A DNA stretch of 64,000 bases from an uncultured Desulfurellales bacterium (lineage in GTDB: Bacteria; Campylobacterota_A; Desulfurellia; Desulfurellales; Hippeaceae): the NCBI GenBank assembly GCA_964544085.1, contig CAZIZT010000027.1, forward strand, positions 33,676-97,675, written 5' to 3'. The position numbers and the translations under genes were made by a program. Below the pieces are notes generated by a model. That model saw nothing but the letters and a program-made list of their open reading frames with translations. It made no database searches and was not told where the DNA came from. Numbering within the stretch: position 1 is the first letter of the stretch; each line of letters begins with the position of its first letter. Of this stretch, positions 1 to 64,000 are shown in pieces.

Positions 1-519
1 CTTGTTGACATAAAGCAGGTTTCCCCTGTTTATGTGAATTTTTCCATTCCTGATTCCGATATGGCTCGCATGAACAGGATGGTTGCAGCAGGTTACTGGG
101 TCAGAAAGAAGCATTGCACAGCCTATATAAAAGAGGCAAAGAAGGCCGTGAGTGGACAAGTGGATTACATCAGTCCCACAATTGATCCAGAGACATCGAC
201 AATATCAGCACGTGCCGTTTTTAAGAACAACCTTCACCGGCTCGTGCCAGGTCAATTTGTTAAGCTCTACGTCTCTTGTGCTGTAGCAAGGAATGTGATT
301 TTTGTGCCTGCAGAGGCGGTGATTCAGACAAAAAACGGTAAGATTGTTTTTGTTATAAAAGAGGGCAGGGTGGTAATTAGGCCTATAAAGGCTGAGGTTG
401 CTAAGAATGGCTTCATTGTGCTTGCCGGCCTTAAACCTGGTGAGCTTGTAATTGTCGATAACTTTTTCAGGATCAGGCCGGGTGCAGCTGTGAAAGTGGA
501 TAAGATAATTAACAGATGA
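1..519 (+). CDS. RND efflux periplasmic adaptor (HlyD/AcrA family), C-terminal fragment; 5' end lies outside the window
   Basis: Frame 1 is open from base 1, and the track ORF 34..519 is its in-frame tail. The C-terminal region looks like a membrane-fusion protein. Its stop overlaps the start of the downstream RND pump (ATGA at 516-519). Confidence 0.7.
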   Translation, partial: LVDIKQVSPVYVNFSIPDSDMARMNRMVAAGYWVRKKHCTAYIKEAKKAVSGQVDYISPTIDPETSTISARAVFKNNLHRLVPGQFVKLYVSCAVARNVIFVPAEAVIQTKNGKIVFVIKEGRVVIRPIKAEVAKNGFIVLAGLKPGELVIVDNFFRIRPGAAVKVDKIINR

Positions 520-3500
520 TTTCCCGTTTTTTTATAAACAGGCCCATATTTGCAGGAGTAATAGCTGTAGCGATTGTCATTGCTGGTTTGCTTGCTCTTA
601 GGGGGTTGCCTGTTAAGGAGTATCCAAACATAGTTCCGCCAAACGTCTCCGTTAGTGCAATGTATCCTGGTGCGGATCCACAGACACTGTTAAAGAGTGT
701 TGCTGCTCCCCTTGAAGAGGCAATAAACGGCGTAAAAAATATGATTTACATCACTTCGATTGCATCATCCGACGGCTCTGTCAATGTTATTGTTACATTC
801 AAGGTGGGCACAGATCCGGATATTGCCAAAATAGATGTGAACAACAGGGTTCAAATGGCGCTGAACAAGCTGCCCGAGGAGGTGCGACGACTCGGTGTGG
901 TTGTAAGGGAAAGCTCACCGGATCTGCTTGAATTTATTGCTTTTACATCCAGAGGAAACAGAAGAAATGTTGTGAACCTTGCAAATTACGTGCTGATCAA
1001 TGTGCTGGATAGCCTAAAAAGGATACCCGGTGTTGGAGATGCCAAGATATACGGTAGAGAAAACTATTCGATGCGCATCTGGATAGAACCTGATAAGCTG
1101 GCACTCTATCATCTCACTGTTGATGATGTGATAGCAGCCATAAAAGAGCAAAACAACCAGTATCCTGTGGGGAAGATAGCCCAGGCTCCAATGGGCAACA
1201 AACCGGTTTACACATACAGCGTAATTACGTCGGGCAGACTGAAAAGTGTAAAGCAATTTGAGAATATTGTTATCCGTACTAACCCCGATGGTTCGTCGCT
1301 CAGGTTGAAGGATGTGGCAAGGGTGGAGCTCGGTTCTGAGGGCTATTCGGTGATCGGTGATTATAACGGCAAACCAATGGTGCCTGTGGGTATATTCCTC
1401 TCACCTGGTGCAAATGCCCTCACCGTTGCAAAACGAGTCAGGCAAACACTTAAGGAGTTGTCGAAGAGCTTTCCGCCGGATATCACATACATCGTACCGT
1501 ATGACACCACACGTTTTATCAAGGCTTCTATAAGAGAGGTAGAATTTACATTTATTGCTGCAATTGCCCTTGTTGTTTTTATTATTTATCTGTTCCTTGG
1601 TAGCTTAAGAGCCACGCTTATACCGGTACTTGCCATTCCCGTTTCCCTGATAGGTACATTCGCCGGTTTCTGGCTGTTTGGGTTTTCGATAAACCTGCTT
1701 ACATTGTTTGGAATGATCCTTGCCATAGGTCTTGTGGTGGATGATGCCATCGTTGTTATTGAAAATGTTGACAGAATCATGAAGAGTGAAGGTTTACCCT
1801 CGAAGGAAGCGACCATTAAAGCTATGGGAGAGATAACATCACCTATCATTGCTATTGTGCTTGTTCTTGCCAGCGTTTTTGTGCCTGCATCCTTTGTAGG
1901 TGGTTTCAGCGGTAAGATGTACCAGCAGTTTGCTATAACCATAGCCATATCGATTGTCATATCCGGCTTTGTTGCACTCAGTCTTACACCGGCTCTGTGT
2001 GCTCTAATACTGAGATCTGGAGGTGTGAAGCCTGTTGCACCGATAAGATTGTTCAATAGGCTATTTGAACGGGTTACAGCGCTGTTCGGTTCATCTGTCA
2101 GGGTTGCCATCCGTTTATGGTTTGTTGCACTTGTGATTTTCGCAGGTATTCTTCTGGCATCCGGTTGGTTGGTTCGGATGATTCCAAAGGGGCTTGTGCC
2201 AGAGGAAGACAAAGGAGCAATTTTTGTGCTTGCTCAACTAATGCCGGGCTATTCGGTATATCAGACGGAGAAGGTAAACAGATACATAACAAAGGTGGCA
2301 CTCAAGAATCCGTATGTTAAGAGCGTTGCATCTGTAGCAGGTTTTGACATCTCGTCCCAGTCGTTGAGGCCTAATGCTTCTCTGATATTTCTGGATTTGA
2401 AGGATTGGTCCAAGAGAAAGTCTCCAGATGCCAGCTCCTTTGCCATTGCCGGTTATTTTATGCGCAGGTTCTATACCTACAAGAAAGCTCTTGTTTTCGC
2501 CGTCAATCCCCCACCCATTATGGGTATGAGTACGACAGGTGGTTTTGATATGTATGTACAGGATAGGCTTAATGATGACCCTGAAGAGCTTGCAAAATAC
2601 GTAAATAGGCTGGTCAGGGCTGCAAATAGATCTGGCAAACTCATGATGGTAAGAACTTCCCTGACCACGAATACACCTCGCTATAGACTTGTTGTAGATA
2701 AGCAAAAGGCGCTAAGTGACGGTGTGGATCTCTCATCCCTGTACCAGACCATTGCAGCTCTCTATGGATCCTACTATGTCAACGATTTCAATCTATATGG
2801 GCGTGTATTTCACGTAAATTTAGAGGCTGATTGGCCCTATCGTGAATCACCACAGGATTACCGCTTTGTGTTTGTGAGAAACAATAAGGGTGAATTTGTG
2901 CCATTAAGCAGCCTTGTTAAGGTAGTACCAGACGTTGGTCCTGATGTGCTTGAGCACTTCAATCTGTTTCTGGCAGCTCACATCTCAGGTAGTCCTGCAT
3001 TTGGATATACATCTGGAGATGCCATAAAGACCATGGAACAACTTGCACACAAAATCTTACCCGCCGGTTTCACCATATCGTGGTCGGGTTCCTCGTATCA
3101 ACAATTAAAAGCCTCAAGAGAGGGTAATCGGGTATTTATATACGTGGTGATTTTCGTGTTTATGATACTGGCAGCCCTCTACGAGAGTTTACTTGTCCCG
3201 TTTTCCATAATGCTGGTGGTGCCTTTTGCACTTTTCGGAGCTGTAGTTGCGCTGTTTTTGATGAGGCTTGAAAACGATATATACTTTCAGGTCGGTATAA
3301 TCACACTAATTGGTTTGTCTGCAAAGAACGCTATACTGCTTGTTGAGTTTGCTATTGATGGATTGAAGAGGGGATTGACGCTTGTTGATGCCGCTGTGGA
3401 AGCTGCCAAGATAAGATTGAGACCTATCGTGATGACATCTTTTGCCTTTATAGCCGGTACACTCCCTCTTGTTTTGAGCAGCGGTGCTGGTGCCAATTCC

Positions 3501-3614
3501 AGGCATATAGTTGGCGCAACAGTTGTTGGTGGTATGTTGCTGCAAACGTTGATCGGTACCCTTTTCATACCGTTATTTTTCTGGATTGTGATGCGTTTAG
3601 CGGGGAAACGGTAA
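516..3614 (+). CDS. RND efflux transporter permease (AcrB/AcrD/AcrF family)
   Basis: 1032 aa with N-terminal TM1, large periplasmic loops and the TM4 region GLVVDDAIVVIENV typical of RND pumps. Translationally coupled to the upstream adaptor. Confidence 0.9.
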   Translation: MISRFFINRPIFAGVIAVAIVIAGLLALRGLPVKEYPNIVPPNVSVSAMYPGADPQTLLKSVAAPLEEAINGVKNMIYITSIASSDGSVNVIVTFKVGTDPDIAKIDVNNRVQMALNKLPEEVRRLGVVVRESSPDLLEFIAFTSRGNRRNVVNLANYVLINVLDSLKRIPGVGDAKIYGRENYSMRIWIEPDKLALYHLTVDDVIAAIKEQNNQYPVGKIAQAPMGNKPVYTYSVITSGRLKSVKQFENIVIRTNPDGSSLRLKDVARVELGSEGYSVIGDYNGKPMVPVGIFLSPGANALTVAKRVRQTLKELSKSFPPDITYIVPYDTTRFIKASIREVEFTFIAAIALVVFIIYLFLGSLRATLIPVLAIPVSLIGTFAGFWLFGFSINLLTLFGMILAIGLVVDDAIVVIENVDRIMKSEGLPSKEATIKAMGEITSPIIAIVLVLASVFVPASFVGGFSGKMYQQFAITIAISIVISGFVALSLTPALCALILRSGGVKPVAPIRLFNRLFERVTALFGSSVRVAIRLWFVALVIFAGILLASGWLVRMIPKGLVPEEDKGAIFVLAQLMPGYSVYQTEKVNRYITKVALKNPYVKSVASVAGFDISSQSLRPNASLIFLDLKDWSKRKSPDASSFAIAGYFMRRFYTYKKALVFAVNPPPIMGMSTTGGFDMYVQDRLNDDPEELAKYVNRLVRAANRSGKLMMVRTSLTTNTPRYRLVVDKQKALSDGVDLSSLYQTIAALYGSYYVNDFNLYGRVFHVNLEADWPYRESPQDYRFVFVRNNKGEFVPLSSLVKVVPDVGPDVLEHFNLFLAAHISGSPAFGYTSGDAIKTMEQLAHKILPAGFTISWSGSSYQQLKASREGNRVFIYVVIFVFMILAALYESLLVPFSIMLVVPFALFGAVVALFLMRLENDIYFQVGIITLIGLSAKNAILLVEFAIDGLKRGLTLVDAAVEAAKIRLRPIVMTSFAFIAGTLPLVLSSGAGANSRHIVGATVVGGMLLQTLIGTLFIPLFFWIVMRLAGKR

Positions 3615-3615
3615 C

Positions 3616-4281
3616 ATGAAGCAGCTTATTGTGCATCCATGGGAGGTTTCAGCAACCCAGGCAGTAAAAATACAGCGTGAGTTGTTTAAGCGCTTTGAGA
3701 CAAAAAGGTTTTCGGCTGATGGTATCAGACTTGTTGCCGGTATTGATGCAGCTTACGACAAGGGGAGGGGTCTAACCATTGCCGGAGCTGTTGTGTACAA
3801 TGTGGCGGATGGCTCTGTAAAAGAGGAGAAATATGCTGTGATTCCCACAAGATTCCCTTATGTGCCCGGTCTGTTAGCCTTTAGAGAGGGTGAGGCTATA
3901 TGCAGAGTGCTTGAGTCACTTGAAAGCATACCTGAGTGTTTGATGTTCGACGGTCACGGTTATGCTCATCCTCGAAGGATGGGTATTGCTACGCATATCG
4001 GTATACTGTTCGGTATGCCATCCCTTGGGTGTGCCAAGCGAAAACTGATTGGAAACTTTGATCAGAGCAAGGATGAGGATTTCCTTGTTCATAATGGTGA
4101 GATCGTCGGTGTCGCTCTGAGAACCAAGCCACATACCCGCCACATATTCATCTCCGTGGGTAACATGATGAGGCTTGAGGATGCAAAAGAGATTGTTCTG
4201 GCGTGCTTACGCGGTTACAAACTGCCTGAACCCACAAGGCTTGCAGATGCCTACGTTGCCAGAGTGAAAAGGGAGATTTAG
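3616..4281 (+). CDS. nfi: Endonuclease V (deoxyinosine 3' endonuclease)
   Basis: 221 aa. Motifs AGIDAAY, PYVPGLLAFREG and DGHGYAHPRRMGIATHIG match the endonuclease V family. Confidence 0.85.
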   Translation: MKQLIVHPWEVSATQAVKIQRELFKRFETKRFSADGIRLVAGIDAAYDKGRGLTIAGAVVYNVADGSVKEEKYAVIPTRFPYVPGLLAFREGEAICRVLESLESIPECLMFDGHGYAHPRRMGIATHIGILFGMPSLGCAKRKLIGNFDQSKDEDFLVHNGEIVGVALRTKPHTRHIFISVGNMMRLEDAKEIVLACLRGYKLPEPTRLADAYVARVKREI

Positions 4282-4300
4282 CGCCAACGGGCGGGGTTTA

Positions 4301-5185
4301 TTGGTTATGAGTACTCAGGCTCTTGCCATCGTTATCTTCTCTGCACTGATGCACTCTACGTATAATTTTCTTTACAAGTTAAGCAAAAACAAGATCATCT
4401 ATCTCTGGTCAATGTTCTCTGTTGCAATAGTTATAATGACGCTGTTTGGGATATTTGGCGATGGTGTAACCATACTGCCGAATACCAGAACCATTCTTCT
4501 TGCAGCGCTTGCTGCCGTATTTTTTACAATGTATCAGATATTTACAGGTAAGGCTTATGCACTTGCTGAGGGTGATCTGTCTGTAGCGTATCCGCTGAGC
4601 ATAACAGCGCCGCTTTACATTCCGTTTCTTGCTTATATTCTCATTGGAGAACGCATTTCGCCGCGGGTGTATGCTGGAATAGTGCTTGCCCTTGTTGGCA
4701 GCTATCTCTTACAGCAGAAAAGCACTTTGAGGCGTTTGAGATTGGGCAAGGTGGATTTAAGGAAGAGACATATCCGTTACGCTGCTTTTGCTGGTTTTAT
4801 CTACTCTTTTGGCGCTATAGTGGATAAGGTGGGTGTGGGAAAACACGCTTTTTTTACATATACCTATTGGGTGGTGATTTTCATGTTTTGCTATATGAGC
4901 GCAAACATTCTTATAAGAAAAAATCTGAGGTCAGCGATATTCACCTGTCATAGAGATTCGCTGCCGCTTGTATTATTGGGTGGAGCAATCCTCACACTCT
5001 CTTTTCTTTCATATCGTTTTGCCCTTCAACTTGCCAGTGTTTCCTCCGTTGCTGGAGCCCGTCAAATCAGCTCTCTATTTGGAGTGCTTATGGGTATCTT
5101 CATTCTGAAAGAACCATACGGCTCCATACGGTTTGTGGCCACCCTCTTTATCGTGGCAGGAATAATGCTGATAAAAGCCGGGTAG
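4301..5185 (+). CDS. EamA/DMT-superfamily membrane transporter
   Basis: 294 aa with about 10 hydrophobic helices in two halves, as in drug/metabolite transporters. The start is uncertain (TTG 4301 or ATG 4307). Confidence 0.6.
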   Translation: MVMSTQALAIVIFSALMHSTYNFLYKLSKNKIIYLWSMFSVAIVIMTLFGIFGDGVTILPNTRTILLAALAAVFFTMYQIFTGKAYALAEGDLSVAYPLSITAPLYIPFLAYILIGERISPRVYAGIVLALVGSYLLQQKSTLRRLRLGKVDLRKRHIRYAAFAGFIYSFGAIVDKVGVGKHAFFTYTYWVVIFMFCYMSANILIRKNLRSAIFTCHRDSLPLVLLGGAILTLSFLSYRFALQLASVSSVAGARQISSLFGVLMGIFILKEPYGSIRFVATLFIVAGIMLIKAG

Positions 5186-5193
5186 CCTGCTAT

Positions 5194-7326
5194 TTATATA
5201 GAGACGTACTCCTCAAAGAACTCCGCAAGGTGCATAACATTAACGTTTAAAGCCTTCTTCTTGAGACCTCCATCTATCTGCATTACACACCCGGGACACT
5301 CGGTTAGCACCACATTTGCCCCTGTCGATTTTATGTTTTCTATTTTCCTTTCCAGTATAGCGCTTGAAATCTCCGGGTAGTCAAAGGAAAAACTCCCGCC
5401 GAAACCACAGCAATGATCGGCTTCTGGAAGTTCAACAAAGTTTTCGCCGAGAAGTTCTTTAAGAAACGGCTCTATGTTCAGGTTAAGCCCTCGGGATTGG
5501 TGACAGGGCGCATGGTAGGTAAATTTTACATCACCGGGACCTGTGTAGTGTACTTTCTCATGTTGTAAGTACTCTGAAAGCATGACTATTTTTGGAAGGA
5601 TAGCCTTCAGTTTTTTGATCTCATCCGGCTCATCAAAGAGCAGTTTCTCCATTAGGTGAATGTAGGTCGATGCGCAGGTAGGACAGAGCATCACGTATGC
5701 ATCATACCTTTCAGGGTTGCCCAGGTACTTGAGGTTATTGATCATCGTCTTTTTGGCTGACTGTCTATCTCCGTCGTGCATAGCTGGTAACCCGCAACAG
5801 ACGCTTCGTGCTGGTATGTCAACATCGATGCGTGCCTTTCTGAGCAATTTGACCAGTGCCACACCTACCTGTGGATAAATATACTCAATAGCACACCCGG
5901 GATAGAAGAAAACCCTTTTTCTTGCAGTAGTATTCAGCGGTTGAATCTCCTTAAACATATCGCTGAAGCTCACCTGTTTGGGGGTAGGTAGATTTCTGAA
6001 GCTGTGTGAACCGAAGAGGGCTGGCTTAATATAACCCTTTTCGCTAACAGGCTTGATTATACCTCCTGCCAGCTTGGTTATGGTTTTCATGCTTGTGGGT
6101 TTGCTTAGAATTTGCGAATATACCATTTTCTTCAGCGGCGAAATACCAAACTTTTCCTTCGATGCTGCATTGAGAGCCATAATGAGATGTTGTATGTCAA
6201 TGTTAGCAGGACAGATACTGCTGCAGGCTCTACAACCTGTGCACAGTTCAAGCAGATTGCGTGATTTTTCTGCCCCATGATACATTGCGGTTAGCACAAC
6301 GCCGATAGGTCCGGTATAGATGTGGCCGAATACATGCCCTCCAACAGACCCATAAACCGGGCATACGTTTGCACACGAGCCGCAGCGAATGCATCTATAT
6401 GCTTCTCTAATGAGTGGATTGTCGAATAAGGCAAGCCTGCCGTTGTCGAGGAATACGTAATGAATCTCCTTTGTGCCGGTTTCATTTTTTATCGAATCGA
6501 GTGCCCCTTTTATCCAGCTAACATAAACCGATATAATCTGACCGGTTGCGTTTTTTGGAAGCAGTCTTAACACCTTTAGGGCTTCGTCGAAGCTTCTTAC
6601 GAGTTTTTCGTACCCGAGAATGACAAAGTGTACAGGGGGTATTGTGGTTACAAGCCTGCCATTTCCCTCGTTTGTCACGATACCAATGGCGCCCGATTCT
6701 GCAACCGCTATATTTGCACCACTTATACCTGCCTGCGCCTGAAAGTAGTGACGCCTTAGAACGCGTCGCGCTATCTTGACCATCTTCTCAATGTCGTTTT
6801 CATCAACATCTTCACCGGTGTGTTTTCTGAACAATTCTGCAACCTGATGCCTATTTTTATGAATTGCTGGCATTATCATGTGTGATGGCTTCTCACCGGC
6901 AAGCTGAATAATCCATTCACCTAAATCCGTTTCAATGGGTGTGATACCTTCCTTCTCAAGGTATGCATTCAAGCCTATTTCTTCTGCTGTCATGGATTTG
7001 GATTTGACGACGGTCGTTATCCTTTTTTGCTTGCAGATATCCGTGATGTATTTGCAGGCTTCGTCTGCATCCTTTGCCTGATAAACAATTCCACCGGATT
7101 TTTCTACATTGCTTTTAAAAAGAGAAAATAACTCCATACGCTCGCTCAGAGATAGATCCCTGATTGCACCTACCTGTTTTCGTAGTGTTTCGAAATCCAG
7201 GTTTTCATAAGCCTTGGCAAAGGAGACACGGTAATTTTTAAAAAATGTTCTTAGGTTATGCGTTAAAACATCATCTGACAGAGCCTTTTTTATTCCTGCT
7301 TTGAAACGTGAAGCGGTGTAAAACAT
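5194..7326 (-). CDS. Lactate-utilisation Fe-S protein, LutB-like (LUD domain plus 2x[4Fe-4S]) fused to a LutA/GlcF-like double CCG domain
   Basis: 710 aa. The N-terminal LUD/DUF162 region is followed by CIRCGSCANVCP and CTGCRACSSICP ferredoxin motifs. The C-terminal half has two CCG-type cysteine-rich repeats (SVCCGLP, HCCGFGG, ECPGC). Confidence 0.8.
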   Translation of the reverse strand: MFYTASRFKAGIKKALSDDVLTHNLRTFFKNYRVSFAKAYENLDFETLRKQVGAIRDLSLSERMELFSLFKSNVEKSGGIVYQAKDADEACKYITDICKQKRITTVVKSKSMTAEEIGLNAYLEKEGITPIETDLGEWIIQLAGEKPSHMIMPAIHKNRHQVAELFRKHTGEDVDENDIEKMVKIARRVLRRHYFQAQAGISGANIAVAESGAIGIVTNEGNGRLVTTIPPVHFVILGYEKLVRSFDEALKVLRLLPKNATGQIISVYVSWIKGALDSIKNETGTKEIHYVFLDNGRLALFDNPLIREAYRCIRCGSCANVCPVYGSVGGHVFGHIYTGPIGVVLTAMYHGAEKSRNLLELCTGCRACSSICPANIDIQHLIMALNAASKEKFGISPLKKMVYSQILSKPTSMKTITKLAGGIIKPVSEKGYIKPALFGSHSFRNLPTPKQVSFSDMFKEIQPLNTTARKRVFFYPGCAIEYIYPQVGVALVKLLRKARIDVDIPARSVCCGLPAMHDGDRQSAKKTMINNLKYLGNPERYDAYVMLCPTCASTYIHLMEKLLFDEPDEIKKLKAILPKIVMLSEYLQHEKVHYTGPGDVKFTYHAPCHQSRGLNLNIEPFLKELLGENFVELPEADHCCGFGGSFSFDYPEISSAILERKIENIKSTGANVVLTECPGCVMQIDGGLKKKALNVNVMHLAEFFEEYVSI

Positions 7327-7334
7327 CTCTCACC

Positions 7335-7817
7335 TCACAGATCCGTGAGTATGGTTACCTTCATCGATTCAGGTCCGTGCACACCAAGGGATAGAGACAT
7401 CTCAATATCTGCAGTTCTGCTTGCTCCTGTAACGAAAACGGCGTAAGAGGATCCGTCTTTGGAGAATAGATTCTTCAAATACTCTGCTACATCTTCGAGT
7501 TTTTCGACAATCTTTGATGCTCCAACTACAACGTGCAGCTCGTCGCACAGAGAGGTTGCCCTTCTATAATTCTCGTTACCCCCCTCGAGAATGACGGTTC
7601 CTGTCTCGGCTATGCCATACTGCGCCTCTACAAGTGCTTTTTTTATGCCCATCTCGCCAACATCCGTTTCCCTGTTGGCGCTTTCGTTAAAGGAAAGCTT
7701 TACAAATTCATACTCGTTTGCGTCCAGAGTTTCCATGAAGGTTGCTCTGTCGGTTATTTCGTTTATGTTTCCGACCAGCTCCGAGTATCGAATAAACCTC
7801 TCCAGCAACTCACTCAT
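7335..7817 (-). CDS. lutC: LutC-like lactate-utilisation protein (LUD domain)
   Basis: 160 aa LUD-domain protein (GIAETGTVIL, SRTADIE) lying directly upstream of the LutB-LutA fusion. Confidence 0.7.
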   Translation of the reverse strand: MSELLERFIRYSELVGNINEITDRATFMETLDANEYEFVKLSFNESANRETDVGEMGIKKALVEAQYGIAETGTVILEGGNENYRRATSLCDELHVVVGASKIVEKLEDVAEYLKNLFSKDGSSYAVFVTGASRTADIEMSLSLGVHGPESMKVTILTDL

Positions 7818-9069
7818 TGGATAAACCCTTCTTTATGTTTTCATGTATTGTTTCTATTGGGTGCTTAACCCTTGCATCCAGACCTTTTCTTGAACAGAGA
7901 TCTGCAAGCTGCATTACGCAACCAGGACATGGTGAATAGACGGTTTTAAAGCCTTTTTGGGCAATTTCATTCACCTTTTTTGAGCCGACCTGTGCGGAGT
8001 CCGTGGCGTATTTCAGAGAGAAAGTACCGCCGAACCCACAGCAGGAGTCGTTTTTTAGAGGTTCGAAATCGCATGTTAGCTCATTTTTTATAATATTCTC
8101 TAACAGAGAATCCTTTGAGTGATCATAATGGCATGGTATATGCAGGGTTGATTTGGTGTTTCTTTCAGGTTTTAAGCTAATGTTCAGTTTCTCTTTGATA
8201 TAGACGAGTATATCCAGCATCGGTATATTTATCCTGAGCCCTGTGACCCTTTCACCAAGGTCACTTAATGCCCACTGACATGTAGGACATGCCGTTATCA
8301 CAGCCTCGGCGTCCTTGATGGAGTTGAACCATTCTATGTTCTTTTTTACCATTTTTGCATACAGTTCATCATCTCCCATGGTAGCTGCCGGTATGCCGCA
8401 GCAGATATTTTTTTGAGGAACATAAACCGACACGCCGTATGCATTTAGAACCTCAACAACGGCAACACCCCAGTGTGTGTAGATGTAGTTTATGGCACAT
8501 CCGGGATAGAATATGACCCTTGTTTTTTCGCTCTTTGCTTTGTTCAGGCCTCTATAATGTGAAATGAATGATTCAGATTTTATGGGTGCAATGTAGCGGT
8601 TAAGAAAGAGAGGTTTTACAGTTCCGTCTTTGCCCTTCTTTGAGAGAGTTTTGATTGCAGCACTCAGAAGGGGTTGTGCACCGTCTATGATGGAGCCATG
8701 CCCAACAGCTACTTTCATTGCTGCCCTTTGATAGGCAGGTAGCTTCTCCACCTTTCTCAATGCAGACTTCGCCTTAACAAATATCTCATCTGTTTTTACG
8801 CTGCTTGGACAGAACCGTTTGCATCTGCCGCAGAGTATGCAGTAGTCGAGGTATTTTATTACGCTGTCTGTTTTATCTATTCTGCCTTCAAACAGTGCTT
8901 CTATGAGGGATATTTTTCCCCTTGATACGGATTGCTCAAGGAGATCTTTTTCATACAGCGGGCAGACTGCCTGGCAGATGCCACACTTCATGCATTGCAT
9001 TGTGAGCTCTTCAAGCTGGTTGAGTTGCTTTTTTAGCTTTCTCAAAGAGAACAACATGACTGCTTGCAA
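7810..9069 (-). CDS. (Fe-S)-binding oxidoreductase subunit, GlcF-like (2x[4Fe-4S] plus two CCG domains)
   Basis: 419 aa with CMKCGICQAVCP and CILCGRCKRFCP, then the CCG motifs NICCGIP and SCCGFGG...CPGC. Overlaps lutC by 8 nt. Confidence 0.8.
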   Translation of the reverse strand: MQAVMLFSLRKLKKQLNQLEELTMQCMKCGICQAVCPLYEKDLLEQSVSRGKISLIEALFEGRIDKTDSVIKYLDYCILCGRCKRFCPSSVKTDEIFVKAKSALRKVEKLPAYQRAAMKVAVGHGSIIDGAQPLLSAAIKTLSKKGKDGTVKPLFLNRYIAPIKSESFISHYRGLNKAKSEKTRVIFYPGCAINYIYTHWGVAVVEVLNAYGVSVYVPQKNICCGIPAATMGDDELYAKMVKKNIEWFNSIKDAEAVITACPTCQWALSDLGERVTGLRINIPMLDILVYIKEKLNISLKPERNTKSTLHIPCHYDHSKDSLLENIIKNELTCDFEPLKNDSCCGFGGTFSLKYATDSAQVGSKKVNEIAQKGFKTVYSPCPGCVMQLADLCSRKGLDARVKHPIETIHENIKKGLSNE

Positions 9070-9076
9070 CCTCTTG

Positions 9077-10447
9077 TCAGATTACTTTTCCGGGGTTTAG
9101 AAGATTTTTGGGATCCAGGCCATGTTTTAGTTTACGCATAAATGCCACCGTCTGTTTTCCTACCTCGCTTTCAAGGTATCTGGCTTTCGCAACTCCTATA
9201 CCGTGCTCGCCGCTTAATGTTCCATCCAGCTGTAGTGTACGCTCAAAAATCTCATATATTGCAGCTTCCACCCGTTTGAATTCATCGCTATCCCTTCTGT
9301 CGGTAAGGATAGTCGGATGGAGGTTACCGTCTCCAGCATGTCCAAATGTGCCTATGAGAATATCGTATTTCCTGGATATCTCCTGAATTGCACGCATCAT
9401 ATCAGGTACCTTACTGCGGGGTACTGTGGCATCCTCAAGTATAAGGGTAGGTTTCAACAATGCCAAACTGCTTAAGGCATCCCTGCGTGCCTGCCACAGT
9501 TTGTCCCTGTCTTGTGTGCTTTTTGCAATATGGATTTCACCGTGTAACCGTTTACAGATACGCTCTATTTTTGCATACTCATCTTCAACCGCCTGCGGGT
9601 GGCCATCGACTTCTATGAGGAGTATGGCGTCTGCTGATGTCGGTAAACCTATTCTGTGGAATTTTTCTACCGTTTTTATGGTGAAATTGTCCATAATCTC
9701 AAGCGTTGCCGGTAGTATTTTGGAGGCTATAATCTCTGAGACGCTTCTTGATGCGTCCATTATGTCCCTGTAATAAACGAGCATTGTTTTCCTGGCCTCT
9801 GGGGGCGGAACAAGGCGCAGGATGAACTCCACCATTACGCCAAAAAGTCCTTCGGATGAAAGCATAAGTCCCGGTAGATTGAAACCGGTTACCAGCTTCA
9901 CAGGCTTGCCCCCACCCTTGATCAGGTTGCCTTCTGCATCGAAGAACTTTACACCCATCAGATATCTGTCTGTTACACCGTATTTGAGGGCTCTTAGACC
10001 GCCAGAGTTTTCTGCAACATTGCCCCCTATCGTTGATACCTTCATACTTGCCGGATCGGGTGGGTATAGCAGCCCCTCCTTTTCAACCGCTTCAGCGAGC
10101 TTCTGTGTGACAACGCCTGCCTGCGCAACCACGTATAGATCTTCCTTGTTTATCTCCAGTATACGATTCAATCCTGTAGTAAGCAACACACAGCCGCCTT
10201 TAAGCGGCACGGTGCCACCGCTTAGGTTTGTTCCAGCACCACGGACAATCAATGGCGTGTTGCTTTCTCTGCAAAGCTTGATAATCTTCTGCACCTGCTC
10301 ATAGCTGGTTGGTTGCACCACTATGTCGGGCATATGCGGCTGAATAGGGTATGCATCGTAGCTGTATGTTACCAGGTCTGCCGGATCGTAGAAGCACCTT
10401 TCTTTGCCGACAATCTGTTCAAACCTTTTAAGCAGGCTCCTTTTCAT
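9077..10447 (-). CDS. FAD-binding oxidase, GlcD / D-lactate dehydrogenase family
   Basis: 456 aa. Has a FAD_binding_4-type N-terminus (RGAGTNLSGG) and the C-terminal GTLSGEHGIG motif of GlcD-type oxidases. Confidence 0.85.
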   Translation of the reverse strand: MKRSLLKRFEQIVGKERCFYDPADLVTYSYDAYPIQPHMPDIVVQPTSYEQVQKIIKLCRESNTPLIVRGAGTNLSGGTVPLKGGCVLLTTGLNRILEINKEDLYVVAQAGVVTQKLAEAVEKEGLLYPPDPASMKVSTIGGNVAENSGGLRALKYGVTDRYLMGVKFFDAEGNLIKGGGKPVKLVTGFNLPGLMLSSEGLFGVMVEFILRLVPPPEARKTMLVYYRDIMDASRSVSEIIASKILPATLEIMDNFTIKTVEKFHRIGLPTSADAILLIEVDGHPQAVEDEYAKIERICKRLHGEIHIAKSTQDRDKLWQARRDALSSLALLKPTLILEDATVPRSKVPDMMRAIQEISRKYDILIGTFGHAGDGNLHPTILTDRRDSDEFKRVEAAIYEIFERTLQLDGTLSGEHGIGVAKARYLESEVGKQTVAFMRKLKHGLDPKNLLNPGKVI

Positions 10448-10454
10448 GCGTACC

Positions 10455-11780
10455 TCACTTTATTGTCACAGACGGCAGCCACGTGATGAGCTGCGGGAAG
10501 ATGATACACAGGGCAAGCCCGATCATCTGAAGGATCACAAACGGTATAATACCCTTGTAGATGTGGACAAGCGTCATACCCGGGGGTGCCACACCCCTTA
10601 GGTAGAAGAGTGCATACCCAAACGGGGGTGTCAGAAACGACATCTGCAGGTTAATGGATACAAGCATGGCAAAGAACAAAGGATCAAAACCCAGCTTGTT
10701 TACTGCAATTGGTGTAAATATCGGTACGCACAGGAGAAGAATACCGAGCCAATCTACAAACATACCCAGTATGAACAGGATGAACATCATCATGGCAAGG
10801 ATGACCCACTTGTTGGAGCTGATGGCAAAAAGAAGACTTGTGAAGGCTTCACCGCCGCCGATACCCATAAAAATGGATGTGAAGAAATTGGCTCCGACAA
10901 ATATCAACATGACCATGCTTGTTATCTTTACTGTTCCATAGCCTGCATCGAGTAGCATTCTAAGGTTAACTTTCTTGTTGAAGGCTGCTATCAGCAGGGC
11001 ACCAGCACTGCCAAGACCGGCAGCTTCGGTTGGTGTTGCCACGCCGGCAACGATACTGCCCAGCACGGCAAATATAAGAAACAGAGGAGGAACCATGCTT
11101 TTGACTATCATTTCAAGCTTCTGTTTGGTTGAATAGACACGCTCTTCTTTTGGTATGGCTGGTCCTGCATTTTTGTTTATAAAGTTGCAGTAAACAAAGG
11201 TATAGATTAGGTATAGGGTGGAAAGCAGCAAGCCCGGAATGAAAGCTGCCATGAAGAGTTTGCCCACAGACATGTCGATCAATCCACCATAGACAACAAG
11301 CATGATTGAAGGCGGAATGAGAATCCCGAGCGTGCCCCCAGCTGTGATGACACCTGCGGTCAGCTCCTTCTGGTAGCCCCTTTTTAGCATTGCCGGTGCA
11401 GCAAGTAAGCCCATAGCGACAACGCTTGCACCAATTATGCCTGTAGTAGCAGCAAGGACTGTAGATACGACTATTGTTGCCATAGCCAAGCCGCCTCTCA
11501 CAGGACCAAACACCACGTACATAGCGTCATAGAGCTTATCAGCTATGCCGGATTTATCCAGGAATTGAGCCATGAGTATGAACAGCGGTATGGCGACAAG
11601 CACGTAGTTTGTCATCAGGCCATAGGTTTTGTTTGCAAAAATGAACAGGGCTCCCGGACCGTAGGCAATCATCCCAAATATTGCCGCCAGACCACCAAGT
11701 GTGATACCAAGTGGATAACCAAGAAATACGGCAATCAGCAGGGATATAAACATCGCAAAGGAGAGTATGTCTGCACTCAT
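10455..11780 (-). CDS. dctM: TRAP transporter large permease
   Basis: 441 aa polytopic membrane protein of DctM type, overlapping the small permease gene by 4 nt. Confidence 0.85.
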   Translation of the reverse strand: MSADILSFAMFISLLIAVFLGYPLGITLGGLAAIFGMIAYGPGALFIFANKTYGLMTNYVLVAIPLFILMAQFLDKSGIADKLYDAMYVVFGPVRGGLAMATIVVSTVLAATTGIIGASVVAMGLLAAPAMLKRGYQKELTAGVITAGGTLGILIPPSIMLVVYGGLIDMSVGKLFMAAFIPGLLLSTLYLIYTFVYCNFINKNAGPAIPKEERVYSTKQKLEMIVKSMVPPLFLIFAVLGSIVAGVATPTEAAGLGSAGALLIAAFNKKVNLRMLLDAGYGTVKITSMVMLIFVGANFFTSIFMGIGGGEAFTSLLFAISSNKWVILAMMMFILFILGMFVDWLGILLLCVPIFTPIAVNKLGFDPLFFAMLVSINLQMSFLTPPFGYALFYLRGVAPPGMTLVHIYKGIIPFVILQMIGLALCIIFPQLITWLPSVTIK

Positions 11781-12283
11781 ATTTCCTGACCCTTTCCTTT
11801 AGTGTAGATGGATTTTATCAGTTCAGCTATAGCCTGAAGCACAAGCATAGCGAAGGATATGGGCATCAGCGTTTTGAATGGGTAAATTGGAGGTGCCCAT
11901 GTTGATTGGCTATGTTCAAGTATTTGCCATGATTGTATGGTGAAGATTGTTGTGGATTTTAGGGACACGTACGCAAACGGGATAAGAAATAGTACAAAGC
12001 CGAGAATATCCAGCGCAAGCTGAACCTTTGGTCCTACTGCTGCGTAAATAACATCGATAGTAACATGCATTTTGTGTTTTAGTGTGTAACCCAAACCCAG
12101 AAGAAACATGGCTGCATATGACATGTAGCTGGCTTCAAAGTTCCAGATGAACGGGTGGTTTAACACCTTTCTAAAGAACACACCGACCACAACAATGATA
12201 AAGAGGAGGTAGCCTAATAGGCTGGCTACCCTCCCGAACCACTCGTTTACCGTATCTATGACCTTAACAAATTTCAGCAGCAT
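11777..12283 (-). CDS. dctQ: TRAP transporter small permease
   Basis: 168 aa with 4 predicted TM helices, placed between the dctP-like and dctM-like genes. Confidence 0.75.
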   Translation of the reverse strand: MLLKFVKVIDTVNEWFGRVASLLGYLLFIIVVVGVFFRKVLNHPFIWNFEASYMSYAAMFLLGLGYTLKHKMHVTIDVIYAAVGPKVQLALDILGFVLFLIPFAYVSLKSTTIFTIQSWQILEHSQSTWAPPIYPFKTLMPISFAMLVLQAIAELIKSIYTKGKGQEI

Positions 12284-12299
12284 GGCTCTTCTTCAACCC

Positions 12300-13403
12300 T
12301 TATTCGTAATGGTATCCGTGTATATACATCTCGTATGGATAGCACGAAACGCCGCTTCTTAGGACCTTCCAGCTTGCGTAGTGTTTAATAAAGTTGTCCT
12401 GCGATTCAAGCACCTTGTTTAAGAATTTGTGTTTGCTTCTCAGACCATCGATGTATTCTTTTGTTGTTTTTCTGAGTTTGTTCAGTGAGTCGTCAGTAAG
12501 TTTGTTGAATTTGACGCCATCCTTTTTGTATTTCTCAATGTAGATTCCGTTGTAAAATTCGCTTCTTGTCATATCCCATAGCTGCGTGTCAACAGATGCA
12601 ATATAGAGCACTTTCTTCAATCTATCGGGCAATTTATCGTATGCTTTCTTGTTAACATCAAACATCAACTGAACAGCTGTCTGATGCCAGCCGGGTACCA
12701 TGATGTTCTTGGCTATCTCCTGGAATCCCATTGGATAGGTAATGTACGGTGTGGAGAACTCTGCTGAGTCTATCACGCCCCTTTCGAGGGCAAGGTAGAT
12801 TTCTCCGCCTGGAAGGGGAACAACAGAGACTCCCATGTTTTTGAGAATATCTGCAGCCCAACCCACGGTTCTTACTTTCATGCCCTTTAACTGCTCTATG
12901 TGCGTGATGGGTTTTTTGGTGAAGAAACCCATCTCCTGTCCGGAATTACCACCCATTAGCGGAATAACTCCGTACTGACCGTAGAGCTCTCTTGCAAGCT
13001 TCAATCCGCCACCCTGCATTAACCAGATAGAGTATTCCACATCGTTCATGCCAAACGGTACAGAACCAAATGCGACGAAAGCCTGGTTCTTGCCCTTCCA
13101 GTATCCTGACCAGTCATGGCCCATTTCAGCTACACCGTTTCTTACGGCATCAAATACCTGGAAAGCAGGGACAATTGAACCTGCTGCATAAACCTTTATC
13201 TGGAGTTCTCCGTTTGATAGCTCTTCGACCTTTTTTGCAAAGTGTAGCACGGTTTGATGCCAGGGAATGCCTGTGGGCCAGGTAGTTATCAGTCTCCATC
13301 TGTATGTTTTTTTGGCTATCACCTCTGGTGCACCAATTGCCGAGATCGCGCCAGCTGCTGCGGTGACTCCAAGCGCTTTCTTAAAGAAGGATCTGCGCTT
13401 CAT
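12300..13403 (-). CDS. dctP: TRAP transporter substrate-binding protein (DctP type) with a Tat-like signal peptide
   Basis: 367 aa. N-terminus is MKRRSFFKKALGVTAAAGAISAIGA (twin-arginine-like). First gene of the TRAP/lactate operon. Confidence 0.8.
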   Translation of the reverse strand: MKRRSFFKKALGVTAAAGAISAIGAPEVIAKKTYRWRLITTWPTGIPWHQTVLHFAKKVEELSNGELQIKVYAAGSIVPAFQVFDAVRNGVAEMGHDWSGYWKGKNQAFVAFGSVPFGMNDVEYSIWLMQGGGLKLARELYGQYGVIPLMGGNSGQEMGFFTKKPITHIEQLKGMKVRTVGWAADILKNMGVSVVPLPGGEIYLALERGVIDSAEFSTPYITYPMGFQEIAKNIMVPGWHQTAVQLMFDVNKKAYDKLPDRLKKVLYIASVDTQLWDMTRSEFYNGIYIEKYKKDGVKFNKLTDDSLNKLRKTTKEYIDGLRSKHKFLNKVLESQDNFIKHYASWKVLRSGVSCYPYEMYIHGYHYE

Positions 13404-13503
13404 CTTAAACCTCCCTTGGTTAAGATTCTAAAAATTACTCAACAAATTAATTAACAACCCCCTATCTCCGCAAATCGTTGATGTGACACCACTCAGGTGT
13501 AAT

Positions 13504-13514
13504 TGGTATGACCA
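13504..13514. promoter_or_regulatory. Candidate FadR-subfamily GntR operator (TGGT-N3-ACCA, context AATTGGTATGACCA)
   Basis: Perfect inverted repeat TGGTatgACCA in the 233-bp divergent region between dctP and the GntR gene. It resembles the PdhR/LldR half-site pattern ATTGGT-N3-ACCAAT. Confidence 0.5.
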
Positions 13515-13636
13515 CCCTACCAAAAGCATACATTAATTTTTTTCTATTGTCAAGATATTTTAGGGTATGCTTAACAGCCTGCTTGCCCGGGTGAAAAAAT
13601 GTTGATTTCTTTAGATATTTTTTATACATTGGAAGC

Positions 13637-14365
13637 ATGTTTAGAGCTATTAAGCCCAAGCGAATTGCCGACTATATCGTTGAGCAGATAGAGAATTCCA
13701 TAAAACGAGGGGAGCTTTTACCCAACAGCAAACTGCCTTCCGAAAGGGAGCTTGCTCGTATATTTGAGGTCAGCCGATCATCTGTCAGGGAAGCCCTGAA
13801 TATACTCCAGGCCAAGGGTTTAATAGTGAGTACACAGGGTGAAGGTACGTTTGTCAGACCATTTACCGATCATATACTTGATGTTGATCTCAAAACGTTT
13901 ATCAAAGATGACCCTGCACTGATCTGGGACCTTGTTGAAATACGGAAGAATATAGAGCTGTGGGCAGTGAGGAAAGCTGCTGAAGTGGCAGACGAAGCCG
14001 ATCTTGAGATGCTTAAAGATGCTTTTAAGGAACTTTATGAGGATTTTATACATAAAAGAAACGATGAGCAGAGTGATGCTGAGTTTCACTTCAGCATCAT
14101 TAGGGCAACCAAGAATACCGTTTTGATGCACATGATGAGCTCCATATTCAAGTTGCTTAAAGAGGCAACCAATATGGGCCGACACTACCAGTTTGAGGTG
14201 AGAGGCCTTTCACGTGAGGGTTTGTTGAATGAGCACAGGGCGGTTTTTGAGGCAATAATGGAGCGTGATCCGGAGCTTGCTTACGAGAAGATGAAAAAGC
14301 ATCTGAGCTATATTGATGAGAATTTCAAGCGCTACCTGTACGAGCGCTATAACAGGGGTCAGTAG
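13637..14365 (+). CDS. GntR-family transcriptional regulator, FadR subfamily (wHTH plus FCD domain), LldR/PdhR-like
   Basis: 242 aa. N-terminal [31 protein letters not shown] followed by a helical FCD-type C-terminal domain. Divergent from the lactate operon. Confidence 0.85.
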
Positions 14366-16545
14366 AAAAGCTCTTTAAAGAAACGTTTGTGGTAGTCGGC
14401 AAGCTTCTCTATCTCAAGGTCCACAACTCCATTTATTTTCAACGTACTTCCGTGTGATAAGCCTATTTTTTGCACATCTACATCGTGGCTTCTGCACAAC
14501 TCAACGAGTCTATTTTCATTTGAGCTCTGCAGCAGGATAACACCCTGGGTTTCACTGAACAGATAGGCATCGGCTCTGACCTCAATTGGTAATTCCACAA
14601 CAGCACCTACACCACCCTTTATGCACATTTCTGCCAGAGCAACGGCGATACCGCCTTCTGATACATCGTGAGCCGAAAGCACGATGTTCTCATCTACCGC
14701 TTTTATCATCACAGCTGCGAGTTTTTCATGAAACTGCTGATTCACATCTGGTAACCTTCCTGCTTTGATGGAATGTATCCACTTAAAGTAAGCGCTTCCT
14801 CCAAGCTCATAGGACTTGATCTGGCCAAGCATATAGATGGGCATACCACCAACCAGCGCTATAGGTGGTGCATTATGTGGCTTATCGATGATACCCACCA
14901 TTCCTATCGTTGGTGTGGGAAGGATGTTCTTTCCGGCTGTCTCGTTGTAGAAGCTAACGTTTCCACTAACAACAGGCACATTCATCTTTCTGCATATCTC
15001 TGCCAGTCCTTCTGTTGCCTCTTTGAATTGCCACATTATTTCCGGATTTTCAGGGTTTCCAAAGTTTAGACAATCCGTCAGTGCTATAGGTTTGGCCCCA
15101 ACGGTGATAAGATTTCTGTATGCCTCAATGAAGGATAGTTTGCTACCCTTCGACGGGTTTATGTAAACATAAAGCGGATTAACATCTGCAGTCAGGGCAA
15201 TGCCAGTGCCGGTGGGTTTTATTCTCAGGACGGCAGCATCGGCTTCACCGCAGTCGCGCAGGGTGTTTGTCTGGACCGTGGAGTCGTACTGCTCATAGAG
15301 CGGTGATTTGTCGGCTATGTCTGGCGACGAAATGAGCCTCAACAGTACATCATTGTAATCGTCAGGCTCTTCTATGCTACTGAGATTCACATTCTCGATT
15401 TCGTTAATGTATGATGGTTTTTCAGCTTTTCGATTGTAGACTGGTGCTTCTTCAACCATTACACCCACATCGATTTTAGCTACTGTTTTTCCGTTGTGGA
15501 CAAGCTCGACAACCTTCTCTTCGATAACCTCACCAATAACCTCTGCATCCAGCCCCCATTTTTCGAAGATTTTCCTAACAAGCCCCTCCTTTCCTTTCTT
15601 TGCCACTATCAGCATGCGTTCCTGGCTTTCAGAGAGCATTATTTGCTCCGGTGTAAGGGGTTGTCTTGTGGGCACCCTATCCAGATATAGCCTTATGCCC
15701 ATGCCTGCTCTTTGAGCCATTTCGAAACTGCTTGATGTTAGGCCCGCTGCTCCCATGTCCTGAATGCCCTCGATTGCGTCATGCTCCATCAACTCAAGGC
15801 ACGCTTCAAGCAGTAGTTTTTCGGTAAACGGATCCCCAACCTGCACACTTGGCCTTTCCTTTTCGAACTCTTCGTCAAATGCAGCTGATGCCATTGTCGC
15901 ACCCCTTATACCGTCTGCTCCGGTTTTGGATCCTACATAGATGACGGGATTACCAGCCCCACTTGCTTTAGCGAGGAAGATTTTGTCCTTTTTACCCAGA
16001 CCGAGACAGAAGGCGTTGACGAGATTGTTGTAGTTGTAAGACTCATCGAACCCTGTCTGTCCCCCAACGGTGGGTACTCCGACGCAGTTGCCGTAATCAC
16101 CTATACCGCGCACAACTCCGTCAACGAGGTATCGAGTCCTTTCCGCATCTGGGTGACCAAAGAAAAGAACATCCATGTTGGCTATAGGTCGTGCACCCAT
16201 TGTAAATATATCCCTCATTATGCCGCCAACCCCTGTAGCAGCTCCCTGATAGGGTTCGATAAAGGAGGGATGATTGTGGGACTCCATTTTGAAGATTGCC
16301 ACGTAACCCCCACCTATATCCACAACACCGGCATTTTCACCCGGTCCTATAACAACATGCTTTCCTTTGGTGGGGAACTTCTTCAGGTGTATCTTTGAGG
16401 ACTTATAGCTGCAGTGCTCAGACCACATGGCGCCGGCGATTGCAACTTCTATCTCAGTGGGCTCTCTGTTGAGTTTGCTTTTCAATAGTTCATACTCTTC
16501 CTGTGTTAAACCTGCCCGTTTGAGTAGCTGTTCATCAATACTCAT
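14359..16545 (-). CDS. purL: Phosphoribosylformylglycinamidine synthase subunit PurL
   Basis: 728 aa. The N-terminus ([19 protein letters not shown]) and duplicated AIR-synthase-like domains are typical of small-type PurL. Confidence 0.92.
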
Positions 16546-17191
16546 CCTGTCTCCTTAAAAGCATTGTAGTATACTCTTTGCCGAAAATATTTTTCTCGCA
16601 GACGAATCCCAGATTTGAAAACCGAGATTTAACGGTGAAATTTTCTTCTGGTATAATGCCTGAGAGTATCATGTAACCACCTTTGCGGGTTACTTCCGCC
16701 AGCTTTTGAGACATCTTGAGAATGATATCATAGAATATGTTTGCAAGCACAATATCGAACTGCTCCTTTAGAAACTCAGGAGAGGATGCCAGGATACAGT
16801 TGATATTGTCAGTTTTATTTAAAGCTGCGTTTTCAATACACTCTTTTACTGCTCTTTCGTTTATGTCGAATGCCACCACATTACTGGCTCCCAGTTTTGA
16901 AGCTGCAATTGCCAGTATTCCTGTGCCTGTGCCTACATCAAGGACGCTTTTGCCCTTGACATTTAGGTTTTCAAGTAGACTAATGCACTCTGCTGTTGTC
17001 TCATGTACACCTGTTCCAAAGGCGTAGCCATGAGTTAGGGTTATCTTAATGCGATCCTCGGAATTGTACCATGGTGGTGCAACAATGAACCTATTGCCGA
17101 TCTCTATCGTTTTAGCCTCATCCTTAAAGCGCCAATACATGGTGGTTGCATTATACAAATTTTTGACTTTCGGTAAAGCTCCGCTTGTCAT
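16535..17191 (-). CDS. prmA: Ribosomal protein L11 methyltransferase-like SAM-dependent methyltransferase (short form)
   Basis: 218 aa with PPW...[10 protein letters not shown] and [13 protein letters not shown] motifs as in PrmA. An in-frame stop 15 nt upstream of the ATG prevents any N-terminal extension. Confidence 0.6.
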
Positions 17192-17526
17192 AATCGTTAT
17201 TTTTCATCTGCAAATCCTTTTCGGATGGATAAAAATTGCGCTTTTAATCTGACTGTAATCTTTTATTTGTACAATGCCTGCGCTTGAGTTTCTTTGCAGC
17301 CCGTTTGACCGGTGCTGCAGGGAAAGGGGGGTTACCATTATCTCTGCGGTTGTGCATAGATGCACATTCAACAAGCCGGGTCGTCTGTACTTATCGCAGA
17401 AAGAAAATCATATAAAACTTTACAAGTGTTGGCTTTTTTAAAGATTGGTTTTGTGGCCATGGGAGGATTTGTCTGTCCATGCAGAAGGCAATGGGTTTTT
17501 CATAAATACACTTGTGAGGAGGTAGT

Positions 17527-19500
17527 ATGCGGGTTAAAGGCATCATTGCGTTGGTTGCGGTTTCGCTCCTGTTGCTTGCGCCCTATAGTAGAGGTACAAC
17601 ACAGGAGGTGAACCTTGGTGAGGTTGTAGTGCAGGCTACTAAGTCCCAAACGAAGTTGAAGGATGTGCCTGCAACTGTGTATGTTATTACAAACAAACAG
17701 ATCAAGGAGAGCACAGACGAAAGGAACATCGGTGATGTACTCTGGAGCGTTCCGGGTGTTTTCAGCCAGGATAAGAGGCACACCGATGCAAATGTTCTCT
17801 ATTTCAGGGGGGTTACCCTGCACGATCATGTTACCTATGGTATTTTGGTGCTTATTGATGGTATTCCTATCAACAATGCTGATGGATGGGTCGATTTTGA
17901 AGGCATCGATTTCAATAATGTAAAACGCATAGAGGTCATAAAGGGGCCTGTCTCTGCCCTTTATGGGCCTGATGGTACAGTGGGTGTAATAAACATAGTC
18001 ACGAAGAACCCACCCAAAAAACTCACAATGAGAGCATCAGCATCCTATGGATCCTACAGAACATGGAAATTCACAACATCCGCAGGTAAAACATTCGGTA
18101 AGGTTGGCGTGATGCTTGATGCTATGCGCTACGGTTCAAGGGGATACAGACCGCGCAACACGAACTACGAAAGCAAGTTCTCAAGCAAAGTGACAGGCGA
18201 TTTGGGCAAACTCGGTAGATTGCTGTTCACATTTGATTATGTCAATTCCGATAAGGATATTCCGGGGCCGCTGAATGAAGCCCAGTTTCTTGCCCGTGAG
18301 ACCGTATCCACGAGAAAGTTTGCCGGTTCCAGCATGGATTTATATAGGGCGGGAATCGGATACAAGAAGGCATGGGATACAGACTCTCTCCACCTTAATC
18401 TTTATTACCATGGCAAGGTTTATGATGGTGGCTACAGTGACAGCTGGGTTGAGCACTATTATCTGAACCTGTTTGGCGCAGAAGCAAGATTTATCCAGCT
18501 GTTCAATCTGGGTTCTCTTGCTAACAAGCTGACTGTAGGAACAAGTGGATACACAGAGAGCGGTACAACGAAGATCTGGGCGAGGAATAGTGACGGAAGT
18601 AAGGGAAGGTTTTTGAGCAAGGGATACGGTCTCTACAGGGCACTGGGTTTGTACGGTCAGGATCAGATAACAATTATCAAACCACTTAAAGCAACGTTTG
18701 GTTTGAGATACGATCAGATTTATTACAAATACGAAGAGAAGTATCCGGGTTCCTCTGAGGACACAAAAACGTTGCACGCGTGGAGTCCAAAATTCGGTCT
18801 GACTTATGAGTTTGTGAAAAACCACGTTCTCTATCTGGATATAGGAAGAGGTTTTATACCTCCGACGTTACGCGAGATGTTCACATCAAGGTATGCCAAC
18901 AAGGATCTGAAACCTCAGTACCTAACCGATTATGAGACGGGCGTGAGGGGTTTAATAGCCTCTGTTTTGAGATACCAGCTTGCGGTCTACTACATGAAGT
19001 TCAAGGATCAGATCCAGTATGATCCAAACACGGATACTTACGAGAATATAGGCGACACGAAGCATAAAGGTGTTGAGCTTTCATTGAGCTATAGGATACT
19101 CAAGCACATTACATTAAGTGGTAATTACAGTTTCAATATCTCTCGCTTTGACAATGACCCGGTATACGGTAACAACTTTGTCAAAAAGGCACCAAAACAC
19201 CAGCTTGCTTTGGGAGCACTCTATTCCAACAATGGTTTCTCTTTCGGTGTTTGGCTTCGAAGGATCTGGAAATACTACATGGACAATGAAAACACCAAGT
19301 ATTACGGCGGCCACACTGTCGTAAACGCTAAGGTCTCTTACAAGGTTAAGAATTTCTTTGCGTCTCTGTATGTGAACAACCTGCTGGATAACAACTATGC
19401 CACATGGGCTACAAGATATCACTTCGGAAGAAGAACGGTCGATTATTACTATCCAGGCTGGCCAGTTAACATTATGTTTACCCTCGGTATGAAATTCTAA
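17527..19500 (+). CDS. TonB-dependent outer-membrane receptor (copy 1)
   Basis: 657 aa with a signal peptide, a plug domain (VVVQATK..., IEVIKGPVSALYG), a beta-barrel and a C-terminal aromatic residue (...TLGMKF). Confidence 0.88.
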   Translation: MRVKGIIALVAVSLLLLAPYSRGTTQEVNLGEVVVQATKSQTKLKDVPATVYVITNKQIKESTDERNIGDVLWSVPGVFSQDKRHTDANVLYFRGVTLHDHVTYGILVLIDGIPINNADGWVDFEGIDFNNVKRIEVIKGPVSALYGPDGTVGVINIVTKNPPKKLTMRASASYGSYRTWKFTTSAGKTFGKVGVMLDAMRYGSRGYRPRNTNYESKFSSKVTGDLGKLGRLLFTFDYVNSDKDIPGPLNEAQFLARETVSTRKFAGSSMDLYRAGIGYKKAWDTDSLHLNLYYHGKVYDGGYSDSWVEHYYLNLFGAEARFIQLFNLGSLANKLTVGTSGYTESGTTKIWARNSDGSKGRFLSKGYGLYRALGLYGQDQITIIKPLKATFGLRYDQIYYKYEEKYPGSSEDTKTLHAWSPKFGLTYEFVKNHVLYLDIGRGFIPPTLREMFTSRYANKDLKPQYLTDYETGVRGLIASVLRYQLAVYYMKFKDQIQYDPNTDTYENIGDTKHKGVELSLSYRILKHITLSGNYSFNISRFDNDPVYGNNFVKKAPKHQLALGALYSNNGFSFGVWLRRIWKYYMDNENTKYYGGHTVVNAKVSYKVKNFFASLYVNNLLDNNYATWATRYHFGRRTVDYYYPGWPVNIMFTLGMKF

Positions 19501-19521
19501 CAAGTTAGAGAGGAAATCTAA

Positions 19522-21510
19522 ATGGATTTGAAAAAACTTATTGTGAGCAGTGCGACGGCATGCGCACTGCTTTTGTCCTGTAGTGTTGTCTCGAAAGCGG
19601 CTCAGCCTGATGATGTGAATCTTGGTGAGGTGGTAGTGCAAGCTACCAAATCGGAAACAAAGCTTAAAGATGTACCAGCTACCGTGTATATAGTGACGGG
19701 CAAAGATATAAAACAGACCTCTGACACAAGGAATCTCGGAGATATACTCTGGGAAGTTCCGGGTATATTTGGTGAGGATAAAAGACATACGGATTCCAAT
19801 GTAATCTCATTCAGGGGTGTCACACTGCACGATTGGGTAACCTATGGCATACTTGTTCTTGTGGATGGAATACCGCTCAACGATGCAGATGGAAGAGTGG
19901 ATTTTGAGGGTATAAACCTTGATAATGTAAAACGCATCGAAGTCATAAAGGGGCCTGTATCTGCGCTTTACGGACCAAATGGCACGGTGGGTGTCATCAA
20001 TATAGTCACGAAGAATCCGCCCAAGAAACTTACTGGAAAGGCTTACGCTTCTTACGGTTCTTACAAAACGTGGAAGTTGTACACAGAGGGTGGAAAGAGC
20101 TTTAAAAATGTTGGCGTTTGGTTAAGTGCTATGAGATACGGCAGCCAGGGTTATAGACCAAGAAACTCCTATTTCGAGGATAAGCTCAGCGGTAAAGTAA
20201 CCGGCGATTTGGGCGATGCAGGCCACATAACGAGTGACTTGTACTACGGTCACGTCAGCAGAGAAACCCCTGGTCCACTGAATGAGGAGGAGTTCGAGAA
20301 CCAAGAAAGGATAGCCACAAGAGAATCTTCTTCTTCTGAGATGGATCTTTACAGACTCGGTGTGGCATACAGAAAAGCGTGGGATGCAAGTTCGATTCAT
20401 CTAAGTGCTTATTTCCATAGAAGAAAAAGGGATTCGCAATGGACCACTGGCATCACCAATGATCACATAAACACTTTTGGTAGCGAGGCAAGGTTTATCC
20501 AGAAGTACACGTTGTTTAATTTGCAGGACGCCTTTACCGTTGGGGCAAGCCTCATGACCGAGGGTGGTGTCTCCAAGTACTGGATGAGAAATAGAGATGG
20601 CAGTAAAGGCACACAAACGAGGGATGGATATTCAAGACAAACAAATTACGGTGTGTATGCGCAGAATGTATTAGCGTTGGCAAGACCCTTAAAGGTTACG
20701 CTTGGCGTGAGGTACGACAGAGTTCATTTCAAGTATGACGATAGAATCAAATCTAACGGTGACGATTCGGGCACGCGCACCATGGATGCCTGGAGTCCAA
20801 AGGTCGGCATTACGTATGAAGCATTTAAGGGTCAAACCTTTTACATCAACATAGGTAAAGGTTTCGTGCCTCCGACTCTTTACAGGCTTTTTTCCGGTAG
20901 GTATGCCAATAAGGATTTGAAGCCCCAGTATTTGACCGATTACGAGATTGGAGTAAGGGGCAATATTGCAACGAAACTTCACTATGAAATGGCTGTTTAT
21001 TACATGAAATTCAAGGATCAAATTCAATATGATCCTGTGACAGAGAGATATGAGAATATCGGTAATACAAAGCACAAAGGCTTCGAGGTATCTCTGAAGT
21101 ATAGATTCTTGAAGCACTTTATTTTGCGTGGTAATTACAGTTTCAATATCTCTCGCTTTGACAATGACCCGGTCTACGGTAACAACTTTGTCAAAAAGGC
21201 ACCCAAACACATGATGGGGCTGGGAGTTACCTACATTAACCGTGGTTTAACGTTGAGTATGTGGATGAGAAAGGTCTGGAAATACTACATGGACAATGAA
21301 AACACCAAGTATTACGGCGGATACACACTTTTGAACGCCAAGGTTTCCTATCATTGGCACAGGGTATTCGCATCCTTGTATGTGAACAACCTGCTGGACA
21401 ACAACTATGCCACATGGGCTACGAGGTACACAAGAAGAGGTAGAACAACAGACTACTATTTCCCGGGTTGGCCATTGAACGTAATGTTCACGCTGGGTAT
21501 GAAATTTTAG
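19522..21510 (+). CDS. TonB-dependent outer-membrane receptor (copy 2, tandem paralogue)
   Basis: 662 aa, same architecture as copy 1 and the same C-terminus TLGMKF. Starts 21 nt after copy 1. Confidence 0.88.
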   Translation: MDLKKLIVSSATACALLLSCSVVSKAAQPDDVNLGEVVVQATKSETKLKDVPATVYIVTGKDIKQTSDTRNLGDILWEVPGIFGEDKRHTDSNVISFRGVTLHDWVTYGILVLVDGIPLNDADGRVDFEGINLDNVKRIEVIKGPVSALYGPNGTVGVINIVTKNPPKKLTGKAYASYGSYKTWKLYTEGGKSFKNVGVWLSAMRYGSQGYRPRNSYFEDKLSGKVTGDLGDAGHITSDLYYGHVSRETPGPLNEEEFENQERIATRESSSSEMDLYRLGVAYRKAWDASSIHLSAYFHRRKRDSQWTTGITNDHINTFGSEARFIQKYTLFNLQDAFTVGASLMTEGGVSKYWMRNRDGSKGTQTRDGYSRQTNYGVYAQNVLALARPLKVTLGVRYDRVHFKYDDRIKSNGDDSGTRTMDAWSPKVGITYEAFKGQTFYINIGKGFVPPTLYRLFSGRYANKDLKPQYLTDYEIGVRGNIATKLHYEMAVYYMKFKDQIQYDPVTERYENIGNTKHKGFEVSLKYRFLKHFILRGNYSFNISRFDNDPVYGNNFVKKAPKHMMGLGVTYINRGLTLSMWMRKVWKYYMDNENTKYYGGYTLLNAKVSYHWHRVFASLYVNNLLDNNYATWATRYTRRGRTTDYYFPGWPLNVMFTLGMKF

Positions 21511-21566
21511 CTTGTCTGAGGGCTCCCCCATTTCTCCTAAGGGGGAGTCCATCTCTGGAGGATGCA

Positions 21567-22406
21567 ATGAGATACGTTATATTTGCCTTGTTGTTTATCC
21601 TTCTGCAGAACGTGCATGCCTTTGGTAATGAACTGTGGTTTGAGTCAGCAAGGGGTATGAACATGGGTGCTCGCACCTATGCAATATATTTTGGTAAGTT
21701 CCCGTCTCACAGGATGCAACCGGGGGCTCTAAATGGCGTACATGTTTTGTTGAAGGACTATACAAGTCACATAAGGCCGCTGAAGATCAAAAAGAGGAGA
21801 AGGGCCTATTGCGTAAGGGTTCCTGCAATTTTCAACGGCAATTACACGCTTATTGCCATGAAACGTGAGAAAAACAAAAACGTTTCTACCGTTTATGTTG
21901 CAAAGGTAAACTTCTATGTTAGGCATCAAAGAGACGGAAAAATCACCAGACCCAATGACGACATGGCTGTTTTTGGCCCACAGGTGCCCTTTGAGCTGAT
22001 CAGATTAAGGAGTCGAAGGGGTGAGCCGTTTTTCCTGTCACGAACAGGCCACAGGATACGTTTTCGAGTCTACTTTCACGGTAAGCCTGTTTCTGGTGCT
22101 GTCGTTGTTGTAACTACAAGAAGTGGCTGGAGCAAACGCATGATTAGTGATAAAAACGGAGAAGTTGAGTTTACAGCTATTCAGGATAGATTTCCTGCAT
22201 CAAAGTACAGGTGGAGACCGGAGATATACCTTGTAAGTGCCTTTTATACGAACAGTGGCACTCGATATGTTGCTACTTATCCGATTTATACGTACATATC
22301 GCCTGATGCATGGCGAAGCTATGCTGCAGGTATCTTCATACTGCTTGTGGTTATGCTTGCTGTAGGTTTGTGGGCATACTTCAAACGCCGGGAAAGCCGG
22401 TTTTAG
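21567..22406 (+). CDS. DUF4198-like (COG5266 CbiK-like) periplasmic protein with signal peptide and C-terminal TM anchor
   Basis: Start chosen at ATG 21567 (GGAGGA RBS, signal peptide MRYVIFALLFILLQNVHA). The segment FRVYFHGKPVSGAVVVVTTRSGW...DKNGEVEFTA resembles the transthyretin-like core of DUF4198. There is a hydrophobic C-terminal helix. Confidence 0.6.
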   Translation: MRYVIFALLFILLQNVHAFGNELWFESARGMNMGARTYAIYFGKFPSHRMQPGALNGVHVLLKDYTSHIRPLKIKKRRRAYCVRVPAIFNGNYTLIAMKREKNKNVSTVYVAKVNFYVRHQRDGKITRPNDDMAVFGPQVPFELIRLRSRRGEPFFLSRTGHRIRFRVYFHGKPVSGAVVVVTTRSGWSKRMISDKNGEVEFTAIQDRFPASKYRWRPEIYLVSAFYTNSGTRYVATYPIYTYISPDAWRSYAAGIFILLVVMLAVGLWAYFKRRESRF

Positions 22407-22415
22407 GGGGAATCT

Positions 22416-23378
22416 ATGAAGGTTAGAAACTTGCGATGGTTAATTCAGTTCATAGCCTTTGCCGTTCTGGTTTACGGTGGTTTGGTAGCTATAGATCTTG
22501 GCAATAAGCTTCCAACCTTCGCATGCAGGTATGTGGATTCAAGAGGCGGTATGTGTTTTTTGTTTCCGTTTCAGATGCTCCTTGAACACACGCCGTTTCA
22601 AGCCTATTTCATGCATCATGGGTACAGGGCGATCCGCCTGCTCGAATACTTTGGCACCTTTTTTGTGCTTGCAATTATTCTTAACAAGGCATGGTGCGGC
22701 TGGCTGTGTCCATTTGGTTTTCTGCAGGATCTTGCTTCAGAACTGAGAAGTGCACTCAATATTCGTTACTCTTTTATGAAATGGTCCACAAGGGACAGGC
22801 TGCAGTGGGTCAAGTACGGTTTCCTGTTCCTGTTTGTTTTCATTTTGCCGCTTATGATGGCAAATCATCTCTTTTCACCGACAGTTACCAGGGATTTGAG
22901 CAATCCTTTCTGTCAGATATGCCCGGCACGGTTGATACTGCCTATAGCAGAGGGCAACTTCAGCCAGATATACCTTGATACTTCAAGTGGCGTTAAGTTT
23001 GTTCTTACTTCGCTTGCACTATTAATTGCCGGCATTAGTGTGATTGGTGCGTTTTTCTACAAGCGATTTGTATGCCGGTTCTGCCCTATGAATGCTTTTC
23101 TTTCGCTGTTTGATAGGGTAGGTTTTATGCAGCTTAAAAAGGATCCTCAGAAATGCACCAAATGTGGTAACTGCTATCGTGTTTGTCCTATGGAGATAAG
23201 AGAGATCTATCTTGAAGATAAGAAGAGTAATGTGCTTAATCAGGATTGTATGCTCTGTCTGAGATGTATAGAATCCTGCCCGGAGGATGGTGCGCTTAAG
23301 GCAACCTACCTTGGCAAAGCCATCTTTACGTCGTCGAGCAAGGGATTTTTTGAAAGGCAGAATGCCGATAAAAAGTAA
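22416..23378 (+). CDS. Membrane-bound polyferredoxin, NapH/MauN-like (4Fe-4S binding)
   Basis: 320 aa with several TM helices. Has CGWLCPFG, CQICP and CRFCP motifs, plus a C-terminal 2x[4Fe-4S] domain (CTKCGNCYRVCP, CMLCLRCIESCP). Confidence 0.75.
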   Translation: MKVRNLRWLIQFIAFAVLVYGGLVAIDLGNKLPTFACRYVDSRGGMCFLFPFQMLLEHTPFQAYFMHHGYRAIRLLEYFGTFFVLAIILNKAWCGWLCPFGFLQDLASELRSALNIRYSFMKWSTRDRLQWVKYGFLFLFVFILPLMMANHLFSPTVTRDLSNPFCQICPARLILPIAEGNFSQIYLDTSSGVKFVLTSLALLIAGISVIGAFFYKRFVCRFCPMNAFLSLFDRVGFMQLKKDPQKCTKCGNCYRVCPMEIREIYLEDKKSNVLNQDCMLCLRCIESCPEDGALKATYLGKAIFTSSSKGFFERQNADKK

Positions 23379-23396
23379 CTGAACGGAGGAAAAAAG

Positions 23397-24614
23397 GTGA
23401 ACACAGAAGCTATCGATCTGTTAAACGAGCTGAGGAATAAAAGGAAAACTCCAGAAAACATGGGCTATTTTTACGATGTGCTTGAAAGTGTTTATAATAC
23501 GGAGAAGGAACCGGTATTTAAGAAGTTCAACAAAAGGCTTATCGGGACGTACTGCGTTCTTGTGCCTGAAGAGCTTATATATGCCGTTGATGCCATACCT
23601 GTGAGGCTTTGCGGTGGCTCTTACGAAACATCACTTCTGGCTGAAGAGCACTTCCCGGCAGGGTCGTGCTCGTTGACGAAGTCATCGTTTGGTGCTTTCA
23701 AATCCGATGAGTTTCCCTGGATCAAGGATGTTGAGGCGCTTGTTGCACCTGCTACATGCGACTGGAAGAAGAAATTCGGCGATCTGGATATAGATAAGCC
23801 TATTCATATGATGAATGTTCCGTTCTCCAAAAAACGCGATTCGGCTGGGAGGGCATGGCTCGAGGAGACTTACGAGTTAAAGGATTTTTTAGAGAAAATA
23901 ACGCGTAAAAGGATTACGAAAAATAGCCTGATGGCTGCTATAGAGAAGCTCCAGAAGGCTCACATGGAATTTCGAAGGCTTTATGAGTTGAGAAAGAAGA
24001 GACCGTCGGTTATCGGTGGTGTTGATTCATTGATCGCTCTCAATGCCTTTTTCTTTGCTGAGGCTTCTGAATGGGCTCAAGCAATGTCAGCTTTGGTGGA
24101 TGAGCTTCAAAAAAGGGCTCAGTCAGGTGAGAGTGTATGTAGAAAAAACACACCCCGTCTGCTTGTGACGGGTTCTCCTGTGATTTTCCCCAATATGAAA
24201 ATTTTGACATTGATCGAGGAGTCCGGTGGTATAGTTGCAATAGACGATCTGTGTTCTTCTGTCAGGTATATATACGATGAAGTGGCTGTTGATGAGCGCA
24301 ACATGTTCGACATGATGAGAGCTATTGCTGATAGGTACCTCTTTCCCTGCATGTGTCCAATATTCACGCCGAGCGACGATAGGATTACAAGAATTCTTGA
24401 TCTGATTGAGGAGTTTAACATCGACGGGGTTATTTACCACGTTCTTGTGGGTTGCCACCTGTTTGATTTTGAGTTTCCACGTATGATGAAGGAGCTTTCA
24501 AAGATTGATGTGCCTGTTTTGAGAATAGAAACAGACTACAGCCCTGAGGACGTGGAACAGATGAGAACCAGGATCGAGGCGTTTATTGAGACCGTCAGGG
24601 AAAAGAGGAGGTAG
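23397..24614 (+). CDS. 2-hydroxyacyl-CoA dehydratase / BcrB-BadD family protein, stand-alone single subunit (double-cubane-cluster-protein-like)
   Basis: 405 aa with a GTG start after GGAGGA. Conserved-looking cysteines occur in RLCGG, GSCSL, ATCDW, DLCSS, PCMCP and VGCH. There is no second dehydratase subunit, and the activase gene follows after 1 nt. Confidence 0.65.
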   Translation: MNTEAIDLLNELRNKRKTPENMGYFYDVLESVYNTEKEPVFKKFNKRLIGTYCVLVPEELIYAVDAIPVRLCGGSYETSLLAEEHFPAGSCSLTKSSFGAFKSDEFPWIKDVEALVAPATCDWKKKFGDLDIDKPIHMMNVPFSKKRDSAGRAWLEETYELKDFLEKITRKRITKNSLMAAIEKLQKAHMEFRRLYELRKKRPSVIGGVDSLIALNAFFFAEASEWAQAMSALVDELQKRAQSGESVCRKNTPRLLVTGSPVIFPNMKILTLIEESGGIVAIDDLCSSVRYIYDEVAVDERNMFDMMRAIADRYLFPCMCPIFTPSDDRITRILDLIEEFNIDGVIYHVLVGCHLFDFEFPRMMKELSKIDVPVLRIETDYSPEDVEQMRTRIEAFIETVREKRR

Positions 24615-24615
24615 T

Positions 24616-25413
24616 ATGGGATACTTCGTTGGTGTAGACATCGGCACCACATCTACTAAGATTGCAATCATCGACGATTCTTGCAAGCTTTTAAACCATC
24701 TTGTTGTTTTATCGGGAGCTGATTTCAAACGGTCTGCGGATGAGGCATTCGAGACACTCCTTGAGAAGACAAACGTTAAAGAAAGCGAGGTTGAATACAT
24801 TGTCTCAACGGGCTATGGACGCAAGCTCGTTGATTTTGCGGATGAGTCTATAAGCGAGATATCAGCCAACGCCAAGGGCGCAAGTACCATAGGCAGACTA
24901 AATGGTGTTTCCATCAGGACGATAATAGACATTGGAGGTCAGGATAGCAAGGTTATCTCGCTTGACGAAAACGGTAAGGTAAACAACTTTACAATGAACG
25001 ATAAATGTGCAGCAGGTACAGGTAGATTTCTTGAGTCGATGGCACGTGTTCTTGAGGTTAACATAAGCAACTTTGGAGAGTTATTGCTCCAATCCAACCA
25101 GCCCGTGAAGATTAACAGCACCTGCACCGTTTTTGCAGAAACGGAGGTTATCTCCCATCTTGCAAGGGGTCAGAGGAAGGAGGACATAGTTGCAGGGATT
25201 CACCGCTCCATAGTTCAAAGGATAATGGCACTGGGCAAACGTGTAGGCATCAGGGAGGTTGTACTTCTGAGTGGTGGACCTGCAAAGAATGAGGGCCTTG
25301 TTAAGACCATGAAAGAGATGCTGGGTATGGAGGTGTTTGTTCCTGAGCATCCGCAGGTGGTGACAGCATTTGGCGCTGCGATAATTGCAAAGGAAAGAAG
25401 TGGAGATGAGTAG
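24616..25413 (+). CDS. BcrA/BadF/HgdC-type ATPase (activase / ATP-dependent electron-transfer component)
   Basis: Start at ATG 24616 (AGGAGG RBS). Has an ASKHA-fold N-terminus (GVDIGTTSTKIAI) and the cluster-bridging cysteine contexts NDKCAAGTGRF and NSTCTVFAE typical of HgdC-like activases. Confidence 0.85.
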   Translation: MGYFVGVDIGTTSTKIAIIDDSCKLLNHLVVLSGADFKRSADEAFETLLEKTNVKESEVEYIVSTGYGRKLVDFADESISEISANAKGASTIGRLNGVSIRTIIDIGGQDSKVISLDENGKVNNFTMNDKCAAGTGRFLESMARVLEVNISNFGELLLQSNQPVKINSTCTVFAETEVISHLARGQRKEDIVAGIHRSIVQRIMALGKRVGIREVVLLSGGPAKNEGLVKTMKEMLGMEVFVPEHPQVVTAFGAAIIAKERSGDE

Positions 25414-26056
25414 TCTTTACGATGCGTTTGGCTTCTTTACGGTAGGTCTGTTTAGTGGCATTGTTTTCTGTGGATTTGGTTGCCCTGCCTTTATAGGTGT
25501 TTACGTTTCAGCGCTGAGCGAAGATGTGAAGCAAAGCTTGATCATTACTGCTCTGTTCAATCTCGGTCGGGTAGCTGTTTATCTACTGCTTGCCTTTCTC
25601 TCTGTTTATTTGGGCAGGGCTGTGGTGGAGAGTTTAGGTATTGCGCCGCATATTGTGTTGATATCGATGATGGTGGCAATTGGGCTTGTGTTGAGCTTCT
25701 CAAAACCAAAGAGCAACTGTTCAACCGGTTCTTTCTCTTCAGCCTACAGAAGGCTGCTCTCACGCTCCAAATTTTCGGCTTTATTGATAGGGGCTGTTAC
25801 TGGGTTAATACCCTGTTTACCATTTTCGGCGGTTGTGGCATATGCTGTGAATAGCTCATCGCTTGCCAATGCTATGGTTGCTGCAGCCTCTTTCGGGCTT
25901 GGTAGCTCCATAGCCTATCTGTTGGTTGTGGGGGCGCTTCTGGGACTGTTTGCAAAGAGTGTGAGTCTTCGCATTGCCAACAAGGCGATCTTTAACAGGA
26001 TTTGCGGTGTAATAATTCTACTGATAGCTTTTAAAGATATCCTTGTCCTGCTTTAA
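25406..26056 (+). CDS. CcdA/DsbD_2-like polytopic membrane protein (thiol:disulfide or metal conduit)
   Basis: About 216 aa with about 6 TM helices. Cys-Pro motifs sit in two helices (FGCPAF and LIPCLPF), as in CcdA/DsbD-type proteins. The start is ambiguous (TTG 25385 or ATG 25406). Confidence 0.5.
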   Translation: MSSLYDAFGFFTVGLFSGIVFCGFGCPAFIGVYVSALSEDVKQSLIITALFNLGRVAVYLLLAFLSVYLGRAVVESLGIAPHIVLISMMVAIGLVLSFSKPKSNCSTGSFSSAYRRLLSRSKFSALLIGAVTGLIPCLPFSAVVAYAVNSSSLANAMVAAASFGLGSSIAYLLVVGALLGLFAKSVSLRIANKAIFNRICGVIILLIAFKDILVLL

Positions 26057-26066
26057 GGAGGCGAAC

Positions 26067-27323
26067 GTGAGCAGGCTAATCTGTGTTGTTTTAATGGTCG
26101 TTATCTCATCGGTTGTTTCTGTAAATGTGTTTGCCACAACCAGAGTTGTGAAAAGGAAATATATCACGGCTTATTACAACAGCAAAGGAGAACTCACACG
26201 GGTGGATATCGATTCAAACCATAACGGCAGAATGGACACGGTTAAGTACATCAGCAAAGGTAGGGTGTATAAGGTTAAAAGGGACGCCAACGGAGATGGT
26301 CGCTTTGATACCTACATCTTTTTCGAAGACGGCAAGGTTTCAATGATAAAGAAAGACACAAACGGTGACGGTAAACTGGATACGTATATCTATTTCAGGA
26401 AAGGCCATCTCTACAAAACGGAAAAGGATACCAATCATGATGGCAGAATTGATTACGTTCTTGTTCATAAGGGTCACGGTTTAGCACTGGAAAAGATAGA
26501 TACCAACCACGATGGGAAGTTTGACACCGTGAACTTCTATAGACACAGAAGGCTCTATAAATGTGTGCAAAACGGTAAGGTTGTCCTCTACGGCAAAAAC
26601 GGCTTACCATTAAAAATAAAAGATGGCAAAGCACATTACGTCTATAAAAATGGGAGACTTAGTAAGGTGGAATTTAAATATAGAGTGATTGCCTATAAAG
26701 ATGGAAAGAAGAGTTTTGAAAAGATAGATACCAACCACGACGGGAAGTTCGATCTGTTTGTCTATTACCGCAATGGTACAGTGTATAAGGTTGAGAAGGA
26801 TACAAATTACGATGGACGTATAGATGCTGTTGAAACCATAGCCGGAAATACGAGAAAGCTAAGGGTAGATAAGAATCACAATGGCTTTTTCAATATAACA
26901 CTGACGTTTAAGAACGGAAAGCTTATACAAAAGGAGTTTTTCAAGAAGGGTTGTAGTCTGCCTTATCGAATTGAAAGCAAGACCAAGATAATGGTGGATA
27001 GTAACTGTGACGGCAAATATGAAAAGATTGAAAAGATAAGACCTGATCGCATAGATATTCTCGTTGATGCCAATCATGACGGGAAGTTTGACTGTGAGTA
27101 TGTGTATTCGCCAAAGCACAAACTTGTTGAGGTGTTGAAAGACACCAACCATGATGGAAAATTCGACACATTCATAACATACAACGGCAAAGAGTGCTAC
27201 ACTATCAGCCGGGATAGTGACTTCAACGGCATGGTGGATCTTTGGAAGAAATACAAGGATGGAAAGCTCGTCTCTGTGGAGAGGGATCTAAATGGAGACG
27301 GCAAGCCCGACATTACATACTAA
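26067..27323 (+). CDS. Secreted repeat protein with about 13 DxNxDG (EF-hand/FG-GAP-like) putative cation-binding loops
   Basis: GTG start after AAGGAGG and signal peptide VSRLICVVLMVVISSVVSVNVFA. The unit (E/K)KDTNHDGK(F/I)D-x-hYY-x-G-x-hYK repeats with a period of about 24 aa. Confidence 0.7.
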   Translation: MSRLICVVLMVVISSVVSVNVFATTRVVKRKYITAYYNSKGELTRVDIDSNHNGRMDTVKYISKGRVYKVKRDANGDGRFDTYIFFEDGKVSMIKKDTNGDGKLDTYIYFRKGHLYKTEKDTNHDGRIDYVLVHKGHGLALEKIDTNHDGKFDTVNFYRHRRLYKCVQNGKVVLYGKNGLPLKIKDGKAHYVYKNGRLSKVEFKYRVIAYKDGKKSFEKIDTNHDGKFDLFVYYRNGTVYKVEKDTNYDGRIDAVETIAGNTRKLRVDKNHNGFFNITLTFKNGKLIQKEFFKKGCSLPYRIESKTKIMVDSNCDGKYEKIEKIRPDRIDILVDANHDGKFDCEYVYSPKHKLVEVLKDTNHDGKFDTFITYNGKECYTISRDSDFNGMVDLWKKYKDGKLVSVERDLNGDGKPDITY

Positions 27324-27345
27324 GCTTGTGAAGAGGTGTTCTTAA

Positions 27346-27987
27346 ATGTGGGATCTTATACAGAAATCTGGCGTCTTTGGTTACCTTATTATTGTCTGCT
27401 CGGTTTTTTCTGTTGCAATCATACTGGAGCGTTACTTTGCATTTAGAAGGATAAAACTGAAGGATCCGGATTTTATCATTCGTATAGTTGAAGCGCTCAA
27501 CAAAGGTGAAATAGAAAAACTGCTCCCGGAATTGGAGAGGTCAAAGTCTCCTGTTGTGAGGATAGTTTATGAAATTATAACAAGGCATGTAAGCTCGGGC
27601 AATGGCAGGGAATCAAAAGAAGCAGTGGAGAGGACAATACACTTCATTGCTGAAAGAGAAGTGAGAGAGATGGAGAAATACCTACCGTCTCTTGCATCCA
27701 TTGCGCAGGTTTCTCCCTTGCTTGGTCTGCTTGGTACGGTGGTTGGAATGATCAAGGCTTTCATGGTTATCCAGTCCTATGGCGGTAGGGTCAATGCGCA
27801 GGTACTCGCAGGGGGTATCTGGGAAGCTATGCTCACAACAGCAATGGGCCTGATAGTTGCTATTCCCTCTATGCTTGCCTACAACTACTTCAATGCACGA
27901 ATAAACAAAACAATAGGTTTAATGGATGAGATAAGCAACGAACTTATCCATGCGCTGGAGAAGGCAAACTACTTCAAGGAGAGCTGA
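27346..27987 (+). CDS. exbB: MotA/TolQ/ExbB proton-channel protein
   Basis: 213 aa with 3 TM helices and a conserved C-terminal channel region (LGLLGTVVGMI...GGIWEAMLTTA). Followed by exbD and tonB. Confidence 0.88.
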   Translation: MWDLIQKSGVFGYLIIVCSVFSVAIILERYFAFRRIKLKDPDFIIRIVEALNKGEIEKLLPELERSKSPVVRIVYEIITRHVSSGNGRESKEAVERTIHFIAEREVREMEKYLPSLASIAQVSPLLGLLGTVVGMIKAFMVIQSYGGRVNAQVLAGGIWEAMLTTAMGLIVAIPSMLAYNYFNARINKTIGLMDEISNELIHALEKANYFKES

Positions 27988-27989
27988 TC

Positions 27990-28400
27990 ATGATTAACAT
28001 AAAAAGAAGGGCAACCTCCAGCGAAGGCGCCAATATCAATCTCACGCCATTGATAGATATTGTTTTTCTGCTGCTTATATTCTTTATGTTGACGGCAAAT
28101 TTTGTCGTCAATGAGGGAATAAAAATAAAGTTACCCGAGACCAAAGCTCGTTCAGAGTTAGCGAAGAAGCCTATTGTTGTGTATTTGACAAAGGACAACA
28201 GAATATACTTCAAGGGAAGGTTCGTCACGTTGGACCAATTGAAGACTCTTTTACCCCAACAGATAGCTGAGAATGTGACAAAAACGGTTGTTCTTAAGTC
28301 TGATAAGAACGCTAAGGTTGATATAGCTGTGAAGATCCTCGATGTAGCCAAACTATCAGGCGCAAAGAAGTTTATAATCGCCACCCGGAAAGAGGAATGA
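27990..28400 (+). CDS. exbD: Biopolymer transport protein ExbD/TolR
   Basis: 136 aa. N-terminal INLTPLIDIVFLLLIFFM is the ExbD/TolR signature helix. Confidence 0.88.
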   Translation: MINIKRRATSSEGANINLTPLIDIVFLLLIFFMLTANFVVNEGIKIKLPETKARSELAKKPIVVYLTKDNRIYFKGRFVTLDQLKTLLPQQIAENVTKTVVLKSDKNAKVDIAVKILDVAKLSGAKKFIIATRKEE

Positions 28401-29119
28401 GTACATCAGAAAAGAGATTCCTGCTCATTCTTTTCTTTTCAATTGTTTTACATGCGGGCATACTGGTGGTTTTCAGTTTATCGTTTCAGAAGCCCGACGA
28501 GAATGAGAACAGGGTAGAGATCAATCTGAATAACTACCAGTTGCCCCGTGATACACCCATAGAACAGCCTGTGGAACCGGAGAAGATGACGCGATTAAAT
28601 TTTAACCAGATAGAGATACCTAAAGACAATGTTCAACCTGAAAAGATAAAACGTGTAAAGAGGATCCTGAAGGAGCGTGTGACCGATTACAGCGAATTGG
28701 CGAAATTGCCTGAAAATATCCCACAAAACTATCCCTTGCCGCAGCCGGTGGTGACACATAAGCCAGCAAAAAAGCCTCTACGACACCCTGCACCAGCAGT
28801 TGCTGGAAATCCGCATTTGCTTTCTATATACTTGCGAAGGGTTAGAGGTATCATCGAGTCTCACAAGATGTACCCTCTCTCTGCGAAAGAGAATGGGGTG
28901 GAAGGTAAGGTGCTTTTGGAGTTCACTCTGCTTAGGAACGGAAATATTGCATCGTTGAGAATACTTCGCTCATCTGGTTCGGATGCACTCGATAGGGCAG
29001 CTAAACGAGCTATACTTGATTCTGTTCCCTTTCCACCGTTTCCTGCCGGGGTAAAGCGCAAAAGGTTGCATGTGAAGCTTTACATAGTATTTAAACTCGA
29101 AGAAGAAGACGAATGGTGA
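28397..29119 (+). CDS. tonB: Energy transducer TonB
   Basis: 240 aa with an N-terminal anchor, a Pro-rich spacer (PQPVVTHKPAKKPLRHPAP) and a C-terminal TonB domain (YPLSAKENGVEGKVLLEFTL...). Confidence 0.85.
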   Translation: MSTSEKRFLLILFFSIVLHAGILVVFSLSFQKPDENENRVEINLNNYQLPRDTPIEQPVEPEKMTRLNFNQIEIPKDNVQPEKIKRVKRILKERVTDYSELAKLPENIPQNYPLPQPVVTHKPAKKPLRHPAPAVAGNPHLLSIYLRRVRGIIESHKMYPLSAKENGVEGKVLLEFTLLRNGNIASLRILRSSGSDALDRAAKRAILDSVPFPPFPAGVKRKRLHVKLYIVFKLEEEDEW

Positions 29120-30486
29120 AAAGGGTTTTCTCTTTCGTATTACTTGTGGTTATCCTAACTGCATGTGTTTCTACACACCAGAAGAATTTGAAAGTTCATC
29201 TGCAGAGCCGGTATGTTAATAAGACTGAGCCGGCTGGTGAGTTTGGGAGTAGCTGGTGGCGCTCGTTCAAAAGCGATGAACTCAATAGCCTCATACAAAG
29301 GGCTCTTGCATCCAACTACGACTTAGCCATCGCTCTAACGAAACTCAAAGAGGCTGTTCTTGGCTACAGGATGAGCAAGAAGCGGTTACTACCTGAAGTG
29401 AACACTACTTTCAGCTACTCTCGTACCAGAAGGAATCAAAGCGGCTTTAAGAGTACATCCAGGAGTGCATCCCTCGGGTTTGCCGCAAACTATGAGGTTG
29501 ATCTCTGGAGCAAGATTAGAAACGGTATCGACGTCTATAGACTTGAGAAGGAAAAGGCTTGTTACTATTACGATACAGCCATGATATCGCTTTTATCGAC
29601 ATTGACAGACAACTGGTTGGTGTGTGTCTCGGTAAACGAGAAGCTTCCAATACTGAAAAAGCGCATGAAAATATTGAGCAAGAAGGTAAAACTTTTGGGC
29701 TATGGTTACAAGGAGGGGACATACACCTTGAGCGAATATCTGTTGGCAAGGGATAATCTGGAAAGACTCAAAACCCAGCTTGCGCAGTTGAAGGCAGATT
29801 ACAGAACCGCACTCGGGCACATAAAGACAATACTCGGCTTAAAACAGAACGATGATTTGACTGTTAGAACCAGCAAATTGCCGAATATACTGGCTCCACT
29901 GGACATAGGTAAACCGTATATGCTGCTTGAGCGCAGACCCGATATACGCAAAGCTTACGCAAACCTTAAGGAAGCTTATCTGAACGTGAAGATAGCAAAA
30001 GCAGAAAGACTGCCGCAATTTTCACTTTCTGCTCAGCTTAGCTACTCAACCATAAAGGACAGCATAGTGGATCTTATTAACAATTGGTTTTACTCATTGG
30101 CAGCCCGCATTGCGTATGTTTTGGTAGATTTCAATAGAGCTAAGTTGAATGAGAAAATAAAGCAGGTTGCTACTAATGGTGCGATGCTTGAGTATAAGAA
30201 AACGGTTTTGAAAGCCGTCGAAGAGGTTGAGGATGCTTACATTCGTCTTCGGGTGGCAAGAAAGAATGTGAATTCACTAAAAAAGACAATTGCAAACGCA
30301 AAGATAAGACTCGGTTTAGCGAGGCAGCGATATCTATCAGGGCAATCGGATGTGATAGCGTATCTGTCTGCTCTGGATTCGCTACTGGCCTATCGGATGC
30401 AACTTGTGGACTTGCAGCAGGTCTATCTGACAGACCTGGTTAACCTCTACCAAGCCGCAGGGGGGATATATTGCAATGAAGAATAA
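29113..30486 (+). CDS. Efflux outer-membrane factor lipoprotein (NodT/TolC family)
   Basis: 457 aa with lipobox LTAC near the N-terminus and two OEP-type repeats. Overlaps tonB by 7 nt and the adaptor gene by 11 nt. Confidence 0.8.
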   Translation: MVKRVFSFVLLVVILTACVSTHQKNLKVHLQSRYVNKTEPAGEFGSSWWRSFKSDELNSLIQRALASNYDLAIALTKLKEAVLGYRMSKKRLLPEVNTTFSYSRTRRNQSGFKSTSRSASLGFAANYEVDLWSKIRNGIDVYRLEKEKACYYYDTAMISLLSTLTDNWLVCVSVNEKLPILKKRMKILSKKVKLLGYGYKEGTYTLSEYLLARDNLERLKTQLAQLKADYRTALGHIKTILGLKQNDDLTVRTSKLPNILAPLDIGKPYMLLERRPDIRKAYANLKEAYLNVKIAKAERLPQFSLSAQLSYSTIKDSIVDLINNWFYSLAARIAYVLVDFNRAKLNEKIKQVATNGAMLEYKKTVLKAVEEVEDAYIRLRVARKNVNSLKKTIANAKIRLGLARQRYLSGQSDVIAYLSALDSLLAYRMQLVDLQQVYLTDLVNLYQAAGGIYCNEE

Positions 30487-31630
30487 GATAGTTTCTGTAA
30501 TTTTGATTATCATGATTGTAGCAGCCGGTGTGTATGTAAGCGATTATTTGAAATCGCACAGGCGCAAGCCTCACAGGTGGAAACGCAGGGCAATGCCAGT
30601 TTATGTGGAAACAAAGAAAGCTGTGCGTGTAAATATCCGCTACAGAATAGAGGGCTTTGGCAATGTTGAAGCAATGAGAGATGTTACCCTTGTGCCTGAG
30701 GTATCGGGCAAGGTGATATGGGTGAATAGCAAGTTTTATCCGGGGGGATACTTCAAAAAGGGTGAGGTTATATTGAAAATTGACCCTACCGATTACAGGC
30801 TGGATCTGATAAAGAAAAAGGCTGCTCTTGAATCGTTACGGGAGGATTTAAAGATAGAGCAGGGCAAAAGAAGGGCAGCTTTTAAGGAGTATATGGCAGC
30901 AAAGGGCGTTATAAGAGGTGGTTTTGACAACAGCTCTTTGTATTTAATTCTAAGAGAGCCCTATTTAAAGAAGCTTCAGGATTCGATTAAGCGCGCAGAG
31001 GCAGATCTCAAACTGGCAGAGATCAGGCTTTCGAAAACGGTTGTAAAGGCGCCATTTGATTGTTATGTAGTTGCTCGGTATGTGAACCTTGGTTCGTACC
31101 TTTCTGCGGCAAGCCGAATTGCAGAGGTGGTATACTCGAACGCTTACTACATAAAAGCCTTCATACCTGTGGAAGAATTGAAGCAGCTGGGTAATTACCT
31201 GCACGATCCGGTGCGGGTCTATTTTTCAAAGAATGATGTATATTCTGCACATATCATCTCTATTTTGCCAGATGTTGACAAGAAAGGGTTGCTTGCGGGT
31301 TTGTTGCTTGTAGTAAAGGGTTTGGATGATCCTCTTTCTGGTTTAAAGCTGAACAATTATGCAAAGGTTGTGATAGAGGGTAAGAAGCTGGAGGATGTTA
31401 CGAGGATACCAGTAAGAGCCCTTAGAGAAAACTCACGCGTCTGGCTATACGTAAACGGTAGGCTAAAAATCAAGACGATCAGTGTGGTGTTCAGGGATAA
31501 GCATTTCGCTTACACATACGATGTTAAACCCGGTAGTGATGTGATAGTCTCTGAAATTGCTACCCCTGTTGAAAATATGAGACTTTACAAGGGCACAGAT
31601 GACAAGGATCATAAAGTTTTTTATAGATAA
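30476..31630 (+). CDS. Efflux RND periplasmic adaptor (HlyD/MFP family)
   Basis: 384 aa with an N-terminal TM helix, a coiled-coil hairpin and barrel-sandwich hybrid features. Lies between the OMF and RND genes. Confidence 0.8.
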   Translation: MKNKIVSVILIIMIVAAGVYVSDYLKSHRRKPHRWKRRAMPVYVETKKAVRVNIRYRIEGFGNVEAMRDVTLVPEVSGKVIWVNSKFYPGGYFKKGEVILKIDPTDYRLDLIKKKAALESLREDLKIEQGKRRAAFKEYMAAKGVIRGGFDNSSLYLILREPYLKKLQDSIKRAEADLKLAEIRLSKTVVKAPFDCYVVARYVNLGSYLSAASRIAEVVYSNAYYIKAFIPVEELKQLGNYLHDPVRVYFSKNDVYSAHIISILPDVDKKGLLAGLLLVVKGLDDPLSGLKLNNYAKVVIEGKKLEDVTRIPVRALRENSRVWLYVNGRLKIKTISVVFRDKHFAYTYDVKPGSDVIVSEIATPVENMRLYKGTDDKDHKVFYR

Positions 31631-34600
31631 TCCGGTTGCTGCAAACATATTGATGATATTCCTCCTGGTTGGTGGATTTTATTACTCCTACCATATAAAG
31701 CAGGAGGTCTTTCCCGAGTACACAATAGATGAGGTTGTAGTCCAGGTTTCATATCCTGGTGCCACACCCAAGGAGATAGAGAACGGTATTATTTTGCCAA
31801 TAGAAGAGGCTATAGATGGTCTTGAGGGCATCGACAAGGTTATTTCCACAGCCCGGGAAGGGGTGGGAACAGTTACCATCGAAGCGGTAAATGGAGCGGA
31901 TATAAACCAGCTTTACAACGATGTAAAGAATGCTGTTGACAGAATCACCACGTTTCCTGCCGATGCGGAGAAACCCACAATCTATATACCTACAAGAAAA
32001 AGAGCGGTGATAACAATGATCCTCTATGGGGATGTACCGTATTATCAGTTGATGGGGCTCGCCCAGCAGTACAAGGATAGATTGCTTAACTTCAAGAACA
32101 TAACCAACGTTGAGCTCTCAGGCAACAAGCCTTATCAGATAACCATTAGTGTTTCAGAGAACGCGCTGAAAAAGTATTCCCTGACTTTCTCGGACATTGC
32201 GAGGAAAATACGCGATTTTGATACTGAGCTCGGTGGGGGCAGGATACGAACAAGGGGCGGTGATATTCTAATAAAAACAGGTACACGAAAGGAATATGGC
32301 AGTCAGCTTGCAAATATACCAATCATAACCACATCCGGTGGCGGCGTTGTAAAACTGAAAGATATTGCGAAGATAGACGACGGCTTTGAGGATACGGACA
32401 CCTATCTGAAATACAATGGTAAAAGAGCTATTGGCATAACTGTATACAGGGTTGGTGACCAGAAACCTGTTGAGATAGCCGATACGGTTAAGGCATTTAT
32501 TGCCAGGATACGGGATGAATTACCCCCCGGAATCGGTGTCGATTATGTTAGTGACTACTCGCGCATATTCAAACAGCGTAAGGAATTGTTGCTGAAAAAC
32601 GCCAAATTTGGTCTTGTGCTCGTACTTATACTGCTTGCGCTCTTTCTTGAACTTAGGCTTGCATTTTGGGTTATGCTCGGTATACCCGTATCGTTCCTTG
32701 GTTCAATGCTGATATTCCCAATGTTTGGTGTCACAATAAACATGATCTCTATGTTTGCTTTCATTATTTGTCTCGGTATTGTTGTGGATGATGCGATAGT
32801 GGTGGGAGAGAACATCTACTCCTATAGGGAGAAGGGTCTGAGTTTCAAAGAGGCTGCACTGGTGGGCACAAGAGAGGTTTTTGTGCCTGTGGTTTTTAGC
32901 GTTTTGACGAATATGGTGGCGTTTCTCCCGATGTATTTTGTGCCAGGTACGGCAGGAAAGATATTCAGGATAATACCGGTTATTGTCTGTTCTGTTTTTA
33001 CTATATCACTCCTTGAGAGTCTGTTTATTTTGCCTTCTCATATTGCACATCAGAGGGAAAACCCGATCCTGCCGATTAGGGCAATAAACAGGGTTCAGGG
33101 AAAGATTAGCAAGATTATTCACAGGTTAATAAATCTGCTATATACGCCGGTTTTGAAGCTTGCCTTGAGGTTTAGGTATGTGGTTTTCGTGCTTGCAGCT
33201 GTAATACTGTATCTTGCTTTTGTATTTGTTGAGACAGGCAAAATAGGTATTGTCTACTTCCCACGCATTGAGAGGAGTCATGCTACGGTTAGATTCCAGC
33301 TGCCACCGGAGAGCTCTGTATATGACACATTGAAGATAGCCGATATGCTTGTCCAGAGAGCAAAACGTATAATCAAGGAACATGGTGGTAGTAAGCTTGC
33401 ACAGGGTATATTGACGCGTATAGACGGCAATTCAGGTGACATAAGGGTTTATCTGACACCACCGGGTGTTAGGCCTATAAGCACATCCCAATTCACCAGA
33501 CTGTGGCGCAGGGCGTCCAGGGGTATACCGGGTTTGGAGAAAATACGCTTCTCAGCGGATTTTGGTGGACCGGGAGCTGGTGCTTCTCTGACAATAGAGC
33601 TCTCTCATCGGAATACCGCTGTACTTACGCAGGCATGCAAGCAGCTTGCGAATTACCTTAAGACCTTCAAGAACGTATCCGACATAGATGATGGCACTTC
33701 GGCTGGCAAGTACCAGTTTACGCTTACATTGAACAGTCTCGGCAGGGCGCTTGGACTTGATCCTTCCTATATTGCCACTCAACTGCGCGGCGCTTATTAT
33801 GGCATAGAGGCTAAGAAGTTTATCCGTCAAGGCAACGAGGTAAAGATAAAGGTAACACTTCCAGAGCAGCAGAGAAGCCTTGTTTATTATTTCGATCATT
33901 TCATGCTCACGCTTCCAGATGGTACCAGGATACCTCTTAAAGAGGTGGTTAACGTAGAAAAGGGTAGATCCTACGTAACGATAACGCGCGAGGATTTCAG
34001 ACGGGTTATGTACGTGACAGCCAACGTGACACCCGAGAGGGACACAAGGAAGATTGTGGAAAACCTGATGAGGGACTTTCTTCCAAAATTAAAGCAACAC
34101 TATCCTGGGCTCAGCTACTCCTTCGGTGGAAGACAGTCGAGGCTGAAAGAAAGCATGAGTGTTCTTACAAAAGGCTTGCTTGTATCGGTTCTTGTTATAT
34201 TTACAATGCTTGCCATACCATTTAAAAGCTATATCCAGCCTATCATTATTATGACAGCTATACCATTTGGCATAATTGGAGCTATAATAGGTCACGTTAT
34301 CATGGGTTACGATATAAGCATCGTTAGTATGTTTGGAATTGTAGCACTGTGTGGTGTTGTAATCAACGATTCTCTTGTTTTGATAGACTTTGCTAATAGA
34401 ATAAGGCGAACACTCAACAAGAGTCACTACGAGGCTGTGTTTGAAGCAGGAATAAAGCGCTTCAGGCCTATAATTCTCACGACACTGACCACCTTCTTCG
34501 GGCTTATGCCCATGATTTTTGAACCATCAACTCAAGCTCGATTTCTTGTGCCTATGGCTATATCGCTGGGTTTCGGTATCCTGTTTTCGACCTTTATTAT

Positions 34601-34673
34601 TCTGATACTGGTGCCTGGTTTGTATCTCATAGTTGAGGATATCGCGAACCTGTTTGGGTTCACGACAAAATAA
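31599..34673 (+). CDS. RND efflux transporter permease
   Basis: 1024 aa RND architecture with the TM4 motif GIVVDDAIVVGENI. Overlaps the adaptor gene by 32 nt. Confidence 0.9.
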   Translation: MTRIIKFFIDNPVAANILMIFLLVGGFYYSYHIKQEVFPEYTIDEVVVQVSYPGATPKEIENGIILPIEEAIDGLEGIDKVISTAREGVGTVTIEAVNGADINQLYNDVKNAVDRITTFPADAEKPTIYIPTRKRAVITMILYGDVPYYQLMGLAQQYKDRLLNFKNITNVELSGNKPYQITISVSENALKKYSLTFSDIARKIRDFDTELGGGRIRTRGGDILIKTGTRKEYGSQLANIPIITTSGGGVVKLKDIAKIDDGFEDTDTYLKYNGKRAIGITVYRVGDQKPVEIADTVKAFIARIRDELPPGIGVDYVSDYSRIFKQRKELLLKNAKFGLVLVLILLALFLELRLAFWVMLGIPVSFLGSMLIFPMFGVTINMISMFAFIICLGIVVDDAIVVGENIYSYREKGLSFKEAALVGTREVFVPVVFSVLTNMVAFLPMYFVPGTAGKIFRIIPVIVCSVFTISLLESLFILPSHIAHQRENPILPIRAINRVQGKISKIIHRLINLLYTPVLKLALRFRYVVFVLAAVILYLAFVFVETGKIGIVYFPRIERSHATVRFQLPPESSVYDTLKIADMLVQRAKRIIKEHGGSKLAQGILTRIDGNSGDIRVYLTPPGVRPISTSQFTRLWRRASRGIPGLEKIRFSADFGGPGAGASLTIELSHRNTAVLTQACKQLANYLKTFKNVSDIDDGTSAGKYQFTLTLNSLGRALGLDPSYIATQLRGAYYGIEAKKFIRQGNEVKIKVTLPEQQRSLVYYFDHFMLTLPDGTRIPLKEVVNVEKGRSYVTITREDFRRVMYVTANVTPERDTRKIVENLMRDFLPKLKQHYPGLSYSFGGRQSRLKESMSVLTKGLLVSVLVIFTMLAIPFKSYIQPIIIMTAIPFGIIGAIIGHVIMGYDISIVSMFGIVALCGVVINDSLVLIDFANRIRRTLNKSHYEAVFEAGIKRFRPIILTTLTTFFGLMPMIFEPSTQARFLVPMAISLGFGILFSTFIILILVPGLYLIVEDIANLFGFTTK

Positions 34674-34678
34674 TCCCC

Positions 34679-35995
34679 TTAGTTTGTTCTTTTATCAATA
34701 AGACGTTTTACCTTGCCACTTACCGGGCTTCTTGCCAGAGTTCCAGTGGGTACAAACTCAACGGCGAATGTGCTGAAATACTTTTCCTTTACGGCGAGGT
34801 TTACCATATCCACATGCTGCTTCACTGATTCTAATATTTCTTCTTCAAGCGCTTTGCTTTTTGGAGGATTCGACGACTCAATGCGTAAAATGAAATTCAT
34901 CCTTCCATCATCCGCAAGGGAGAGCACAAGCTGGTATGTTGGTGTTACGCCTTCCTTTCCGAAGTATGGCGAAATAGCAGCTTCAACGTCTTCCATGGAG
35001 ACATAAGCACCTCCGATTTTGAAGTCATCGCCAGCTCTGCCTTTCAGCACAAGCAGGGGGTTTTCGTCACCACACGAACAGCGCTTCTGTTTTATGTAGC
35101 CAACATCGCCAAGACGGTATCTGATCATGGGCATGGAGAATCTGTGAAGATTTGTGACCACTATCTCGCCTTCCTCACCCGGCTCACAGGGTCTATTTTC
35201 CTCAAAATTGTAGATCTCCACCAGCTGAAAGTCTGTCGGTATGTGATACTCGTTGATTCCGCATGAGTTGCACTGGTAGCCTATGATACCGCAATCTGCG
35301 CTGGTGTAGCTGGCAGACCTGATACTGGCGTTAACAAAAACGCTTTTTATGTACTCCTCTGTATTTTGTGGCAGCGGCTCGGAGGTGAACTGAAGCAGTC
35401 TAAAACTCTCAAGTGTTATCTTACGTTTTTTGCACTCCTCAGTTAGTATGGTTATCACCGTTGGCAAGGTAAGCAGCACCGTCGGTTTGAACAGCTCAAA
35501 GTACTCAAGGACCCTATCCATGTGCTCCTTCGGTATGGCACCTATGGGCAAACAGACGGCGCCGGTCCTTTTTATGACCTCGTAGCCACCTATGAAGGAT
35601 GGCCACAGATAACCAGAAACGAACATATTGGCTACAATGTCCCTTTTGCCAACACCCAACAGCTTCATTGCTTTTGACTGGTACTCTGCAAATAGATCCC
35701 ATTCGTTGTAGGTCAAGACGCTGTATCTGGCTATGCCGCTTGAACCACCGGTTGAAACGACAATCATGCTTTCGATTGGCACCGTTAGCATCTTTTTCGA
35801 TTTCGGATACGAGTTTTCATAGACTTCACCGCGGGTTAAAAATGGGATTTTCAGCCAGTCCGAATAGCTTTCCACATCTTCTATATTCTCAAATTTCTCC
35901 TTGTAAAAGGCAGACTTCGTTTTAGCGTGCTGGAATACCTTTGCGGCGAGTTTTAATTGCTCTTCCAGTGAGATTCTATTGAATAGCGTCTCCAT
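34679..35995 (-). CDS. PaaK / coenzyme-F390-synthetase-like adenylate-forming ligase (paralogue of the C-terminal half of 40433..43135)
   Basis: 438 aa with a P-loop-like STGGSSGIARY. It shares the blocks GYQC, VVTNL...RYRLGD, CSCG and LKGRAGDD with the fused ligase domain. Confidence 0.7.
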   Translation of the reverse strand: METLFNRISLEEQLKLAAKVFQHAKTKSAFYKEKFENIEDVESYSDWLKIPFLTRGEVYENSYPKSKKMLTVPIESMIVVSTGGSSGIARYSVLTYNEWDLFAEYQSKAMKLLGVGKRDIVANMFVSGYLWPSFIGGYEVIKRTGAVCLPIGAIPKEHMDRVLEYFELFKPTVLLTLPTVITILTEECKKRKITLESFRLLQFTSEPLPQNTEEYIKSVFVNASIRSASYTSADCGIIGYQCNSCGINEYHIPTDFQLVEIYNFEENRPCEPGEEGEIVVTNLHRFSMPMIRYRLGDVGYIKQKRCSCGDENPLLVLKGRAGDDFKIGGAYVSMEDVEAAISPYFGKEGVTPTYQLVLSLADDGRMNFILRIESSNPPKSKALEEEILESVKQHVDMVNLAVKEKYFSTFAVEFVPTGTLARSPVSGKVKRLIDKRTN

Positions 35996-35998
35996 GCA

Positions 35999-37351
35999 TC
36001 ACTCCTTTATGTACTTATGCTTTATGGAGGCTTTTGTTTTATCTATCTTTTCGAGTTTTACATCTATCAGATCCATGCCGGTTGCCCGTGTTAGGTTGTC
36101 GTATTTTGCAACAAACTCCTTTGAGAACTGCTTTAGAAACTGCACAAGTCTCTGTTTGCATAGCTCTTTTTTGTCAGACACATCATCAAACGTGTAGATG
36201 GTAAATATGAACCTGTCGATTCCCTCAATGCTTTCCTTTTTCACGTCAAACAGACCGGTGTAGGAGATTTCCTTTTCCATAGAGTACAGGAAGTTGCCTA
36301 TATCCTGAATCATCAGGTTTGTGCCATAGAAAATAACGCTATTCTCTGGCCTACCGTGTATGTAGAACATATCATTCGGCAGTTTCTCATAGAGTTCCTT
36401 ATCAATCTTCCCTTCCAGCTGGGCTTTTTTCAAAAGACCACCTCTGTCTTTGGTGTTGTATCTCACAAGCGGTATTAACTGATCCTTTGTTACGACTATC
36501 TGGCCATCTATGACATCTATGTGTGCAGTACCAAGATCCCTCATAATCATAGGCGTGTCATCTGTGCCGAACAGTTCCTTTGAGAGCGCCTTGTTTTCAA
36601 ATTCAAGGTATTTGCGAAGGGCGATTGTCTCTCTTGTCTCCATGGCTATACCACCCGTATCGGCTGAACCGTATCCGGTCCATAGTACAGCTTCCTCGTT
36701 TTCGTTATGTCCAAAGCGTCTTGCCATATCTCTTCTGTAGTTTTCGCTGAAATACTCTCCGATTACGCCGAAATAGACCCTGCCATTAAGGAGTTCGGGC
36801 TCATCTTTGAGCAGCGAATAGATTATGCTCACGTTGGAGGCGTTCGTTATAAAAAGAATCTGATCGTACAGATGCTTGAACCTTTTAGCAACATTAGCAG
36901 CTTCCTCCAGATCAAGACCTGGAAAGGCTGAGGTCAATGGGTAGGGTGTCCTTGAAGCGAGGCTTCTCATGTAGCAGGCTACCTGCATGCCTCCGAACCA
37001 CATACCAAACGCTGTGGCAACAAGTATCAACGTTTTGCGCCTGTCGATAGCGTATAGCTCCTTGAAGTTCTTTTCAAAGAGTTTGAGTTCAGCATCCTCG
37101 TTTTCTGGACCTTTCAGCCAGTAGACACTTCCGGTTTTCGAAAAGCCGCTTGAAGCACCGATTAAAGCACACCTGTCTATATCGCCCCTTCTTACAACCT
37201 TCTCTATCGGGTATTGGAGCAGGTAGTTATCCTTTGTGGTGATCGGTATCTTTTCCCACTCTTTTACCTTTTCAGCGCCGTGTTTTTTCAGAAAATCTGC
37301 ATAAGCCTCGACGTTCTTTTTCACATCCTCAAATAGAGCCATCCTATCCAT
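35999..37351 (-). CDS. Divergent PaaK-like adenylate-forming enzyme family protein
   Basis: 450 aa. N-terminal layout resembles PaaK-type ligases (IPITTKDNYL, GASSGFSKTGS, later LVRYNTKDRG). AAGGAG RBS. The next ligase gene follows after 3 nt. Confidence 0.5.
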   Translation of the reverse strand: MDRMALFEDVKKNVEAYADFLKKHGAEKVKEWEKIPITTKDNYLLQYPIEKVVRRGDIDRCALIGASSGFSKTGSVYWLKGPENEDAELKLFEKNFKELYAIDRRKTLILVATAFGMWFGGMQVACYMRSLASRTPYPLTSAFPGLDLEEAANVAKRFKHLYDQILFITNASNVSIIYSLLKDEPELLNGRVYFGVIGEYFSENYRRDMARRFGHNENEEAVLWTGYGSADTGGIAMETRETIALRKYLEFENKALSKELFGTDDTPMIMRDLGTAHIDVIDGQIVVTKDQLIPLVRYNTKDRGGLLKKAQLEGKIDKELYEKLPNDMFYIHGRPENSVIFYGTNLMIQDIGNFLYSMEKEISYTGLFDVKKESIEGIDRFIFTIYTFDDVSDKKELCKQRLVQFLKQFSKEFVAKYDNLTRATGMDLIDVKLEKIDKTKASIKHKYIKE

Positions 37352-37519
37352 TTTTGTTCTCCTTACAGGTTTTTCGTTGTTTTTTATCTGTCAGTCCGCA
37401 GTGCAACCCACCAACTCCTTTGCCGGGCTTCATATCACCCATTCCGCTTTGTCTGTATCAACCTCTGATGCAGTGCGGCGGCTTTTGTCTGCTTCTTTCT
37501 TTGTTGAGCTTGGAGTTTT

Positions 37520-37552
37520 AAGACCGCTTGTGTCGGTCTTTTTTGATTTTTT
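37520..37552 (+). terminator. Intrinsic-terminator-like hairpin plus T-tract, oriented on the plus strand inside a minus-strand cluster
   Basis: AAGACCG-cttgtgt-CGGTCTT followed by TTTTGATTTTTT. On the minus strand the hairpin is followed by AAAACTCC, so it does not terminate transcription in that direction. Confidence 0.35.
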
Positions 37553-37694
37553 CTGGTTATCGAGCAAACGTTCAACGCTTTTAACCCCTTTGGCGTCATA
37601 ATCCAAACAAAGGGTACGTGAGTAACATCATTACAGCATTACAGGTTTATTGATAAACCTTTGTGTACATTATTGGAACGTGCGACTTATCGAT

Positions 37695-37723
37695 AATGTA
37701 TATTGCACAGGAACCTCTGTCAA
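37695..37723 (-). promoter_or_regulatory. Candidate sigma-70 promoter for the two distal PaaK-like genes
   Basis: Minus strand reads TTGACA, a 17-nt spacer, then TACATT. It would give a leader of about 335 nt before ATG 37351. Confidence 0.35.
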
Positions 37724-37787
37724 CACCAATTTGCGTATCATCGGCTAACAACAGATTATAGTCGCAATAGAACAGCCGTTGAGCCAC

Positions 37788-38978
37788 TTAATTGAGCTCC
37801 TTGATTTTTAGCATCTGAAATGACATGAAAATTATGATAATACCGCTTACAATGAGGATTGACCTTGTACCGATTAGAGAAACAAGCACGCCGGTCAAAG
37901 CATAACTCACCGGCAGAAGCGACAGGGCAATGGCTCCAAGAAAAGACATAATCCTGCCTAAAACTTGATCGGGCAAACGCTTCTGGTATACCGAGATTAT
38001 GCTTACGTTGGAGATGTTTACTCCTGCTCCAATTAGAAACAGGCTCAGCAGCGAGATATAGAAATTGCAGAGTGTGCCGAAGACAATAAACATCACACCC
38101 ATAAGAAGGGTGCTGAAAGATACAACAATCCTATCCGATGTGGTTATTCGTACACTTCCCATGACAATTGATGATACAAAGATGCCCGCTGCGAATGCAC
38201 CCATCATAAAACCTATGCCCTTTGCACCCATGTGGTATATGTTACCGGCAAACAGCGGGATTATGATTGTGACAGAACCGTAAAACAGGTTGATAATGGC
38301 GGCTTTTCCGATGAGCCTGGATACTATCGGATGCTGTTTGATTAGCTTAAGCCCATCCTTTATGGAGGCAATAAACGATGTCACCTGTGCCTGAACCGAT
38401 AGAGCAACCGTTTTGATGCCATACAGCAGTAGCGCGGATAAGAGAAATGATACACCGTTTGCAGCGAAAGCAAGCGGCAAACCGATAAGTGCTATAAGGC
38501 TGACCCCCACAAGTGGCCCTATGAGAATACTGAAGCTCGATCCTATTTGAACAAGCGCATTGGCTTTCGTGATCTCTTCCTGCTTAACAATTTGCGGCAC
38601 GATGGATAGAGAAGCAGGCATGAAGAAGCCCTGAGCCACCGACATAACGACGGTTATAGCGATTAGATTCCACAGATTAAGCGCATGGCTGAAAGCAAGA
38701 AAAGAGAGGGCGAAAACACAAACCGCCTGAACGATGTCGGTGGCAGCCATGATCCTTGCACGTCTCATTCTGTCTGCAATCTGACCGGCAAGCGGTGATA
38801 CCAGCACACCGGGAAGGGAGAATGCAACCATAACGGCGGCTATGATTATACCGGATTTGCCCCACTTGTAGGCTATCCACAGCAGTGCCAGTGAGTGTAC
38901 ACCGTCACCTATGCGCGATACAAAGCGCGACAGGAAAAATCTGAGGAAATACCTGTTTTCTTTGAAGAGTTTAAACAA
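37788..38978 (-). CDS. MFS transporter
   Basis: 396 aa with about 12 TM helices and the MFS loop motif GQIADRMRRARIM between TM2 and TM3. Overlaps the GNAT gene by 8 nt. Confidence 0.8.
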   Translation of the reverse strand: MFKLFKENRYFLRFFLSRFVSRIGDGVHSLALLWIAYKWGKSGIIIAAVMVAFSLPGVLVSPLAGQIADRMRRARIMAATDIVQAVCVFALSFLAFSHALNLWNLIAITVVMSVAQGFFMPASLSIVPQIVKQEEITKANALVQIGSSFSILIGPLVGVSLIALIGLPLAFAANGVSFLLSALLLYGIKTVALSVQAQVTSFIASIKDGLKLIKQHPIVSRLIGKAAIINLFYGSVTIIIPLFAGNIYHMGAKGIGFMMGAFAAGIFVSSIVMGSVRITTSDRIVVSFSTLLMGVMFIVFGTLCNFYISLLSLFLIGAGVNISNVSIISVYQKRLPDQVLGRIMSFLGAIALSLLPVSYALTGVLVSLIGTRSILIVSGIIIIFMSFQMLKIKELN

Positions 38979-40449
38979 CGTTACCCATAACCTCCTTCAT
39001 CATTCTGACCGAATAGTCAAAGAGTGTTTTGGCAAAATCGCTGTATATCTGTATCCTCGATAGGTCTATTTTTGAGTTTAGGTACTGAAATCTTATCGCA
39101 TCCTTGCCATTGAAGGCATAAGGAACCACGCCACAGAAAAAGAAGCCCATCTGTTCAAGCTCTGGCAGGAATTCATCTATCCTTGCATCGTACATCGAGA
39201 TGTTGAGAAGTATAACCTCTGCACCGGTGGATAGTCTCAACTGGTAAAGGGCATTCTTAACCTTTGATGATAGATCCCTTCCAACAGCCGGTACATTGAT
39301 AATACCGAACTCGCCGATAGAGCTGAACTTTGCTGTAACCTGTGTTGTGCTGGAAAAGCGTTCCTCCTCCGGTTGTACAACCCCAAGACCCAGTTTTGAA
39401 TATATCACCATAACCATCTCTCTATGCTTTTCCGGTATGTACAGGTGGCGTGGCTTGAACTCAAGCGGCTTGAAGTAGAACATACACGTTTCCCTTCCCC
39501 TGCCGGGTTTTATGTCCATTTTCCTGAAGCTAAACTCCTTGTATAGCAAACCAAACGAGACGCCGCATGGTGTTGATCCGAATTTCTCGTTGAGCTTTTG
39601 GGTGCGCGTGTGGCTTGTGACCGGCTGGGAATAGATACCCAGTATGTTTAAGCTCCTTGCAACCTCCTCAAGTTTCTGTCTCATTTTGACAACAATACCT
39701 CTGCCTCTGTATTCGGGATCCACGACGGCAAGTCCAAGTTCAACAACATCGCCGTGATCGTATCGCTCTATGGCGTAGTGTCCAACGACACGGCCGTAGG
39801 TTTTATCGACAGCTACTATGGAGACAAGTTTCCCCTGTCTGTTTAAGCTTTCCACAACCTCCGGGTAGTACATATCCTCGTTGGGATAGGTGTAACCGTA
39901 CGCCTTGTAGATCAAACGGGTTACCTGATACGCATCCTCGGGGTTTAGAATTTCAATTGAGATGTTGTCAGTGGGCGGTTCCTGCTTTTCCTTTGTTGGA
40001 GGTTTGAAGGAGGTTATAGCCTTTCTTGGTCTGCGGAAGCGTATTCTTAACTCCTTGCCCTGTTTGCCGTGATTGATCCACTCTAACTTGTAGCAGGTGT
40101 TTCTTATGATTTTCAGCTGCAGTTCACTTATATCATCACCAGTTTCATAGGGTTTCACACCGAAGGGCAATCCCTTGTCGAAGAAAGAGAGCACAAACTC
40201 CACCTCTCCAATGGAGGCAACGAGTTTTATCTCGGACTCCTCGTCTTCCTCAAAGGCACTCGTCAGGGTGTACACGAAAGCCTCTTCAGCTATCAGCTCA
40301 AACTTCAGCAGTTCGGCATCCTCAAAGCCAGCTATCTGTGCAGTGGTTGATGCAAAGCCCCTGACAACAGAAAGCAGGGCTATGTCGTTGGGCACTATCA
40401 GGCTGCAGCTTAAGGTGTTTTTGCTTGGCTTTTTATTTTGATCTTTCAT
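38971..40449 (-). CDS. Three-part protein: N-terminal anti-sigma-factor/HATPase-like domain, central GNAT acetyltransferase, C-terminal uncharacterised domain
   Basis: 492 aa. Residues about 15-135 resemble the RsbW/SpoIIAB fold (FELIAEEAF...VLSFFDKGLPF...ELRIRF). The GNAT core is GHYAIERY...LAVVDPEYRGRGIVVKM. The last 180 aa or so are unassigned. Confidence 0.6.
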   Translation of the reverse strand: MKDQNKKPSKNTLSCSLIVPNDIALLSVVRGFASTTAQIAGFEDAELLKFELIAEEAFVYTLTSAFEEDEESEIKLVASIGEVEFVLSFFDKGLPFGVKPYETGDDISELQLKIIRNTCYKLEWINHGKQGKELRIRFRRPRKAITSFKPPTKEKQEPPTDNISIEILNPEDAYQVTRLIYKAYGYTYPNEDMYYPEVVESLNRQGKLVSIVAVDKTYGRVVGHYAIERYDHGDVVELGLAVVDPEYRGRGIVVKMRQKLEEVARSLNILGIYSQPVTSHTRTQKLNEKFGSTPCGVSFGLLYKEFSFRKMDIKPGRGRETCMFYFKPLEFKPRHLYIPEKHREMVMVIYSKLGLGVVQPEEERFSSTTQVTAKFSSIGEFGIINVPAVGRDLSSKVKNALYQLRLSTGAEVILLNISMYDARIDEFLPELEQMGFFFCGVVPYAFNGKDAIRFQYLNSKIDLSRIQIYSDFAKTLFDYSVRMMKEVMGNVV

Positions 40450-43135
40450 CTATTACAAGCCTTATCTTGCCGGTTCTTGGGTTTCTCTCAATTGTATTGT
40501 ACGGCACAATCTTCACATCTATATCGTTTATAAGCCCCTCAGCGTACATCGTGCTCAATTCCTTTGATCTGCTTCTTATAGCCTTCTTAAGCCTTTCTTC
40601 GTCTTCAGCCGTTATGTTCGTGTATCCATCTTTTGCCTCGACTATAACAACAAGTGTATCCCTGGCGTTTTCAGTTTTTGCTTTCATCTGGAAATGGTTA
40701 CTCAAAAAGTCAAACTGTGCTATAGCACCAGCCACCACTTCAGGGTATATATTGCCACCACCTATAATCAGCACATCATCGCTTCTACCCAGCAGCTCAA
40801 ATACCCTTGTTTTTCTACCACATGCACACTCTGTCTCCACCCATCTTGCCATATCGCCAACTTCGTACCTTATCGTGGGCATCAGTTTTCTAAACAGGTT
40901 TGTTACAACCACCCTCCCGGGTTCACCTATTCTACAAGGCTCATCGTTGTCGTTTAAAATCTCCATGTAGTGCACATCTTCATGCACATGGTAGAATCCT
41001 GATGGCAGGTGCCTGCACTGATAGCCTATGGTCCCCGTGTCGTTGGTCGTGTAATCTGTGGAAGAGAACCTTTCAACGCCGAGTATGCTCTTTATGTATT
41101 CCCTTGCTTCGTTGAAGAGATGCTCACCGCCTGTTACTATTTTCTTTATCTTGAGGTTGAGTCTGTTTTTCTCAACGTACTCAGCAATGGATATGGCAAC
41201 CGACGGTATCGTGATGAAACCCGTTGCACCGAACATCATGAGGTTGTTAACCACAGCCTCTATTGAGATATTGCCGCTTATGGGCAAAACCCTGCATCCG
41301 ACAACCTCGAGTGCCATATTGAACGAGACAAAAGACGCCCACATGTTACCGGCAAACAGTAGATTAGCCACAACGTCGTTTTCGTCGAATATGGAGAGCT
41401 TGAGACCTTTACCTAATTTGTATGCATTGAACCACTGCTCCTCGAACGTCCTGTAAACAACCTTGGGTTTGCCTGTGGTACCACCGCTTGCAAAGACAAA
41501 GCCCCTGGGGTTGTCATCTGTTAGAAGCCCACTGCCAAAGGGAGGAATGTATTGCTTGTAATCATCGCCGGTCAAGAGCGGAACCTTCCTGAACTCCTCA
41601 AAGCTGTCGATTCTATCGATATCCCTGTATCTTTCCTTCAACAGCGGTGAATGCTCCTTAGCGTATTTGAAAACCTCGTTTATGCGTATAAGAGTCAACC
41701 TGTCTCTTTCTTCCTGCGGCAGGAAATCAAAGTAGTCCTCTTCAGGGTTATACGTGTGTTTGGGGATGGTAATATCCCACTGGGCTTCCAGTTTATCGCG
41801 TGAAAGCGAAATCCACTTCACAAGCTCGCTAAGGCCCCTTGTACCATCATGCGGCGTGCCGTGTTTCCTTGTGGCCATTCTGCCCGCCTCGACAAACCTA
41901 TCGGCACCCACATCACCGAGCTTATCCGCAAGATCCGCTGCAGTCTCATCATCAACAACCAGAGCGACAGACTGCATATACTCGCCCATCGGTTCCACGG
42001 CTTTGATCACGTCAAATACACTGTCGATTGCTTTTACAAAGAGCGTTCTGTTCTGGCACGATATCTGAAATTGCTTATCCTTCTGGTAAACGACCGTGCT
42101 TAAGCCCTTTTTGCCTATCTTAAAATCACTTACTCCCAGTGCCTTTTCAACCTTGGCAAGTTCTCTTACCTTATTTATCTCGACAGCCTCGTCATCGTAA
42201 ACCTCACCCTGCGGCAGTGTATCAAACCACTCATCGAAGCTCTCAGCAACCTTCTCCATGAGCTTAAGTGCGTTGTCTTCACCTTCCACATAGACCACGT
42301 GGGGCGATGAACAGGCTGACTGCTCCCACATAAGGGCATCCTTAGCAATCATACGCGCCACATTGTCTATGCCCCTTTTCTTTAATTCACCTTCCTGCAC
42401 CACTATAAAGCTGTACTTTGGTCCGTATTCAACCAGTTTGGTGTGAAGCCCCAGGTCCTTTCTGTAGCTTAAAACCGTGTCTCTTCCACCGTAGACAACG
42501 ATGCAGTCGGCAAGCTGCTTTAGGGGTTTCTCAACAACCTCATTGCCCCCCTTCCAGTGGATTAACGCCATGGCTTTGTGCAAAACGCCCGTTTCATCGT
42601 TTTCCTTTAAGCTTTTTGCAAAAAGCACCGGAAACAGCGGATCAACGGTGGACATCTTCATAATGTTCACGTTTTTGGTGATTATACCCTGAATAAGACT
42701 ATCCACACCGCCTACAAACACGTTACCTGCTGAAACATGTACAACCACACCGCGCGGTTTTGCCATGATGTAGCCCTTAAAGGTCGGATGGTAAACCCAC
42801 TCGTCGAGGTACTTGAAATCACCAAGATCGGTGTTCAGTCTTATCATAAGGTTTCTTTTTTTGAGAAGGTCGCACATACTCTTTATGCCTTCCTCTACCA
42901 TCTCCCTTGAGAAACCTATCATGGAAGGGAGCTTTTCAAGTGCTTCCTTTCTGTATGGGTAGTTCTCATCCATCCAAAGGTGGGAGAGTTTATCGAGGGT
43001 CTCTACGATCTGTTGCATCTTCAGGTTCGCTACTTGCTGTTTTAGGGACTTTGCCTCATCCATAATTTCGTATATCTTTTCCCTGCCTAAGGGAGAGTCG
43101 AGCTCTTCCAGCCTGCCGAACAGATAAAATTCCAT
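40433..43135 (-). CDS. Fusion protein: LuxC-type acyl-CoA (thioester) reductase N-terminal half plus PaaK/F390-synthetase-like adenylating C-terminal half
   Basis: Start taken at ATG 43135 (AGGAGG RBS), which gives 900 aa. The LuxC-like half has the catalytic-Cys context EQSACSSPH. The ligase half has the ASGGTTGKPK P-loop, GYQC, RYEVGD and CACG. Confidence 0.75.
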   Translation of the reverse strand: MEFYLFGRLEELDSPLGREKIYEIMDEAKSLKQQVANLKMQQIVETLDKLSHLWMDENYPYRKEALEKLPSMIGFSREMVEEGIKSMCDLLKKRNLMIRLNTDLGDFKYLDEWVYHPTFKGYIMAKPRGVVVHVSAGNVFVGGVDSLIQGIITKNVNIMKMSTVDPLFPVLFAKSLKENDETGVLHKAMALIHWKGGNEVVEKPLKQLADCIVVYGGRDTVLSYRKDLGLHTKLVEYGPKYSFIVVQEGELKKRGIDNVARMIAKDALMWEQSACSSPHVVYVEGEDNALKLMEKVAESFDEWFDTLPQGEVYDDEAVEINKVRELAKVEKALGVSDFKIGKKGLSTVVYQKDKQFQISCQNRTLFVKAIDSVFDVIKAVEPMGEYMQSVALVVDDETAADLADKLGDVGADRFVEAGRMATRKHGTPHDGTRGLSELVKWISLSRDKLEAQWDITIPKHTYNPEEDYFDFLPQEERDRLTLIRINEVFKYAKEHSPLLKERYRDIDRIDSFEEFRKVPLLTGDDYKQYIPPFGSGLLTDDNPRGFVFASGGTTGKPKVVYRTFEEQWFNAYKLGKGLKLSIFDENDVVANLLFAGNMWASFVSFNMALEVVGCRVLPISGNISIEAVVNNLMMFGATGFITIPSVAISIAEYVEKNRLNLKIKKIVTGGEHLFNEAREYIKSILGVERFSSTDYTTNDTGTIGYQCRHLPSGFYHVHEDVHYMEILNDNDEPCRIGEPGRVVVTNLFRKLMPTIRYEVGDMARWVETECACGRKTRVFELLGRSDDVLIIGGGNIYPEVVAGAIAQFDFLSNHFQMKAKTENARDTLVVIVEAKDGYTNITAEDEERLKKAIRSRSKELSTMYAEGLINDIDVKIVPYNTIERNPRTGKIRLVIDERSK

Positions 43136-43148
43136 TTTTTCCTCCTGC

Positions 43149-44270
43149 TTATGCATTTTTGAGCAGCTCTGCCGCCGTGATGGCGCATCCTTTGTGTTTC
43201 TGTTTGCCGGCCCTTCCTAAAAGCTCGATGTAAGGCGTTTTTATGCCGCAGGTGCAATTGTTTTTCAGCATGCCGTAATCTGTGGAGAGTATCGAAATAG
43301 TGGGCTGGGCAAGGTTGTATGGCGACAGAAGATGCAAAAGGCCCTTTTTAGCAAAACCCAGAAACTCCAGATGACCCGGTTTTCTCACAAATACGGATGC
43401 ATAAATGGGCACATGGAAGTGCCCTTCGCGGCAGGTGAGATACGGTACGCCATGCTCAACGAATCCATAGATGTCTCTGAAGTTGCTCATCGGTATACCC
43501 AATGTCTCATGTATCTCTTTTTTGAAGAGCTCATACGGTATGCTTTTTTCCTGCTTATCCTTCCAGCCGCCACCTGTTATTACCATGCTTTCTTCGTGGT
43601 TGAAATCGTAGCTTAAGTGTTTCTCTTTTAGGGTAAGCGCTATCTCGTGCATAAATGCCGGAAAACCAACCAGCCTCAGTGGTGTGTTTTTATCCTTTGC
43701 ATACTCTTCAAGCTTCTTCAAAACACCGTCCTCGTCGAATTGTGGAACGCCTTTTTCGTTAGCGTGTATGGCGAAGAACTTATCTTTAGCAGGGGCAAAT
43801 GTGGTGTACATATTGTGCGTGTAGGCTGCTCCTTTGTTGCCTGCAATCTCTGGATCGTAACTAAAAACAATATAGTTTACCGGTTTCTGTGTCGGTACGC
43901 CCACAGCCTTGACTATGCGCTCCCTCATCCTATTCTGCCTTTCTTTGGATGCGGTATCACACAGGACATGGCTCTTCTGACCGCTTGTTCCGCTCGATGT
44001 GAACTCATATGCTATCTCCTCTTCTGGCAGTGTTCTGAGCGTGTACCACTTCAGAACGTTGACCATGATGTGCGGTATGTGCCTGATATCGTCGGGTGTT
44101 TTCAGATCGTCCGGAGAAAAATCCTCGAAATCGCATACCTTTCTGTAGACCTCGTTGCGCGTGTAGTGAAATTCGAACACCTCCTTCATTGCTTTAAAAT
44201 AGATTTCTCTGCATTCGTCGCTGGTGCAATACGGATCTTCTATTGTAAACAGCCTATCGAGATACTCCAT
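43149..44270 (-). CDS. LuxE-family acyl-protein synthetase / acyl-adenylate-forming enzyme
   Basis: 373 aa with P-loop TSSGTSGQKSHV and overall LuxE layout. AAGGAGG RBS. First gene of the cluster. Confidence 0.75.
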   Translation of the reverse strand: MEYLDRLFTIEDPYCTSDECREIYFKAMKEVFEFHYTRNEVYRKVCDFEDFSPDDLKTPDDIRHIPHIMVNVLKWYTLRTLPEEEIAYEFTSSGTSGQKSHVLCDTASKERQNRMRERIVKAVGVPTQKPVNYIVFSYDPEIAGNKGAAYTHNMYTTFAPAKDKFFAIHANEKGVPQFDEDGVLKKLEEYAKDKNTPLRLVGFPAFMHEIALTLKEKHLSYDFNHEESMVITGGGWKDKQEKSIPYELFKKEIHETLGIPMSNFRDIYGFVEHGVPYLTCREGHFHVPIYASVFVRKPGHLEFLGFAKKGLLHLLSPYNLAQPTISILSTDYGMLKNNCTCGIKTPYIELLGRAGKQKHKGCAITAAELLKNA

Positions 44271-44548
44271 GGAGAAACTCCTCCTTTATAGGTTTTAGAA
44301 TCGATTAAACATAATAACTGTGCTTTACGCTAACTCTATTATACACCTTTTATCAAGTTTTAGAAAGCATATTTGTTTAAAAATGTCAAGTTGCTGCTAA
44401 AGTGCGTTAATGCTGCCAACTTAGGGTTTGTTTTTGGTTCTTCAATCTGTGTTAATTAATGTTTAAGTATCATAAATCTTACAGAACCATCTTAGAAGGT
44501 TTAACCACTTATACTTAATAATTAACTAACTGGTTACAAAGAGATGTC

Positions 44549-44576
44549 TTGACAAATTAAAGCAAAGTGTTAGAGT
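44549..44576 (+). promoter_or_regulatory. Candidate sigma-70 promoter (TTGACA, 16-nt spacer, TG-extended TAGAGT) for the gltP-like operon
   Basis: cTTGACAaattaaagcaaagTGtTAGAGT lies about 35 nt upstream of ATG 44613. Confidence 0.5.
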
Positions 44577-44612
44577 TCTATGAGTAATAAACATCTACAC
44601 AGGAGGTGGCTT

Positions 44613-45896
44613 ATGGCGAAAGGTTCTTCGTGGCTGTCGTGGTATTTCAAGCCGAGTCTGCTTTTGAGAATCCTCATTGGACTCGTTTTGGGTGCTATCT
44701 TTGGTCTAATCTTTGGTGAAAAGATCATGTGGGTTAAGCCCTTCGGCGAAGTCTTCGTGAGATTGCTTAAGATGATCGTCATGCCTGTTGTGATCACATC
44801 ACTTGTGGTCGGTGCTGCAAGCATCGAACCCTCAAGGTTGGGAAGAGTAGGTGTGAAGATTGTCATACTCTATCTAATCACATCTGCTATCGCCGTGGCT
44901 CTGGGTCTGATTTTTGGTAACCTGTTTCATGTAGGAAGTGGTGTGAACCTTGCTGAAATTGGTCATGGAGTTGTCAAGAAGGCTTCTTCTACGAGCTTTG
45001 TGGATACGCTTTTAAACATCATACCGAAAAATCCATTTGCTGCTATAGTTAAGGGGCAGGTTTTGCCTGTAATCTTTTTCTCGATTATCTTCGGTATTGG
45101 CATAGCCTTTTTGAAAGATAGCAAGGATGAGAGGCTAAAGAGCGCAGGTGAGGTTGTATTTAAGTTCTTCGACGGCTCAGCTGAGATTATCTACAAGATG
45201 GTTGGCTGGATTCTGGAGTATGCTCCTATCGGTGTTTTTGCGCTGCTTGCCGTTGTCTTCGCAAAAGAGGGTTCAAAGGCTATTGGACCACTGGCACTCG
45301 TCGTATTCGTTGTGTATCTCGCTCTGATTGCTCATGTGGTAATCACATACGGAACACTCCTGAAGATAAACGGCATATCGCCGCTTAAATTCTTCAACAA
45401 AATCAAAGAGGCATCCATTACAGCATTTGTTACAAGAAGCTCAAGCGGTACTCTGCCTGTGACGATGAAGGTTGCAGAGGAGAATCTCGGCATTGCCAAG
45501 GGTGTTTACTCCTTCACACTTCCGCTTGGTGCGACAATCAATATGGACGGAACAGCTATTTATCAGGGTATATGTGCCCTGTTTGTTGCTACCGCGGTAG
45601 GCGTGCACCTGAGTATAGCCCAGCAGATAACGGTCATCATAACAGCTGTTCTTGCGTCAATCGGTACTGCAGGTGTTCCGGGTGCTGGTGCGATAATGCT
45701 ACTTATGGTGCTGAGCTCTGTCGGGCTTGATCTGTCGGCAAATAGCCCTGTAGCGCTCGCCTATGCGATGATACTGGGTGTGGATGCGCTTCTTGATATG
45801 GGTAGGACATCAGTGAATGTGACAGGAGATTTGACGTGCACCACAATTGTTGCTAAATCAGAAAAAGAGGTTAACTGGGAAGTGCTTCAGAAATGA
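44613..45896 (+). CDS. Dicarboxylate/amino acid:cation symporter (DAACS, GltP-like)
   Basis: Start at ATG 44613 (AGGAGG RBS). Motifs [17 protein letters not shown] and [11 protein letters not shown] are characteristic of the glutamate/aspartate symporter family. Confidence 0.85.
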
Positions 45897-46588
45897 AGAG
45901 GCTCGGCATTATAGGGGGAATGGGTCCACAGGCAACTGTGGACCTGTTTCAAAAAATTATCGATCTTACCCCGGCCAACAGGGACCAGGATCATATACCC
46001 ATCGTTATTGACAACTACCCACAGGTACCGGATAGGACGGCATACCTGTGTGGTGATGGTGAAAATCCCCTTCCATATTTGCTTGAATCGGTAAAAAGGC
46101 TTGAAAGGGCAGGCGTTGATTGCCTGTGCATGGCATGCAACACGGCTCACTACTTTATAGATGAGCTGAGGGCGGCTACGAGCCTTGAATTCATAAGCAT
46201 GGTTGAGTCTGTGCTTAACGATATAAAGAGAAGCCCGCGTCGTTATTCAAAGGTGGGTATTCTTGCAACAGATGGAACAATCAAGGGCAGGGTTTACCAT
46301 AGACCGTTTTCTAAAGCTGGTATTGAGATAGTGGACCTTGATGCTAACCTGCAAAAGATTGTGATGGATGCGATCTATCTTCTGAAGGCGGGCAGAACGC
46401 AGAAAGCCGTTGAAAGGTTCAAAGAGGCTTTAGCCGCCATTGAAAAAGAAGGGTATGAGTGTCTGATTGCCGCATGCACGGAGATACCCGTTCTGTTTTC
46501 ACATGTTAAGGAATATAGCGGCGCAGATGTTTATGATGCCACCTATTCCCTTGCAAAAAGGGTTGTGGAGTACTGTTTTGTTGAGTAA
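45893..46588 (+). CDS. Aspartate/glutamate/hydantoin racemase-family protein (aspartate-racemase-like)
   Basis: 231 aa. N-terminal [11 protein letters not shown] and two catalytic-Cys contexts ([15 protein letters not shown]). ATGA overlap with the symporter gene. Confidence 0.8.
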
Positions 46589-46594
46589 AGGAAC

Positions 46595-47698
46595 ATGAGC
46601 CACACGCTTGTCTGTTACCTGTGCAATAGATCCTATAAGCCGGATAGTTTGAAGTGGAGATGCGATTGCGGTGGGTATCTGGATGTGCGCATGGATGAGC
46701 GCAGGATCGATTTTGAGAAACTTGATGGCAATAGGGGCATGTGGCGATACGAAGCAATACTGCCCGTTGAGGATCCACACAGCATTGTGTCGTTTAATGA
46801 GGGTTTTACACCGCTTGTTGATACCGGTTTTTCGAATGGTAAGGTGTATTTCAAACTCGACTATTTGTTTCCCTCCGGTTCATACAAGGACAGAGGGGCA
46901 AGTGTGCTGTTAAGTATGGTTAAACAGCTCGGTGTCACTGAGATTATTGAAGACTCCTCCGGTAATGCTGGCTCCTCGATAGCCCTGTATGCTGCGAGGG
47001 CTAACGTGAAAGCCACAATCTACGTGCCGGCTGATACATCCGCATCAAAGATCACGCAGATCAGAGCCTCTGGTGCGCGTATAATGCTGATTGAGGGCTC
47101 AAGAAGGGATGTGTACGAAAGGGCTATCAACGATGCAACAGAGAAAAGCATCTATTATGCAAGCCATATATGGAATCCATACTTCTTTCAGGGTACAAAG
47201 ACGTTCGCTCTTGAGCTCTTTGAACAGATGGGCTATACATCACCGGATGCGATTGTTATCCCTGTGGGCAATGGAACGCTGTTTATTGGTGCCTATCTGG
47301 GGTTTGAGTATCTCAAAAGACTCGGATACATCAAAAGGATGCCGTCATTAATAGGGGTTCAGGCAAAAAACTGTGCGCCACTTTTTGCCAGTAAACATTC
47401 CTTGAGATTTAGCTCTTCTGAAACCATAGCCGAGGGTATAGCCATTGAGAATCCACCAAGGATAAAGCAGATACTGGATATTGTCGAGGAAACGGGTGGT
47501 GATATTGTAGTTGTAGGGGAGGGAGAAATCGTCGATGCGATGAAGAAGCTCCATAGGAGTGGCTTCTATGTTGAGCCCACATCGGCAGCTGCCGTAGCCG
47601 CCCTTGACAGGATAACAATTGCTCAAAATAGCAGTGTTGTTGTCCCACTAACAGGAAGTGGACTGAAAACACAGGATAAAATAGAAAAATTTCTTTAA
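46595..47698 (+). CDS. Threonine-synthase-like fold-type-II PLP enzyme with an N-terminal Cys4 zinc-ribbon-like segment
   Basis: 367 aa with CYLC...CDCGG at the N-terminus, PLP-lysine context SGSYKDRG and the glycine loop PVGNGT. Confidence 0.65.
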   Translation: MSHTLVCYLCNRSYKPDSLKWRCDCGGYLDVRMDERRIDFEKLDGNRGMWRYEAILPVEDPHSIVSFNEGFTPLVDTGFSNGKVYFKLDYLFPSGSYKDRGASVLLSMVKQLGVTEIIEDSSGNAGSSIALYAARANVKATIYVPADTSASKITQIRASGARIMLIEGSRRDVYERAINDATEKSIYYASHIWNPYFFQGTKTFALELFEQMGYTSPDAIVIPVGNGTLFIGAYLGFEYLKRLGYIKRMPSLIGVQAKNCAPLFASKHSLRFSSSETIAEGIAIENPPRIKQILDIVEETGGDIVVVGEGEIVDAMKKLHRSGFYVEPTSAAAVAALDRITIAQNSSVVVPLTGSGLKTQDKIEKFL

Positions 47699-47739
47699 GC
47701 CAGACTCAGGTGAAATATGTTTATGTTTTCTAAAAAGGG

Positions 47740-47768
47740 TTGACATGGTGCGCGCAGAGGTATATGTT
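47740..47768 (+). promoter_or_regulatory. Candidate sigma-70 promoter upstream of the riboswitch
   Basis: TTGACA, a 17-nt spacer, then TATGTT (TATATG is offset by 2 nt). Confidence 0.45.
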
Positions 47769-47771
47769 ATT

Positions 47772-47888
47772 GAGTGAGTTAATTCTCCGAGCTTTTAAAC
47801 CTAAGGCTTCCTTTGATGGGAGCTATGGTTTTTAAGCCGATAGGGTGAGTGTGGAAACGCATTCGCCTCCCGTGCTTGGAAAGGAGAA
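47772..47888 (+). promoter_or_regulatory. Molybdenum/tungsten-cofactor (Moco, moaA-motif) riboswitch candidate
   Basis: Contains CTCCGAGC near the 5' end and a stem AGCTTT/AAGGCT. The 3' segment TTCGCCTCCCGTGCTTGGAAAGGAG closely resembles the E. coli moaA leader (...CUUCGCCUCCCGUAUCUGGAAAGG...). The RBS is embedded in the 3' arm, and a Mo/W transporter lies directly downstream. Confidence 0.72.
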
Positions 47889-47891
47889 GTT

Positions 47892-48962
47892 GTGATTTCT
47901 CTTTCTATTCGTAAGCGGCTTGGCGCTTTTCAGCTTGATGCCTCCTTTGAGCTTTCCACCAATCGCTGTGTGATATTCGGACCTTCCGGTAGTGGAAAAT
48001 CATCTCTACTAAAAATGATAGCTGGGTTTTTTGATCCGGATGAGGGCAGGATCATCATAAATGGCAAATGTTATTTCGATAGCAAACGGTCTATCTCCCT
48101 GGCTATTCAGAAACGTAATGTGGGTTATCTTCCTCAAGAGTATACGCTATTTCCGCATATGAAGGTCAGGCAGAATATTGAGTATGGTTTAAAGAAGCGA
48201 AAGATACGGGAATTTCTGCCGGTTGAGGATCTGGTGAAGAGGTTTGGTATAGACGATTGTATGGACAGATACCCTTCAGAACTCTCAGGCGGACAGCGTC
48301 AGAGAGCTGCACTGGTAAGGGCTCTTGTTGTTAAACCCGATCTACTTCTGCTGGATGAGCCCTTCAGTGCCCTTGATAAGCCGATAAGGGAGGAGTTGAG
48401 AACGCTGGTTGCCGACGTATCCGAAACATTCGATATACCGGTACTGTTTGTTACTCATGATCCGGATGAGGCGTTTGTATTTGCAGATCAGATGGTGATA
48501 ATAAAAGACGGCATCGTGCTTGAATGCGATTATAAAGAGAGGGTCTTCAATGCGCCCCGTTTTGTTGAAACTGCACTCCTCTTCAATTTTTTCAATATCT
48601 GGCATGTCAAAGAGGCGACAAATGGATCTGTTAAGCTAAGGAATGGCTATGTGCTTAAAACCAATGCTGCTTCCTGCGATTATGTCTCAGTGAAACCGGA
48701 GAATGTAATGATACTTAGACCTGACGCAGATTTCAGGCAGAAGGAGAACGTGATAAGTGTTGTTGTGGAGAGACTAACGTGGCATAACCGATATGTCTCT
48801 GTTTCGACCAGAACAGATGATGGTATGAAAATCAGAATCAATGTCCCTGAACATGTGATAGGCAAGATGCGTATAGAAGAGGGTGTAAGGCTGAGGGTGT
48901 CCCTGGATAGAGGCTCCTTAATCCCGCTTAAAGTGCACAGGAATGTGCATGTTAATTCGTGA
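47892..48962 (+). CDS. modC: Molybdate/tungstate ABC transporter ATP-binding protein with a C-terminal TOBE-like domain
   Basis: 356 aa with a GTG start after AAGGAG. Has Walker A GPSGSGKSS, signature LSGGQRQR, Walker B LLLLDEP and a C-terminal extension of about 120 aa. Confidence 0.75.
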   Translation: MISLSIRKRLGAFQLDASFELSTNRCVIFGPSGSGKSSLLKMIAGFFDPDEGRIIINGKCYFDSKRSISLAIQKRNVGYLPQEYTLFPHMKVRQNIEYGLKKRKIREFLPVEDLVKRFGIDDCMDRYPSELSGGQRQRAALVRALVVKPDLLLLDEPFSALDKPIREELRTLVADVSETFDIPVLFVTHDPDEAFVFADQMVIIKDGIVLECDYKERVFNAPRFVETALLFNFFNIWHVKEATNGSVKLRNGYVLKTNAASCDYVSVKPENVMILRPDADFRQKENVISVVVERLTWHNRYVSVSTRTDDGMKIRINVPEHVIGKMRIEEGVRLRVSLDRGSLIPLKVHRNVHVNS

Positions 48963-48978
48963 TGTTCGGAGGTGCTCA

Positions 48979-49722
48979 GTGAAACGGTTATTATCTGCAG
49001 CTGTATTAGTATTCGGGTTTGTTTCCACGGTTTATGCCGCCAACATCTACTGGTTCTGTGCCGCTGCTATAAGGGTACCATCGGAAAAGATTGTGCGTAT
49101 GTTCAATGCCACACATAAGGATAAGGTGGTCTTTATATCAGGTGGCACTGGTCAGGTGCTTCAACAAATGATCATGGCAAAGAAAGGTGATATCTATACG
49201 CCGCTTGATCAGAAGTTCTTTGAGCTTGCAAAATCCAAAGGTCTTGTCCTGAAGGCGGTCAGATTTCTGAAGCTAACGCCGGTTTTTGCCCTTGCCAGAG
49301 GATCAGAAAATAGGATAAAAAACTTCTCGGATCTTCTAAAGCCGGGCATCAGGATAGCCGCTGGCAACCCTAAAACGATGGCGCTGGGAAAAACCTACGC
49401 CTACATACTTGCACATATGCCGAAGGATATGCGCAGGAAACTGAAAAGAAATGTTGTGGTTGAAGCCATCAATATCTCTCAGATAGTGAACTACTTAAAG
49501 CTTGGCAACGTTGATGCCGGCATTGTGTTCGATGCGGTTGCGAACATGAACCATTTCAGGTACGTTTCTATACCGGCTAAATACAACCAGGTAAAGAGTG
49601 GCTATATTGTTGAGATGAGTTTTCCATCCAGCAGACAGCTGAAGGATGAGCTGTTTAACTATATTCTTAAACATCTGGATGTATACAAAAAATACGGTTT
49701 TGTCGTGGTCAGACAAAAATGA
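48979..49722 (+). CDS. modA: Periplasmic molybdate/tungstate-binding protein (ModA/WtpA-like PBP)
   Basis: GTG start after GGAGG, signal peptide VKRLLSAAVLVFGFVSTVYA, type-II PBP-like sequence. Lies between the ATPase and permease genes. Confidence 0.6.
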   Translation: MKRLLSAAVLVFGFVSTVYAANIYWFCAAAIRVPSEKIVRMFNATHKDKVVFISGGTGQVLQQMIMAKKGDIYTPLDQKFFELAKSKGLVLKAVRFLKLTPVFALARGSENRIKNFSDLLKPGIRIAAGNPKTMALGKTYAYILAHMPKDMRRKLKRNVVVEAINISQIVNYLKLGNVDAGIVFDAVANMNHFRYVSIPAKYNQVKSGYIVEMSFPSSRQLKDELFNYILKHLDVYKKYGFVVVRQK

Positions 49723-50483
49723 AACTAACCAGGTTTTCTCTTGTCTTTGCAGTTGTTCTGGGTTTGTTCATACTTGTAGTGATCCTGTACGGATTTGAGT
49801 GCGTAAGCCCCAAGGAGATCATTTCGCTTGGTAGTGATAAAGAGTTTATCGCCTCGGTCGTTTTCGGTTTAAAAACCTCCCTGCTGGCTACGCTGTTCTC
49901 AGCCGTATTTGGCATTCCTACCGGGTTTTTCCTGGCAAGGAGTGCAAGCATGGCGGCTAAGGTCCTGGATGCCTTCTTTGATATTCCCATTATCATTCCG
50001 CCGCTTGTTGTTGGAGCCCTTCTTTTGAATTTTTTTAACGCGCCGTTTATCAAGCAGTTTTATTCCTTTATTTTCACAACAGCAGGTGCTACCGTTGCTC
50101 AATTTTTTGTGGCATTCCCGTTTAGTGTCAAGGCGTCCAGGACCGCCTTTGAGCTTGTGCCACCTGTTTACGAAAGGATAGCAATGACACTTGGTGCATC
50201 AAATCTTGCCTCTTTCTTTGACACCACGTTTAAGCTTGCCTTCAATGGTATACTCTCCGGGTTAATGCTGACGTGGTTGCGCAGTCTTGGTGAGTTTGGA
50301 GCTACCCTGATGGTTGGTGGTGGAATAGCCTACAAAACTGCAAATATTCCGATTAACATCTATCTTAAAATGACGGAGGGTGATTTCAATAAGGGACTTG
50401 CTGCAAGCATCGTCGTCGTGGTGCTCTCATTTATAAGCGTGGTCATAGTGAAGCTTCTTTTTAAGAAACCCCGCGCTTACTGA
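49719..50483 (+). CDS. modB: ABC transporter permease (ModB-like)
   Basis: 254 aa BPD_transp_1-type permease with 5-6 TM helices. ATGA overlap with the binding-protein gene. Confidence 0.7.
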   Translation: MKLTRFSLVFAVVLGLFILVVILYGFECVSPKEIISLGSDKEFIASVVFGLKTSLLATLFSAVFGIPTGFFLARSASMAAKVLDAFFDIPIIIPPLVVGALLLNFFNAPFIKQFYSFIFTTAGATVAQFFVAFPFSVKASRTAFELVPPVYERIAMTLGASNLASFFDTTFKLAFNGILSGLMLTWLRSLGEFGATLMVGGGIAYKTANIPINIYLKMTEGDFNKGLAASIVVVVLSFISVVIVKLLFKKPRAY

Positions 50484-50568
50484 TCCTCCTTACTCTTTCC
50501 AAAACAAGCCAAGCTCATTGACAATATTTGCTAATTTATTTAGAATTTCCAGACCATTGGAGGTGTGT

Positions 50569-51435
50569 TTGAAGAAGACTATAACGATTCTCCTTGTAAT
50601 GGGTCTGTTATACGGTTGCTCAAACGCTTCCAAGGAGGAGATAAAATACTTAAAAACCCGTATCGATACGCTGCAGGTGCTTATAAACCAGAACACAAGC
50701 AACATCAAAAACAACACGCAACGCATAAACTCCTTGGACGAAAGGCTTCTTCTGATAGAGAAAAGGTTACAGCAGGAGCGAAAGAGGCAGAGCCTGTTAA
50801 TCGATAAAATACCGCCCATTACGGAGATAGTTGGTGATAATGCCTCCGACAATAATTCAGGTGTGGCTTCAAGGGCTATGCCCAAAGAAGCCAAACACGG
50901 TACCAGTGTGGTTTCTTTAAGACCCATTGCGTCGGGCAAAAAGAGCGGTGCTCCTTCTGCAGAGAAGGTTACACAAAAAGTCCATGTAAAAGTTGCAGAA
51001 TCGAATTCTTCAAAAACTGCACCCACAAAACAGGAGAGGTGTAACAGTAGTGAGGACTTCAAGGTGTTTTACAAAAAGGCTCTAAAGAGATTTATGGCGA
51101 CTGATTATCCATCTGCAGCACGAATGTTTGAAGAGTTTCTGCGCTGTTATAAGGAAAACAGCCTTACCGATAATGCAATTTACTGGCTTGCCCTGTCAAA
51201 TCTGCGAATGGGTAAGCAGAAAAGGGCAATTGAACTGTTTAAGAGATTGATTAGGGAGTATCCCTACGGAGCCACAACCATGGGTGGCAAAACGGATGCG
51301 GCATTGTTTGAGCTAATCAGGATTTATAGGGATGATGTTTCCTTGAGAAAAAGGTACATGGATATTCTGCTTAAGCGTTTTCCGGGTAGCGTTTATGCCA
51401 AGCGCGTTAAAAAGATGTTTTCCGGGAGGAGTTGA
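50569..51435 (+). CDS. cpoB: Tol-Pal system protein YbgF/CpoB-like lipoprotein (coiled coil plus TPR)
   Basis: TTG start after GGAGG, lipobox LLYGC, an N-terminal coiled coil and a C-terminal TPR region (FYKKALKRF...AIYWLALSNLRMGK...). Confidence 0.65.
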   Translation: MKKTITILLVMGLLYGCSNASKEEIKYLKTRIDTLQVLINQNTSNIKNNTQRINSLDERLLLIEKRLQQERKRQSLLIDKIPPITEIVGDNASDNNSGVASRAMPKEAKHGTSVVSLRPIASGKKSGAPSAEKVTQKVHVKVAESNSSKTAPTKQERCNSSEDFKVFYKKALKRFMATDYPSAARMFEEFLRCYKENSLTDNAIYWLALSNLRMGKQKRAIELFKRLIREYPYGATTMGGKTDAALFELIRIYRDDVSLRKRYMDILLKRFPGSVYAKRVKKMFSGRS

Positions 51436-52475
51436 TGAGAAAAATCGCGTTGCCAATAGTGGTTCTTTTATTGTTGACGGTTAATGCAATGGCTGCAAGC
51501 AATCTCCATATTGTACAGCCTGGCGATACACTGTGGTCACTGTCCAGGTCCCATTACAAAAACCCGTTTTTGTGGGGCAAAATCTGGATGAACAACACAT
51601 ACTTGAACGATCCGAATCTGATATTCCCCGGCGAGCTTATTCGTTACACAAAGCATGGAATTGTTCTCTACTCTGGCTCTAAAAGGAAAGGAAGGGTATC
51701 CCTGAGCGGGTTGATGCACTTTGTTTTGTACGACTCGTTTGTCTTTTATGATGGAAAGTACTACTACTCCGATTGTGGCAACGGTTTTTGTATCTGGAAG
51801 CCAAAAAATTTCAGGCTTGGACATGTACGTTTCGATCTTTACAACGAGCTTGAGGCAAGGCCGCACACGAAGGTTTTTGTCTATACGCAAAGGGATGTTG
51901 GTGTAAGGTATTTTTACGTATACAGGCAGATCAAGGATTACTGGTACAATAAGGTGTGTAGCTCTTTGAGTCTGTTTGTTCCCATAGGTTTGATTAGGGT
52001 TACAAAAAAGGTTAAACCTGGCATATATGAGGGTGTTATCGAGAAAGCTTATGCTGAGATATCCGGAGATGATATTGTCAACACAGTCTATCCTTTCAAA
52101 GCTGTGCCAAAGCATCCAAAACAGACCAAGTTAAACAACCTGCCTGTTGAATTAATCGGCATTTACGATTACAGTCTGACGCCCCATACTGGCTATTATC
52201 TGTTTTTGAAGGTGCCCTCTGCCAGCTATAAGTGGATGAAGAAGGAGTCGGGAAAGGGTTATCACATGGTTAAGTATCCCCCTCCCTTGCTGAGGGATAT
52301 AGTGGGCAGGAGTGTTACTCTTGAACGCGTAAACCCAAATCTCCCGGTGAATACAGCTATCGGCACCGGTGTTGTTGTTAGCCAGTATGAGAATTATCTT
52401 GTTCTGTATTTCAACACATATAACAGCGATTTAAAAGAGATTCCTGATAAAACACAACACTATGTTTTGAGGTAG
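51432..52475 (+). CDS. LysM-domain peptidoglycan-binding protein
   Basis: 347 aa with a signal peptide and a LysM motif (HIVQPGDTLWSLSRSHYKNPFLWGKIWMNN...IFPGELI). Confidence 0.7.
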   Translation: MMRKIALPIVVLLLLTVNAMAASNLHIVQPGDTLWSLSRSHYKNPFLWGKIWMNNTYLNDPNLIFPGELIRYTKHGIVLYSGSKRKGRVSLSGLMHFVLYDSFVFYDGKYYYSDCGNGFCIWKPKNFRLGHVRFDLYNELEARPHTKVFVYTQRDVGVRYFYVYRQIKDYWYNKVCSSLSLFVPIGLIRVTKKVKPGIYEGVIEKAYAEISGDDIVNTVYPFKAVPKHPKQTKLNNLPVELIGIYDYSLTPHTGYYLFLKVPSASYKWMKKESGKGYHMVKYPPPLLRDIVGRSVTLERVNPNLPVNTAIGTGVVVSQYENYLVLYFNTYNSDLKEIPDKTQHYVLR

Positions 52476-52481
52476 GTGGAC

Positions 52482-53909
52482 ATGCTAAGGGTGTTTGATA
52501 CTGCCAGAGGAAAACAGGTGGAGTTTATTCCAATCAAAAATGATAGTGTTGGCATGTACGTGTGCGGGGTTACCGTATATGACTACTGCCATGTGGGCCA
52601 TGCAAGGAGTGCAGTGAGTTTTGATGTGATTTACCGCTATCTGGAGTATAAGGGATATAAGGTTACGTTTGTTAAGAACTTTACGGATGTTGACGATAAA
52701 ATCATTAACCGTGCAAACCAGGAAGGTGTTTCCTCCTCACAGATAGCTGAGCGTTATATCGAGGAGTATTATCGTGACATGGAAGCTATCGGTATAAAGA
52801 GACCCACATACGAGCCGAAGGCAACGGAACATATAGATGAGATTATCAAGCTTATTGAGCGACTGATAGAGAAGGGTTATGCCTATGTGGTTGATGGTGA
52901 CGTTTATTACCGCGTAGAGAGGTTTAAGGATTACGGCAAGCTGTCCCATAAAAATATAGAGGAACTCCTTAGTGGGGCGCGGGTTGAGGTAAACGAAAAA
53001 AAGGAGAGCCCCCTCGATTTCGCATTGTGGAAACGCTCCAAAGACAACGAGCCTGCATGGGATTCACCGTGGGGTAAAGGACGGCCCGGGTGGCACATTG
53101 AGTGTTCCGCGATGAGTATGAAGTACCTTGGTGAAACCTTTGATATACACGGTGGCGGAGAGGACCTGATCTTTCCGCACCATGAAAATGAGATTGCTCA
53201 GAGTGAAGCTGCAACGGGCAAACGATTTGTAAATTACTGGTTGCATAACGCCTTTGTTAGAATAAATAAGGAAAAGATGAGCAAGTCTCTTGGTAATTTC
53301 TTTACCATTCGTGATATACTTAAAGAGTTTAGAGGCGACGTATTAAGGTATTTCCTTTTGCTTACGCATTACAGGAGTCCCATAGAGTTCTCTTTTGAGG
53401 GCTTAAAAAGCGCTCGCGAAGCTTTGGATAGGTATTACAACTTTGTAAAGCGTCTTGAGGATACAGCTTTTGATGCAAATGGCATGAAGGACAATCTGCT
53501 GGGTGAGGAACTTGATGGGATGATCGACCGCTTTGAGAGTGCAATGGACGATGATTTTAACACGCCAAAAGCAATAGGAGAGATTTTCAAAACCATAAGG
53601 GAGTTTAATGCTTACCTCGATAAGTGTGAGAAGGAAAACAAAAGACCACTTGATGCTTATAGGGATAGCTTCCTTGGAGCAATCAAGAAAATTAACAGTG
53701 TGCTTGGCGTATTCGAAAGTGACTCCTCGGTCTGGTACAGGGCTGATGGTGTGGATGTAGCATACATCGAGGAGAAGATTCGCCAGCGTGCTGAAGCCAG
53801 AAAAAGGAAGGATTTCAAAACCGCAGACGCCATTAGAGATGAGCTGAAACGAATGGGTGTTGTACTTGAAGATACCAGGGATGGGACCAAATGGAAGATA
53901 GAAAGCTAA
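52482..53909 (+). CDS. cysS: Cysteine--tRNA ligase
   Basis: HIGH region [13 protein letters not shown] motif present, Zn-binding cysteines. ATG 52482 is preferred over GTG 52476 on RBS spacing. Confidence 0.93.
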
Positions 53910-54769
53910 AAAAGAATCAGGATAGCAGTAACGATATAAGCGTGGATACAGTGCCAAACGATGAGACATCGGATGCGCTTACGCTCTATTTGAAAGAGAT
54001 AAGCAAGATACCTGTTCTATCACCCGAAGAGGAAAAGGAGCTAAGCAGGCGAATCAGGCAGGGTGACAGGGAGGCACTGAAAAAACTGGTTAAACACAAT
54101 CTGAGATTCGTCGTTAGCATAGCCAAAAAATACAGAAACTTCGGTGTGCCTTTTCTGGACCTGATAAATGAGGGAAACCTTGGACTGATCAAGGCTGCAA
54201 AAAAGTTCGATCCGGATAAGGATATTAAGTTTATCTCTTACGCATCATGGTGGGTAAAGCAGTCGATAATTAAGTTTCTAACCGAGCAGAGCACTCCGAT
54301 AAAGATACCAATCAAAGCGAAAACGAGAAACAGAAAGATAGATGAGATAATCAGCCGTTTTAAAAAGGAGCTGAATCAGGATCCGAACAAGGAAGAGATA
54401 ATGGAGGAAAGCGGCTTAAGCGAGAAGGAGCTAAAAAACGCAGAGCTCGCTAAGCTGACTTTTGACTCACTCGATCAGTTCGTAAATGACGATAAGGATG
54501 CAACGCTTTTGGATCTTATCAGTTCTGATGAGCCTTCCCTTGAGGAGAAGCACATACAGGAGTCGTTGATCGAAGATATCAATAAGTACCTATCTACGCT
54601 GCCTGAGCGTGAACAGGACATTATCCGCTTAAGATACGGTCTGTATGATGGTAAACCTCGTACATTGAGAGAGATTGGAAACAAGTACAATATCAGCAAG
54701 GAACGTGTCAGGCAGCTTGAAAACAGCATCATGGAAAAGCTCAGAAAGAAATTCAAGGGGTACAAATGA
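53891..54769 (+). CDS. RNA polymerase sigma-70-family factor (RpoD/RpoS-like, regions 1.2-4)
   Basis: 292 aa. Region 2 reads NLRFVVSIAKKY...DLINEGNLGLIKAAKKFD...FISYASWWVKQSI, and region 4 reads REIGNKYNISKERVRQLEN. Confidence 0.85.
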   Translation: MEDRKLKKNQDSSNDISVDTVPNDETSDALTLYLKEISKIPVLSPEEEKELSRRIRQGDREALKKLVKHNLRFVVSIAKKYRNFGVPFLDLINEGNLGLIKAAKKFDPDKDIKFISYASWWVKQSIIKFLTEQSTPIKIPIKAKTRNRKIDEIISRFKKELNQDPNKEEIMEESGLSEKELKNAELAKLTFDSLDQFVNDDKDATLLDLISSDEPSLEEKHIQESLIEDINKYLSTLPEREQDIIRLRYGLYDGKPRTLREIGNKYNISKERVRQLENSIMEKLRKKFKGYK

Positions 54770-55386
54770 ACCCATACGAAGTGCTTGGCGTAAGGAAGGA
54801 TGCCACGCTCGAAGAGGTGGCGCACGCCTTCAGGGAGCTTGCCAGAAGGTATCATCCTGATATTGCAACAGATGAGAGTGATAGAAGGTTGCGTCGTGAG
54901 CGTTTTGTACAGATTTCTCAAGCCTACAACCAGATTAAATCTCAACTAACAGGACAGAAAAACGCGCAGAATGAAAGTGATGAATCAGACGATAAGGATC
55001 GTCTCAAATGGATTATGGAAAGAGCCAGTGCATTTTTTGCCTCTAATAACCTTGATGCGGTCATTGCTCTCCTTAAGCCCCTAAAAGACAAGCTATCGGA
55101 GAAGGGCTGGATGCTGCTTGGGGAAAGCTACCTGAAAAAGAAGCGTTTCCACGAAGCATTGAGGTGTTTCAAAAAGGCTTCTGACATGAATCAGTGGAAT
55201 ATAGAAGCCATGATAGGCATAGCTCATGTTTACGAAAAGGTTGGCCTTATAAGCTCAGCTATTAAGGTTTATGAGGATATTTTAAAGCTTGACAGCACAA
55301 ATAGTATAGCCTTGAAGAAGCTCTCCGCCTTAAAAGGTAAGCAGAAGTTTTCACTGGGCACTCTTTTTAAAAAGGTTGAGGTTTGA
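54766..55386 (+). CDS. J-domain (DnaJ-like) protein with C-terminal TPR repeats
   Basis: N-terminal NPYEVLGV...YHPD J-domain motif, followed by a TPR-like region. Confidence 0.7.
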   Translation: MNPYEVLGVRKDATLEEVAHAFRELARRYHPDIATDESDRRLRRERFVQISQAYNQIKSQLTGQKNAQNESDESDDKDRLKWIMERASAFFASNNLDAVIALLKPLKDKLSEKGWMLLGESYLKKKRFHEALRCFKKASDMNQWNIEAMIGIAHVYEKVGLISSAIKVYEDILKLDSTNSIALKKLSALKGKQKFSLGTLFKKVEV

Positions 55387-55841
55387 AGTTAGGGATCGAA
55401 TCTTATAGACGCATCCTTAAAACACTAATACGCCTGGACGATAGTGCTCACAAAATAGCTCTCTCGTTTGCCGTTGGTGTTTACATTGCAGTCTCTCCCT
55501 TTTTTGGTATACATACAATACTGGCTATAGTGGTTTCACTTATCTTTCGTCTCAACAAGATCTCCACTATTGCAGGTTCATGGGTCAACATGCCCTGGAG
55601 CGCACCGTTTGTCTATTACTTCGAGTACAAGCTGGGCTGCCTTATTACAGGTGTCCATGCCAGGTTTCATCTGAAACCATTCACGCTTGAACACTACTTA
55701 GAAAGTGGTAGGAATGCGTTTTGGTCAATTTTTATTGGTAGTGTGATAACCGGAGTTGTACTGAGTATTGTTTTTTACTTCATAGTGAGGTATCTAATAG
55801 AACTCTACAGAAGGAGGAAATATGTTTCCACTAAAGGATGA
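55383..55841 (+). CDS. DUF2062-family membrane protein
   Basis: 152 aa with the typical DUF2062 layout (SAHKIALSFAVGVYIAVSPFFGIHT...). Confidence 0.55.
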   Translation: MKLGIESYRRILKTLIRLDDSAHKIALSFAVGVYIAVSPFFGIHTILAIVVSLIFRLNKISTIAGSWVNMPWSAPFVYYFEYKLGCLITGVHARFHLKPFTLEHYLESGRNAFWSIFIGSVITGVVLSIVFYFIVRYLIELYRRRKYVSTKG

Positions 55842-56484
55842 TGTGCCTTCATATAGGCAACCTGTAGTGAATATTTTGCTGATTGTTGTTAATATCATTG
55901 TCTTTATTTATGAGCTTAAAGTGCCCAATATCAACGCGTTTCTATACAACCACGCATTTATACCGGCGATGCTTTTTGAATACCACGATTTTTTCCGTTC
56001 CTTTGTCAGAATGTTTGAGTCCATGTTTATGCACGGTGGTTTTTTGCATATTCTTGGTAATATGTGGTTTCTATGGATTTTCGGTGATAATGTGGAAGAT
56101 AGGATGGGTCATGTTAACTATCTGCTCTTCTATCTTGCAGGTGGTATTGTAGCGACCCTGGCTCAAGGCGTAGCAAACCCCTCATCCACCATACCCATGA
56201 TAGGTGCAAGCGGTGCAATTTCTGCAGTAGTAGGTGCTTATTTTGTTATGTTTCCGCAGGCAAAGATCCTATCTTTGGTGCCCATATTCTTTTTTATCAC
56301 ATTTTTGTGGATCCCGGCGTGGCTATTTATTGTTTTCTGGTTTTTCATTCAGTATTTCAACGGTATGCTTGCGATAGCTGCTCATTTCTCTGGTGGCGTT
56401 GCATGGTTTGCACATATCGGTGGTTTTCTGTTCGGATATCTTTTTGTGAAGTATGTATTCAATAGAAATAGGCTATACTTCTAA
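55822..56484 (+). CDS. Rhomboid-family intramembrane serine protease
   Basis: 220 aa with the HGGFLHILGNM motif, the catalytic GASGA serine context and a downstream AHIGG histidine. Confidence 0.85.
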   Translation: MFPLKDDVPSYRQPVVNILLIVVNIIVFIYELKVPNINAFLYNHAFIPAMLFEYHDFFRSFVRMFESMFMHGGFLHILGNMWFLWIFGDNVEDRMGHVNYLLFYLAGGIVATLAQGVANPSSTIPMIGASGAISAVVGAYFVMFPQAKILSLVPIFFFITFLWIPAWLFIVFWFFIQYFNGMLAIAAHFSGGVAWFAHIGGFLFGYLFVKYVFNRNRLYF

Positions 56485-56487
56485 GAA

Positions 56488-59209
<2,722 letters not shown>

Positions 59210-59210
59210 G

Positions 59211-59507
59211 GTGAACAACGAAAATGGCCTTGTCGTTGATCCAAAGTGGGTTGCATCGCTATACGGATTAAGTGCTACTGCCGTTTGTATCCTCGTATTC
59301 ACCTACTCAAGTACCGATTTCATGACAGCCTTGTTAAAGACCTTTTTTACGTCTATTGCGTTCTATCTCACCGGCATCGTCACTTCGGCGCTTATAAATT
59401 TCATAGTTCTGAATTTCTTTAAGAAAAAAGAAAAAAACAACGGCGCCGAAGCGGAATCCGCAGGCTCCAGTGAAGGTACTTCTGAGAGTGTAGAGGAGAG
59501 TAGGTGA
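59211..59507 (+). CDS. Small hypothetical membrane protein (2 TM helices, acidic/Ser-rich tail)
   Basis: 98-aa ORF with two hydrophobic helices, tightly placed between ligA and fliA. No recognisable family. Confidence 0.4.
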   Translation: MNNENGLVVDPKWVASLYGLSATAVCILVFTYSSTDFMTALLKTFFTSIAFYLTGIVTSALINFIVLNFFKKKEKNNGAEAESAGSSEGTSESVEESR

Positions 59508-59527
59508 GCTTTGCGGCAAGATAGACG

Positions 59528-60235
59528 ATGAGAATCGATAAAGATGAACTTGTTGAGCAGTACTACCCTATAGTAAGAAGAATGGTTAGAAAGCTCGTTG
59601 TGCGGATGCCTGATGGGTATGATGAGGAGGACTTCGTTCAGGTTGGCATGATGGGACTTTTGAAGGCAATAGAGGCATTTGATCACTCCAAATCTCCTGC
59701 AGAATTCAAATCCTACGCAAGCCTGAAGATTAGGGGCGCAATTCTTGATAAGCTTAGAAGTGTGGATAGGGTTTCAAGGTACGGCAGGGATAAACTCAAG
59801 AGAATTTCGGAGGCTTACAGACAGCTCATGGATGAAGGGGTATTCAATCCATCAGATGAGAGCGTTGCCGAAAAAGCCGGGATGGGGCTTGATGAGTTTA
59901 ATCGAGTGCTTACAGCAAATTCCAATCTGGATATGCTTAGTCTGGATGAGGTTTTGAGTGATGGCGACATGCTGGTTATAGAAGCCATCGAAAACAGGAT
60001 GGCAAAAACCCCCAGCAAAGAGCTTGAGGAGAAAGAGAAAGAAGAGCTGATCAAGGAGGCGCTGGGTAAACTCAGTGAACTTGAGCTAACGGTTTTGAGT
60101 CTATACTACTACGAGGATTTAAATATCAGGCAGATAGCATCAGTGATTGGGAAAACAGAGTCGCGTGTTTCGCAAATAAAGACAAAGGCGCTAATGAAGA
60201 TACGTCAGTACGTGAAAAGGAGGTTGGAGGAGTGA
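59528..60235 (+). CDS. fliA: Flagellar sigma factor FliA/WhiG (sigma-28 family)
   Basis: 235 aa. Region 2 reads DFVQVGMMGLLKAIEAFD and region 4 reads IASVIGKTESRVSQIKTKAL. Size and layout fit the sigma-28 family. Confidence 0.8.
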   Translation: MRIDKDELVEQYYPIVRRMVRKLVVRMPDGYDEEDFVQVGMMGLLKAIEAFDHSKSPAEFKSYASLKIRGAILDKLRSVDRVSRYGRDKLKRISEAYRQLMDEGVFNPSDESVAEKAGMGLDEFNRVLTANSNLDMLSLDEVLSDGDMLVIEAIENRMAKTPSKELEEKEKEELIKEALGKLSELELTVLSLYYYEDLNIRQIASVIGKTESRVSQIKTKALMKIRQYVKRRLEE

Positions 60236-60753
60236 GCAATGTAATTAAGGAGGCATTGGATGTTGTTTCGCGTTTACTTATTGCCAATGCTATAACGGCT
60301 CCCAAAGGTGTTGGCAGGGATGATATTGTTGTAAAGCTTTTGGAAAAAGAAGAGGAAAAACGGGTTGTTCTTGAACAATCCAAGCGAATAGCGAAAAGAA
60401 GCGGTTTTAAATTCTATGAGCGAGATGCTCTAAACTGTGAAACCGTTAGCCACATTATCCTGATAGGCTATAAGCTGTTTTACCATAAGTTCAACTGTGG
60501 TTTTTGCGGATTTGCCACTTGTGATGAGGCACAGGCAAAAGGGGCACGGTGCGCAATAAGCGTTACAGATGCCGGCATAGCTATTGGTAGTGTTGTTAAG
60601 CTCGCTTCCATTTTCGGAATTGACAACAGAATTATGCTTTCGATTGGTCAGGCAGCTGTAGAGGCGGGGTATTTTGAAGAAAAGGTAGGTGGTGCCTACG
60701 GCATACCGCTTTCGGCAACCACCAAGAATCCGTTTTTCGATAGGAAAAAGTAG
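60232..60753 (+). CDS. DUF2148-family ferredoxin-like protein
   Basis: 173 aa with NCGFCGF.TC and a C-terminal YGIPLSA...NPFFDR typical of DUF2148. Confidence 0.6.
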   Translation: MSNVIKEALDVVSRLLIANAITAPKGVGRDDIVVKLLEKEEEKRVVLEQSKRIAKRSGFKFYERDALNCETVSHIILIGYKLFYHKFNCGFCGFATCDEAQAKGARCAISVTDAGIAIGSVVKLASIFGIDNRIMLSIGQAAVEAGYFEEKVGGAYGIPLSATTKNPFFDRKK

Positions 60754-60948
60754 TTACTTTACAGCTTTCTGTACCCTGCCGGATTTCAGACAAGATGTGC
60801 ACACATGAATATGTTTGACCTGGCCATCAACGATAGCCTTTACCCTCTGTATGTTTGGGAGCCATCTCGTCTTTGTTTTCCTGTGGGAGTGACTTATCTT
60901 GAATCCCACCTGGGCTGACTTACCACAAATTTCGCATCTTCTTGCCAT
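60754..60948 (-). CDS. rpmB: 50S ribosomal protein L28
   Basis: Start at the MARRCEICGK methionine (GGAGG RBS). 64 aa with the typical L28 sequence. Confidence 0.9.
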   Translation of the reverse strand: MARRCEICGKSAQVGFKISHSHRKTKTRWLPNIQRVKAIVDGQVKHIHVCTSCLKSGRVQKAVK

Positions 60949-61006
60949 TTGTTCGACCTCCACGTTCTTTGTGACCAACGACTTATATCAAAAAAAGCAG
61001 AATAGC

Positions 61007-61345
61007 TCAAGACAAATCTTGATGCTTTGTGGTTTCTGAAAGGAGCCACTCAAGATAATCAGGGTTACTTGCAACCGACTCAAACGCTACGATCTCTGGT
61101 ACATCATAAGGGTGGTGCTCTGAGATTGTATCTATTACCCGTTCTACAAACTCCCTGCGTGTTTTGATCAGAAGGATGTACTCTTTGGATTGTTCGATTT
61201 TGTTCTCCCACCAGTAGGAGCTTTGCACAGGACCTATGGTGCTAACACATGCTGCAAGCCTTTCTCTAAGTAGACGTTCCGTTAATCTCTCGGCATCTGG
61301 TTTATCCTGAGTGGTTGTCATAATAAGCGCAAGTTTCTCAGCCAT
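61007..61345 (-). CDS. cutA: Divalent-cation tolerance protein CutA
   Basis: Start at MAEKLALIMTT (AAGGAGG RBS). The CutA1 motifs LAACV...S.Y.W and HPYDVPEI are present. Confidence 0.85.
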   Translation of the reverse strand: MAEKLALIMTTTQDKPDAERLTERLLRERLAACVSTIGPVQSSYWWENKIEQSKEYILLIKTRREFVERVIDTISEHHPYDVPEIVAFESVASNPDYLEWLLSETTKHQDLS

Positions 61346-61477
61346 ATCTGCCACCTCCTTTTTGTTTCTTTTATAGGGCATATCCCGATTTCAGGTCAAG
61401 TGAGCTTCCCTTCTTTCGACATCTAAACATGCTTGACAAGCGCCGTAAAATAGGTTATTCAATAGCTGCCTTAACAA

Positions 61478-61564
61478 GCCGAGGTGGTGGAACAGGTAGA
61501 CACGCCATCTTGAGGGGGTGGTGGGATCATTCCCGTGCGGGTTCAAGTCCCGCCCTCGGCACCA
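61478..61564 (+). tRNA. tRNA-Leu (anticodon GAG), class II with a long variable arm, CCA encoded
   Basis: Acceptor stem GCCGAGG/CCTCGGC, anticodon stem CCATC/GGTGG with loop TTGAGGG, variable arm TGGGATCATTCCCGT, T-arm GCGGGTTCAAGTCCCGC, 3' ACCA. A candidate promoter (TTGACA, 17 nt, TATTCA) lies at 61433-61461. Confidence 0.9.
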
Positions 61565-61701
61565 TTTTTCCTATTCTGCTGCGTATTTTCCTTCGCCTTT
61601 TTGTTTCACATGTTAAGCTGTCATATTTTATTTGATAAAAACTCCGTTTTTGTGTATATTAGGCTATAGTATTGTTAAGTTCTTATTGAGGAGTGTCACT
61701 T

Positions 61702-62991
61702 ATGACGAAAATAGAGGCTGCAAGAAAAGGAATAGCAACTGAAGAGATAAAGCAGGTTGCGCAGGATGAGCGAAGAAGCGAAGAGTTCATAATGGAAGGT
61801 CTTGTTAAGGGTACTATCGTTATACCCAGGAATGTGAACCATCATAATGTCAGGCCCATTGGTATAGGCGAGGGTTTGCGCACAAAGGTTAATGCAAACA
61901 TCGGAACCTCAAGCGACATTGCAGATCTGGACAACGAGCTTGCCAAGCTTAGAGCTGCTGTTGAGGCTAAGGCGGATTCTGTTATGGATCTCTCCACCGG
62001 CGGCGATCTTGATCTCATCAGGCGCACCATTTTGAAGCATTCACCTATTGTTGTCGGCAACGTGCCAATTTATCAGATTGCCGTTGAGGCTGCGGAGAAA
62101 AGGGGAAGCATTGCGTACATGACCAAGGATGACATCTTTGATACCATCGAGAAGCAAGCGAAAGATGGTATTGATTACATGACACTGCACTGCGGTGTAA
62201 CGATGGAGACGCTGGAAAGGCTTATCAAACAGGGCAGGGTTGAGGATATCGTCTCCCGCGGAGGCACGTTCCTGTCTGTTTGGATGCTATACAACGAAAA
62301 ACAGAATCCACTGTATGAGGATTTTGATCGCCTGCTTGAGATTGCCAGAAGGTACGATGTGACGCTCTCGCTGGGGGATGGTTTTAGACCCGGTGCGATT
62401 GCCGACGCTACCGATAGGGCTCAGATCCATGAGTTAATACTGCTTGGGGAACTGCACAGAAGAGCACTTGAAGCTGGTGTCCAATCCATGATTGAAGGGC
62501 CCGGACATGTGCCTATCGATCAGGTTATTACCAACGCAAAGATAGAAAAGAGCGTATGTGAAGGTGCGCCTTTTTACGTGCTTGGGCCTGTGGTCACGGA
62601 TATTGCTCCTGGCTATGATCACATCACAAGCGCCATAGGTGGGGCGCTGATGGCTGCAAATGGTGCTGATTTTCTCTGCTACGTGACGAGGGCTGAACAT
62701 GTTAGGCTCCCGCGTCCTGAGGATGTTAGGGAAGTGGTTATTGTTACACGTATAGCCGCTCATGCTGCAGACATAGCAAAGGGAATACCTGGAGCTTTCG
62801 AGTGGGATCTGGAGATGAGCAAAGCAAGAAAAGCTCTAAAATGGGATAGGATGATTGAGCTGTCCATTGATCCGGAGTATGTAAGGAAGGAGAGGAGCCG
62901 CTCCAAACCCACCGAAAGCGATGTCTGTACCATGTGTGGCAAGTTTTGTGCTATAAAACTGTTGAATAAGGCGTTGAGAGAGAAGAAATGA
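61702..62991 (+). CDS. thiC: Phosphomethylpyrimidine synthase ThiC
   Basis: Conserved ThiC blocks (NANIGTS, MDLSTGG, EGPGHVP) and the C-terminal CTMCGKFCA cluster motif. ATG 61702 is preferred on GGAG spacing. A candidate promoter (TTGATA, 17 nt, TATATT) lies at 61632-61660. Confidence 0.93.
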   Translation: MTKIEAARKGIATEEIKQVAQDERRSEEFIMEGLVKGTIVIPRNVNHHNVRPIGIGEGLRTKVNANIGTSSDIADLDNELAKLRAAVEAKADSVMDLSTGGDLDLIRRTILKHSPIVVGNVPIYQIAVEAAEKRGSIAYMTKDDIFDTIEKQAKDGIDYMTLHCGVTMETLERLIKQGRVEDIVSRGGTFLSVWMLYNEKQNPLYEDFDRLLEIARRYDVTLSLGDGFRPGAIADATDRAQIHELILLGELHRRALEAGVQSMIEGPGHVPIDQVITNAKIEKSVCEGAPFYVLGPVVTDIAPGYDHITSAIGGALMAANGADFLCYVTRAEHVRLPRPEDVREVVIVTRIAAHAADIAKGIPGAFEWDLEMSKARKALKWDRMIELSIDPEYVRKERSRSKPTESDVCTMCGKFCAIKLLNKALREKK

Positions 62992-63977
62992 ATGATGTAA
63001 TTCTTGATGAGCTGTACAAGAACTTGGGTCGCTATATCACAAGTGATGTTATATGCAAGAAGCTCGGTATAAGCAGAATTGCTGTGTGGAACAGGATTAA
63101 GGGTCTTGAGAAATTGGGCTATAAGATTGAAGCAAAAAGGAGTGTTGGCTACAGACTTGTAGAAGAGGGAAAGGACATACTTATACCTTACGAGATCCGT
63201 AGAAGACTCAATACGAAGCTTTTTGGCAGGGAGATTGAATACTTCAGGTTAACCTCCTCCACCATGGATGAAGCGCAGTATCTGATAGAAAAGGGTTGCC
63301 CAAATGGAATGCTTATTGTTTCCGAAGAACAAACGAGCGGAAGGGGCAGGCAGAAGAGAAAGTGGTTATCCCCTCACGGTGTTAACATCTACGCATCCGT
63401 TGTGTATATGCCCGAACACATGCCGATGGTGAAGTCGATTGATTTGATGTTCGCCACATCCATTGCTATCGTGGAGGCCTTAAGTGACATAGGTATAGAT
63501 AACGCTGGTATAAAATGGCCCAATGATATCATCGTCAATGGTAAGAAGATAGCAGGTGTTCTCCTTGAGACAAAGAGTGAGTCTGGTATGCTGAAAACAG
63601 CTATTATAGGCTTTGGCATCAATGTGAACATGGAGAAGATACCTGATGATATCAAGGATGTTGCCACAAGTGTTTATCTTGAGGTTGGAGAGAAGGTTGA
63701 TAGAACCCAGCTTCTTGTTAATGTGCTTTACTACCTTGAAAACCTGATCGGTTTGATTGAGGCGAACAGGGAGAACGAAGTTGTGGAGATGTGGAAGCGT
63801 TACGATATAACGCTGGGTAAGCGTGTAGCTGTAATAAGCGGTGATACAAAGGTTGAGGGAATAGCTGAAAAACTTGATGATAAGGGGTTTTTGGTTGTAA
63901 AACTGGATGATGGGACCCATAGAAGGGTTGTAACAGCTGAGAGTGTGAGAATTCTTGATGAGCCAGAAAAACGGTAA
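62988..63977 (+). CDS. birA: Bifunctional biotin--[acetyl-CoA-carboxylase] ligase / biotin operon repressor
   Basis: 329 aa with an N-terminal HTH (LGISRIAVWNRIKGLEKLGY), the GRGRQKRKW biotin-binding loop and a KWPNDI motif. Confidence 0.9.
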   Translation: MNDVILDELYKNLGRYITSDVICKKLGISRIAVWNRIKGLEKLGYKIEAKRSVGYRLVEEGKDILIPYEIRRRLNTKLFGREIEYFRLTSSTMDEAQYLIEKGCPNGMLIVSEEQTSGRGRQKRKWLSPHGVNIYASVVYMPEHMPMVKSIDLMFATSIAIVEALSDIGIDNAGIKWPNDIIVNGKKIAGVLLETKSESGMLKTAIIGFGINVNMEKIPDDIKDVATSVYLEVGEKVDRTQLLVNVLYYLENLIGLIEANRENEVVEMWKRYDITLGKRVAVISGDTKVEGIAEKLDDKGFLVVKLDDGTHRRVVTAESVRILDEPEKR

Positions 63978-64000
63978 GCTTGCTTCCATTATAAAAGAGG

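Follow-up and report, generated by a model that had tools for sequence, protein, structure and literature searches.

A conserved gene array joining TonB-dependent receptors to a double-cubane cluster protein: a candidate system for reductive metal uptake

The window analysed here, a stretch of 64,000 nucleotides from an uncultured Desulfurellales bacterium, carries at 17527-34673 a real, conserved gene cluster of anaerobic bacteria. In this cluster an outer-membrane importer is joined to a membrane-bound, ATP-driven iron-sulfur reductase and, in many cases, to an efflux pump. Its 14 genes, all on the + strand, quite possibly encode one conserved envelope system that acquires a tightly complexed metal, or metal cofactor, by reduction; this reading is tentative. 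Such a system is best read as a previously undescribed form of TonB-dependent reductive uptake, and a literature search found no description of this cluster. The best reading of the cargo in relatives is a corrinoid or cobalt, which the window's own system may or may not share.

Composition and conservation of the array

The genes have the following order (TBDR, TonB-dependent receptor; DCCP, double-cubane cluster protein; OMF, outer-membrane factor; MFP, periplasmic adaptor). Families were called by Pfam and NCBIfam profile matches, which bear out those of the initial annotation.

17192..17526, no strand: upstream intergenic region, 335 nt between the divergent prmA and the TBDR1 gene, presumed promoter and 5' UTR
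17527..19500, +: g01, TBDR1, 657 aa (Plug 80.5 bits, barrel 168 bits)
19522..21510, +: g02, TBDR2, 662 aa (Plug 81.5 bits, barrel 184 bits)
21567..22406, +: g03, DUF4198-fold periplasmic protein, 279 aa (weak Pfam DUF4198 match, fold match to Zcp)
22416..23378, +: g04, NapH-like polyferredoxin, 320 aa, 4 TM helices (Fer4_5 twice, two CxxCxxCxxxCP motifs)
23397..24614, +: g05, DCCP as judged from sequence, 405 aa (HGD-D; NF040772 352 bits, cutoff 350)
24616..25413, +: g06, ATP-dependent electron-transfer activase (archerase, DCCP-R-like), 265 aa (TIGR00241 268 bits, BcrAD_BadFG 214 bits)
25406..26056, +: g07, DsbD_2-family membrane protein, about 6 TM helices, 216 aa (PF13386 71 bits)
26067..27323, +: g08, exported repeat protein, 418 aa (13 DxNxDG motifs; lineage-specific accessory)
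27346..27987, +: g09, ExbB/TolQ-family proton channel (MotA_ExbB 111 bits; 81% identical in L082)
27990..28400, +: g10, ExbD (PF02472 117.5 bits)
28397..29119, +: g11, TonB (TonB_C 61 bits; TIGR01352 64.6 bits, above the cutoff of 27.1)
29113..30486, +: g12, OMF, NodT-like (OEP in two stretches, 141 bits; TIGR01845 193 bits, narrowly below the cutoff of 210)
30476..31630, +: g13, RND MFP (TIGR01730 111.5 bits, above the cutoff of 94.9)
31599..34673, +: g14, RND permease (ACR_tran 558 bits)

The coordinates of the 14 genes and the limit of 56 nt on their gaps, as first annotated, are confirmed. With the start codons called on the source metagenome contig (21567 for g03, 24616 for g06, 25406 for g07 and 26067 for g08), the junctions from g01 to g14 are +21, +56, +9, +18, +1, -8, +10, +22, +2, -4, -7, -11 and -32 nt, with a widest gap of 56 nt and five overlaps. 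Longest-ORF starts give at least seven, and the six overlaps of 1-32 nt counted initially lie within this start-codon uncertainty. Genes on the opposite strand bound the array sharply on both sides: those for PrmA and PurL lie upstream, and one for a PaaK-like ligase lies downstream. The upstream region (17192..17526) has no Rfam family at threshold, no cobalamin riboswitch even at E<=10 and no Fur-box-like site, the best match having 7/19 mismatches. It contains a perfect palindrome, TGTGCATAGATGCACA, at 17351-17366, which is not kept in the related genome L082. A second RND gene is located in the same window at 516-3614.

In L082, a diverged relative that retains the full array with its RND pump, 13 of the 14 genes stand in unchanged order, at 46-87% identity and next to a different upstream flank. 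Since this order persists within a different flank, the co-direction of the genes is beyond chance. The core consists of a TBDR, the anchored DUF4198-fold protein, the NapH-like protein, DCCP, the activase and the DsbD_2 protein, and is kept in at least five phyla (L002-L017, L088-L109, L117 and L134). The initial annotation had proposed to check neighbourhood conservation, and the outcome is positive: the DUF4198-like, NapH-like, DCCP, activase and DsbD_2 genes accompany TBDRs in dozens of loci, which belong to Desulfobacterota, Campylobacterota, Alpha- and Gammaproteobacteria, Planctomycetota and Spirochaetes. Among the 19 diderm-type loci flanked by 6 kb or more of sequence in each direction, all have a TBDR, 15 a DUF4198-like gene, 16 a DsbD_2 gene and 16 an activase gene. 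Archaea and Gram-positives keep NapH-DCCP-activase, some with DsbD_2, and in archaea and acetogens this module is present without a TBDR. One bacterial subclass has TBDR-DUF4198-NapH-DsbD_2-TonB-ExbD and no DCCP, while the Sulfurimonas and Planctomycetota loci have no adjoining activase. No catabolic genes are conserved around the core in related loci.

The adjacency of three unrelated modules (TBDR with TonB, DCCP with activase, RND pump) by accident is already disfavoured and extremely improbable. RND pumps and TBDRs are common, the window itself has the second RND gene, and most related loci are without the pump; however, the entire order is kept in L082 beside a different flank, the core recurs across phyla, and in L103, L107 and L117 the RND gene is embedded between activase and TonB.

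The redox module and its membrane partners

The HgdB/BcrB-like call for g05 gave the right family, but the more specific identity indicated by its sequence is DCCP, and "redox module" therefore takes a different meaning. The model it passes, NF040772, describes a "double-cubane-cluster-containing anaerobic reductase". Its top solved relatives are the DCCP structures 7YYL and 6ENO of Carboxydothermus hydrogenoformans (233 bits, a modest identity), followed by BzdN (111). Seven cysteines (C53, C72, C91, C121, C286, C320 and C353; spacing X18, X18, X29, X164, X33, X32) lie near the published DCCP motif (10.1101/2022.07.06.499078); g05 keeps the seven cluster cysteines. As in the DCCP/DCCP-R system, an archerase-type activase gene is immediately downstream; the top solved relatives of g06 are MbdQ, HadI and HgdC, with DCCP-R (7YYL_E) at 149 bits. 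The characterised DCCP works as a soluble pair of proteins, and neither its physiological substrate nor its partners are known (PMC7317905), whereas the window DCCP sits in an operon with a NapH-like polyferredoxin, DsbD_2, TBDRs and TonB.

The NapH-like protein, g04, has the four TM helices, the inner-face CX3CP-type motifs and the two C-terminal [4Fe-4S] ferredoxin motifs of the NapH/NosH/CcoG family, of which CcoG is a metal (cupric) reductase. It differs in falling far below the NapH/MauN cutoff (TIGR02163, 87.5 versus 213), in having DCCP instead of NapG, NapC or Nos partners, and in two additional conserved Cys pairs in predicted outward loops. In a topology based only on hydropathy and the positive-inside rule, with an AF2 model of medium quality, C37, C47 and C166xxC169 would face outward and C94xxxC98P and C220xxC223P would lie at the inner face. 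No match was found among solved structures. All 16 cysteines are kept in 25-29 of 29 orthologues, archaea included. Because the DCCP-less subclass keeps NapH, and because the conserved cysteines include the two predicted-outward pairs, NapH appears to be the membrane-proximal element. We know of no demonstration of outward electron transfer through a NapH-type protein.

The g03 protein scores 25.6 bits with Pfam DUF4198, under the 34-bit threshold, but its AF2 model (pLDDT 74) confirms the fold by its similarity to Zcp, a DUF4198 protein of N. gonorrhoeae (9MHN and related entries; E 3e-10, TM 0.55-0.64). DUF4198 proteins are periplasmic metal binders, and Zcp binds Zn, Co or Cu (PMC12663993). 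Unlike Zcp, g03 is membrane-anchored as judged from hydropathy, with a predicted N-terminal signal and a C-terminal TM helix at ORF residues 287-305. The metal-binding His triad of Zcp is missing and no His or Cys is conserved among g03 orthologues, which counts against the metal-uptake reading. In aerobic proteobacteria, DUF4198/PepSY/flavin-reductase operons likewise place a DUF4198-fold gene beside a TBDR and a membrane reductase, and reductive metal uptake through periplasmic Fe(III) reduction has been proposed for them (PMC11870441); the window reductase, however, is an anaerobic Fe-S/ATP system and not a flavin or PepSY protein. The repeat protein g08 has weak matches alone, to the GEVED and Lsa25.6 families; it is 53% identical in L082 and missing from all other loci.

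The DsbD_2 protein, g07, has two Cys motifs, C29xxxC33 in TM1 and P143-C144-x-P146 in TM4, that are invariant in 8 orthologues. Its family is small (219 representatives at E<=1e-3), and both motifs occur in 112 of 150 representatives. Judging by these features, g07 is a candidate inner-membrane carrier. The initial annotation had found neither an inner-membrane importer nor a regulator: Pfam and NCBIfam profiles indeed detect no ABC importer or regulator domain among the 14 genes, but "no importer" is too strong given this candidate.

The DsbD_2 protein also bears on a possible, though rather unlikely, alternative in which the substrate is cytoplasmic. The cargo, either an intact corrinoid or a small compound of organometallic or metalloid type, would cross the inner membrane through DsbD_2, and DCCP would be the terminal ATP-driven reductase, for example for cob(II) to cob(I) or ligand removal; the NapH-like protein would just feed quinol or ferredoxin electrons and anchor the complex, and the RND pump would remove a toxic product. 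The cob(II)/cob(I) couple requires a very low potential, which would suit such a reductase and fits the B12 riboswitches described below. The invariant thiol motifs of g07 and its weak NCBIfam ArsG-permease match are consistent with this, as are the in vitro reduction of small molecules at the [8Fe-9S] site of DCCPs, whose physiological substrate is unknown (PMC7317905), the correlation of DCCPs with an organometallic/selenoprotein transport locus (10.1101/2022.07.06.499078) and the association of HgdB-like and activase genes with selenium genes (PMC5322559). However, the DCCP-less subclass still keeps TBDR-DUF4198-NapH-DsbD_2, the conserved Cys pairs at the predicted outer face of NapH would go unexplained, and DsbD_2, with about 6 TM helices, is a small protein to carry a corrinoid.

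Receptors, regulation and cargo

The two window TBDRs are 62-64% identical and are therefore a tandem duplicate. TBDR2 shares 73% identity with the one TBDR that L082 has; after that, its nearest relatives head the NapH-DCCP loci L104, L099 and L101 (38-43% identity). The TBDRs of different loci share a mere 22-28% identity, and the cargo may therefore vary by lineage. TBDR1 reaches the cutoff of no named NCBIfam TBDR family (BtuB, 151 versus 599.7), and its closest solved structures are YncD and PqqU. The failure of both window TBDRs to pass BtuB models, like the lack of a cobalamin riboswitch in the operon's own 5' region, counts against a corrinoid cargo in the window.

Among 37 homologous loci, a cobalamin riboswitch (RF00174, 72-129 bits) is directly ahead of the operon in 7 (L004, L011, L012, L013, L014, L016 and L090); none is found in L082 or in most members of the window's clade. 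A CobN/BtuS-like chelatase with DUF2149, DUF2162 or DUF4430 adjoins in L004, L011 and L090, CbiK in L013 and CbiZ in L012. The NapH of L090 is the sister of the window NapH in an NJ tree, with 55% identity. The window has no CobN-like, DUF2149 or DUF2162 gene. The initial statement that the locus does not look like a standard B12 uptake operon needs qualifying in view of these relatives. B12 switching in the relatives is a first testable clue to the job of the "double-cubane" enzymes.

L004, L011 and L090 carry the NapH-DCCP module in physical linkage with a CobN-like locus, behind a B12 riboswitch. In hmu/BtuS loci (HmuYRSTUV; CobN-like HmuS or BtuS with ExbB, ExbD and DUF2149), import of a metal-tetrapyrrole relies on a TBDR with an ExbB-ExbD-TonB set of its own, and the metal is removed at the periplasmic inner-membrane face in a reductant-dependent manner (PMC12583661, PMC6460266). 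Heme dechelation of the HmuS type is NADH-dependent, and its electron route to heme is unknown (PMC12583661). Unlike the window, hmu loci are without DCCP, activase, NapH-like and DsbD_2 genes.

An iron version, the anaerobe counterpart of the DUF4198/PepSY/reductase and hmu (HmuS) operons in which ferric chelates or heme are taken up and Fe(II) is freed by reduction, is improbable. Ferric siderophores of low potential would justify an ATP-driven reductant, and the top NCBIfam matches of the window TBDRs are siderophore and hemin subfamilies, below cutoff. Periplasmic Fe(III) reduction is the role proposed for DUF4198 operons (PMC11870441), and heme iron is the target of CobN-like HmuS and BtuS (PMC12583661, PMC6460266). 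However, Fur-box-like sites are found upstream of neither the window operon nor 18 related operons, the regulators that can be recognised in relatives are limited to cobalamin riboswitches, two-component systems and ECF sigma factors, and FRAP/NPNL heme-receptor motifs are missing from both window TBDRs.

The riboswitches could also have a sparing function. NapH-DCCP would then be a B12-independent alternative, or an electron-accepting reductase for a TBDR-delivered metabolite, and abundant B12 would repress it, as happens with metE or nrd. This is very improbable. NapH-family proteins work with respiratory reductases, and archaea and acetogens have NapH-DCCP-activase without a TBDR; B12 riboswitches also govern B12-independent isoenzymes (PMC7689651). 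Nevertheless, TBDRs stand at the head of the riboswitch loci and CobN-like, CbiK or CbiZ genes beside them, an arrangement that is typical for supply and not for sparing, and no catabolic genes are conserved around the core.

Proposed mechanism and the exporter

In the preferred reading, reductive acquisition of a complexed metal, the TBDRs, energised by their own ExbB-ExbD-TonB (TonB having a single N-terminal TM helix by hydropathy), would bring a metal-organic complex into the periplasm, probably a corrinoid or cobalt complex in relatives and possibly another metal chelate in the window lineage. The anchored DUF4198-fold protein would keep the complex at the inner membrane. The activase would spend ATP to drive low-potential electrons into the [8Fe-9S] cluster of DCCP. 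The NapH-like protein may then relay them, via its two ferredoxin clusters and conserved Cys pairs, to its outer face, where the metal centre would be reduced and labilised. The CxxxC/PCxP thiols of DsbD_2 could move the freed soft metal inward or else provide a thiol reductant. The OMF-MFP-RND pump may clear the spent organic ligand out of the periplasm, as PvdRT-OpmQ does in pyoverdine recycling. The polarity could be the opposite, with the cargo entering the cell and NapH feeding DCCP as terminal reductase; the small-molecule active site of DCCP in vitro suits a terminal reductase better than a relay. Co-transcription, substrate and direction of electron flow are what we infer for this array. 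Import with reductive transformation by a self-contained system, as first proposed, is a reasonable reading because the TBDR-redox neighbourhood is conserved and L082 has the full array, although the exporter is outside the universal core.

Pyoverdine of Pseudomonas aeruginosa is imported by FpvA, reduced in the periplasm with FpvGHJK and recycled by PvdRT-OpmQ. By analogy, the array would follow the same three steps: the complex enters by TonB-dependent import, a reductase in the inner membrane sets the metal free, and a tripartite pump expels the apo-ligand. Homology, however, is limited to generic TBDR, TonB and pump parts; the pyoverdine reductase is unrelated, its pump is a MacB-type ABC system, and the pathway has no ATP-driven Fe-S reductase.

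The exporter is not part of the universal core, the RND pump being missing from most related loci. By sequence, the permease resembles multidrug/amphiphile (HAE1) pumps more than heavy-metal pumps: the best NCBIfam score is RND_permease_2 (466 bits), against 290 for CusA/CzcA, neither reaching its cutoff, and the top solved relatives are MdtB, MdtF, AcrB and CmeB. RND genes are present in the window, L082, L005, L017, L103, L107 and L117, and a MacB-type pump in L003. The export limb proposed initially, although not universal, thus has some support, since pumps (RND or MacB) recur across three operon arrangements and an RND gene occurs in 5 of 27 core loci as against 0 of 36 DCCP-only controls (p=0.011).

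The gene array and its conservation

Window 17527-34673 is filled by fourteen plus-strand reading frames that form a conserved operon-like unit with recognisable parts, which is under B12-riboswitch control in some of its relatives. The genes of the array (17527-34673, plus strand) are, in order:

g01 and g02, TonB-dependent receptors (TBDRs)
g03, DUF4198-like protein
g04, NapH-like polyferredoxin
g05, putative double-cubane cluster protein (DCCP)
g06, putative activase of g05
g07, DsbD_2 membrane protein
g08, DxNxDG repeat protein
g09, g10 and g11, ExbB, ExbD and TonB
g12, g13 and g14, OMF, MFP and RND permease

The distances between successive genes, computed from the gene calls of the source metagenome contig, are +21, +56, +9, +18, +1, -8, +10, +22, +2, -4, -7, -11 and -32 nt. 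Together with the ORF listing, they confirm the 14-gene co-directional array of the initial annotation. Its family calls are borne out by Pfam and NCBIfam and sharpened at g05, where the HgdB/BcrB-like protein is now placed among the DCCPs (NF040772). Promoter and terminator scans of the array gave counts at chance level, with 0 intergenic terminators within it. Both flanks are on the minus strand. Upstream are prmA and purL; downstream is a PaaK-like ligase gene, whose stop is 5 nt from the RND stop. A link with viruses, plasmids or mobile elements was set aside, as no sign of one was noticed.

L082, a diverged relative (GCA_054042015.1; L numbers designate homologous loci in other genomes or metagenomes), has 13 of the genes in unchanged order, with one TBDR instead of two, at identities to the window from 46% (DsbD_2) to 87% (NapH-like). 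Since its upstream flank is wholly different (flagellin, MCP and a dynamin-like GTPase), the whole block travels together, including the repeat protein, ExbB-ExbD-TonB and OMF-MFP-RND. For a wider comparison, 170 loci were collected by scanning genomes with a DCCP alignment and metagenomes with a NapH-like alignment and by looking up named homologues, and were screened by tblastn with the window proteins; the genome scan had given no confirmed relative with a single DCCP sequence and was repeated with the alignment as query. A NapH-like gene directly adjoins the DCCP gene in 56 loci. Nineteen diderm-type loci extend at least 6 kb to both sides; all of them have a TBDR, 16 have DsbD_2, 16 the activase and 15 the DUF4198-like gene. 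Carriers occur in Desulfobacterota (strain NaphS2, Desulfobotulus mexicanus, Desulfosarcina, Desulfobulbus), Campylobacterota (Sulfurimonas hongkongensis, S. diazotrophicus), Alpha- and Gammaproteobacteria, Planctomycetota and Spirochaetes. The neighbourhood conservation that the initial annotation had suggested looking for is thus found, as gene order in L082 and, across phyla, as a core of TBDR, DUF4198-like, NapH-like, DCCP, activase and DsbD_2.

Other members of the family keep parts of this core. Archaea and Acetobacterium retain NapH-DCCP-activase, with DsbD_2 in some and no TBDR, and distant DCCPs (37% identity or less) have the activase as the only neighbour of the set. A second bacterial class, whose NapH-like proteins are 31-35% identical to that of the window, has a TBDR and NapH-DsbD_2 and no DCCP. 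In L120, the one locus of this class checked with Pfam, a DUF4198 gene lies between the TBDR and NapH genes, with TonB and ExbD after them; a scan of three DCCP-less loci found no cobalamin riboswitch. Since this class keeps NapH-DsbD_2 with a TBDR, the NapH-like/DsbD_2 pair is the part most tightly tied to TonB-dependent import, and the DCCP-activase pair has the look of a cytoplasmic addition. The DCCP-less set recurs in metagenomes (L114, L116, L120, L124, L125 and L126).

The reductase module and a proposed mechanism

The initial annotation suggested a self-contained envelope system of import, reduction and export. This is partly supported: the conserved unit stands, and co-transcription, the substrate and the electron path are inferred. 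In the mechanism held most likely here, a TonB-energised receptor would import a metal-organic complex, to be captured by the anchored DUF4198-fold protein. Low-potential electrons, driven by ATP, would pass from the activase to DCCP and on to the NapH-like Fe-S chain, and the metal centre of the cargo would be reduced at the membrane. DsbD_2 would then take up the metal, or else supply thiol reductant, and the RND pump would expel the spent ligand. Expulsion of a ligand by a pump follows the logic of pyoverdine recycling. A bolder version of this mechanism is tentative and rather unlikely to be correct: that DCCP and activase are an ATP-powered electron source, that the NapH-like protein reduces TBDR-delivered cargo (corrinoids or cobalt complexes in the riboswitch-controlled relatives) at the outer face of the inner membrane, that a thiol-lined DsbD_2 admits the metal and that the ligand is pumped out. 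If true, double-cubane enzymes would have their first physiological role and nutrient acquisition its first case of ATP-driven outward electron transfer, and anaerobes would have a way to obtain cobalt or corrinoids that is independent of BtuFCD.

Based on its sequence, g05 is a double-cubane cluster protein that keeps the seven cluster-ligating cysteines. It passes NF040772 ("double-cubane-cluster-containing anaerobic reductase") marginally, at 352.0 bits against a cutoff of 350, with HadC as the runner-up family at 134 bits. Among solved proteins it is closest to the Carboxydothermus DCCP (7YYL/6ENO, 233 bits; BzdN scores 111 bits), and its cysteines align with those of 7YYL. The motif, C53-X18-C72-X18-C91-X29-C121-X164-C286-X33-C320-X32-C353, has two spacings 1-2 residues shorter than the published CX19CX18-19CX29CX166-170CX32-34CX32C (10.1101/2022.07.06.499078). 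The closest DCCP relatives are only about 45% identical. The g06 gene starts 1 nt past the g05 stop, and its product (TIGR00241, 268 bits) is by the same kind of evidence an archerase-type ATP-dependent reductase cognate to g05. DCCPs have a nitrogenase-like cofactor, receive electrons by ATP-driven injection and are widespread in anaerobes, and their physiological substrate is not known (PMC7317905). Earlier comparative work, which tied other DCCPs to organometallic and selenium loci, shows that they recurrently accompany metal/metalloid transport, but the loci differ from the present one (10.1101/2022.07.06.499078, PMC5322559). In L089 and L091 (Sulfurimonas) and L090 (Planctomycetota), NapH-DCCP has no adjoining activase gene, which raises the question of how DCCP is reduced there.

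The polyferredoxin g04 scores below cutoff with both TIGR02163 (NapH/MauN; 87.5 bits, cutoff 213) and the NapH equivalog (82.5, cutoff 234). It has the four TM helices, seen as four hydrophobic segments, the CX3CP-type motifs (C94xxxC98P and C220xxC223P) and the two [4Fe-4S] motifs (CxxCxxCxxxCP) that characterise NapH/MauN proteins. No Nap, Mau or Nos partner genes (NapG, NapA and others) were found in the window or the related loci. All 16 cysteines are kept in 25-29 of 29 orthologues, archaeal ones included; eight belong to the two ferredoxin-type motifs of the C-terminal domain, and C94xxxC98P and C220xxC223P come after TM2 and TM4, on the ferredoxin-domain side. The two loops facing the other way contain C37, C47 and C166xxC169. 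From hydropathy and the positive-inside rule, the N-terminus and the ferredoxin domain are predicted to be cytoplasmic, a topology like that of E. coli NapH, and C37, C47, C166 and C169 would therefore lie on the outer face. A Foldseek search of the g04 model, which is of medium quality (pLDDT 69), against the PDB returned noise only, with E above 1.

The position of these cysteines bears on the main rival, an inverted polarity in which DCCP would be the terminal cytoplasmic reductase of imported cargo, generating for example cob(I), and NapH would be its electron feed. The small-molecule active site of DCCP speaks for such a role, whereas the conserved cysteines predicted at the outer face of NapH and the existence of a DCCP-less subclass favour the polarity of the mechanism above.

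The DsbD_2 protein g07 (PF13386, 71 bits against a threshold of 24.9) has the Pro-flanked cysteines in TM1 and TM4 of DsbD_2/CcdA-like proteins, as the invariant motifs C29xxxC33 in TM1 and P143-C144-x-P146 in TM4; both occur in 112 of 150 DsbD_2 family representatives. No thioredoxin-fold genes, the donor/acceptor partners of such proteins, are in the array, and searching with a profile of the DsbD_2 orthologues brought up no homologue of solved structure. The g03 protein, with a predicted signal peptide and C-terminal membrane anchor, matches DUF4198 (PF10670) at 25.6 bits against a gathering score of 34, over profile positions 140-194 only, and a profile comparison with a canonical DUF4198 member gave 73% probability. 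Its AF2 model (pLDDT 74) was built on a shallow alignment, since the homologue search yielded 3 sequences only, and still clearly matches Zcp, the only solved DUF4198 protein (9MHN, 9MHL, 9MHJ; Foldseek E 3e-10, probability 1.00, TM 0.55-0.64), the next matches having TM around 0.2. The model thus predicts the three-layer beta-sheet fold of Zcp. The metal-binding His triad of Zcp (H29, H31 and H142; PMC12663993) is missing from g03, and none of its His or Cys is invariant or near-invariant among 10 orthologues. In one subclade (L117 7597-9978, L107 5823-8153), the DUF4198-like protein (776-793 aa) has an additional Fer4_5 membrane domain fused to its N-terminus.

Receptors, cobalamin riboswitches and possible cargo

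The array has a complete TonB-dependent system, with receptors of Plug and barrel, ExbB, ExbD and TonB, and both TBDRs have the TonB-box-like GEVVVQATKS at the mature N-terminus. BtuB models fail on them (TIGR01779, 151 and 131 against 599.7; PRK10641, 132 and 104 against 836), and no ABC or substrate-binding-protein genes of a BtuFCD-type importer are among the 14 genes. The two receptor genes are tandem duplicates (17527-21510) with 62-64% identity; the single copy of L082 is nearer to g02 (73%), and in L172, a third relative, the receptor gene is split into ORFs of 103 and 556 aa. Orthology of TBDRs across loci was rejected at only 22-28% identity. The region 5' of the array has no Rfam element, and no cobalamin riboswitch at the gathering threshold or at E<=10; alignment with the L082 upstream region showed no conserved element. 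A perfect 7-2-7 palindrome, TGTGCATAGATGCACA, lies there at 17351-17366. It is not conserved in L082 and, by its sequence, could be an operator.

An iron reading of the array, with ferric chelates or heme as cargo, has a precedent in DUF4198-containing operons proposed for periplasmic ferric reduction (PMC11870441). Fur boxes were sought in 19 upstream regions and left no signal (6-9 mismatches of 19), and the heme-receptor FRAP/NPNL motifs were not found in the window TBDRs, so that this reading has no positive support beyond the precedent.

The link to B12 comes from relatives. RF00174 cobalamin riboswitches (72-129 bits) lie directly upstream of the homologous operon in 7 of 37 diderm-type loci:

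L004 (NaphS2), riboswitch 1, ahead of TBDR-DUF4198-like-NapH-DCCP-activase-DsbD_2
L004 (NaphS2), riboswitch 2, ahead of TBDR-CobN-like-DUF2162-ExbB-DUF2149
L090 (Planctomycetota), tandem riboswitch pair, ahead of TBDR-DUF4430-DUF4198-like-NapH-DCCP-CobN-like-ExbB-ExbD-TonB-DUF2149
L016 (Desulfobulbus), L014, L013, L012 and L011, the remaining riboswitch loci

B12 riboswitches regulate the synthesis of corrinoids, the uptake of corrinoids and cobalt, and isoenzymes that do without B12 (PMC7689651). The L013 operon has a riboswitch-controlled CbiK cobalt chelatase as neighbour and the L012 operon a CbiZ cobinamide amidohydrolase. A CobN-like chelatase adjoins the homologous module in L004, L011 and L090; no CobN-like (HmuS or BtuS) chelatase with DUF2149/DUF2162 is present in the window. 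In TonB loci, CobN-like BtuS/HmuS proteins are periplasmic dechelatases for metalloporphyrin salvage, and the route by which NADH-derived electrons reach the heme of HmuS is not known (PMC6460266, PMC12583661). A neighbour-joining tree of the NapH-like proteins (no support values) puts six riboswitch loci in one clade and makes L090, at 55% identity, the sister of the window/L082 pair, so that the B12 link touches the window's own clade through one locus only. The window, L082 and about 25 other clade members have no riboswitch, and the regulators visible in such members are two-component systems or ECF sigma factors. Since most of the clade is without a riboswitch, the TBDRs are so dissimilar and BtuB models fail, the cargo may vary around a constant processing module.

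Three observations concern individual loci. In L016, from a Desulfobulbus MAG, two tandem cobalamin riboswitches (12916-13437; 108 and 129 bits) precede methylmalonyl-CoA mutase subunits and MeaB, a B12 riboswitch ahead of a B12-dependent enzyme, and a radical-SAM gene (6466-7581) lies between the riboswitch-controlled TBDR and the DUF4198-like gene. Near the related locus L007, from a Desulfobacterales MAG, there is a group II intron domain (19035-19308; RF02005, 99 bits).

Systems that import through TonB and then release the metal by reduction, some of them recycling the ligand, are already known; the new element is the reductase module in such a role. A full-text literature search found no description of this gene combination, including DCCP, NapH or DUF4198 with TonB or B12 riboswitches. 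The array would give DCCPs their first physiological context: the window locus and roughly 50 relatives put one DCCP clade in a fixed setting of importer, periplasmic binding protein, polyferredoxin and thiol-motif carrier. Since seven of the relatives are also wired to B12 riboswitches, the question of the DCCP role is open to experiment in cultured carriers (Desulfobotulus mexicanus, Sulfurimonas hongkongensis, S. diazotrophicus and strain NaphS2). Should the cargo prove to be cobalt or a corrinoid, the array would represent a new way of acquiring it, relevant to the B12 economy of sulfidic sediments with locked-up trace metals; no cobalt-specific TBDR has been confirmed to date (PMC7689651). 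The NapH-DCCP module may also point to the missing reductant supply of HmuS/BtuS-type periplasmic dechelatases (PMC12583661).

The export limb and the flanking genes

The OMF, MFP and RND genes are adjacent, overlapping by 11 and 32 nt, and are recognised by OEP in two stretches, TIGR01730 (111.5, above 94.9) and ACR_tran (558 bits), respectively. With g14, the multidrug-type model scores 466 bits against 290 for CusA/CzcA, both far below cutoff, and the solved relatives are multidrug pumps only. On these scores, g14 seems closer to multidrug/amphiphile pumps than to the CusA/CzcA type, and it diverges from both; a heavy-metal (HME) RND pump was considered and not adopted for the same reasons. 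The pump has three arrangements: OMF-MFP-RND after TonB (window, L082), OMF-MFP-RND upstream followed by an ECF sigma gene (L005), and a lone RND permease between activase and TonB (L103, L107, L117), which in L117 and L107 has no adaptor or outer-membrane factor beside it. L017 has a divergent CusB-like RND set, and L003 a MacA/MacB pump after DsbD_2. Counting core loci of 12 kb or more, 5 of 27 have an RND gene, against 0 of 36 DCCP-only controls (Fisher p=0.011), a control that is rough because monoderms are included. The link of the pump to the core is real but facultative.

A convergent cluster begins 5 nt past the RND stop:

34679-44270, minus strand, PaaK-like AMP ligase, unknown 450-aa protein, MFS_3 (EntS-like) exporter, GNAT-domain protein, LuxC-PaaK-like fusion (907 aa) and LuxE

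From its gene content, it looks like a small-molecule (acyl or aldehyde) biosynthesis cluster with its own exporter. At the start of the window (516-3614, plus strand) there is another RND permease, a canonical one (ACR_tran, 1066 bits), and 5194-14365 holds a lactate/glycolate-type utilisation set (LUD-CCG Fe-S proteins, FAD-linked oxidase), a TRAP transporter and a GntR regulator. A Moco riboswitch (RF01055, 87 bits; 47773-47902, plus strand) precedes the genes at 47892-50483 for an ABC ATPase, an SBP_bac_11 binding protein and a permease, which are probably a molybdate or tungstate transporter.

Follow-up and report, generated by a model that had tools for sequence, protein, structure and literature searches.

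A double-cubane-cluster protein paired with a NapH-like membrane polyferredoxin in a recurrent TonB-dependent uptake setting

The characterised double-cubane cluster protein (DCCP) of C. hydrogenoformans reduces small molecules at its cluster itself, and its solved structure has substrate channels so narrow that even a CoA ester is excluded (PMC7317905). Its physiological role is itself unknown (PMC7317905, PMC11971306). An [8Fe-9S] cluster can also act as an electron relay or store instead of an active site, as in BzdNO; in BzdNOPQ the archerase module sends ATP-energised electrons to this relay for use at a downstream site (PMC11971306). The activases of the RACo/RamA class hydrolyse ATP and so attain the potential of the Co(II)/Co(I) couple (PMC7317905, Table 1). 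In the periplasm, members of the DUF4198 family (Zcp, IsDUF4198) bind Zn, Ni or Co and are often encoded beside TonB-dependent receptors, or TBDRs (PMC12663993, PMC12537917). Here we describe four genes on the + strand at positions 22416-26056 of a 64-kb window (the whole stretch of DNA that was analysed, in whose positions all coordinates are given) that place a DCCP in an uptake setting.

Gene calls and Pfam matches confirm the four genes where the initial annotation had put them, and the TonB surroundings that it reported are genuine, with two TBDRs, ExbB and ExbD identified by Pfam (Table 1). The core is enclosed by a gap-free run of 14 genes, defined from ORF calls with Pfam and orthology assignments in the window, which holds the two TBDRs, a DUF4198-like gene, the four core genes, a repeat protein, ExbB-ExbD-TonB and TolC-MFP-RND. 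Positions 17527-34673 are best explained, with the confidence that we give below to the reading as a whole, as a TonB-dependent acquisition operon of which the four genes would be the redox core. Judging by start and stop coordinates, the efflux genes (OEP, putative MFP, RND) overlap or abut the uptake genes, and efflux pumps are also co-encoded in L086, L007, L009 and L117, the one in L009 being recognised from gene size alone. The L086 orthologue of the putative membrane-fusion protein has no Pfam match. The repeat protein is lineage-specific, occurring in the window and L086, with no homologue found in the other related loci. For TBDR1 the best NCBIfam match is TonB-siderophore, at 209.5 bits and below the cutoff of 223.5; it is 62% identical to TBDR2, which in turn is 73% identical to the single TBDR of the related genome L086. 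Between window and L086 the core is well kept (NapH-like 87%, activase 85%, DCCP 79% identity), whereas periplasm-exposed parts are lower (DUF4198-like 52%, DsbD_2 47%).

Table 1. Genes of the run surrounding the four-gene core, in window positions
Feature	Position	Strand	Basis
TonB-dependent receptor 1, 657 aa, opens operon-like run	17527..19500	+	Plug + TonB_dep_Rec_b-barrel
TonB-dependent receptor 2, 662 aa, tandem paralogue	19522..21510	+	Pfam, NCBIfam
DUF4198-like periplasmic protein, 279 aa	21567..22406	+	weak Pfam DUF4198, hydrophobic termini
NapH-like four-helix membrane polyferredoxin, 320 aa	22416..23378	+	Fer4_5 + 2x[4Fe-4S], Cys motifs
DCCP, 405 aa	23397..24614	+	HGD-D, NF040772, motif Cys, AF2 model
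HgdC/DCCP-R-type ATP-dependent [4Fe-4S] electron-transfer ATPase (activase), 265 aa	24616..25413	+	BcrAD_BadFG, TIGR00241
DsbD_2-family six-segment membrane protein, 216 aa	25406..26056	+	Pfam DsbD_2, hydrophobic segments
Secreted repeat protein, 426 aa, 11 DxNxDGxxD motifs	26043..27323	+	
ExbB	27346-27987	+	Pfam
ExbD	27990-28400	+	Pfam
TonB	28397-29119	+	orthology to L086 gene with TonB_C/TonB_2
TolC-like OEP	29113-30486	+	orthology to L086 gene with OEP match
Putative membrane-fusion protein, 384 aa	30476-31630	+	position between OEP and RND only
RND pump	31599-34673	+	orthology to L086 gene with ACR_tran match

HMM scans of the core proteins matched HGD-D, BcrAD_BadFG, Fer4_5 with 2x[4Fe-4S], and DsbD_2. 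The 405-aa protein scores 329.8 bits against Pfam HGD-D, just reaches the cutoff of NCBIfam NF040772, 'double-cubane-cluster-containing anaerobic reductase' (352.0 bits, cutoff 350), and falls far under the NCBIfam cutoffs of the HadC, BzdN and BcrC equivalogs. It aligns over its full length with the C. hydrogenoformans DCCP (6ENO/7YYL; E 1e-68), and seven of its nine cysteines (C53, C72, C91, C121, C286, C320 and C353) align with the seven cluster-motif positions of DCCPs. Their spacings are 18/18/29/164/33/32; the published motif is CX19CX18-19CX29CX166-170CX32-34CX32C (PMC7317905). The best structural matches of an AF2 model (pLDDT 89) are the DCCP structures themselves, with TM 0.89-0.90 to 6ENO/7YYL. 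With the NF040772 cutoff reached and the seven cysteines aligned, the protein is a DCCP and not a dehydratase subunit, as had been proposed. That it stands alone, with no partner subunit, holds within the 64-kb window and the related loci; searching the window with a DCCP-clade profile (alignment A1) gave no further relative at E<=10. The activase starts one nucleotide past the DCCP stop, in keeping with the proposed pairing of a DCCP with an archerase-type ATPase. It scores 214.7 bits for BcrAD_BadFG and 268.4 bits for TIGR00241, and its NDKC131AAGTG and STC170TVFAE segments, the two cluster-bridging cysteine contexts of an HgdC-type ATPase, align with HadI, HgdC, MbdQ and DCCP-R. Of these, it resembles HadI, HgdC and MbdQ, at 224-227 bits, more closely than DCCP-R, at 149 bits.

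The membrane polyferredoxin carries CGWLCP, CQICP and CRFCP motifs, with Fer4_5 plus a 2x[4Fe-4S] domain, and all 16 of its cysteines are invariant in an alignment of 50 NapH-like sequences. These form two CX2CX2CX3CP sets, the pairs C94/C98 and C220/C223 on the predicted cytoplasmic side, and the pairs C37/C47 and C166/C169 in predicted periplasmic loops. E. coli NapH lacks the last four, along with the loop segments bearing them. No intramembrane cofactor is evident in the NapH-like protein, which counts against the electron transfer across the membrane proposed below. In natural fusions a NapH-like core is joined to extracytoplasmic anchored domains. The initial annotation took this protein for an electron input; an electron output may be at least as likely. 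The downstream protein was correctly described as a six-segment, CcdA/DsbD-like membrane protein with Cys-Pro motifs: it matches DsbD_2 at 71 bits, probably starts at ATG 25406 (an 8-nt overlap with the activase stop), and has about six hydrophobic segments with FCGFGCP and IPCLP motifs. A CX3CP in TM1, a loop cysteine and a PCxP in TM4 are conserved among its relatives. Present in 51 of 59 evaluable related loci and missing from the other eight, its gene is common but dispensable in the module. The DUF4198-like protein, with a Pfam match that is weak (25.9 bits, cutoff 34), has a signal peptide and a C-terminal membrane anchor, as judged from hydrophobic segments at both ends. In its subfamily alignment no metal site of His or Cys is conserved, which counts against the metal-chelate reading set out below.

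We gathered related loci in two ways, with a DCCP profile and independently with a NapH-like profile. About 100 independent loci repeat this gene order, which is therefore far beyond chance; we found no earlier description of it in the literature. Its carriers include Proteobacteria, Campylobacterota, Desulfobacterota, Spirochaetota and Planctomycetota, while archaea and Acetobacterium carry the module without a TBDR. Desulfobotulus mexicanus, Sulfurimonas hongkongensis, strain NaphS2 and Desulfosarcina ovata are among the carriers in culture. In the pooled loci, DCCP directly follows the NapH-like gene in 89 of 90, making the polyferredoxin an obligate conserved partner, and the NapH-like gene is itself directly preceded by a DUF4198-like gene in 81 of 81 evaluable cases. 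An activase follows DCCP in 63 of 66. The TonB context is likewise conserved, with a TBDR in 43 of the 54 loci of at least 10 kb. Every evaluable locus found with the NapH-like profile has a DCCP match immediately downstream. Among the loci found with the DCCP profile, the 19 closest (L003-L021) have NapH-like and/or DUF4198-like genes beside DCCP wherever flanks are present, and no such neighbours occur in the 41 more distant DCCP+activase loci (L045-L085). On an NJ tree the module DCCPs fall outside the generic DCCP+activase clade that holds the characterised C. hydrogenoformans enzyme.

A clue to the substrate comes from a sister subclade, in which a cobalamin riboswitch lies directly upstream of the operon in ten loci (L008, L015, L016, L017, L018, L020, L102, L110, L134 and L147). 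Adjacent genes in this subclade encode CbiK, CobN, ChlID, CbiZ, CobD, CobQ and BtuC/F, and cob-like genes occur in 7/10 riboswitch loci versus 2/91 others. In L102 and L147, CobA belongs to the operon itself, where it separates the TBDR from the DUF4198-like gene; L102 also has BtuC/ABC genes behind a second riboswitch. No riboswitch or cob genes were found in the window and its subclade, nor a recognisable Fur, Zur or NikR box in that subclade. With its guess of an imported, chelate-bound metal or a tetrapyrrole, the initial annotation agrees with the riboswitches and cob/btu genes of the sister subclade; its interpretation as a whole is partly supported, every part open to testing in silico having held up.

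Linkage to a membrane electron carrier and an import system suggests reduction of tightly bound imported metal compounds. Our best reading, to which we give a probability of about one half, is a membrane-wired reductase, boosted by ATP, for the processing of metal chelates that TonB-dependent uptake brings in, with a corrinoid or cobalt as the processed compound in the sister clade. We speculate that the receptor takes up a metal held in a tight chelate, which may be a corrinoid or cobalt complex in the riboswitch subclade and a siderophore-like chelate in the window, given its siderophore-type receptors, and that the anchored DUF4198-like protein keeps it at the inner membrane. The cytoplasmic activase would spend ATP to drive an electron onto the DCCP [8Fe-9S] cluster; the NapH-like protein, with DCCP docked on its ferredoxin domain, would take this very low-potential electron over from DCCP and conduct it to a cysteine site of its own that faces outward. 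There a metal centre bound at the periplasmic side could be reduced and labilised, the freed ion entering via the cysteine-lined DsbD_2 protein and the co-encoded TolC-type pump removing the emptied ligand. If so, the DCCP type of ATP-powered Fe-S reductase would gain a candidate role. Against this reading stand the loci without an activase (3/66) or DsbD_2 (8/59), the window subclade with its missing riboswitch, cob genes and Fur/Zur/NikR box, and the reduction of small molecules by the characterised DCCP at its own cluster (PMC7317905).

It is also possible, if rather doubtful, that reduction takes place in the cytoplasm, the compound crossing the inner membrane by DsbD_2 or a separate Btu-type ABC transporter and being reduced inside by DCCP; the NapH-like protein would then do no more than anchor the reductase where the compound enters, or feed the activase membrane electrons. 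In the corrinoid case, Co(II)->Co(I) reduction would feed the adenosyltransferase CobA. This enzyme requires cob(I)alamin, and its presence inside the L102 and L147 operons, with CobD, CobC-type and CobQ nearby and BtuC/ABC genes in L102, fits such a reduction equally well. The known DCCP uses activase electrons to reduce substrates at its own cluster (PMC7317905), and the reductive activases of corrinoid enzymes, driven by ATP, offer an established precedent (PMC7317905, Table 1). But cytoplasmic reduction leaves unexplained both the invariant anchored periplasmic partner and the four additional cysteines, all invariant, in those loops of the polyferredoxin that are predicted to be periplasmic, and the window subclade is without cob context. 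For the membrane-fed variant, electrons at the quinol level have a potential much too positive for an archerase unless energy is added. The DCCP channels, too narrow even for a CoA ester, also argue against reduction in the cytoplasm (PMC7317905).

Export of dithiol reducing equivalents by the NapH-like and DsbD_2 proteins, in the manner of CcdA/DsbD, would make DCCP and activase a cytoplasmic electron source for reduced periplasmic cysteines, or for reduced persulfide or polysulfide, with the TonB genes only loosely linked. We think this improbable. The DsbD_2/DsbD_TM Pfam matches and the conserved cysteine pairs, which DsbD_2 has in TM1/TM4 and the NapH-like protein in its predicted periplasmic loops, are what one might expect of such a pathway, but disulfide reduction demands nothing near an ATP-boosted [8Fe-9S] potential, and DsbD_2 is dispensable. 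Thioredoxin-like, cytochrome c maturation and Sox genes are absent among the neighbour genes scanned, and the riboswitch and cob context would be left unexplained. Far less probable still is that the genes are not one system, being either a generic cytoplasmic DCCP/activase pair that sits by accident among transport genes or a subunit of a classical 2-hydroxyacyl-CoA dehydratase or benzoyl-CoA reductase with its partner elsewhere. HGD-D is indeed the sole Pfam match of the 405-aa protein, and JGI annotations label relatives 'BcrC/BadD/HgdB'; yet the gene order is repeated over many phyla, and the seven motif cysteines, the NF040772 score, the widely missed HadC, BzdN and BcrC cutoffs and the want of a second relative in the window by the DCCP-clade profile all speak against this reading.

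Compared with known systems, the window DCCP shares fold, seven-cysteine motif and an adjacent archerase-type ATPase with DCCP/DCCP-R of C. hydrogenoformans (CHY_0487/0488; PDB 6ENO, 7YYL), and it fits a homodimer because no second HGD-D gene is adjacent. It is, however, only 32-34% identical to that protein, belongs to a separate clade on the NJ tree, and has an obligate membrane polyferredoxin partner and an uptake-operon setting. The relay logic of class I benzoyl-CoA reductase BzdNOPQ would, by analogy, be that proposed for DCCP and polyferredoxin, but the soluble BzdNOPQ heterotetramer has its active site, for a CoA ester, in BzdO, whereas the window has no second HGD-D subunit and its DCCP scores 113.7 bits for the BzdN equivalog (cutoff 453.8). 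With NapH/MauN/NosH-type polyferredoxins such as E. coli NapH, the window protein shares four TM helices, the C-terminal 2x[4Fe-4S] domain, CX3CP after TM2 and Cys-x-x(x)-Cys-Pro after TM4; it differs in a TIGR02163 score of 87.5 bits (cutoff 213), in having DCCP as partner with napG and napA absent, and in longer predicted periplasmic loops with four extra invariant cysteines. Relatives with a link to metals are FtrD of FtrABCD and the cupric reductase CcoG. The RACo/RamA class resembles the sister subclade, which sits among cobamide genes behind cobalamin riboswitches, but its proteins and cofactors are unrelated, its corrinoid is cytoplasmic and protein-bound, outside any uptake operon, and the window itself showed no link to corrinoids. 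The window DsbD_2 protein shares Pfam membership and Cys-Pro motifs in TM1 and TM4 with CcdA/DsbD, but has extra CX3C and loop cysteines and no thioredoxin partner. Unlike Zcp/IsDUF4198, the DUF4198-like protein is under the Pfam cutoff, lacks the conserved His triad and has a C-terminal membrane anchor. Pyoverdine iron is released reductively in the periplasm by FpvGHJK, with PvdRT-OpmQ as recycling pump; that system is unrelated in sequence and has no ATP-driven low-potential stage, but by analogy only, both would co-encode a TBDR, an inner-membrane reductase, a periplasmic metal or ligand binder and a chelator efflux pump.

Judged by alignment and by its modelled fold, the 405-aa protein at the centre of the locus is a double-cubane cluster protein (DCCP). 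Seven of its cysteines (C53, C72, C91, C121, C286, C320 and C353) match those of 6ENO one-to-one, with two spacings 1-2 residues under the values of the published motif, CX19CX18-19CX29CX166-170CX32-34CX32C (PMC7317905), and in 37 relatives six of the motif cysteines never vary, while C72 shows at least 90% conservation. The protein aligns end-to-end with the DCCP of C. hydrogenoformans (E 1e-68) and passes NCBIfam NF040772 (FldB/C sequence cluster IV) narrowly, scoring 352.0 bits where the cutoff is 350, which fits a divergent clade. Its AF2 model (pLDDT 89) finds 7YZM, 6ENO and 7YYL as best PDB matches (TM 0.89-0.90) and superposes on 7yyl_A at 2.0 Å rmsd, and less well on the BzdN and HadC structures. 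The initial annotation had suggested a double-cubane-like protein here, and its proposal is borne out both by the alignment of the cysteines with DCCP cluster ligands and by the DCCP fold of the model. We rejected an identity as a 2-hydroxyacyl-CoA dehydratase or class I benzoyl-CoA reductase (HadC, 134 bits against a cutoff of 700; BzdN, 113.7 against 453.8; BcrC, 67.9 against 421). A DCCP-clade profile found no second relative or partner subunit gene within the 64-kb window, and most related loci likewise hold one HGD-D gene; the exceptions are Acetobacterium and a few generic loci, which have paralogues. The activase, whose start lies 1 nt downstream of the DCCP gene, aligns with HadI, HgdC, MbdQ and DCCP-R, both cluster-ligand cysteine motifs included; the spacing and the cysteine contexts first reported for this pair are both confirmed.

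The pair sits in a run of 14 ORFs on the + strand (17527-34673) with intergenic gaps of -32 to +56 nt, and the original description of the four central genes was right in all the details we checked. The best NCBIfam match of both TonB-dependent receptors (TBDRs) is the siderophore receptor family TIGR01783, at 209.5 (TBDR1) and 208.9 bits (TBDR2), slightly under the cutoff of 223.5, which their orthologue in the related locus L004 clears at 227.6 bits. Gene order is identical in L086, a locus from a closely related genome, where the redox core is 79-87% identical and the periplasm-exposed proteins 47-52%. L086 has a single TBDR (7165-9102) in place of the window's tandem pair (17527-21510), and TBDR2 is its closer orthologue (73% identity, vs 58% for TBDR1). 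The L086 orthologue of the putative membrane-fusion gene has no Pfam match. The secreted repeat protein between DsbD_2 and ExbB carries 11 calcium-loop-like DxNxDGxxD motifs, spaced mostly by 24 residues, and was found only in the window and L086 (52% identity).

Genes of the uptake operon in the window (positions in nt)
Feature	Positions	Strand	Remarks
TBDR1	17527-19500	+	tandem paralogue of TBDR2, 62% identical
TBDR2	19522-21510	+	tandem paralogue of TBDR1
DUF4198-like protein	21567-22406	+	279 aa, secreted, C-terminal membrane anchor; weak DUF4198 match
NapH-like polyferredoxin	22416-23378	+	
DCCP (HGD-D protein)	23397-24614	+	405 aa
Activase (BcrAD_BadFG ATPase)	24616-25413	+	
DsbD_2 protein	25406-26056	+	numbering from Met at 25406
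Secreted repeat protein	26043-27323	+	426 aa
ExbB, ExbD, TonB	27346-29119	+	
TolC-like OEP, putative membrane-fusion protein, RND pump	29113-34673	+	OEP and RND by orthology to L086 genes

Several other gene groups in the window deserve mention. Convergent with the uptake operon, a - strand cluster at 34679-44270 encodes a PaaK-like AMP-binding enzyme, an uncharacterised 450-aa protein, an MFS_3 (EntS-type) exporter, a GNAT protein and a LuxC + AMP-binding fusion. The cluster may direct the synthesis and export of a small molecule, perhaps the very chelator that the neighbouring operon imports. At 47773-50483 a riboswitch for Moco, the molybdenum/tungsten cofactor (RF01055, 87 bits), stands directly upstream of what is probably a molybdate or tungstate transporter, made up of ABC ATPase, SBP_bac_11 binding protein and permease. 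The LUD-domain/CCG/4Fe-4S proteins (LutB-like, HdrD-like) encoded on the - strand at 5194-9069, beside genes for an FAD-linked oxidase and a TRAP transporter, belong to anaerobe-type lactate/glycolate utilisation and have no relation to the DCCP module.

Identity between the window DCCP and its best database relatives is only 42-47%, yet gene order is the same on their contigs. While the single DCCP sequence gave no matches against genome contigs, a DCCP profile run on one genome per species found 80 DCCP loci, in which we called ORFs and searched them with the window proteins. In the 19 closest (L003-L021), with gene content judged only where the contig includes the flanks, the DCCP gene is directly preceded by the NapH-like gene, and this in turn by the DUF4198-like gene; a TBDR is present, and activase and DsbD_2 usually are too. 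These loci come from Sedimenticolaceae, Rhodospirillales, Hyphomicrobiales, Desulfobacterales (strain NaphS2 included), Desulfovibrionales, Desulfobulbus, Spirochaetes and Thiohalomonadaceae. In loci of archaea and monoderms (Thermoplasmata, Bathyarchaeota, Pacearchaeota, Acetobacterium) NapH-like protein, DCCP and activase are kept and the outer-membrane parts are missing, and the 41 loci at the greatest distance (L045-L085) have just a DCCP-activase pair. In a neighbour-joining tree the NapH-linked DCCPs branch outside the large generic clade to which the characterised enzyme belongs. In the reciprocal test, a NapH-like profile against metagenome contigs, a DCCP match adjoins the NapH-like gene in each locus with room downstream; 21 apparent absences were over-extended ORF starts, which the DCCP match overlaps. 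Pooled over 99 diderm-type loci, the number evaluable varying by feature, a DCCP adjoins the NapH-like gene in 89/90, a DUF4198-like gene lies upstream in 81/81, the activase comes next in 63 of 66, DsbD_2 is present in 51 of 59, and a TBDR is found in 43 of the 54 loci of at least 10 kb. That the DCCP and activase genes had merely landed beside transport genes by chance was considered and rejected.

Some loci depart from this layout. No activase adjoins the DCCP gene in L004, L161 or L090 (Sulfurimonas hongkongensis). In L001 (748-1970; a related MAG) and L002 (670-1892; a Logan assembly) a DCCP gene 79% identical to that of the window is called in two parts (308 + 103 aa), through either a frameshift or an assembly error. 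Five loci (L112, L117, L119, L121 and L123) hold paralogous modules with a TBDR, a DUF4198-like gene, a divergent NapH-like gene and, in most, DsbD_2, and without a DCCP of their own, lying beside or divergent from a complete module (e.g. L121 28-4681, - strand); such modules either share the DCCP next to them or have a membrane part able to function on its own.

The NapH-like protein is the membrane component of the module. All 16 of its cysteines are invariant among 50 sequences. E. coli NapH shares the motifs after TM2 and TM4 and both ferredoxin motifs but lacks C37, C47 and C166/C169 (PFCQICP), along with the loop segments that bear them. We oriented the loops by combining the AF2 model, which has four helices, with the Lys/Arg count per loop and the published NapH topology. 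The loops bearing C37, C47, C166 and C169 are thereby predicted to be periplasmic, and because both are placed on that side, the four cysteines would form an outward-facing site. The protein scores under the curated cutoffs (87.5 bits vs 213 for TIGR02163; 82.5 vs 234 for NF007013), and no napG or napA genes accompany it, as would be looked for in a NapH/MauN context. It would work like a NapH-type polyferredoxin but belongs to a distinct subfamily, and a small one: a search of 1.84 billion proteins at E<=1e-30 gave 142 representative clusters. Its membrane part has no PDB match by sequence or fold. Long archaeal-type forms have N-terminal extracytoplasmic extensions; five long forms weakly match the Ig-like core of the DUF4198-like profile, the Thermoplasmata extensions show no homology to that profile by hhalign, and P0357 (1203 aa) has the NapH-like core fused to a large anchored extracytoplasmic domain of ~700 aa. 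Such fusions hint at physical association. In the archaeal locus L025 the long N-terminal extensions of the NapH-like (8054-9820, ~590 aa) and DsbD_2 (12149-13675, 509 aa) proteins have no Pfam match.

In every case the DUF4198-like protein combines a signal peptide and a beta-rich domain with a C-terminal anchor whose tail is rich in Arg. The window protein matches PF10670, the DUF4198 family of periplasmic metal-binding proteins, at 25.9 bits, under the cutoff of 34, which some relatives pass (L004). A His-based metal site of the kind looked for in that family was not found: no His or Cys is conserved among 18-19 homologues, and several relatives carry His/Met/Gly-rich inserts. The DsbD_2 protein scores 71 bits (Pfam cutoff 24.9), which puts it in the Pfam grouping of CcdA/DsbD-type thiol-disulfide transporters (DsbD_2/DsbD_TM), and 14 homologues conserve C22/C26 as CX3CP in TM1, a loop Cys, and C137 in a PCxP motif in TM4. 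It has no PDB sequence or fold match, a word-indexed homologue search returned only the query, and no thioredoxin-like or cytochrome c maturation genes were found among the scanned neighbours in the window and related loci.

A sister subclade of the module shows a link to cobalamin. In ten of its loci (L008, L015, L016, L017, L018, L020, L102, L110, L134 and L147) a cobalamin riboswitch (RF00174, Rfam) lies directly upstream of the first operon gene, on the same strand, with scores of 75-112 bits for the operon-proximal aptamers and a gap to that gene of 29-170 nt in eight and about 440-460 nt in L008 and L015. The six of these sampled in the neighbour-joining tree form one subclade, and the window sits in the other. 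A protein-query census found cob/btu-like genes in 7/10 riboswitch loci, in 2/91 other module loci, and none in the window. In L102 and L147, CobA (ATP:corrinoid adenosyltransferase) is flanked by a BtuB-like TBDR gene on one side and the DUF4198-like gene on the other, with CobD, a CobC-type aminotransferase, CobQ and BtuC/ABC genes adjacent. L008 has a BtuF-like protein and a corrin methylase followed by a second riboswitch-TBDR-CobN unit; L015 has CobN behind a second riboswitch, L017 has CbiK behind a divergent one, and L016 has ChlI/D-like genes and CbiZ immediately upstream. Receptors are B12-like in L102 and L147, heme-like in L018, L020 and L110, and siderophore-like in the window and its subclade. 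Three features of single loci are also recorded: in L020 (Desulfobulbus), a radical SAM gene (6466-7581) between the TBDR and DUF4198-like genes; in the same locus, two tandem cobalamin riboswitches upstream of methylmalonyl-CoA mutase and MeaB, an arrangement that is unusual because both are B12-dependent; and in L016 (Desulfosarcina), a TldD/PmbA pair after the activase (12051-14908).

Upstream of the window operon we found no RF00174 or other Rfam hit at gathering score, nor any at E<=1 in 17100-17600, and no Rfam family upstream of the operon in L086 or the cultured carriers L090 and L091. The window and L086 upstream regions align poorly and have no palindrome in common; consensus scans for Fur, Zur, NikR and PerR at 16 non-riboswitch operon starts did no better than shuffled controls, and a promoter and terminator scan gave counts at chance level. 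L090 has a perfect 9-bp inverted repeat, AAAATGTAT-GAAT-ATACATTTT, upstream of its second TBDR (7049), which could be an operator.

What might such a module do? Its invariant trio has a predicted topology that crosses the envelope, with an anchored periplasmic protein, a transmembrane polyferredoxin that has cysteines on both of its predicted faces, and a cytoplasmic DCCP. Since ATP is found only inside the cell, the direction we favour is outward, with ATP-energised electrons passed to a metal centre that has been imported in a tight chelate. The DUF4198-like protein, the NapH-like protein and the DCCP, plus the activase, would then act as a trans-envelope "electron injector", in which electrons energised by ATP pass from the [8Fe-9S] cluster to the polyferredoxin and out to the periplasmic cysteine site, where TonB-imported, otherwise inert metal chelates would be reduced. 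In the B12-regulated clade these would be corrinoids or complexes of cobalt, in the window chelates of siderophore type. Such a relay would be in keeping with BzdNO, in which the [8Fe-9S] cluster, without being the active site, can serve as a relay or store (PMC11971306). In the main rival reading the reduction takes place in the cytoplasm, at the DCCP itself, for example to supply cob(I)alamin to CobA; this explains the CobA linkage as well as outward delivery does but leaves the periplasmic partner and the outward cysteines unexplained. Envelope-crossing reduction of TonB-imported metal chelates is a tentative reading, to which, taken as a whole, we give a chance of roughly three in ten. In the riboswitch subclade the module probably acts on a corrinoid or on a complex of cobalt; Co(II)/Co(I) is among the few biological couples that would justify an ATP-boosted reductase.

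DCCPs have been well described in structure and mechanism since 2018 but have no known natural substrate, and papers of 2020 and 2025 state that their physiological function is not known (PMC7317905, PMC11971306). Full-text searches of a limited collection found no paper joining double-cubane proteins with riboswitches, cobalt or TonB, and no account of this module. Together with its roughly 100 relatives, the locus defines a membrane-wired, uptake-associated DCCP clade, whose genomic wiring (anchored periplasmic protein, polyferredoxin with predicted outward-facing cysteines, TonB receptors and, in one subclade, cobalamin riboswitches with CobA, CbiK, CobN and CbiZ genes) narrows the search for a DCCP role. 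Imported metal complexes would be reduced at low potential, and compounds of corrinoid or cobalt type are the first candidates. If trans-envelope electron delivery proves true, it would give double-cubane proteins their first physiological role, add a member to the B12 regulon and open a new route to metal release that leaves the ligand intact. The corrinoid cobalt-reduction step in anaerobes is poorly defined, and the module is a candidate for it; it may also be a case in which ATP-driven reducing power is put to work at the cytoplasmic membrane or across it. Some carriers are in culture (Sulfurimonas hongkongensis, Desulfobotulus mexicanus, strain NaphS2 and Desulfosarcina ovata), which makes genetics and biochemistry feasible. 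In the window itself, the siderophore-type receptors together with the in-operon efflux pump suggest that a metal is released reductively from a recyclable chelator, in a manner that would be analogous to the pyoverdine system but unrelated to it.

Follow-up and report, generated by a model that had tools for sequence, protein, structure and literature searches.

Directly upstream of the exbB, exbD and tonB genes of an uncultured, Hippea-like Desulfurellales bacterium lies a gene for an exported protein made almost wholly of short repeats, here termed X, and the locus raises the question of what such a protein does beside a Ton motor. The window (the whole stretch of DNA analysed) comprises 64,000 nucleotides, and its features are listed by position in Table 1. 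On the evidence assembled here, X is most likely a new periplasmic Ton accessory.

The longest frame at the locus would give 426 aa from a TTG at 26043. The likelier start is the GTG at 26067, with GGAGG 5 nt before it and the upstream stop 10 nt away; the resulting 418 aa equal the length of the closest homologue, P0002. The N-terminus is Sec-like, with MSR, a hydrophobic core of 17 residues and a break between VFA and TT, as read from hydrophobicity and cleavage site; the same region is a low-confidence helix (residues 3-16) in the AlphaFold2 model. Neither a lipobox nor a second hydrophobic segment was found in the whole protein, and a signal peptide without either recurs in nearly all of the 40 homologues compared. 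A lipoprotein is ruled out by the missing lipobox, a membrane anchor by the A-x-A-type cleavage site, which is kept in relatives, and a hemophore-like secreted binder by the Sec rather than type I signal and by an RND pump that adjoins X only here. Near the operon, no riboswitch was recognized by Rfam, and promoter and terminator scans did no better than on shuffles.

Table 1. Features of the X locus, in window coordinates
Feature	Position	Strand	Remarks
Two TonB-dependent receptors heading the same co-directional array	17527..21510	+	
DsbD_2 membrane protein gene, upstream of X	25385..26056	+	Pfam
Shine-Dalgarno GGAGG	26058..26062	+	5 nt before GTG; read from sequence
Coding sequence of X (repeat protein)	26067..27323	+	418 aa plus stop; GTG start
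Signal peptide, residues 1-23, predicted cleavage VFA/TT	26067..26135	+	Hydrophobicity, A-x-A-type site
Mature N-terminal strand RVVKRK and first hairpins, first loop degenerated	26136..26210	+	Model strands 26-30, 33-37, 43-48
Block 1, five regular 24-aa units: DSNHNGRMD, DANGDGRFD, DTNGDGKLD, DTNHDGRID, DTNHDGKFD	26211..26570	+	
Predicted beta-meander without long loops, residues 169-220, NG/DG turns replacing calcium-type loops	26571..26726	+	Model strands 171-220
Block 2, three units: DTNHDGKFD, DTNYDGRID, DKNHNGFFN	26727..26939	+	
A single degenerate hairpin, followed by units whose loops read DSNCDGKYE and DANHDGKFD	26940..27119	+	
C-terminal module, residues 352-418, loops DTNHDGKFD, DSDFNGMVD, DLNGDGKPD, D..W..Y signature	27120..27320	+	
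exbB (MotA_ExbB)	27346..27987	+	Pfam E 3.4e-32; 22 nt downstream of X
exbD	27990..28400	+	Pfam E 5.1e-34
tonB (TonB_C; S-x-x-x-H in membrane helix)	28397..29119	+	Pfam E 1.4e-16

The pattern D.[ND].[ND]G is matched 13 times in X (at residues 49, 73, 97, 121, 145, 221, 245, 268, 311, 334, 359, 383 and 407), with successive spacings of 24, 24, 24, 24, 76, 24, 23, 43, 23, 25, 24 and 24 residues, whereas 20,000 shuffled versions of X contained 0.09 matches on average and 3 at most. A DxDxDG loop was taken to need Asp or Asn at its first, third and fifth positions, Gly at the sixth and an acidic side chain at the ninth. All 13 loops fit at positions 1, 3, 5 and 6, Asp or Glu occupies position 9 in 12 of them, and 519 regex-selected loops from relatives agree with the same pattern. 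The signal peptide and the 13 loops, mostly 24 residues apart, bear out the preliminary description of an exported protein of DxNxDG cation-type loop repeats, and its loop list was correct except that DTNHDG occurs four times, not five. The repetition that it had reported at the DNA level is also present: 26490-26524 and 26718-26752 share 94% identity over 35 nt, and four further copies share 63-71%. In DNA the units have drifted too far apart for Tandem Repeats Finder to list the array.

Judging from alignment and model, the wider gaps between loops (residues 169-220 and 292-310) appear to be hairpins that have lost the long loop. Residues 169-220 align with loop-bearing units of X2, a paralogue in the same genome (36-38% identity to X, E 6e-67) whose gene is flanked by a second tonB and by the gene for a TonB-dependent receptor. 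Family members range from about 270 to 630 aa in length; conservation is highest in the unit that follows the signal peptide and in the final 68 residues, and the middle varies. The strand immediately behind the signal peptide, [KR]-x-[VI]-[EK]-[RK], is conserved across 100 family members, above the equivalent strand of the internal units, and the C-terminal module, the best conserved part of the family, contains 11 of the 19 nearly invariant columns of the family alignment.

AlphaFold2, given 40 homologues, modelled X with a pLDDT of 92.3 as 35 strands arranged in hairpins between the nine-residue loops, with no helix besides the signal peptide. X is thus predicted to fold as an open, all-beta meander with about 17 hairpins rather than as a propeller or an EF-hand protein, and of the solenoid or propeller proposed earlier the propeller finds no support; the global arrangement is uncertain at a pTM of 0.65, and any shape or length of the ribbon is provisional. 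A single-sequence model of X2 was poor (pLDDT 61.5) and merely repeats the hairpin pattern. Foldseek returned no global fold match (TM 0.13-0.28, query-side maximum 0.28). Its best matches, at low TM, were sheets of beta-hairpin repeats (Rhs/YD shells, teneurin and the OspA single-layer sheet), and propeller proteins came out at lower probability than the Rhs/YD and OspA sheets. An Rhs/YD cocoon is ruled out by too few strands, by the lack of toxin and plug domains and by the lack of a Pfam match.

As far as profile searches can tell, X reaches no functionally informative family threshold, in keeping with the preliminary description, which had placed it in no characterised family. The Pfam model that most of its family matches is DUF6802 (PF20615), of unknown function; it is recognized in 25 of 40 members at E <= 0.001 and in X2 at 35.2 bits, and in X it covers four stretches at 25.4-25.5 bits, below the gathering threshold of 27. 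GEVED (PF20009) does exceed its cut-off of 24.4 in X (29.8-30.2 bits, residues 220-284). However, only one of the 40 members matches it, and the hit is probably driven by the loops, the stretch consisting of two ordinary repeat units. FG-GAP_3 and FG-GAP fall short at the C-terminus (18.3 versus 26.9 bits and 13 versus 22.1). The integrin-type FG-GAP/VCBS repeats share with X the D-x-D/N-x-D/N-G-x-x-D loop joining the strands of beta-hairpins, but they form propellers of four-stranded blades, unlike the open meander predicted for X. MORN-variant/YwqK and YD/Rhs repeats (PF07661, COG2849, PF05593) resemble X in their 22-24 residues, one hairpin each, and a Y-x-x-G-x-L core, but lack the nine-residue DxDxDGxxD loop between hairpins and differ in overall shape. 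X has no match to MORN_2/YwqK at E <= 10 in Pfam (gathering 29.6 bits), X2 scores 19.4 bits, and two of 40 homologues match. Several homologues carry the label 'YwqK' at JGI. DUF3450, MotA-type and TPR domains were not found in X by Pfam. In the literature library searched, no paper on the family of X or on DUF6802 was found, and the family is unmentioned in a survey of force transducers (PMC12204202).

All the functional evidence for X is gene neighbourhood. Of the two receptors that head its array, one (19522-21510) has the Pfam Plug plus barrel and the other (17527-19500) was recognized as a paralogue by phmmer; the operon additionally encodes DUF4198 and a double-cubane-type reductase module. 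The ExbBD beside X is the sole Ton motor in the genome, and the other MotA-family pair belongs to a complete Tol-Pal operon elsewhere. Among metagenomic contexts of full-length homologues, seven of eight adjoin exbB-exbD-tonB, and the order X-exbB-exbD-tonB or tonB-X-exbB-exbD is found for P0002, P0003, P0010, P0011, P0037 and P0040; at P0018, an IS element is inserted between X and exbB/exbD. A census through the C-terminal signature covered 80 species-representative genomes, with enough downstream sequence at 73 loci: exbB lies within 600 nt downstream of X in 65 of the 73 (89%; median gap 37 nt), and exbB or tonB is near X in 67, the query (a seven-sequence C-terminal alignment excluding X) being a family-specific motif that samples the Desulfobacterales branch rather than X's own, and the loci coming almost entirely from that one order. 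Three complete Desulfobacterales genomes contain 5-13 MotA/ExbB paralogues and exactly one full-length X, directly upstream of one exbB. Three genomes from the same family, and one from another phylum, have short X-like genes right after tonB. The linkage looks specific, in that P0026 (399 aa, without the C-terminal module and not beside exbB) and three short, partially matching DxDxDG proteins (P0043, P0058 and P0072) have no Ton genes nearby (none of four).

Part of the linkage could stem from descent of a single operon and not from selection acting repeatedly, a reading disfavoured by the tonB-X arrangement in other lineages. From locus to locus the receptor and substrate genes vary (Peripla_BP_2/FecCD, SBP_bac_5, Metallophos, RND pump) and X-exbB-exbD-tonB stays constant: X goes with the motor, not with the cargo. 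Being encoded in or beside exbB-exbD-tonB across species, it behaves as a Ton accessory would. The preliminary description had named, among the results that would refute it, homologues that never co-occur with TonB systems, and homologues do co-occur; the idea of a scaffold tied to the TonB machinery, one of its three, fits the neighbourhood in both the species loci and the metagenomic contexts. Since the cultured Hippea genomes and most Ton systems do without X, it is dispensable for Ton function generally.

On balance, therefore, we judge it somewhat probable that X is a Sec-exported, soluble periplasmic beta-meander serving as a lineage-specific accessory of ExbB-ExbD-TonB, and that it is neither substrate-specific nor engaged in handling transition metals. 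The analysis itself shows the repeat anatomy, the export signals, the predicted fold, the unconserved histidines and a tight, specific, widespread linkage to exbB/exbD/tonB; calcium occupancy, physical partners and a strut role belong to what we infer of the mechanism. The hairpins would be joined along one edge by the 13 nine-residue calcium-type loops, and calcium bound after export would stiffen the ribbon into a strut or adaptor. Its contact ends would be the two conserved parts, the strand at the mature N-terminus and the C-terminal module of 68 residues, with the middle repeats, variable in number, as a spacer; repeat numbers vary too widely to favour a strict molecular ruler. One end may touch TonB and/or ExbD where they reach into the periplasm, and the other the wall or outer-membrane side (peptidoglycan, or a receptor at its periplasmic face), so that X would aid the assembly, positioning or holding of the motor-TonB complex.

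Extra genes inside an exbB-exbD-tonB cluster are also known from the TonB2 system of Vibrio, whose accessories TtpB, TtpC and TtpD occur only in a subset of Ton systems and are needed there beyond the three core proteins (PMC6957404). The Ttp proteins have no kinship of sequence or fold with X, which is predicted to be soluble and all-beta with calcium-type loops. TolB and CpoB of the Tol-Pal system are soluble periplasmic proteins whose genes adjoin those of a MotA-family motor and a TonB-like transducer; X, predicted to be soluble and periplasmic, has comparable neighbours. TolB binds TolA through a short N-terminal strand, and mature X, too, begins with a conserved strand. However, TolB and CpoB are not homologous to X, the host has its separate Tol-Pal operon, and an interaction between X and TonB is hypothetical. 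A bolder form of the accessory reading, which we regard as less likely than not, makes X the fourth structural subunit of a distinct Ton class. It would then be a calcium-stiffened ribbon of up to about 15-20 nm spanning much of the periplasm, with the N-terminal strand pairing with TonB or ExbD in the manner of a TonB box and the C-terminal module resting on the wall or the receptors, as a fixed track or stator brace.

Acidic loops in such numbers could instead bind cations as cargo. X would then store, buffer or hand over, in the periplasm, hard cations (Ca2+, Mn2+, Fe3+ or lanthanides) brought in by TonB-dependent receptors, comparable to lanmodulin with its lanthanide receptor. The 13 DxDxDG-type loops and the two receptors in the same gene array are consistent with this, as is a search of the Protein Data Bank, in which the sole matches were EF-loops of lanmodulin (E 3e-4) and of the guanylate-cyclase-activating protein GCAP2. 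However, these matches stay at the level of the loop: EF-hand_5 reaches 12 bits in X (cut-off 25.9) and lanmodulin 8.1 (cut-off 135), and an EF-hand is a helix-loop-helix built on a 12-residue loop and lanmodulin is helical, whereas X is predicted to be all-beta. Such loops are usually structural sites, and X tracks exbB-exbD-tonB while the receptor and cargo genes vary and dedicated binding proteins are present alongside. We consider a role as cation store unlikely.

The preliminary description had suggested that the loop histidines make X a buffer or chaperone of Ni, Co, Zn or Fe, serving the adjoining metal/thiol membrane protein and the uptake system. His is indeed enriched at loop position 4 (seven of 13 loops in X, five of 14 in X2 and four of 13 in P0002, compared with 10% elsewhere in the family; P about 1e-4), and DUF4198, DsbD_2 and the reductase module are encoded in the operon. 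Yet a loop-by-loop comparison shows no conservation of the histidines, the closest orthologue (53% identical) keeping His at only three of the seven His-bearing positions, and position 4 in relatives is mostly Gly (30%), Phe (14%) or Ala (10%), with His at 10%. The identical His-bearing units are recent intragenic duplicates, from which part of the recurrence in X stems. In DxDxDG loops the ion is bound by positions 1, 3, 5 and 9 and a backbone carbonyl, not by position 4. The DsbD_2 neighbour, taken earlier as a clue, adjoins X in this lineage only (also at locus L001). With its histidines unconserved and partly derived from duplication, the transition-metal proposal is left unsupported, and we hold it to be highly unlikely.

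A further reading, likewise highly unlikely, of a general, adhesin-like envelope or surface protein that merely shares the operon and has no Ton role, can point to the Leptospira Lsa25.6 adhesin family as the best NCBIfam match (NF050087, five stretches, E 4.8e-16), to fusions of the same repeat with HEAT repeats, a GH43 glycosidase and a GDSL lipase, and to many short DxDxDG proteins in unrelated contexts, but the match scores 58.9 bits against a cut-off of 150 that no stretch of the genome passes, the adhesin label goes back to in-vitro binding by a recombinant protein (PMC7662565), and the frequent exbB adjacency across species, the position of X2 by another tonB and the single X among 5-13 motor paralogues are hard to obtain by chance.

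For annotation, the analysis takes from X the name of a transition-metal chaperone, which was attractive but lacks support, and if X braces or positions the motor, this would account for a large group of proteins now called 'hypothetical' or misnamed 'YwqK antitoxin'. How force passes from ExbB-ExbD through TonB to the receptors is still debated, and the known machine consists of three parts, with additions specific to Vibrio. That the Ton operons of this vent bacterium and of more than 70 marine sulfate-reducing species share a fourth gene, conserved and unrelated to the others, points to a periplasmic component absent from the model organisms, and a bracing or positioning role of X would open a new way into the geometry of force transduction.

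The gene neighbourhoods of its homologues make it quite probable that the repeat protein X has a functional tie to the Ton system. Eight homologues that resemble X over the full length were traced to their contigs, and six of them directly adjoin exbB-exbD, in the order X-exbB-exbD-tonB for P0002 (the closest homologue), P0003, P0011, P0037 and P0040, and tonB-X-exbB-exbD for P0010. The seventh, P0018, is separated from a split exbB by an IS630-type element, and the eighth, P0026, is without the C-terminal module and adjoins lgt. No Ton neighbours (0/4) were found for the controls, namely P0026 and the short partial-match DxDxDG proteins P0043, P0058 and P0072. Scanning a single genome of each species for the C-terminal signature DGKPDLWE yielded 80 loci, a taxonomically narrow, motif-selected sample, nearly all from Desulfobacterales (Desulfosarcina variabilis, D. 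widdelii, Desulfobacula, Desulfotignum, SEEP-SRB2 and others) and two from Myxococcota. With ORFs labelled by jackhmmer, and counting the 73 loci in which X is followed by at least 800 nt, exbB starts within 600 nt downstream of X in 65 (89%; median gap, 37 nt), exbB or tonB in 67, and exbB is found anywhere downstream in the locus in 68; the refuting condition of the preliminary description, that homologues never co-occur with TonB systems, thus does not hold. Three complete Desulfobacterales genomes have 5–13 MotA/ExbB paralogues and exactly one full-length X each, directly upstream of one exbB. The X-exbB-exbD-tonB set is constant, whereas the receptor and cargo genes around it vary between loci, which argues that X is tied to the energising module and not to one substrate.

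The coordinates of the features are collected in the table. The operon of Desulfobacter sp. is probably inactivated. In two SEEP-SRB2-type Desulfobacterales loci, the place of exbB-exbD after X is taken by a fusion protein of 550–590 aa, with an N-terminal AAA_22 ATPase and a C-terminal TonB_C, and a TonB-dependent receptor lies next to it; this fusion could be an ATP-linked TonB variant like ExeA/GspA.

Coordinates of X, its paralogue module and associated loci
Feature	Sequence	Coordinates	Strand	Remarks
X reading frame	window	26043-27323	+	likeliest start GTG 26067
X2 module	contig C17, outside the window	78624-89178		tonB (350 aa), X2, TonB-dependent receptor, TetR, OMF-MFP-RND pump
Stretch between pump and ThiC	window	34674-61692		about 27 kb; pump ends at 34673, ThiC at 61693
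Moco riboswitch	window	47773-47902		within the pump-ThiC stretch
Locus compared with this stretch	L001, related contig with P0002	9826-10078		ThiC and a BirA-like gene directly after the RND pump
Interrupted operon	L004, Desulfobacter sp. (CP054838.1)	7712-9272		IS630-family transposase pair between X and exbB; exbB seemingly two ORFs
X-like fragment, 167 aa	G041, Desulfosarcina variabilis, C1	5302153-5302560		directly upstream of second exbB paralogue (5301546-5301908)
AAA_22-TonB_C fusion	L047	5241-7004		
AAA_22-TonB_C fusion	L052	5241-6896		

The GTG codon is most likely the start of X, lying 5 nt past a GGAGG site and 10 nt past the stop codon of DsbD_2, the gene upstream. The product has 418 aa, the same length as P0002, and exbB starts 22 nt after its stop codon. 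At its N-terminus X shows Sec-type signal peptide features, with the cleavage site between VFA and TT, and neither a lipobox nor a later hydrophobic segment was found in the X sequence; this layout recurs in almost all of the 40 homologues.

The AlphaFold2 model built from the alignment of the 40 homologues (mean pLDDT 92.3, pTM 0.65) shows the signal peptide as its one helix, at the N-terminus, and then 35 strands paired as about 17 hairpins; in a canonical unit, a loop of nine residues leads into two strands joined by a tight turn. The model is neither a helix-loop-helix protein nor the propeller that was among the folds suggested at first. The ribbon would be up to about 17 nm long, by arithmetic (35 strands × 4.8 Å) and not by measurement. 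Foldseek matches in the Protein Data Bank (Rhs/YD shells, teneurins, Tc toxin shells and the single-layer sheet of OspA) had high probabilities yet TM scores of just 0.13–0.28, which indicates that the modelled local architecture is of the beta-hairpin repeat sheet type and that the global shape is without a solved counterpart.

The pattern D.[ND].[ND]G occurs 13 times in X (at residues 49, 73, 97, 121, 145, 221, 245, 268, 311, 334, 359, 383 and 407), usually 24 residues apart; in 20,000 shuffled sequences its mean was 0.09 and its maximum 3. The loops listed in the preliminary description are correct, except that DTNHDG is present four times rather than five, and the repeat noticed at the DNA level is real: 26490-26524 and 26718-26752 share 94% identity, against 63–71% for the remaining copies. 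Tandem Repeats Finder did not report the array. Near-identical internal units exist both in X (EKIDTNHDGKFD, the same two segments) and in X2, its paralogue in the same genome (DSNHDGKMDTFNYYRDGRL, residues 78-98 and 127-147), and the repeat arrays are therefore still undergoing remodelling by intragenic duplication or conversion. The gaps in the loop spacing of X (residues 169-220 and 292-310) are hairpins with short NG/DG turns instead of a long loop, and X2 retains loops in the matching region. The loops of X fit the DxDxDG pattern plus an acidic position 9 (Asp/Glu in 12/13), a form known from integrin-type hairpin loops. The main alternative to the adaptor reading given below is that X is a store or hand-over protein for hard cations.

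The histidines in the loops had raised the possibility of a Ni, Co, Zn or Fe buffer. His occupies position 4 in 7/13 loops of X, 5/14 of X2 and 4/13 of P0002, and this enrichment is genuine for the X lineage (binomial P about 1e-4); among 38 other relatives, with 519 loops in all, the position carries Gly in 30%, Phe in 14%, His in 10% and Ala in 10%. However, no dedicated site for these metals is supported, because only three of the seven His positions of X are in common with its 53%-identical orthologue P0002, identical His-bearing units are recent intragenic duplicates in X and X2 alike, and position 4 is no ligand position in the DxDxDG motif. At most, X may bind Ni, Co, Zn or Fe weakly, and a transition-metal chaperone is a less likely reading.

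X reaches no informative family threshold. Its DUF6802 score is 25.4–25.5 bits against a cut-off of 27 (25 of the 40 homologues match), the scores for the FG-GAP_3, FG-GAP and EF-hand models fall well short of the cut-offs, MORN_2 gives no match, and the lanmodulin family reaches 8.1 bits against 135. GEVED does formally exceed its cut-off (about 30 bits; cut-off 24.4), but the stretch is two ordinary repeat units and X is the only one of the 40 members to match. Among solved structures, sequence searches matched only GCAP2 and lanmodulin, and these at the level of the EF-loop. Our literature search found no paper describing the X family or DUF6802, and the X family is also absent from a recent survey of periplasmic force transducers. 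An adhesin unrelated to Ton function is also less likely, X scoring 58.9 bits against a cut-off of 150 for the Lsa25.6 adhesin family and its relatives lying beside Ton genes.

In LigA, the host shares about 76% identity with Hippea alviniae, H. maritima and Hippea sp. KM1, and 58% with Desulfurella; the host (genome, 1.73 Mb) is therefore an uncultured Hippea-like bacterium. X2 (394 aa, 14 canonical loops) is 36–38% identical to X (E-value = 6e-67), and its module mirrors the order in the window, where an OMF-MFP-RND pump also follows X-exbB-exbD-tonB. The sole other MotA-family pair in the genome is part of a complete Tol-Pal operon, so the ExbBD beside X is the only Ton motor of the genome. 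Among the 36 other genomes of the phylum, no close orthologue of ExbB from the window (ExbB-ExbD-TonB set, 27346-29119) was found, the best hits (E-value = 1e-11 to 1e-18) being on a par with the host's own TolQ (1.2e-14), and only three relatives have short X-like genes, each directly after a tonB. This situation, together with the 43–47% identity of the window ExbB and ExbD to their X-linked counterparts in Desulfobacterales, suggests that the whole X-ExbBD-TonB module may have been laterally acquired. The stretch between pump and ThiC in the window also holds a peptide-aldehyde-type cluster.

The best-conserved parts of the X family are both ends. The first unit after the signal peptide has the motif [EK][KR]x[VI][EK][RK]-D-T-D/N-x-D-G-K-I-D, with an information content clearly above that of internal units; X itself retains the strand of this unit (RVVKRK) and has lost the loop. 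Of the 19 nearly invariant alignment columns, 11 fall within the last 68 residues, which carry a D..W..Y signature, and the middle part is highly variable, total lengths being about 270 to 630 aa. Because conserved ends and a variable repeat spacer are combined with periplasmic export and strict linkage to motor genes, we propose, as a possible though rather doubtful mechanism, that X would be a calcium-stiffened adaptor or brace in the periplasm, one end of which would contact TonB and/or ExbD, and the other a partner in the wall or outer membrane. The nearest functional precedent is the extra proteins of the Vibrio TonB2 system, TtpB, TtpC and TtpD (PMC6957404), which however have no domain in common with X. 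If X does belong to the Ton system, that system would have a fourth, structurally novel periplasmic partner here.
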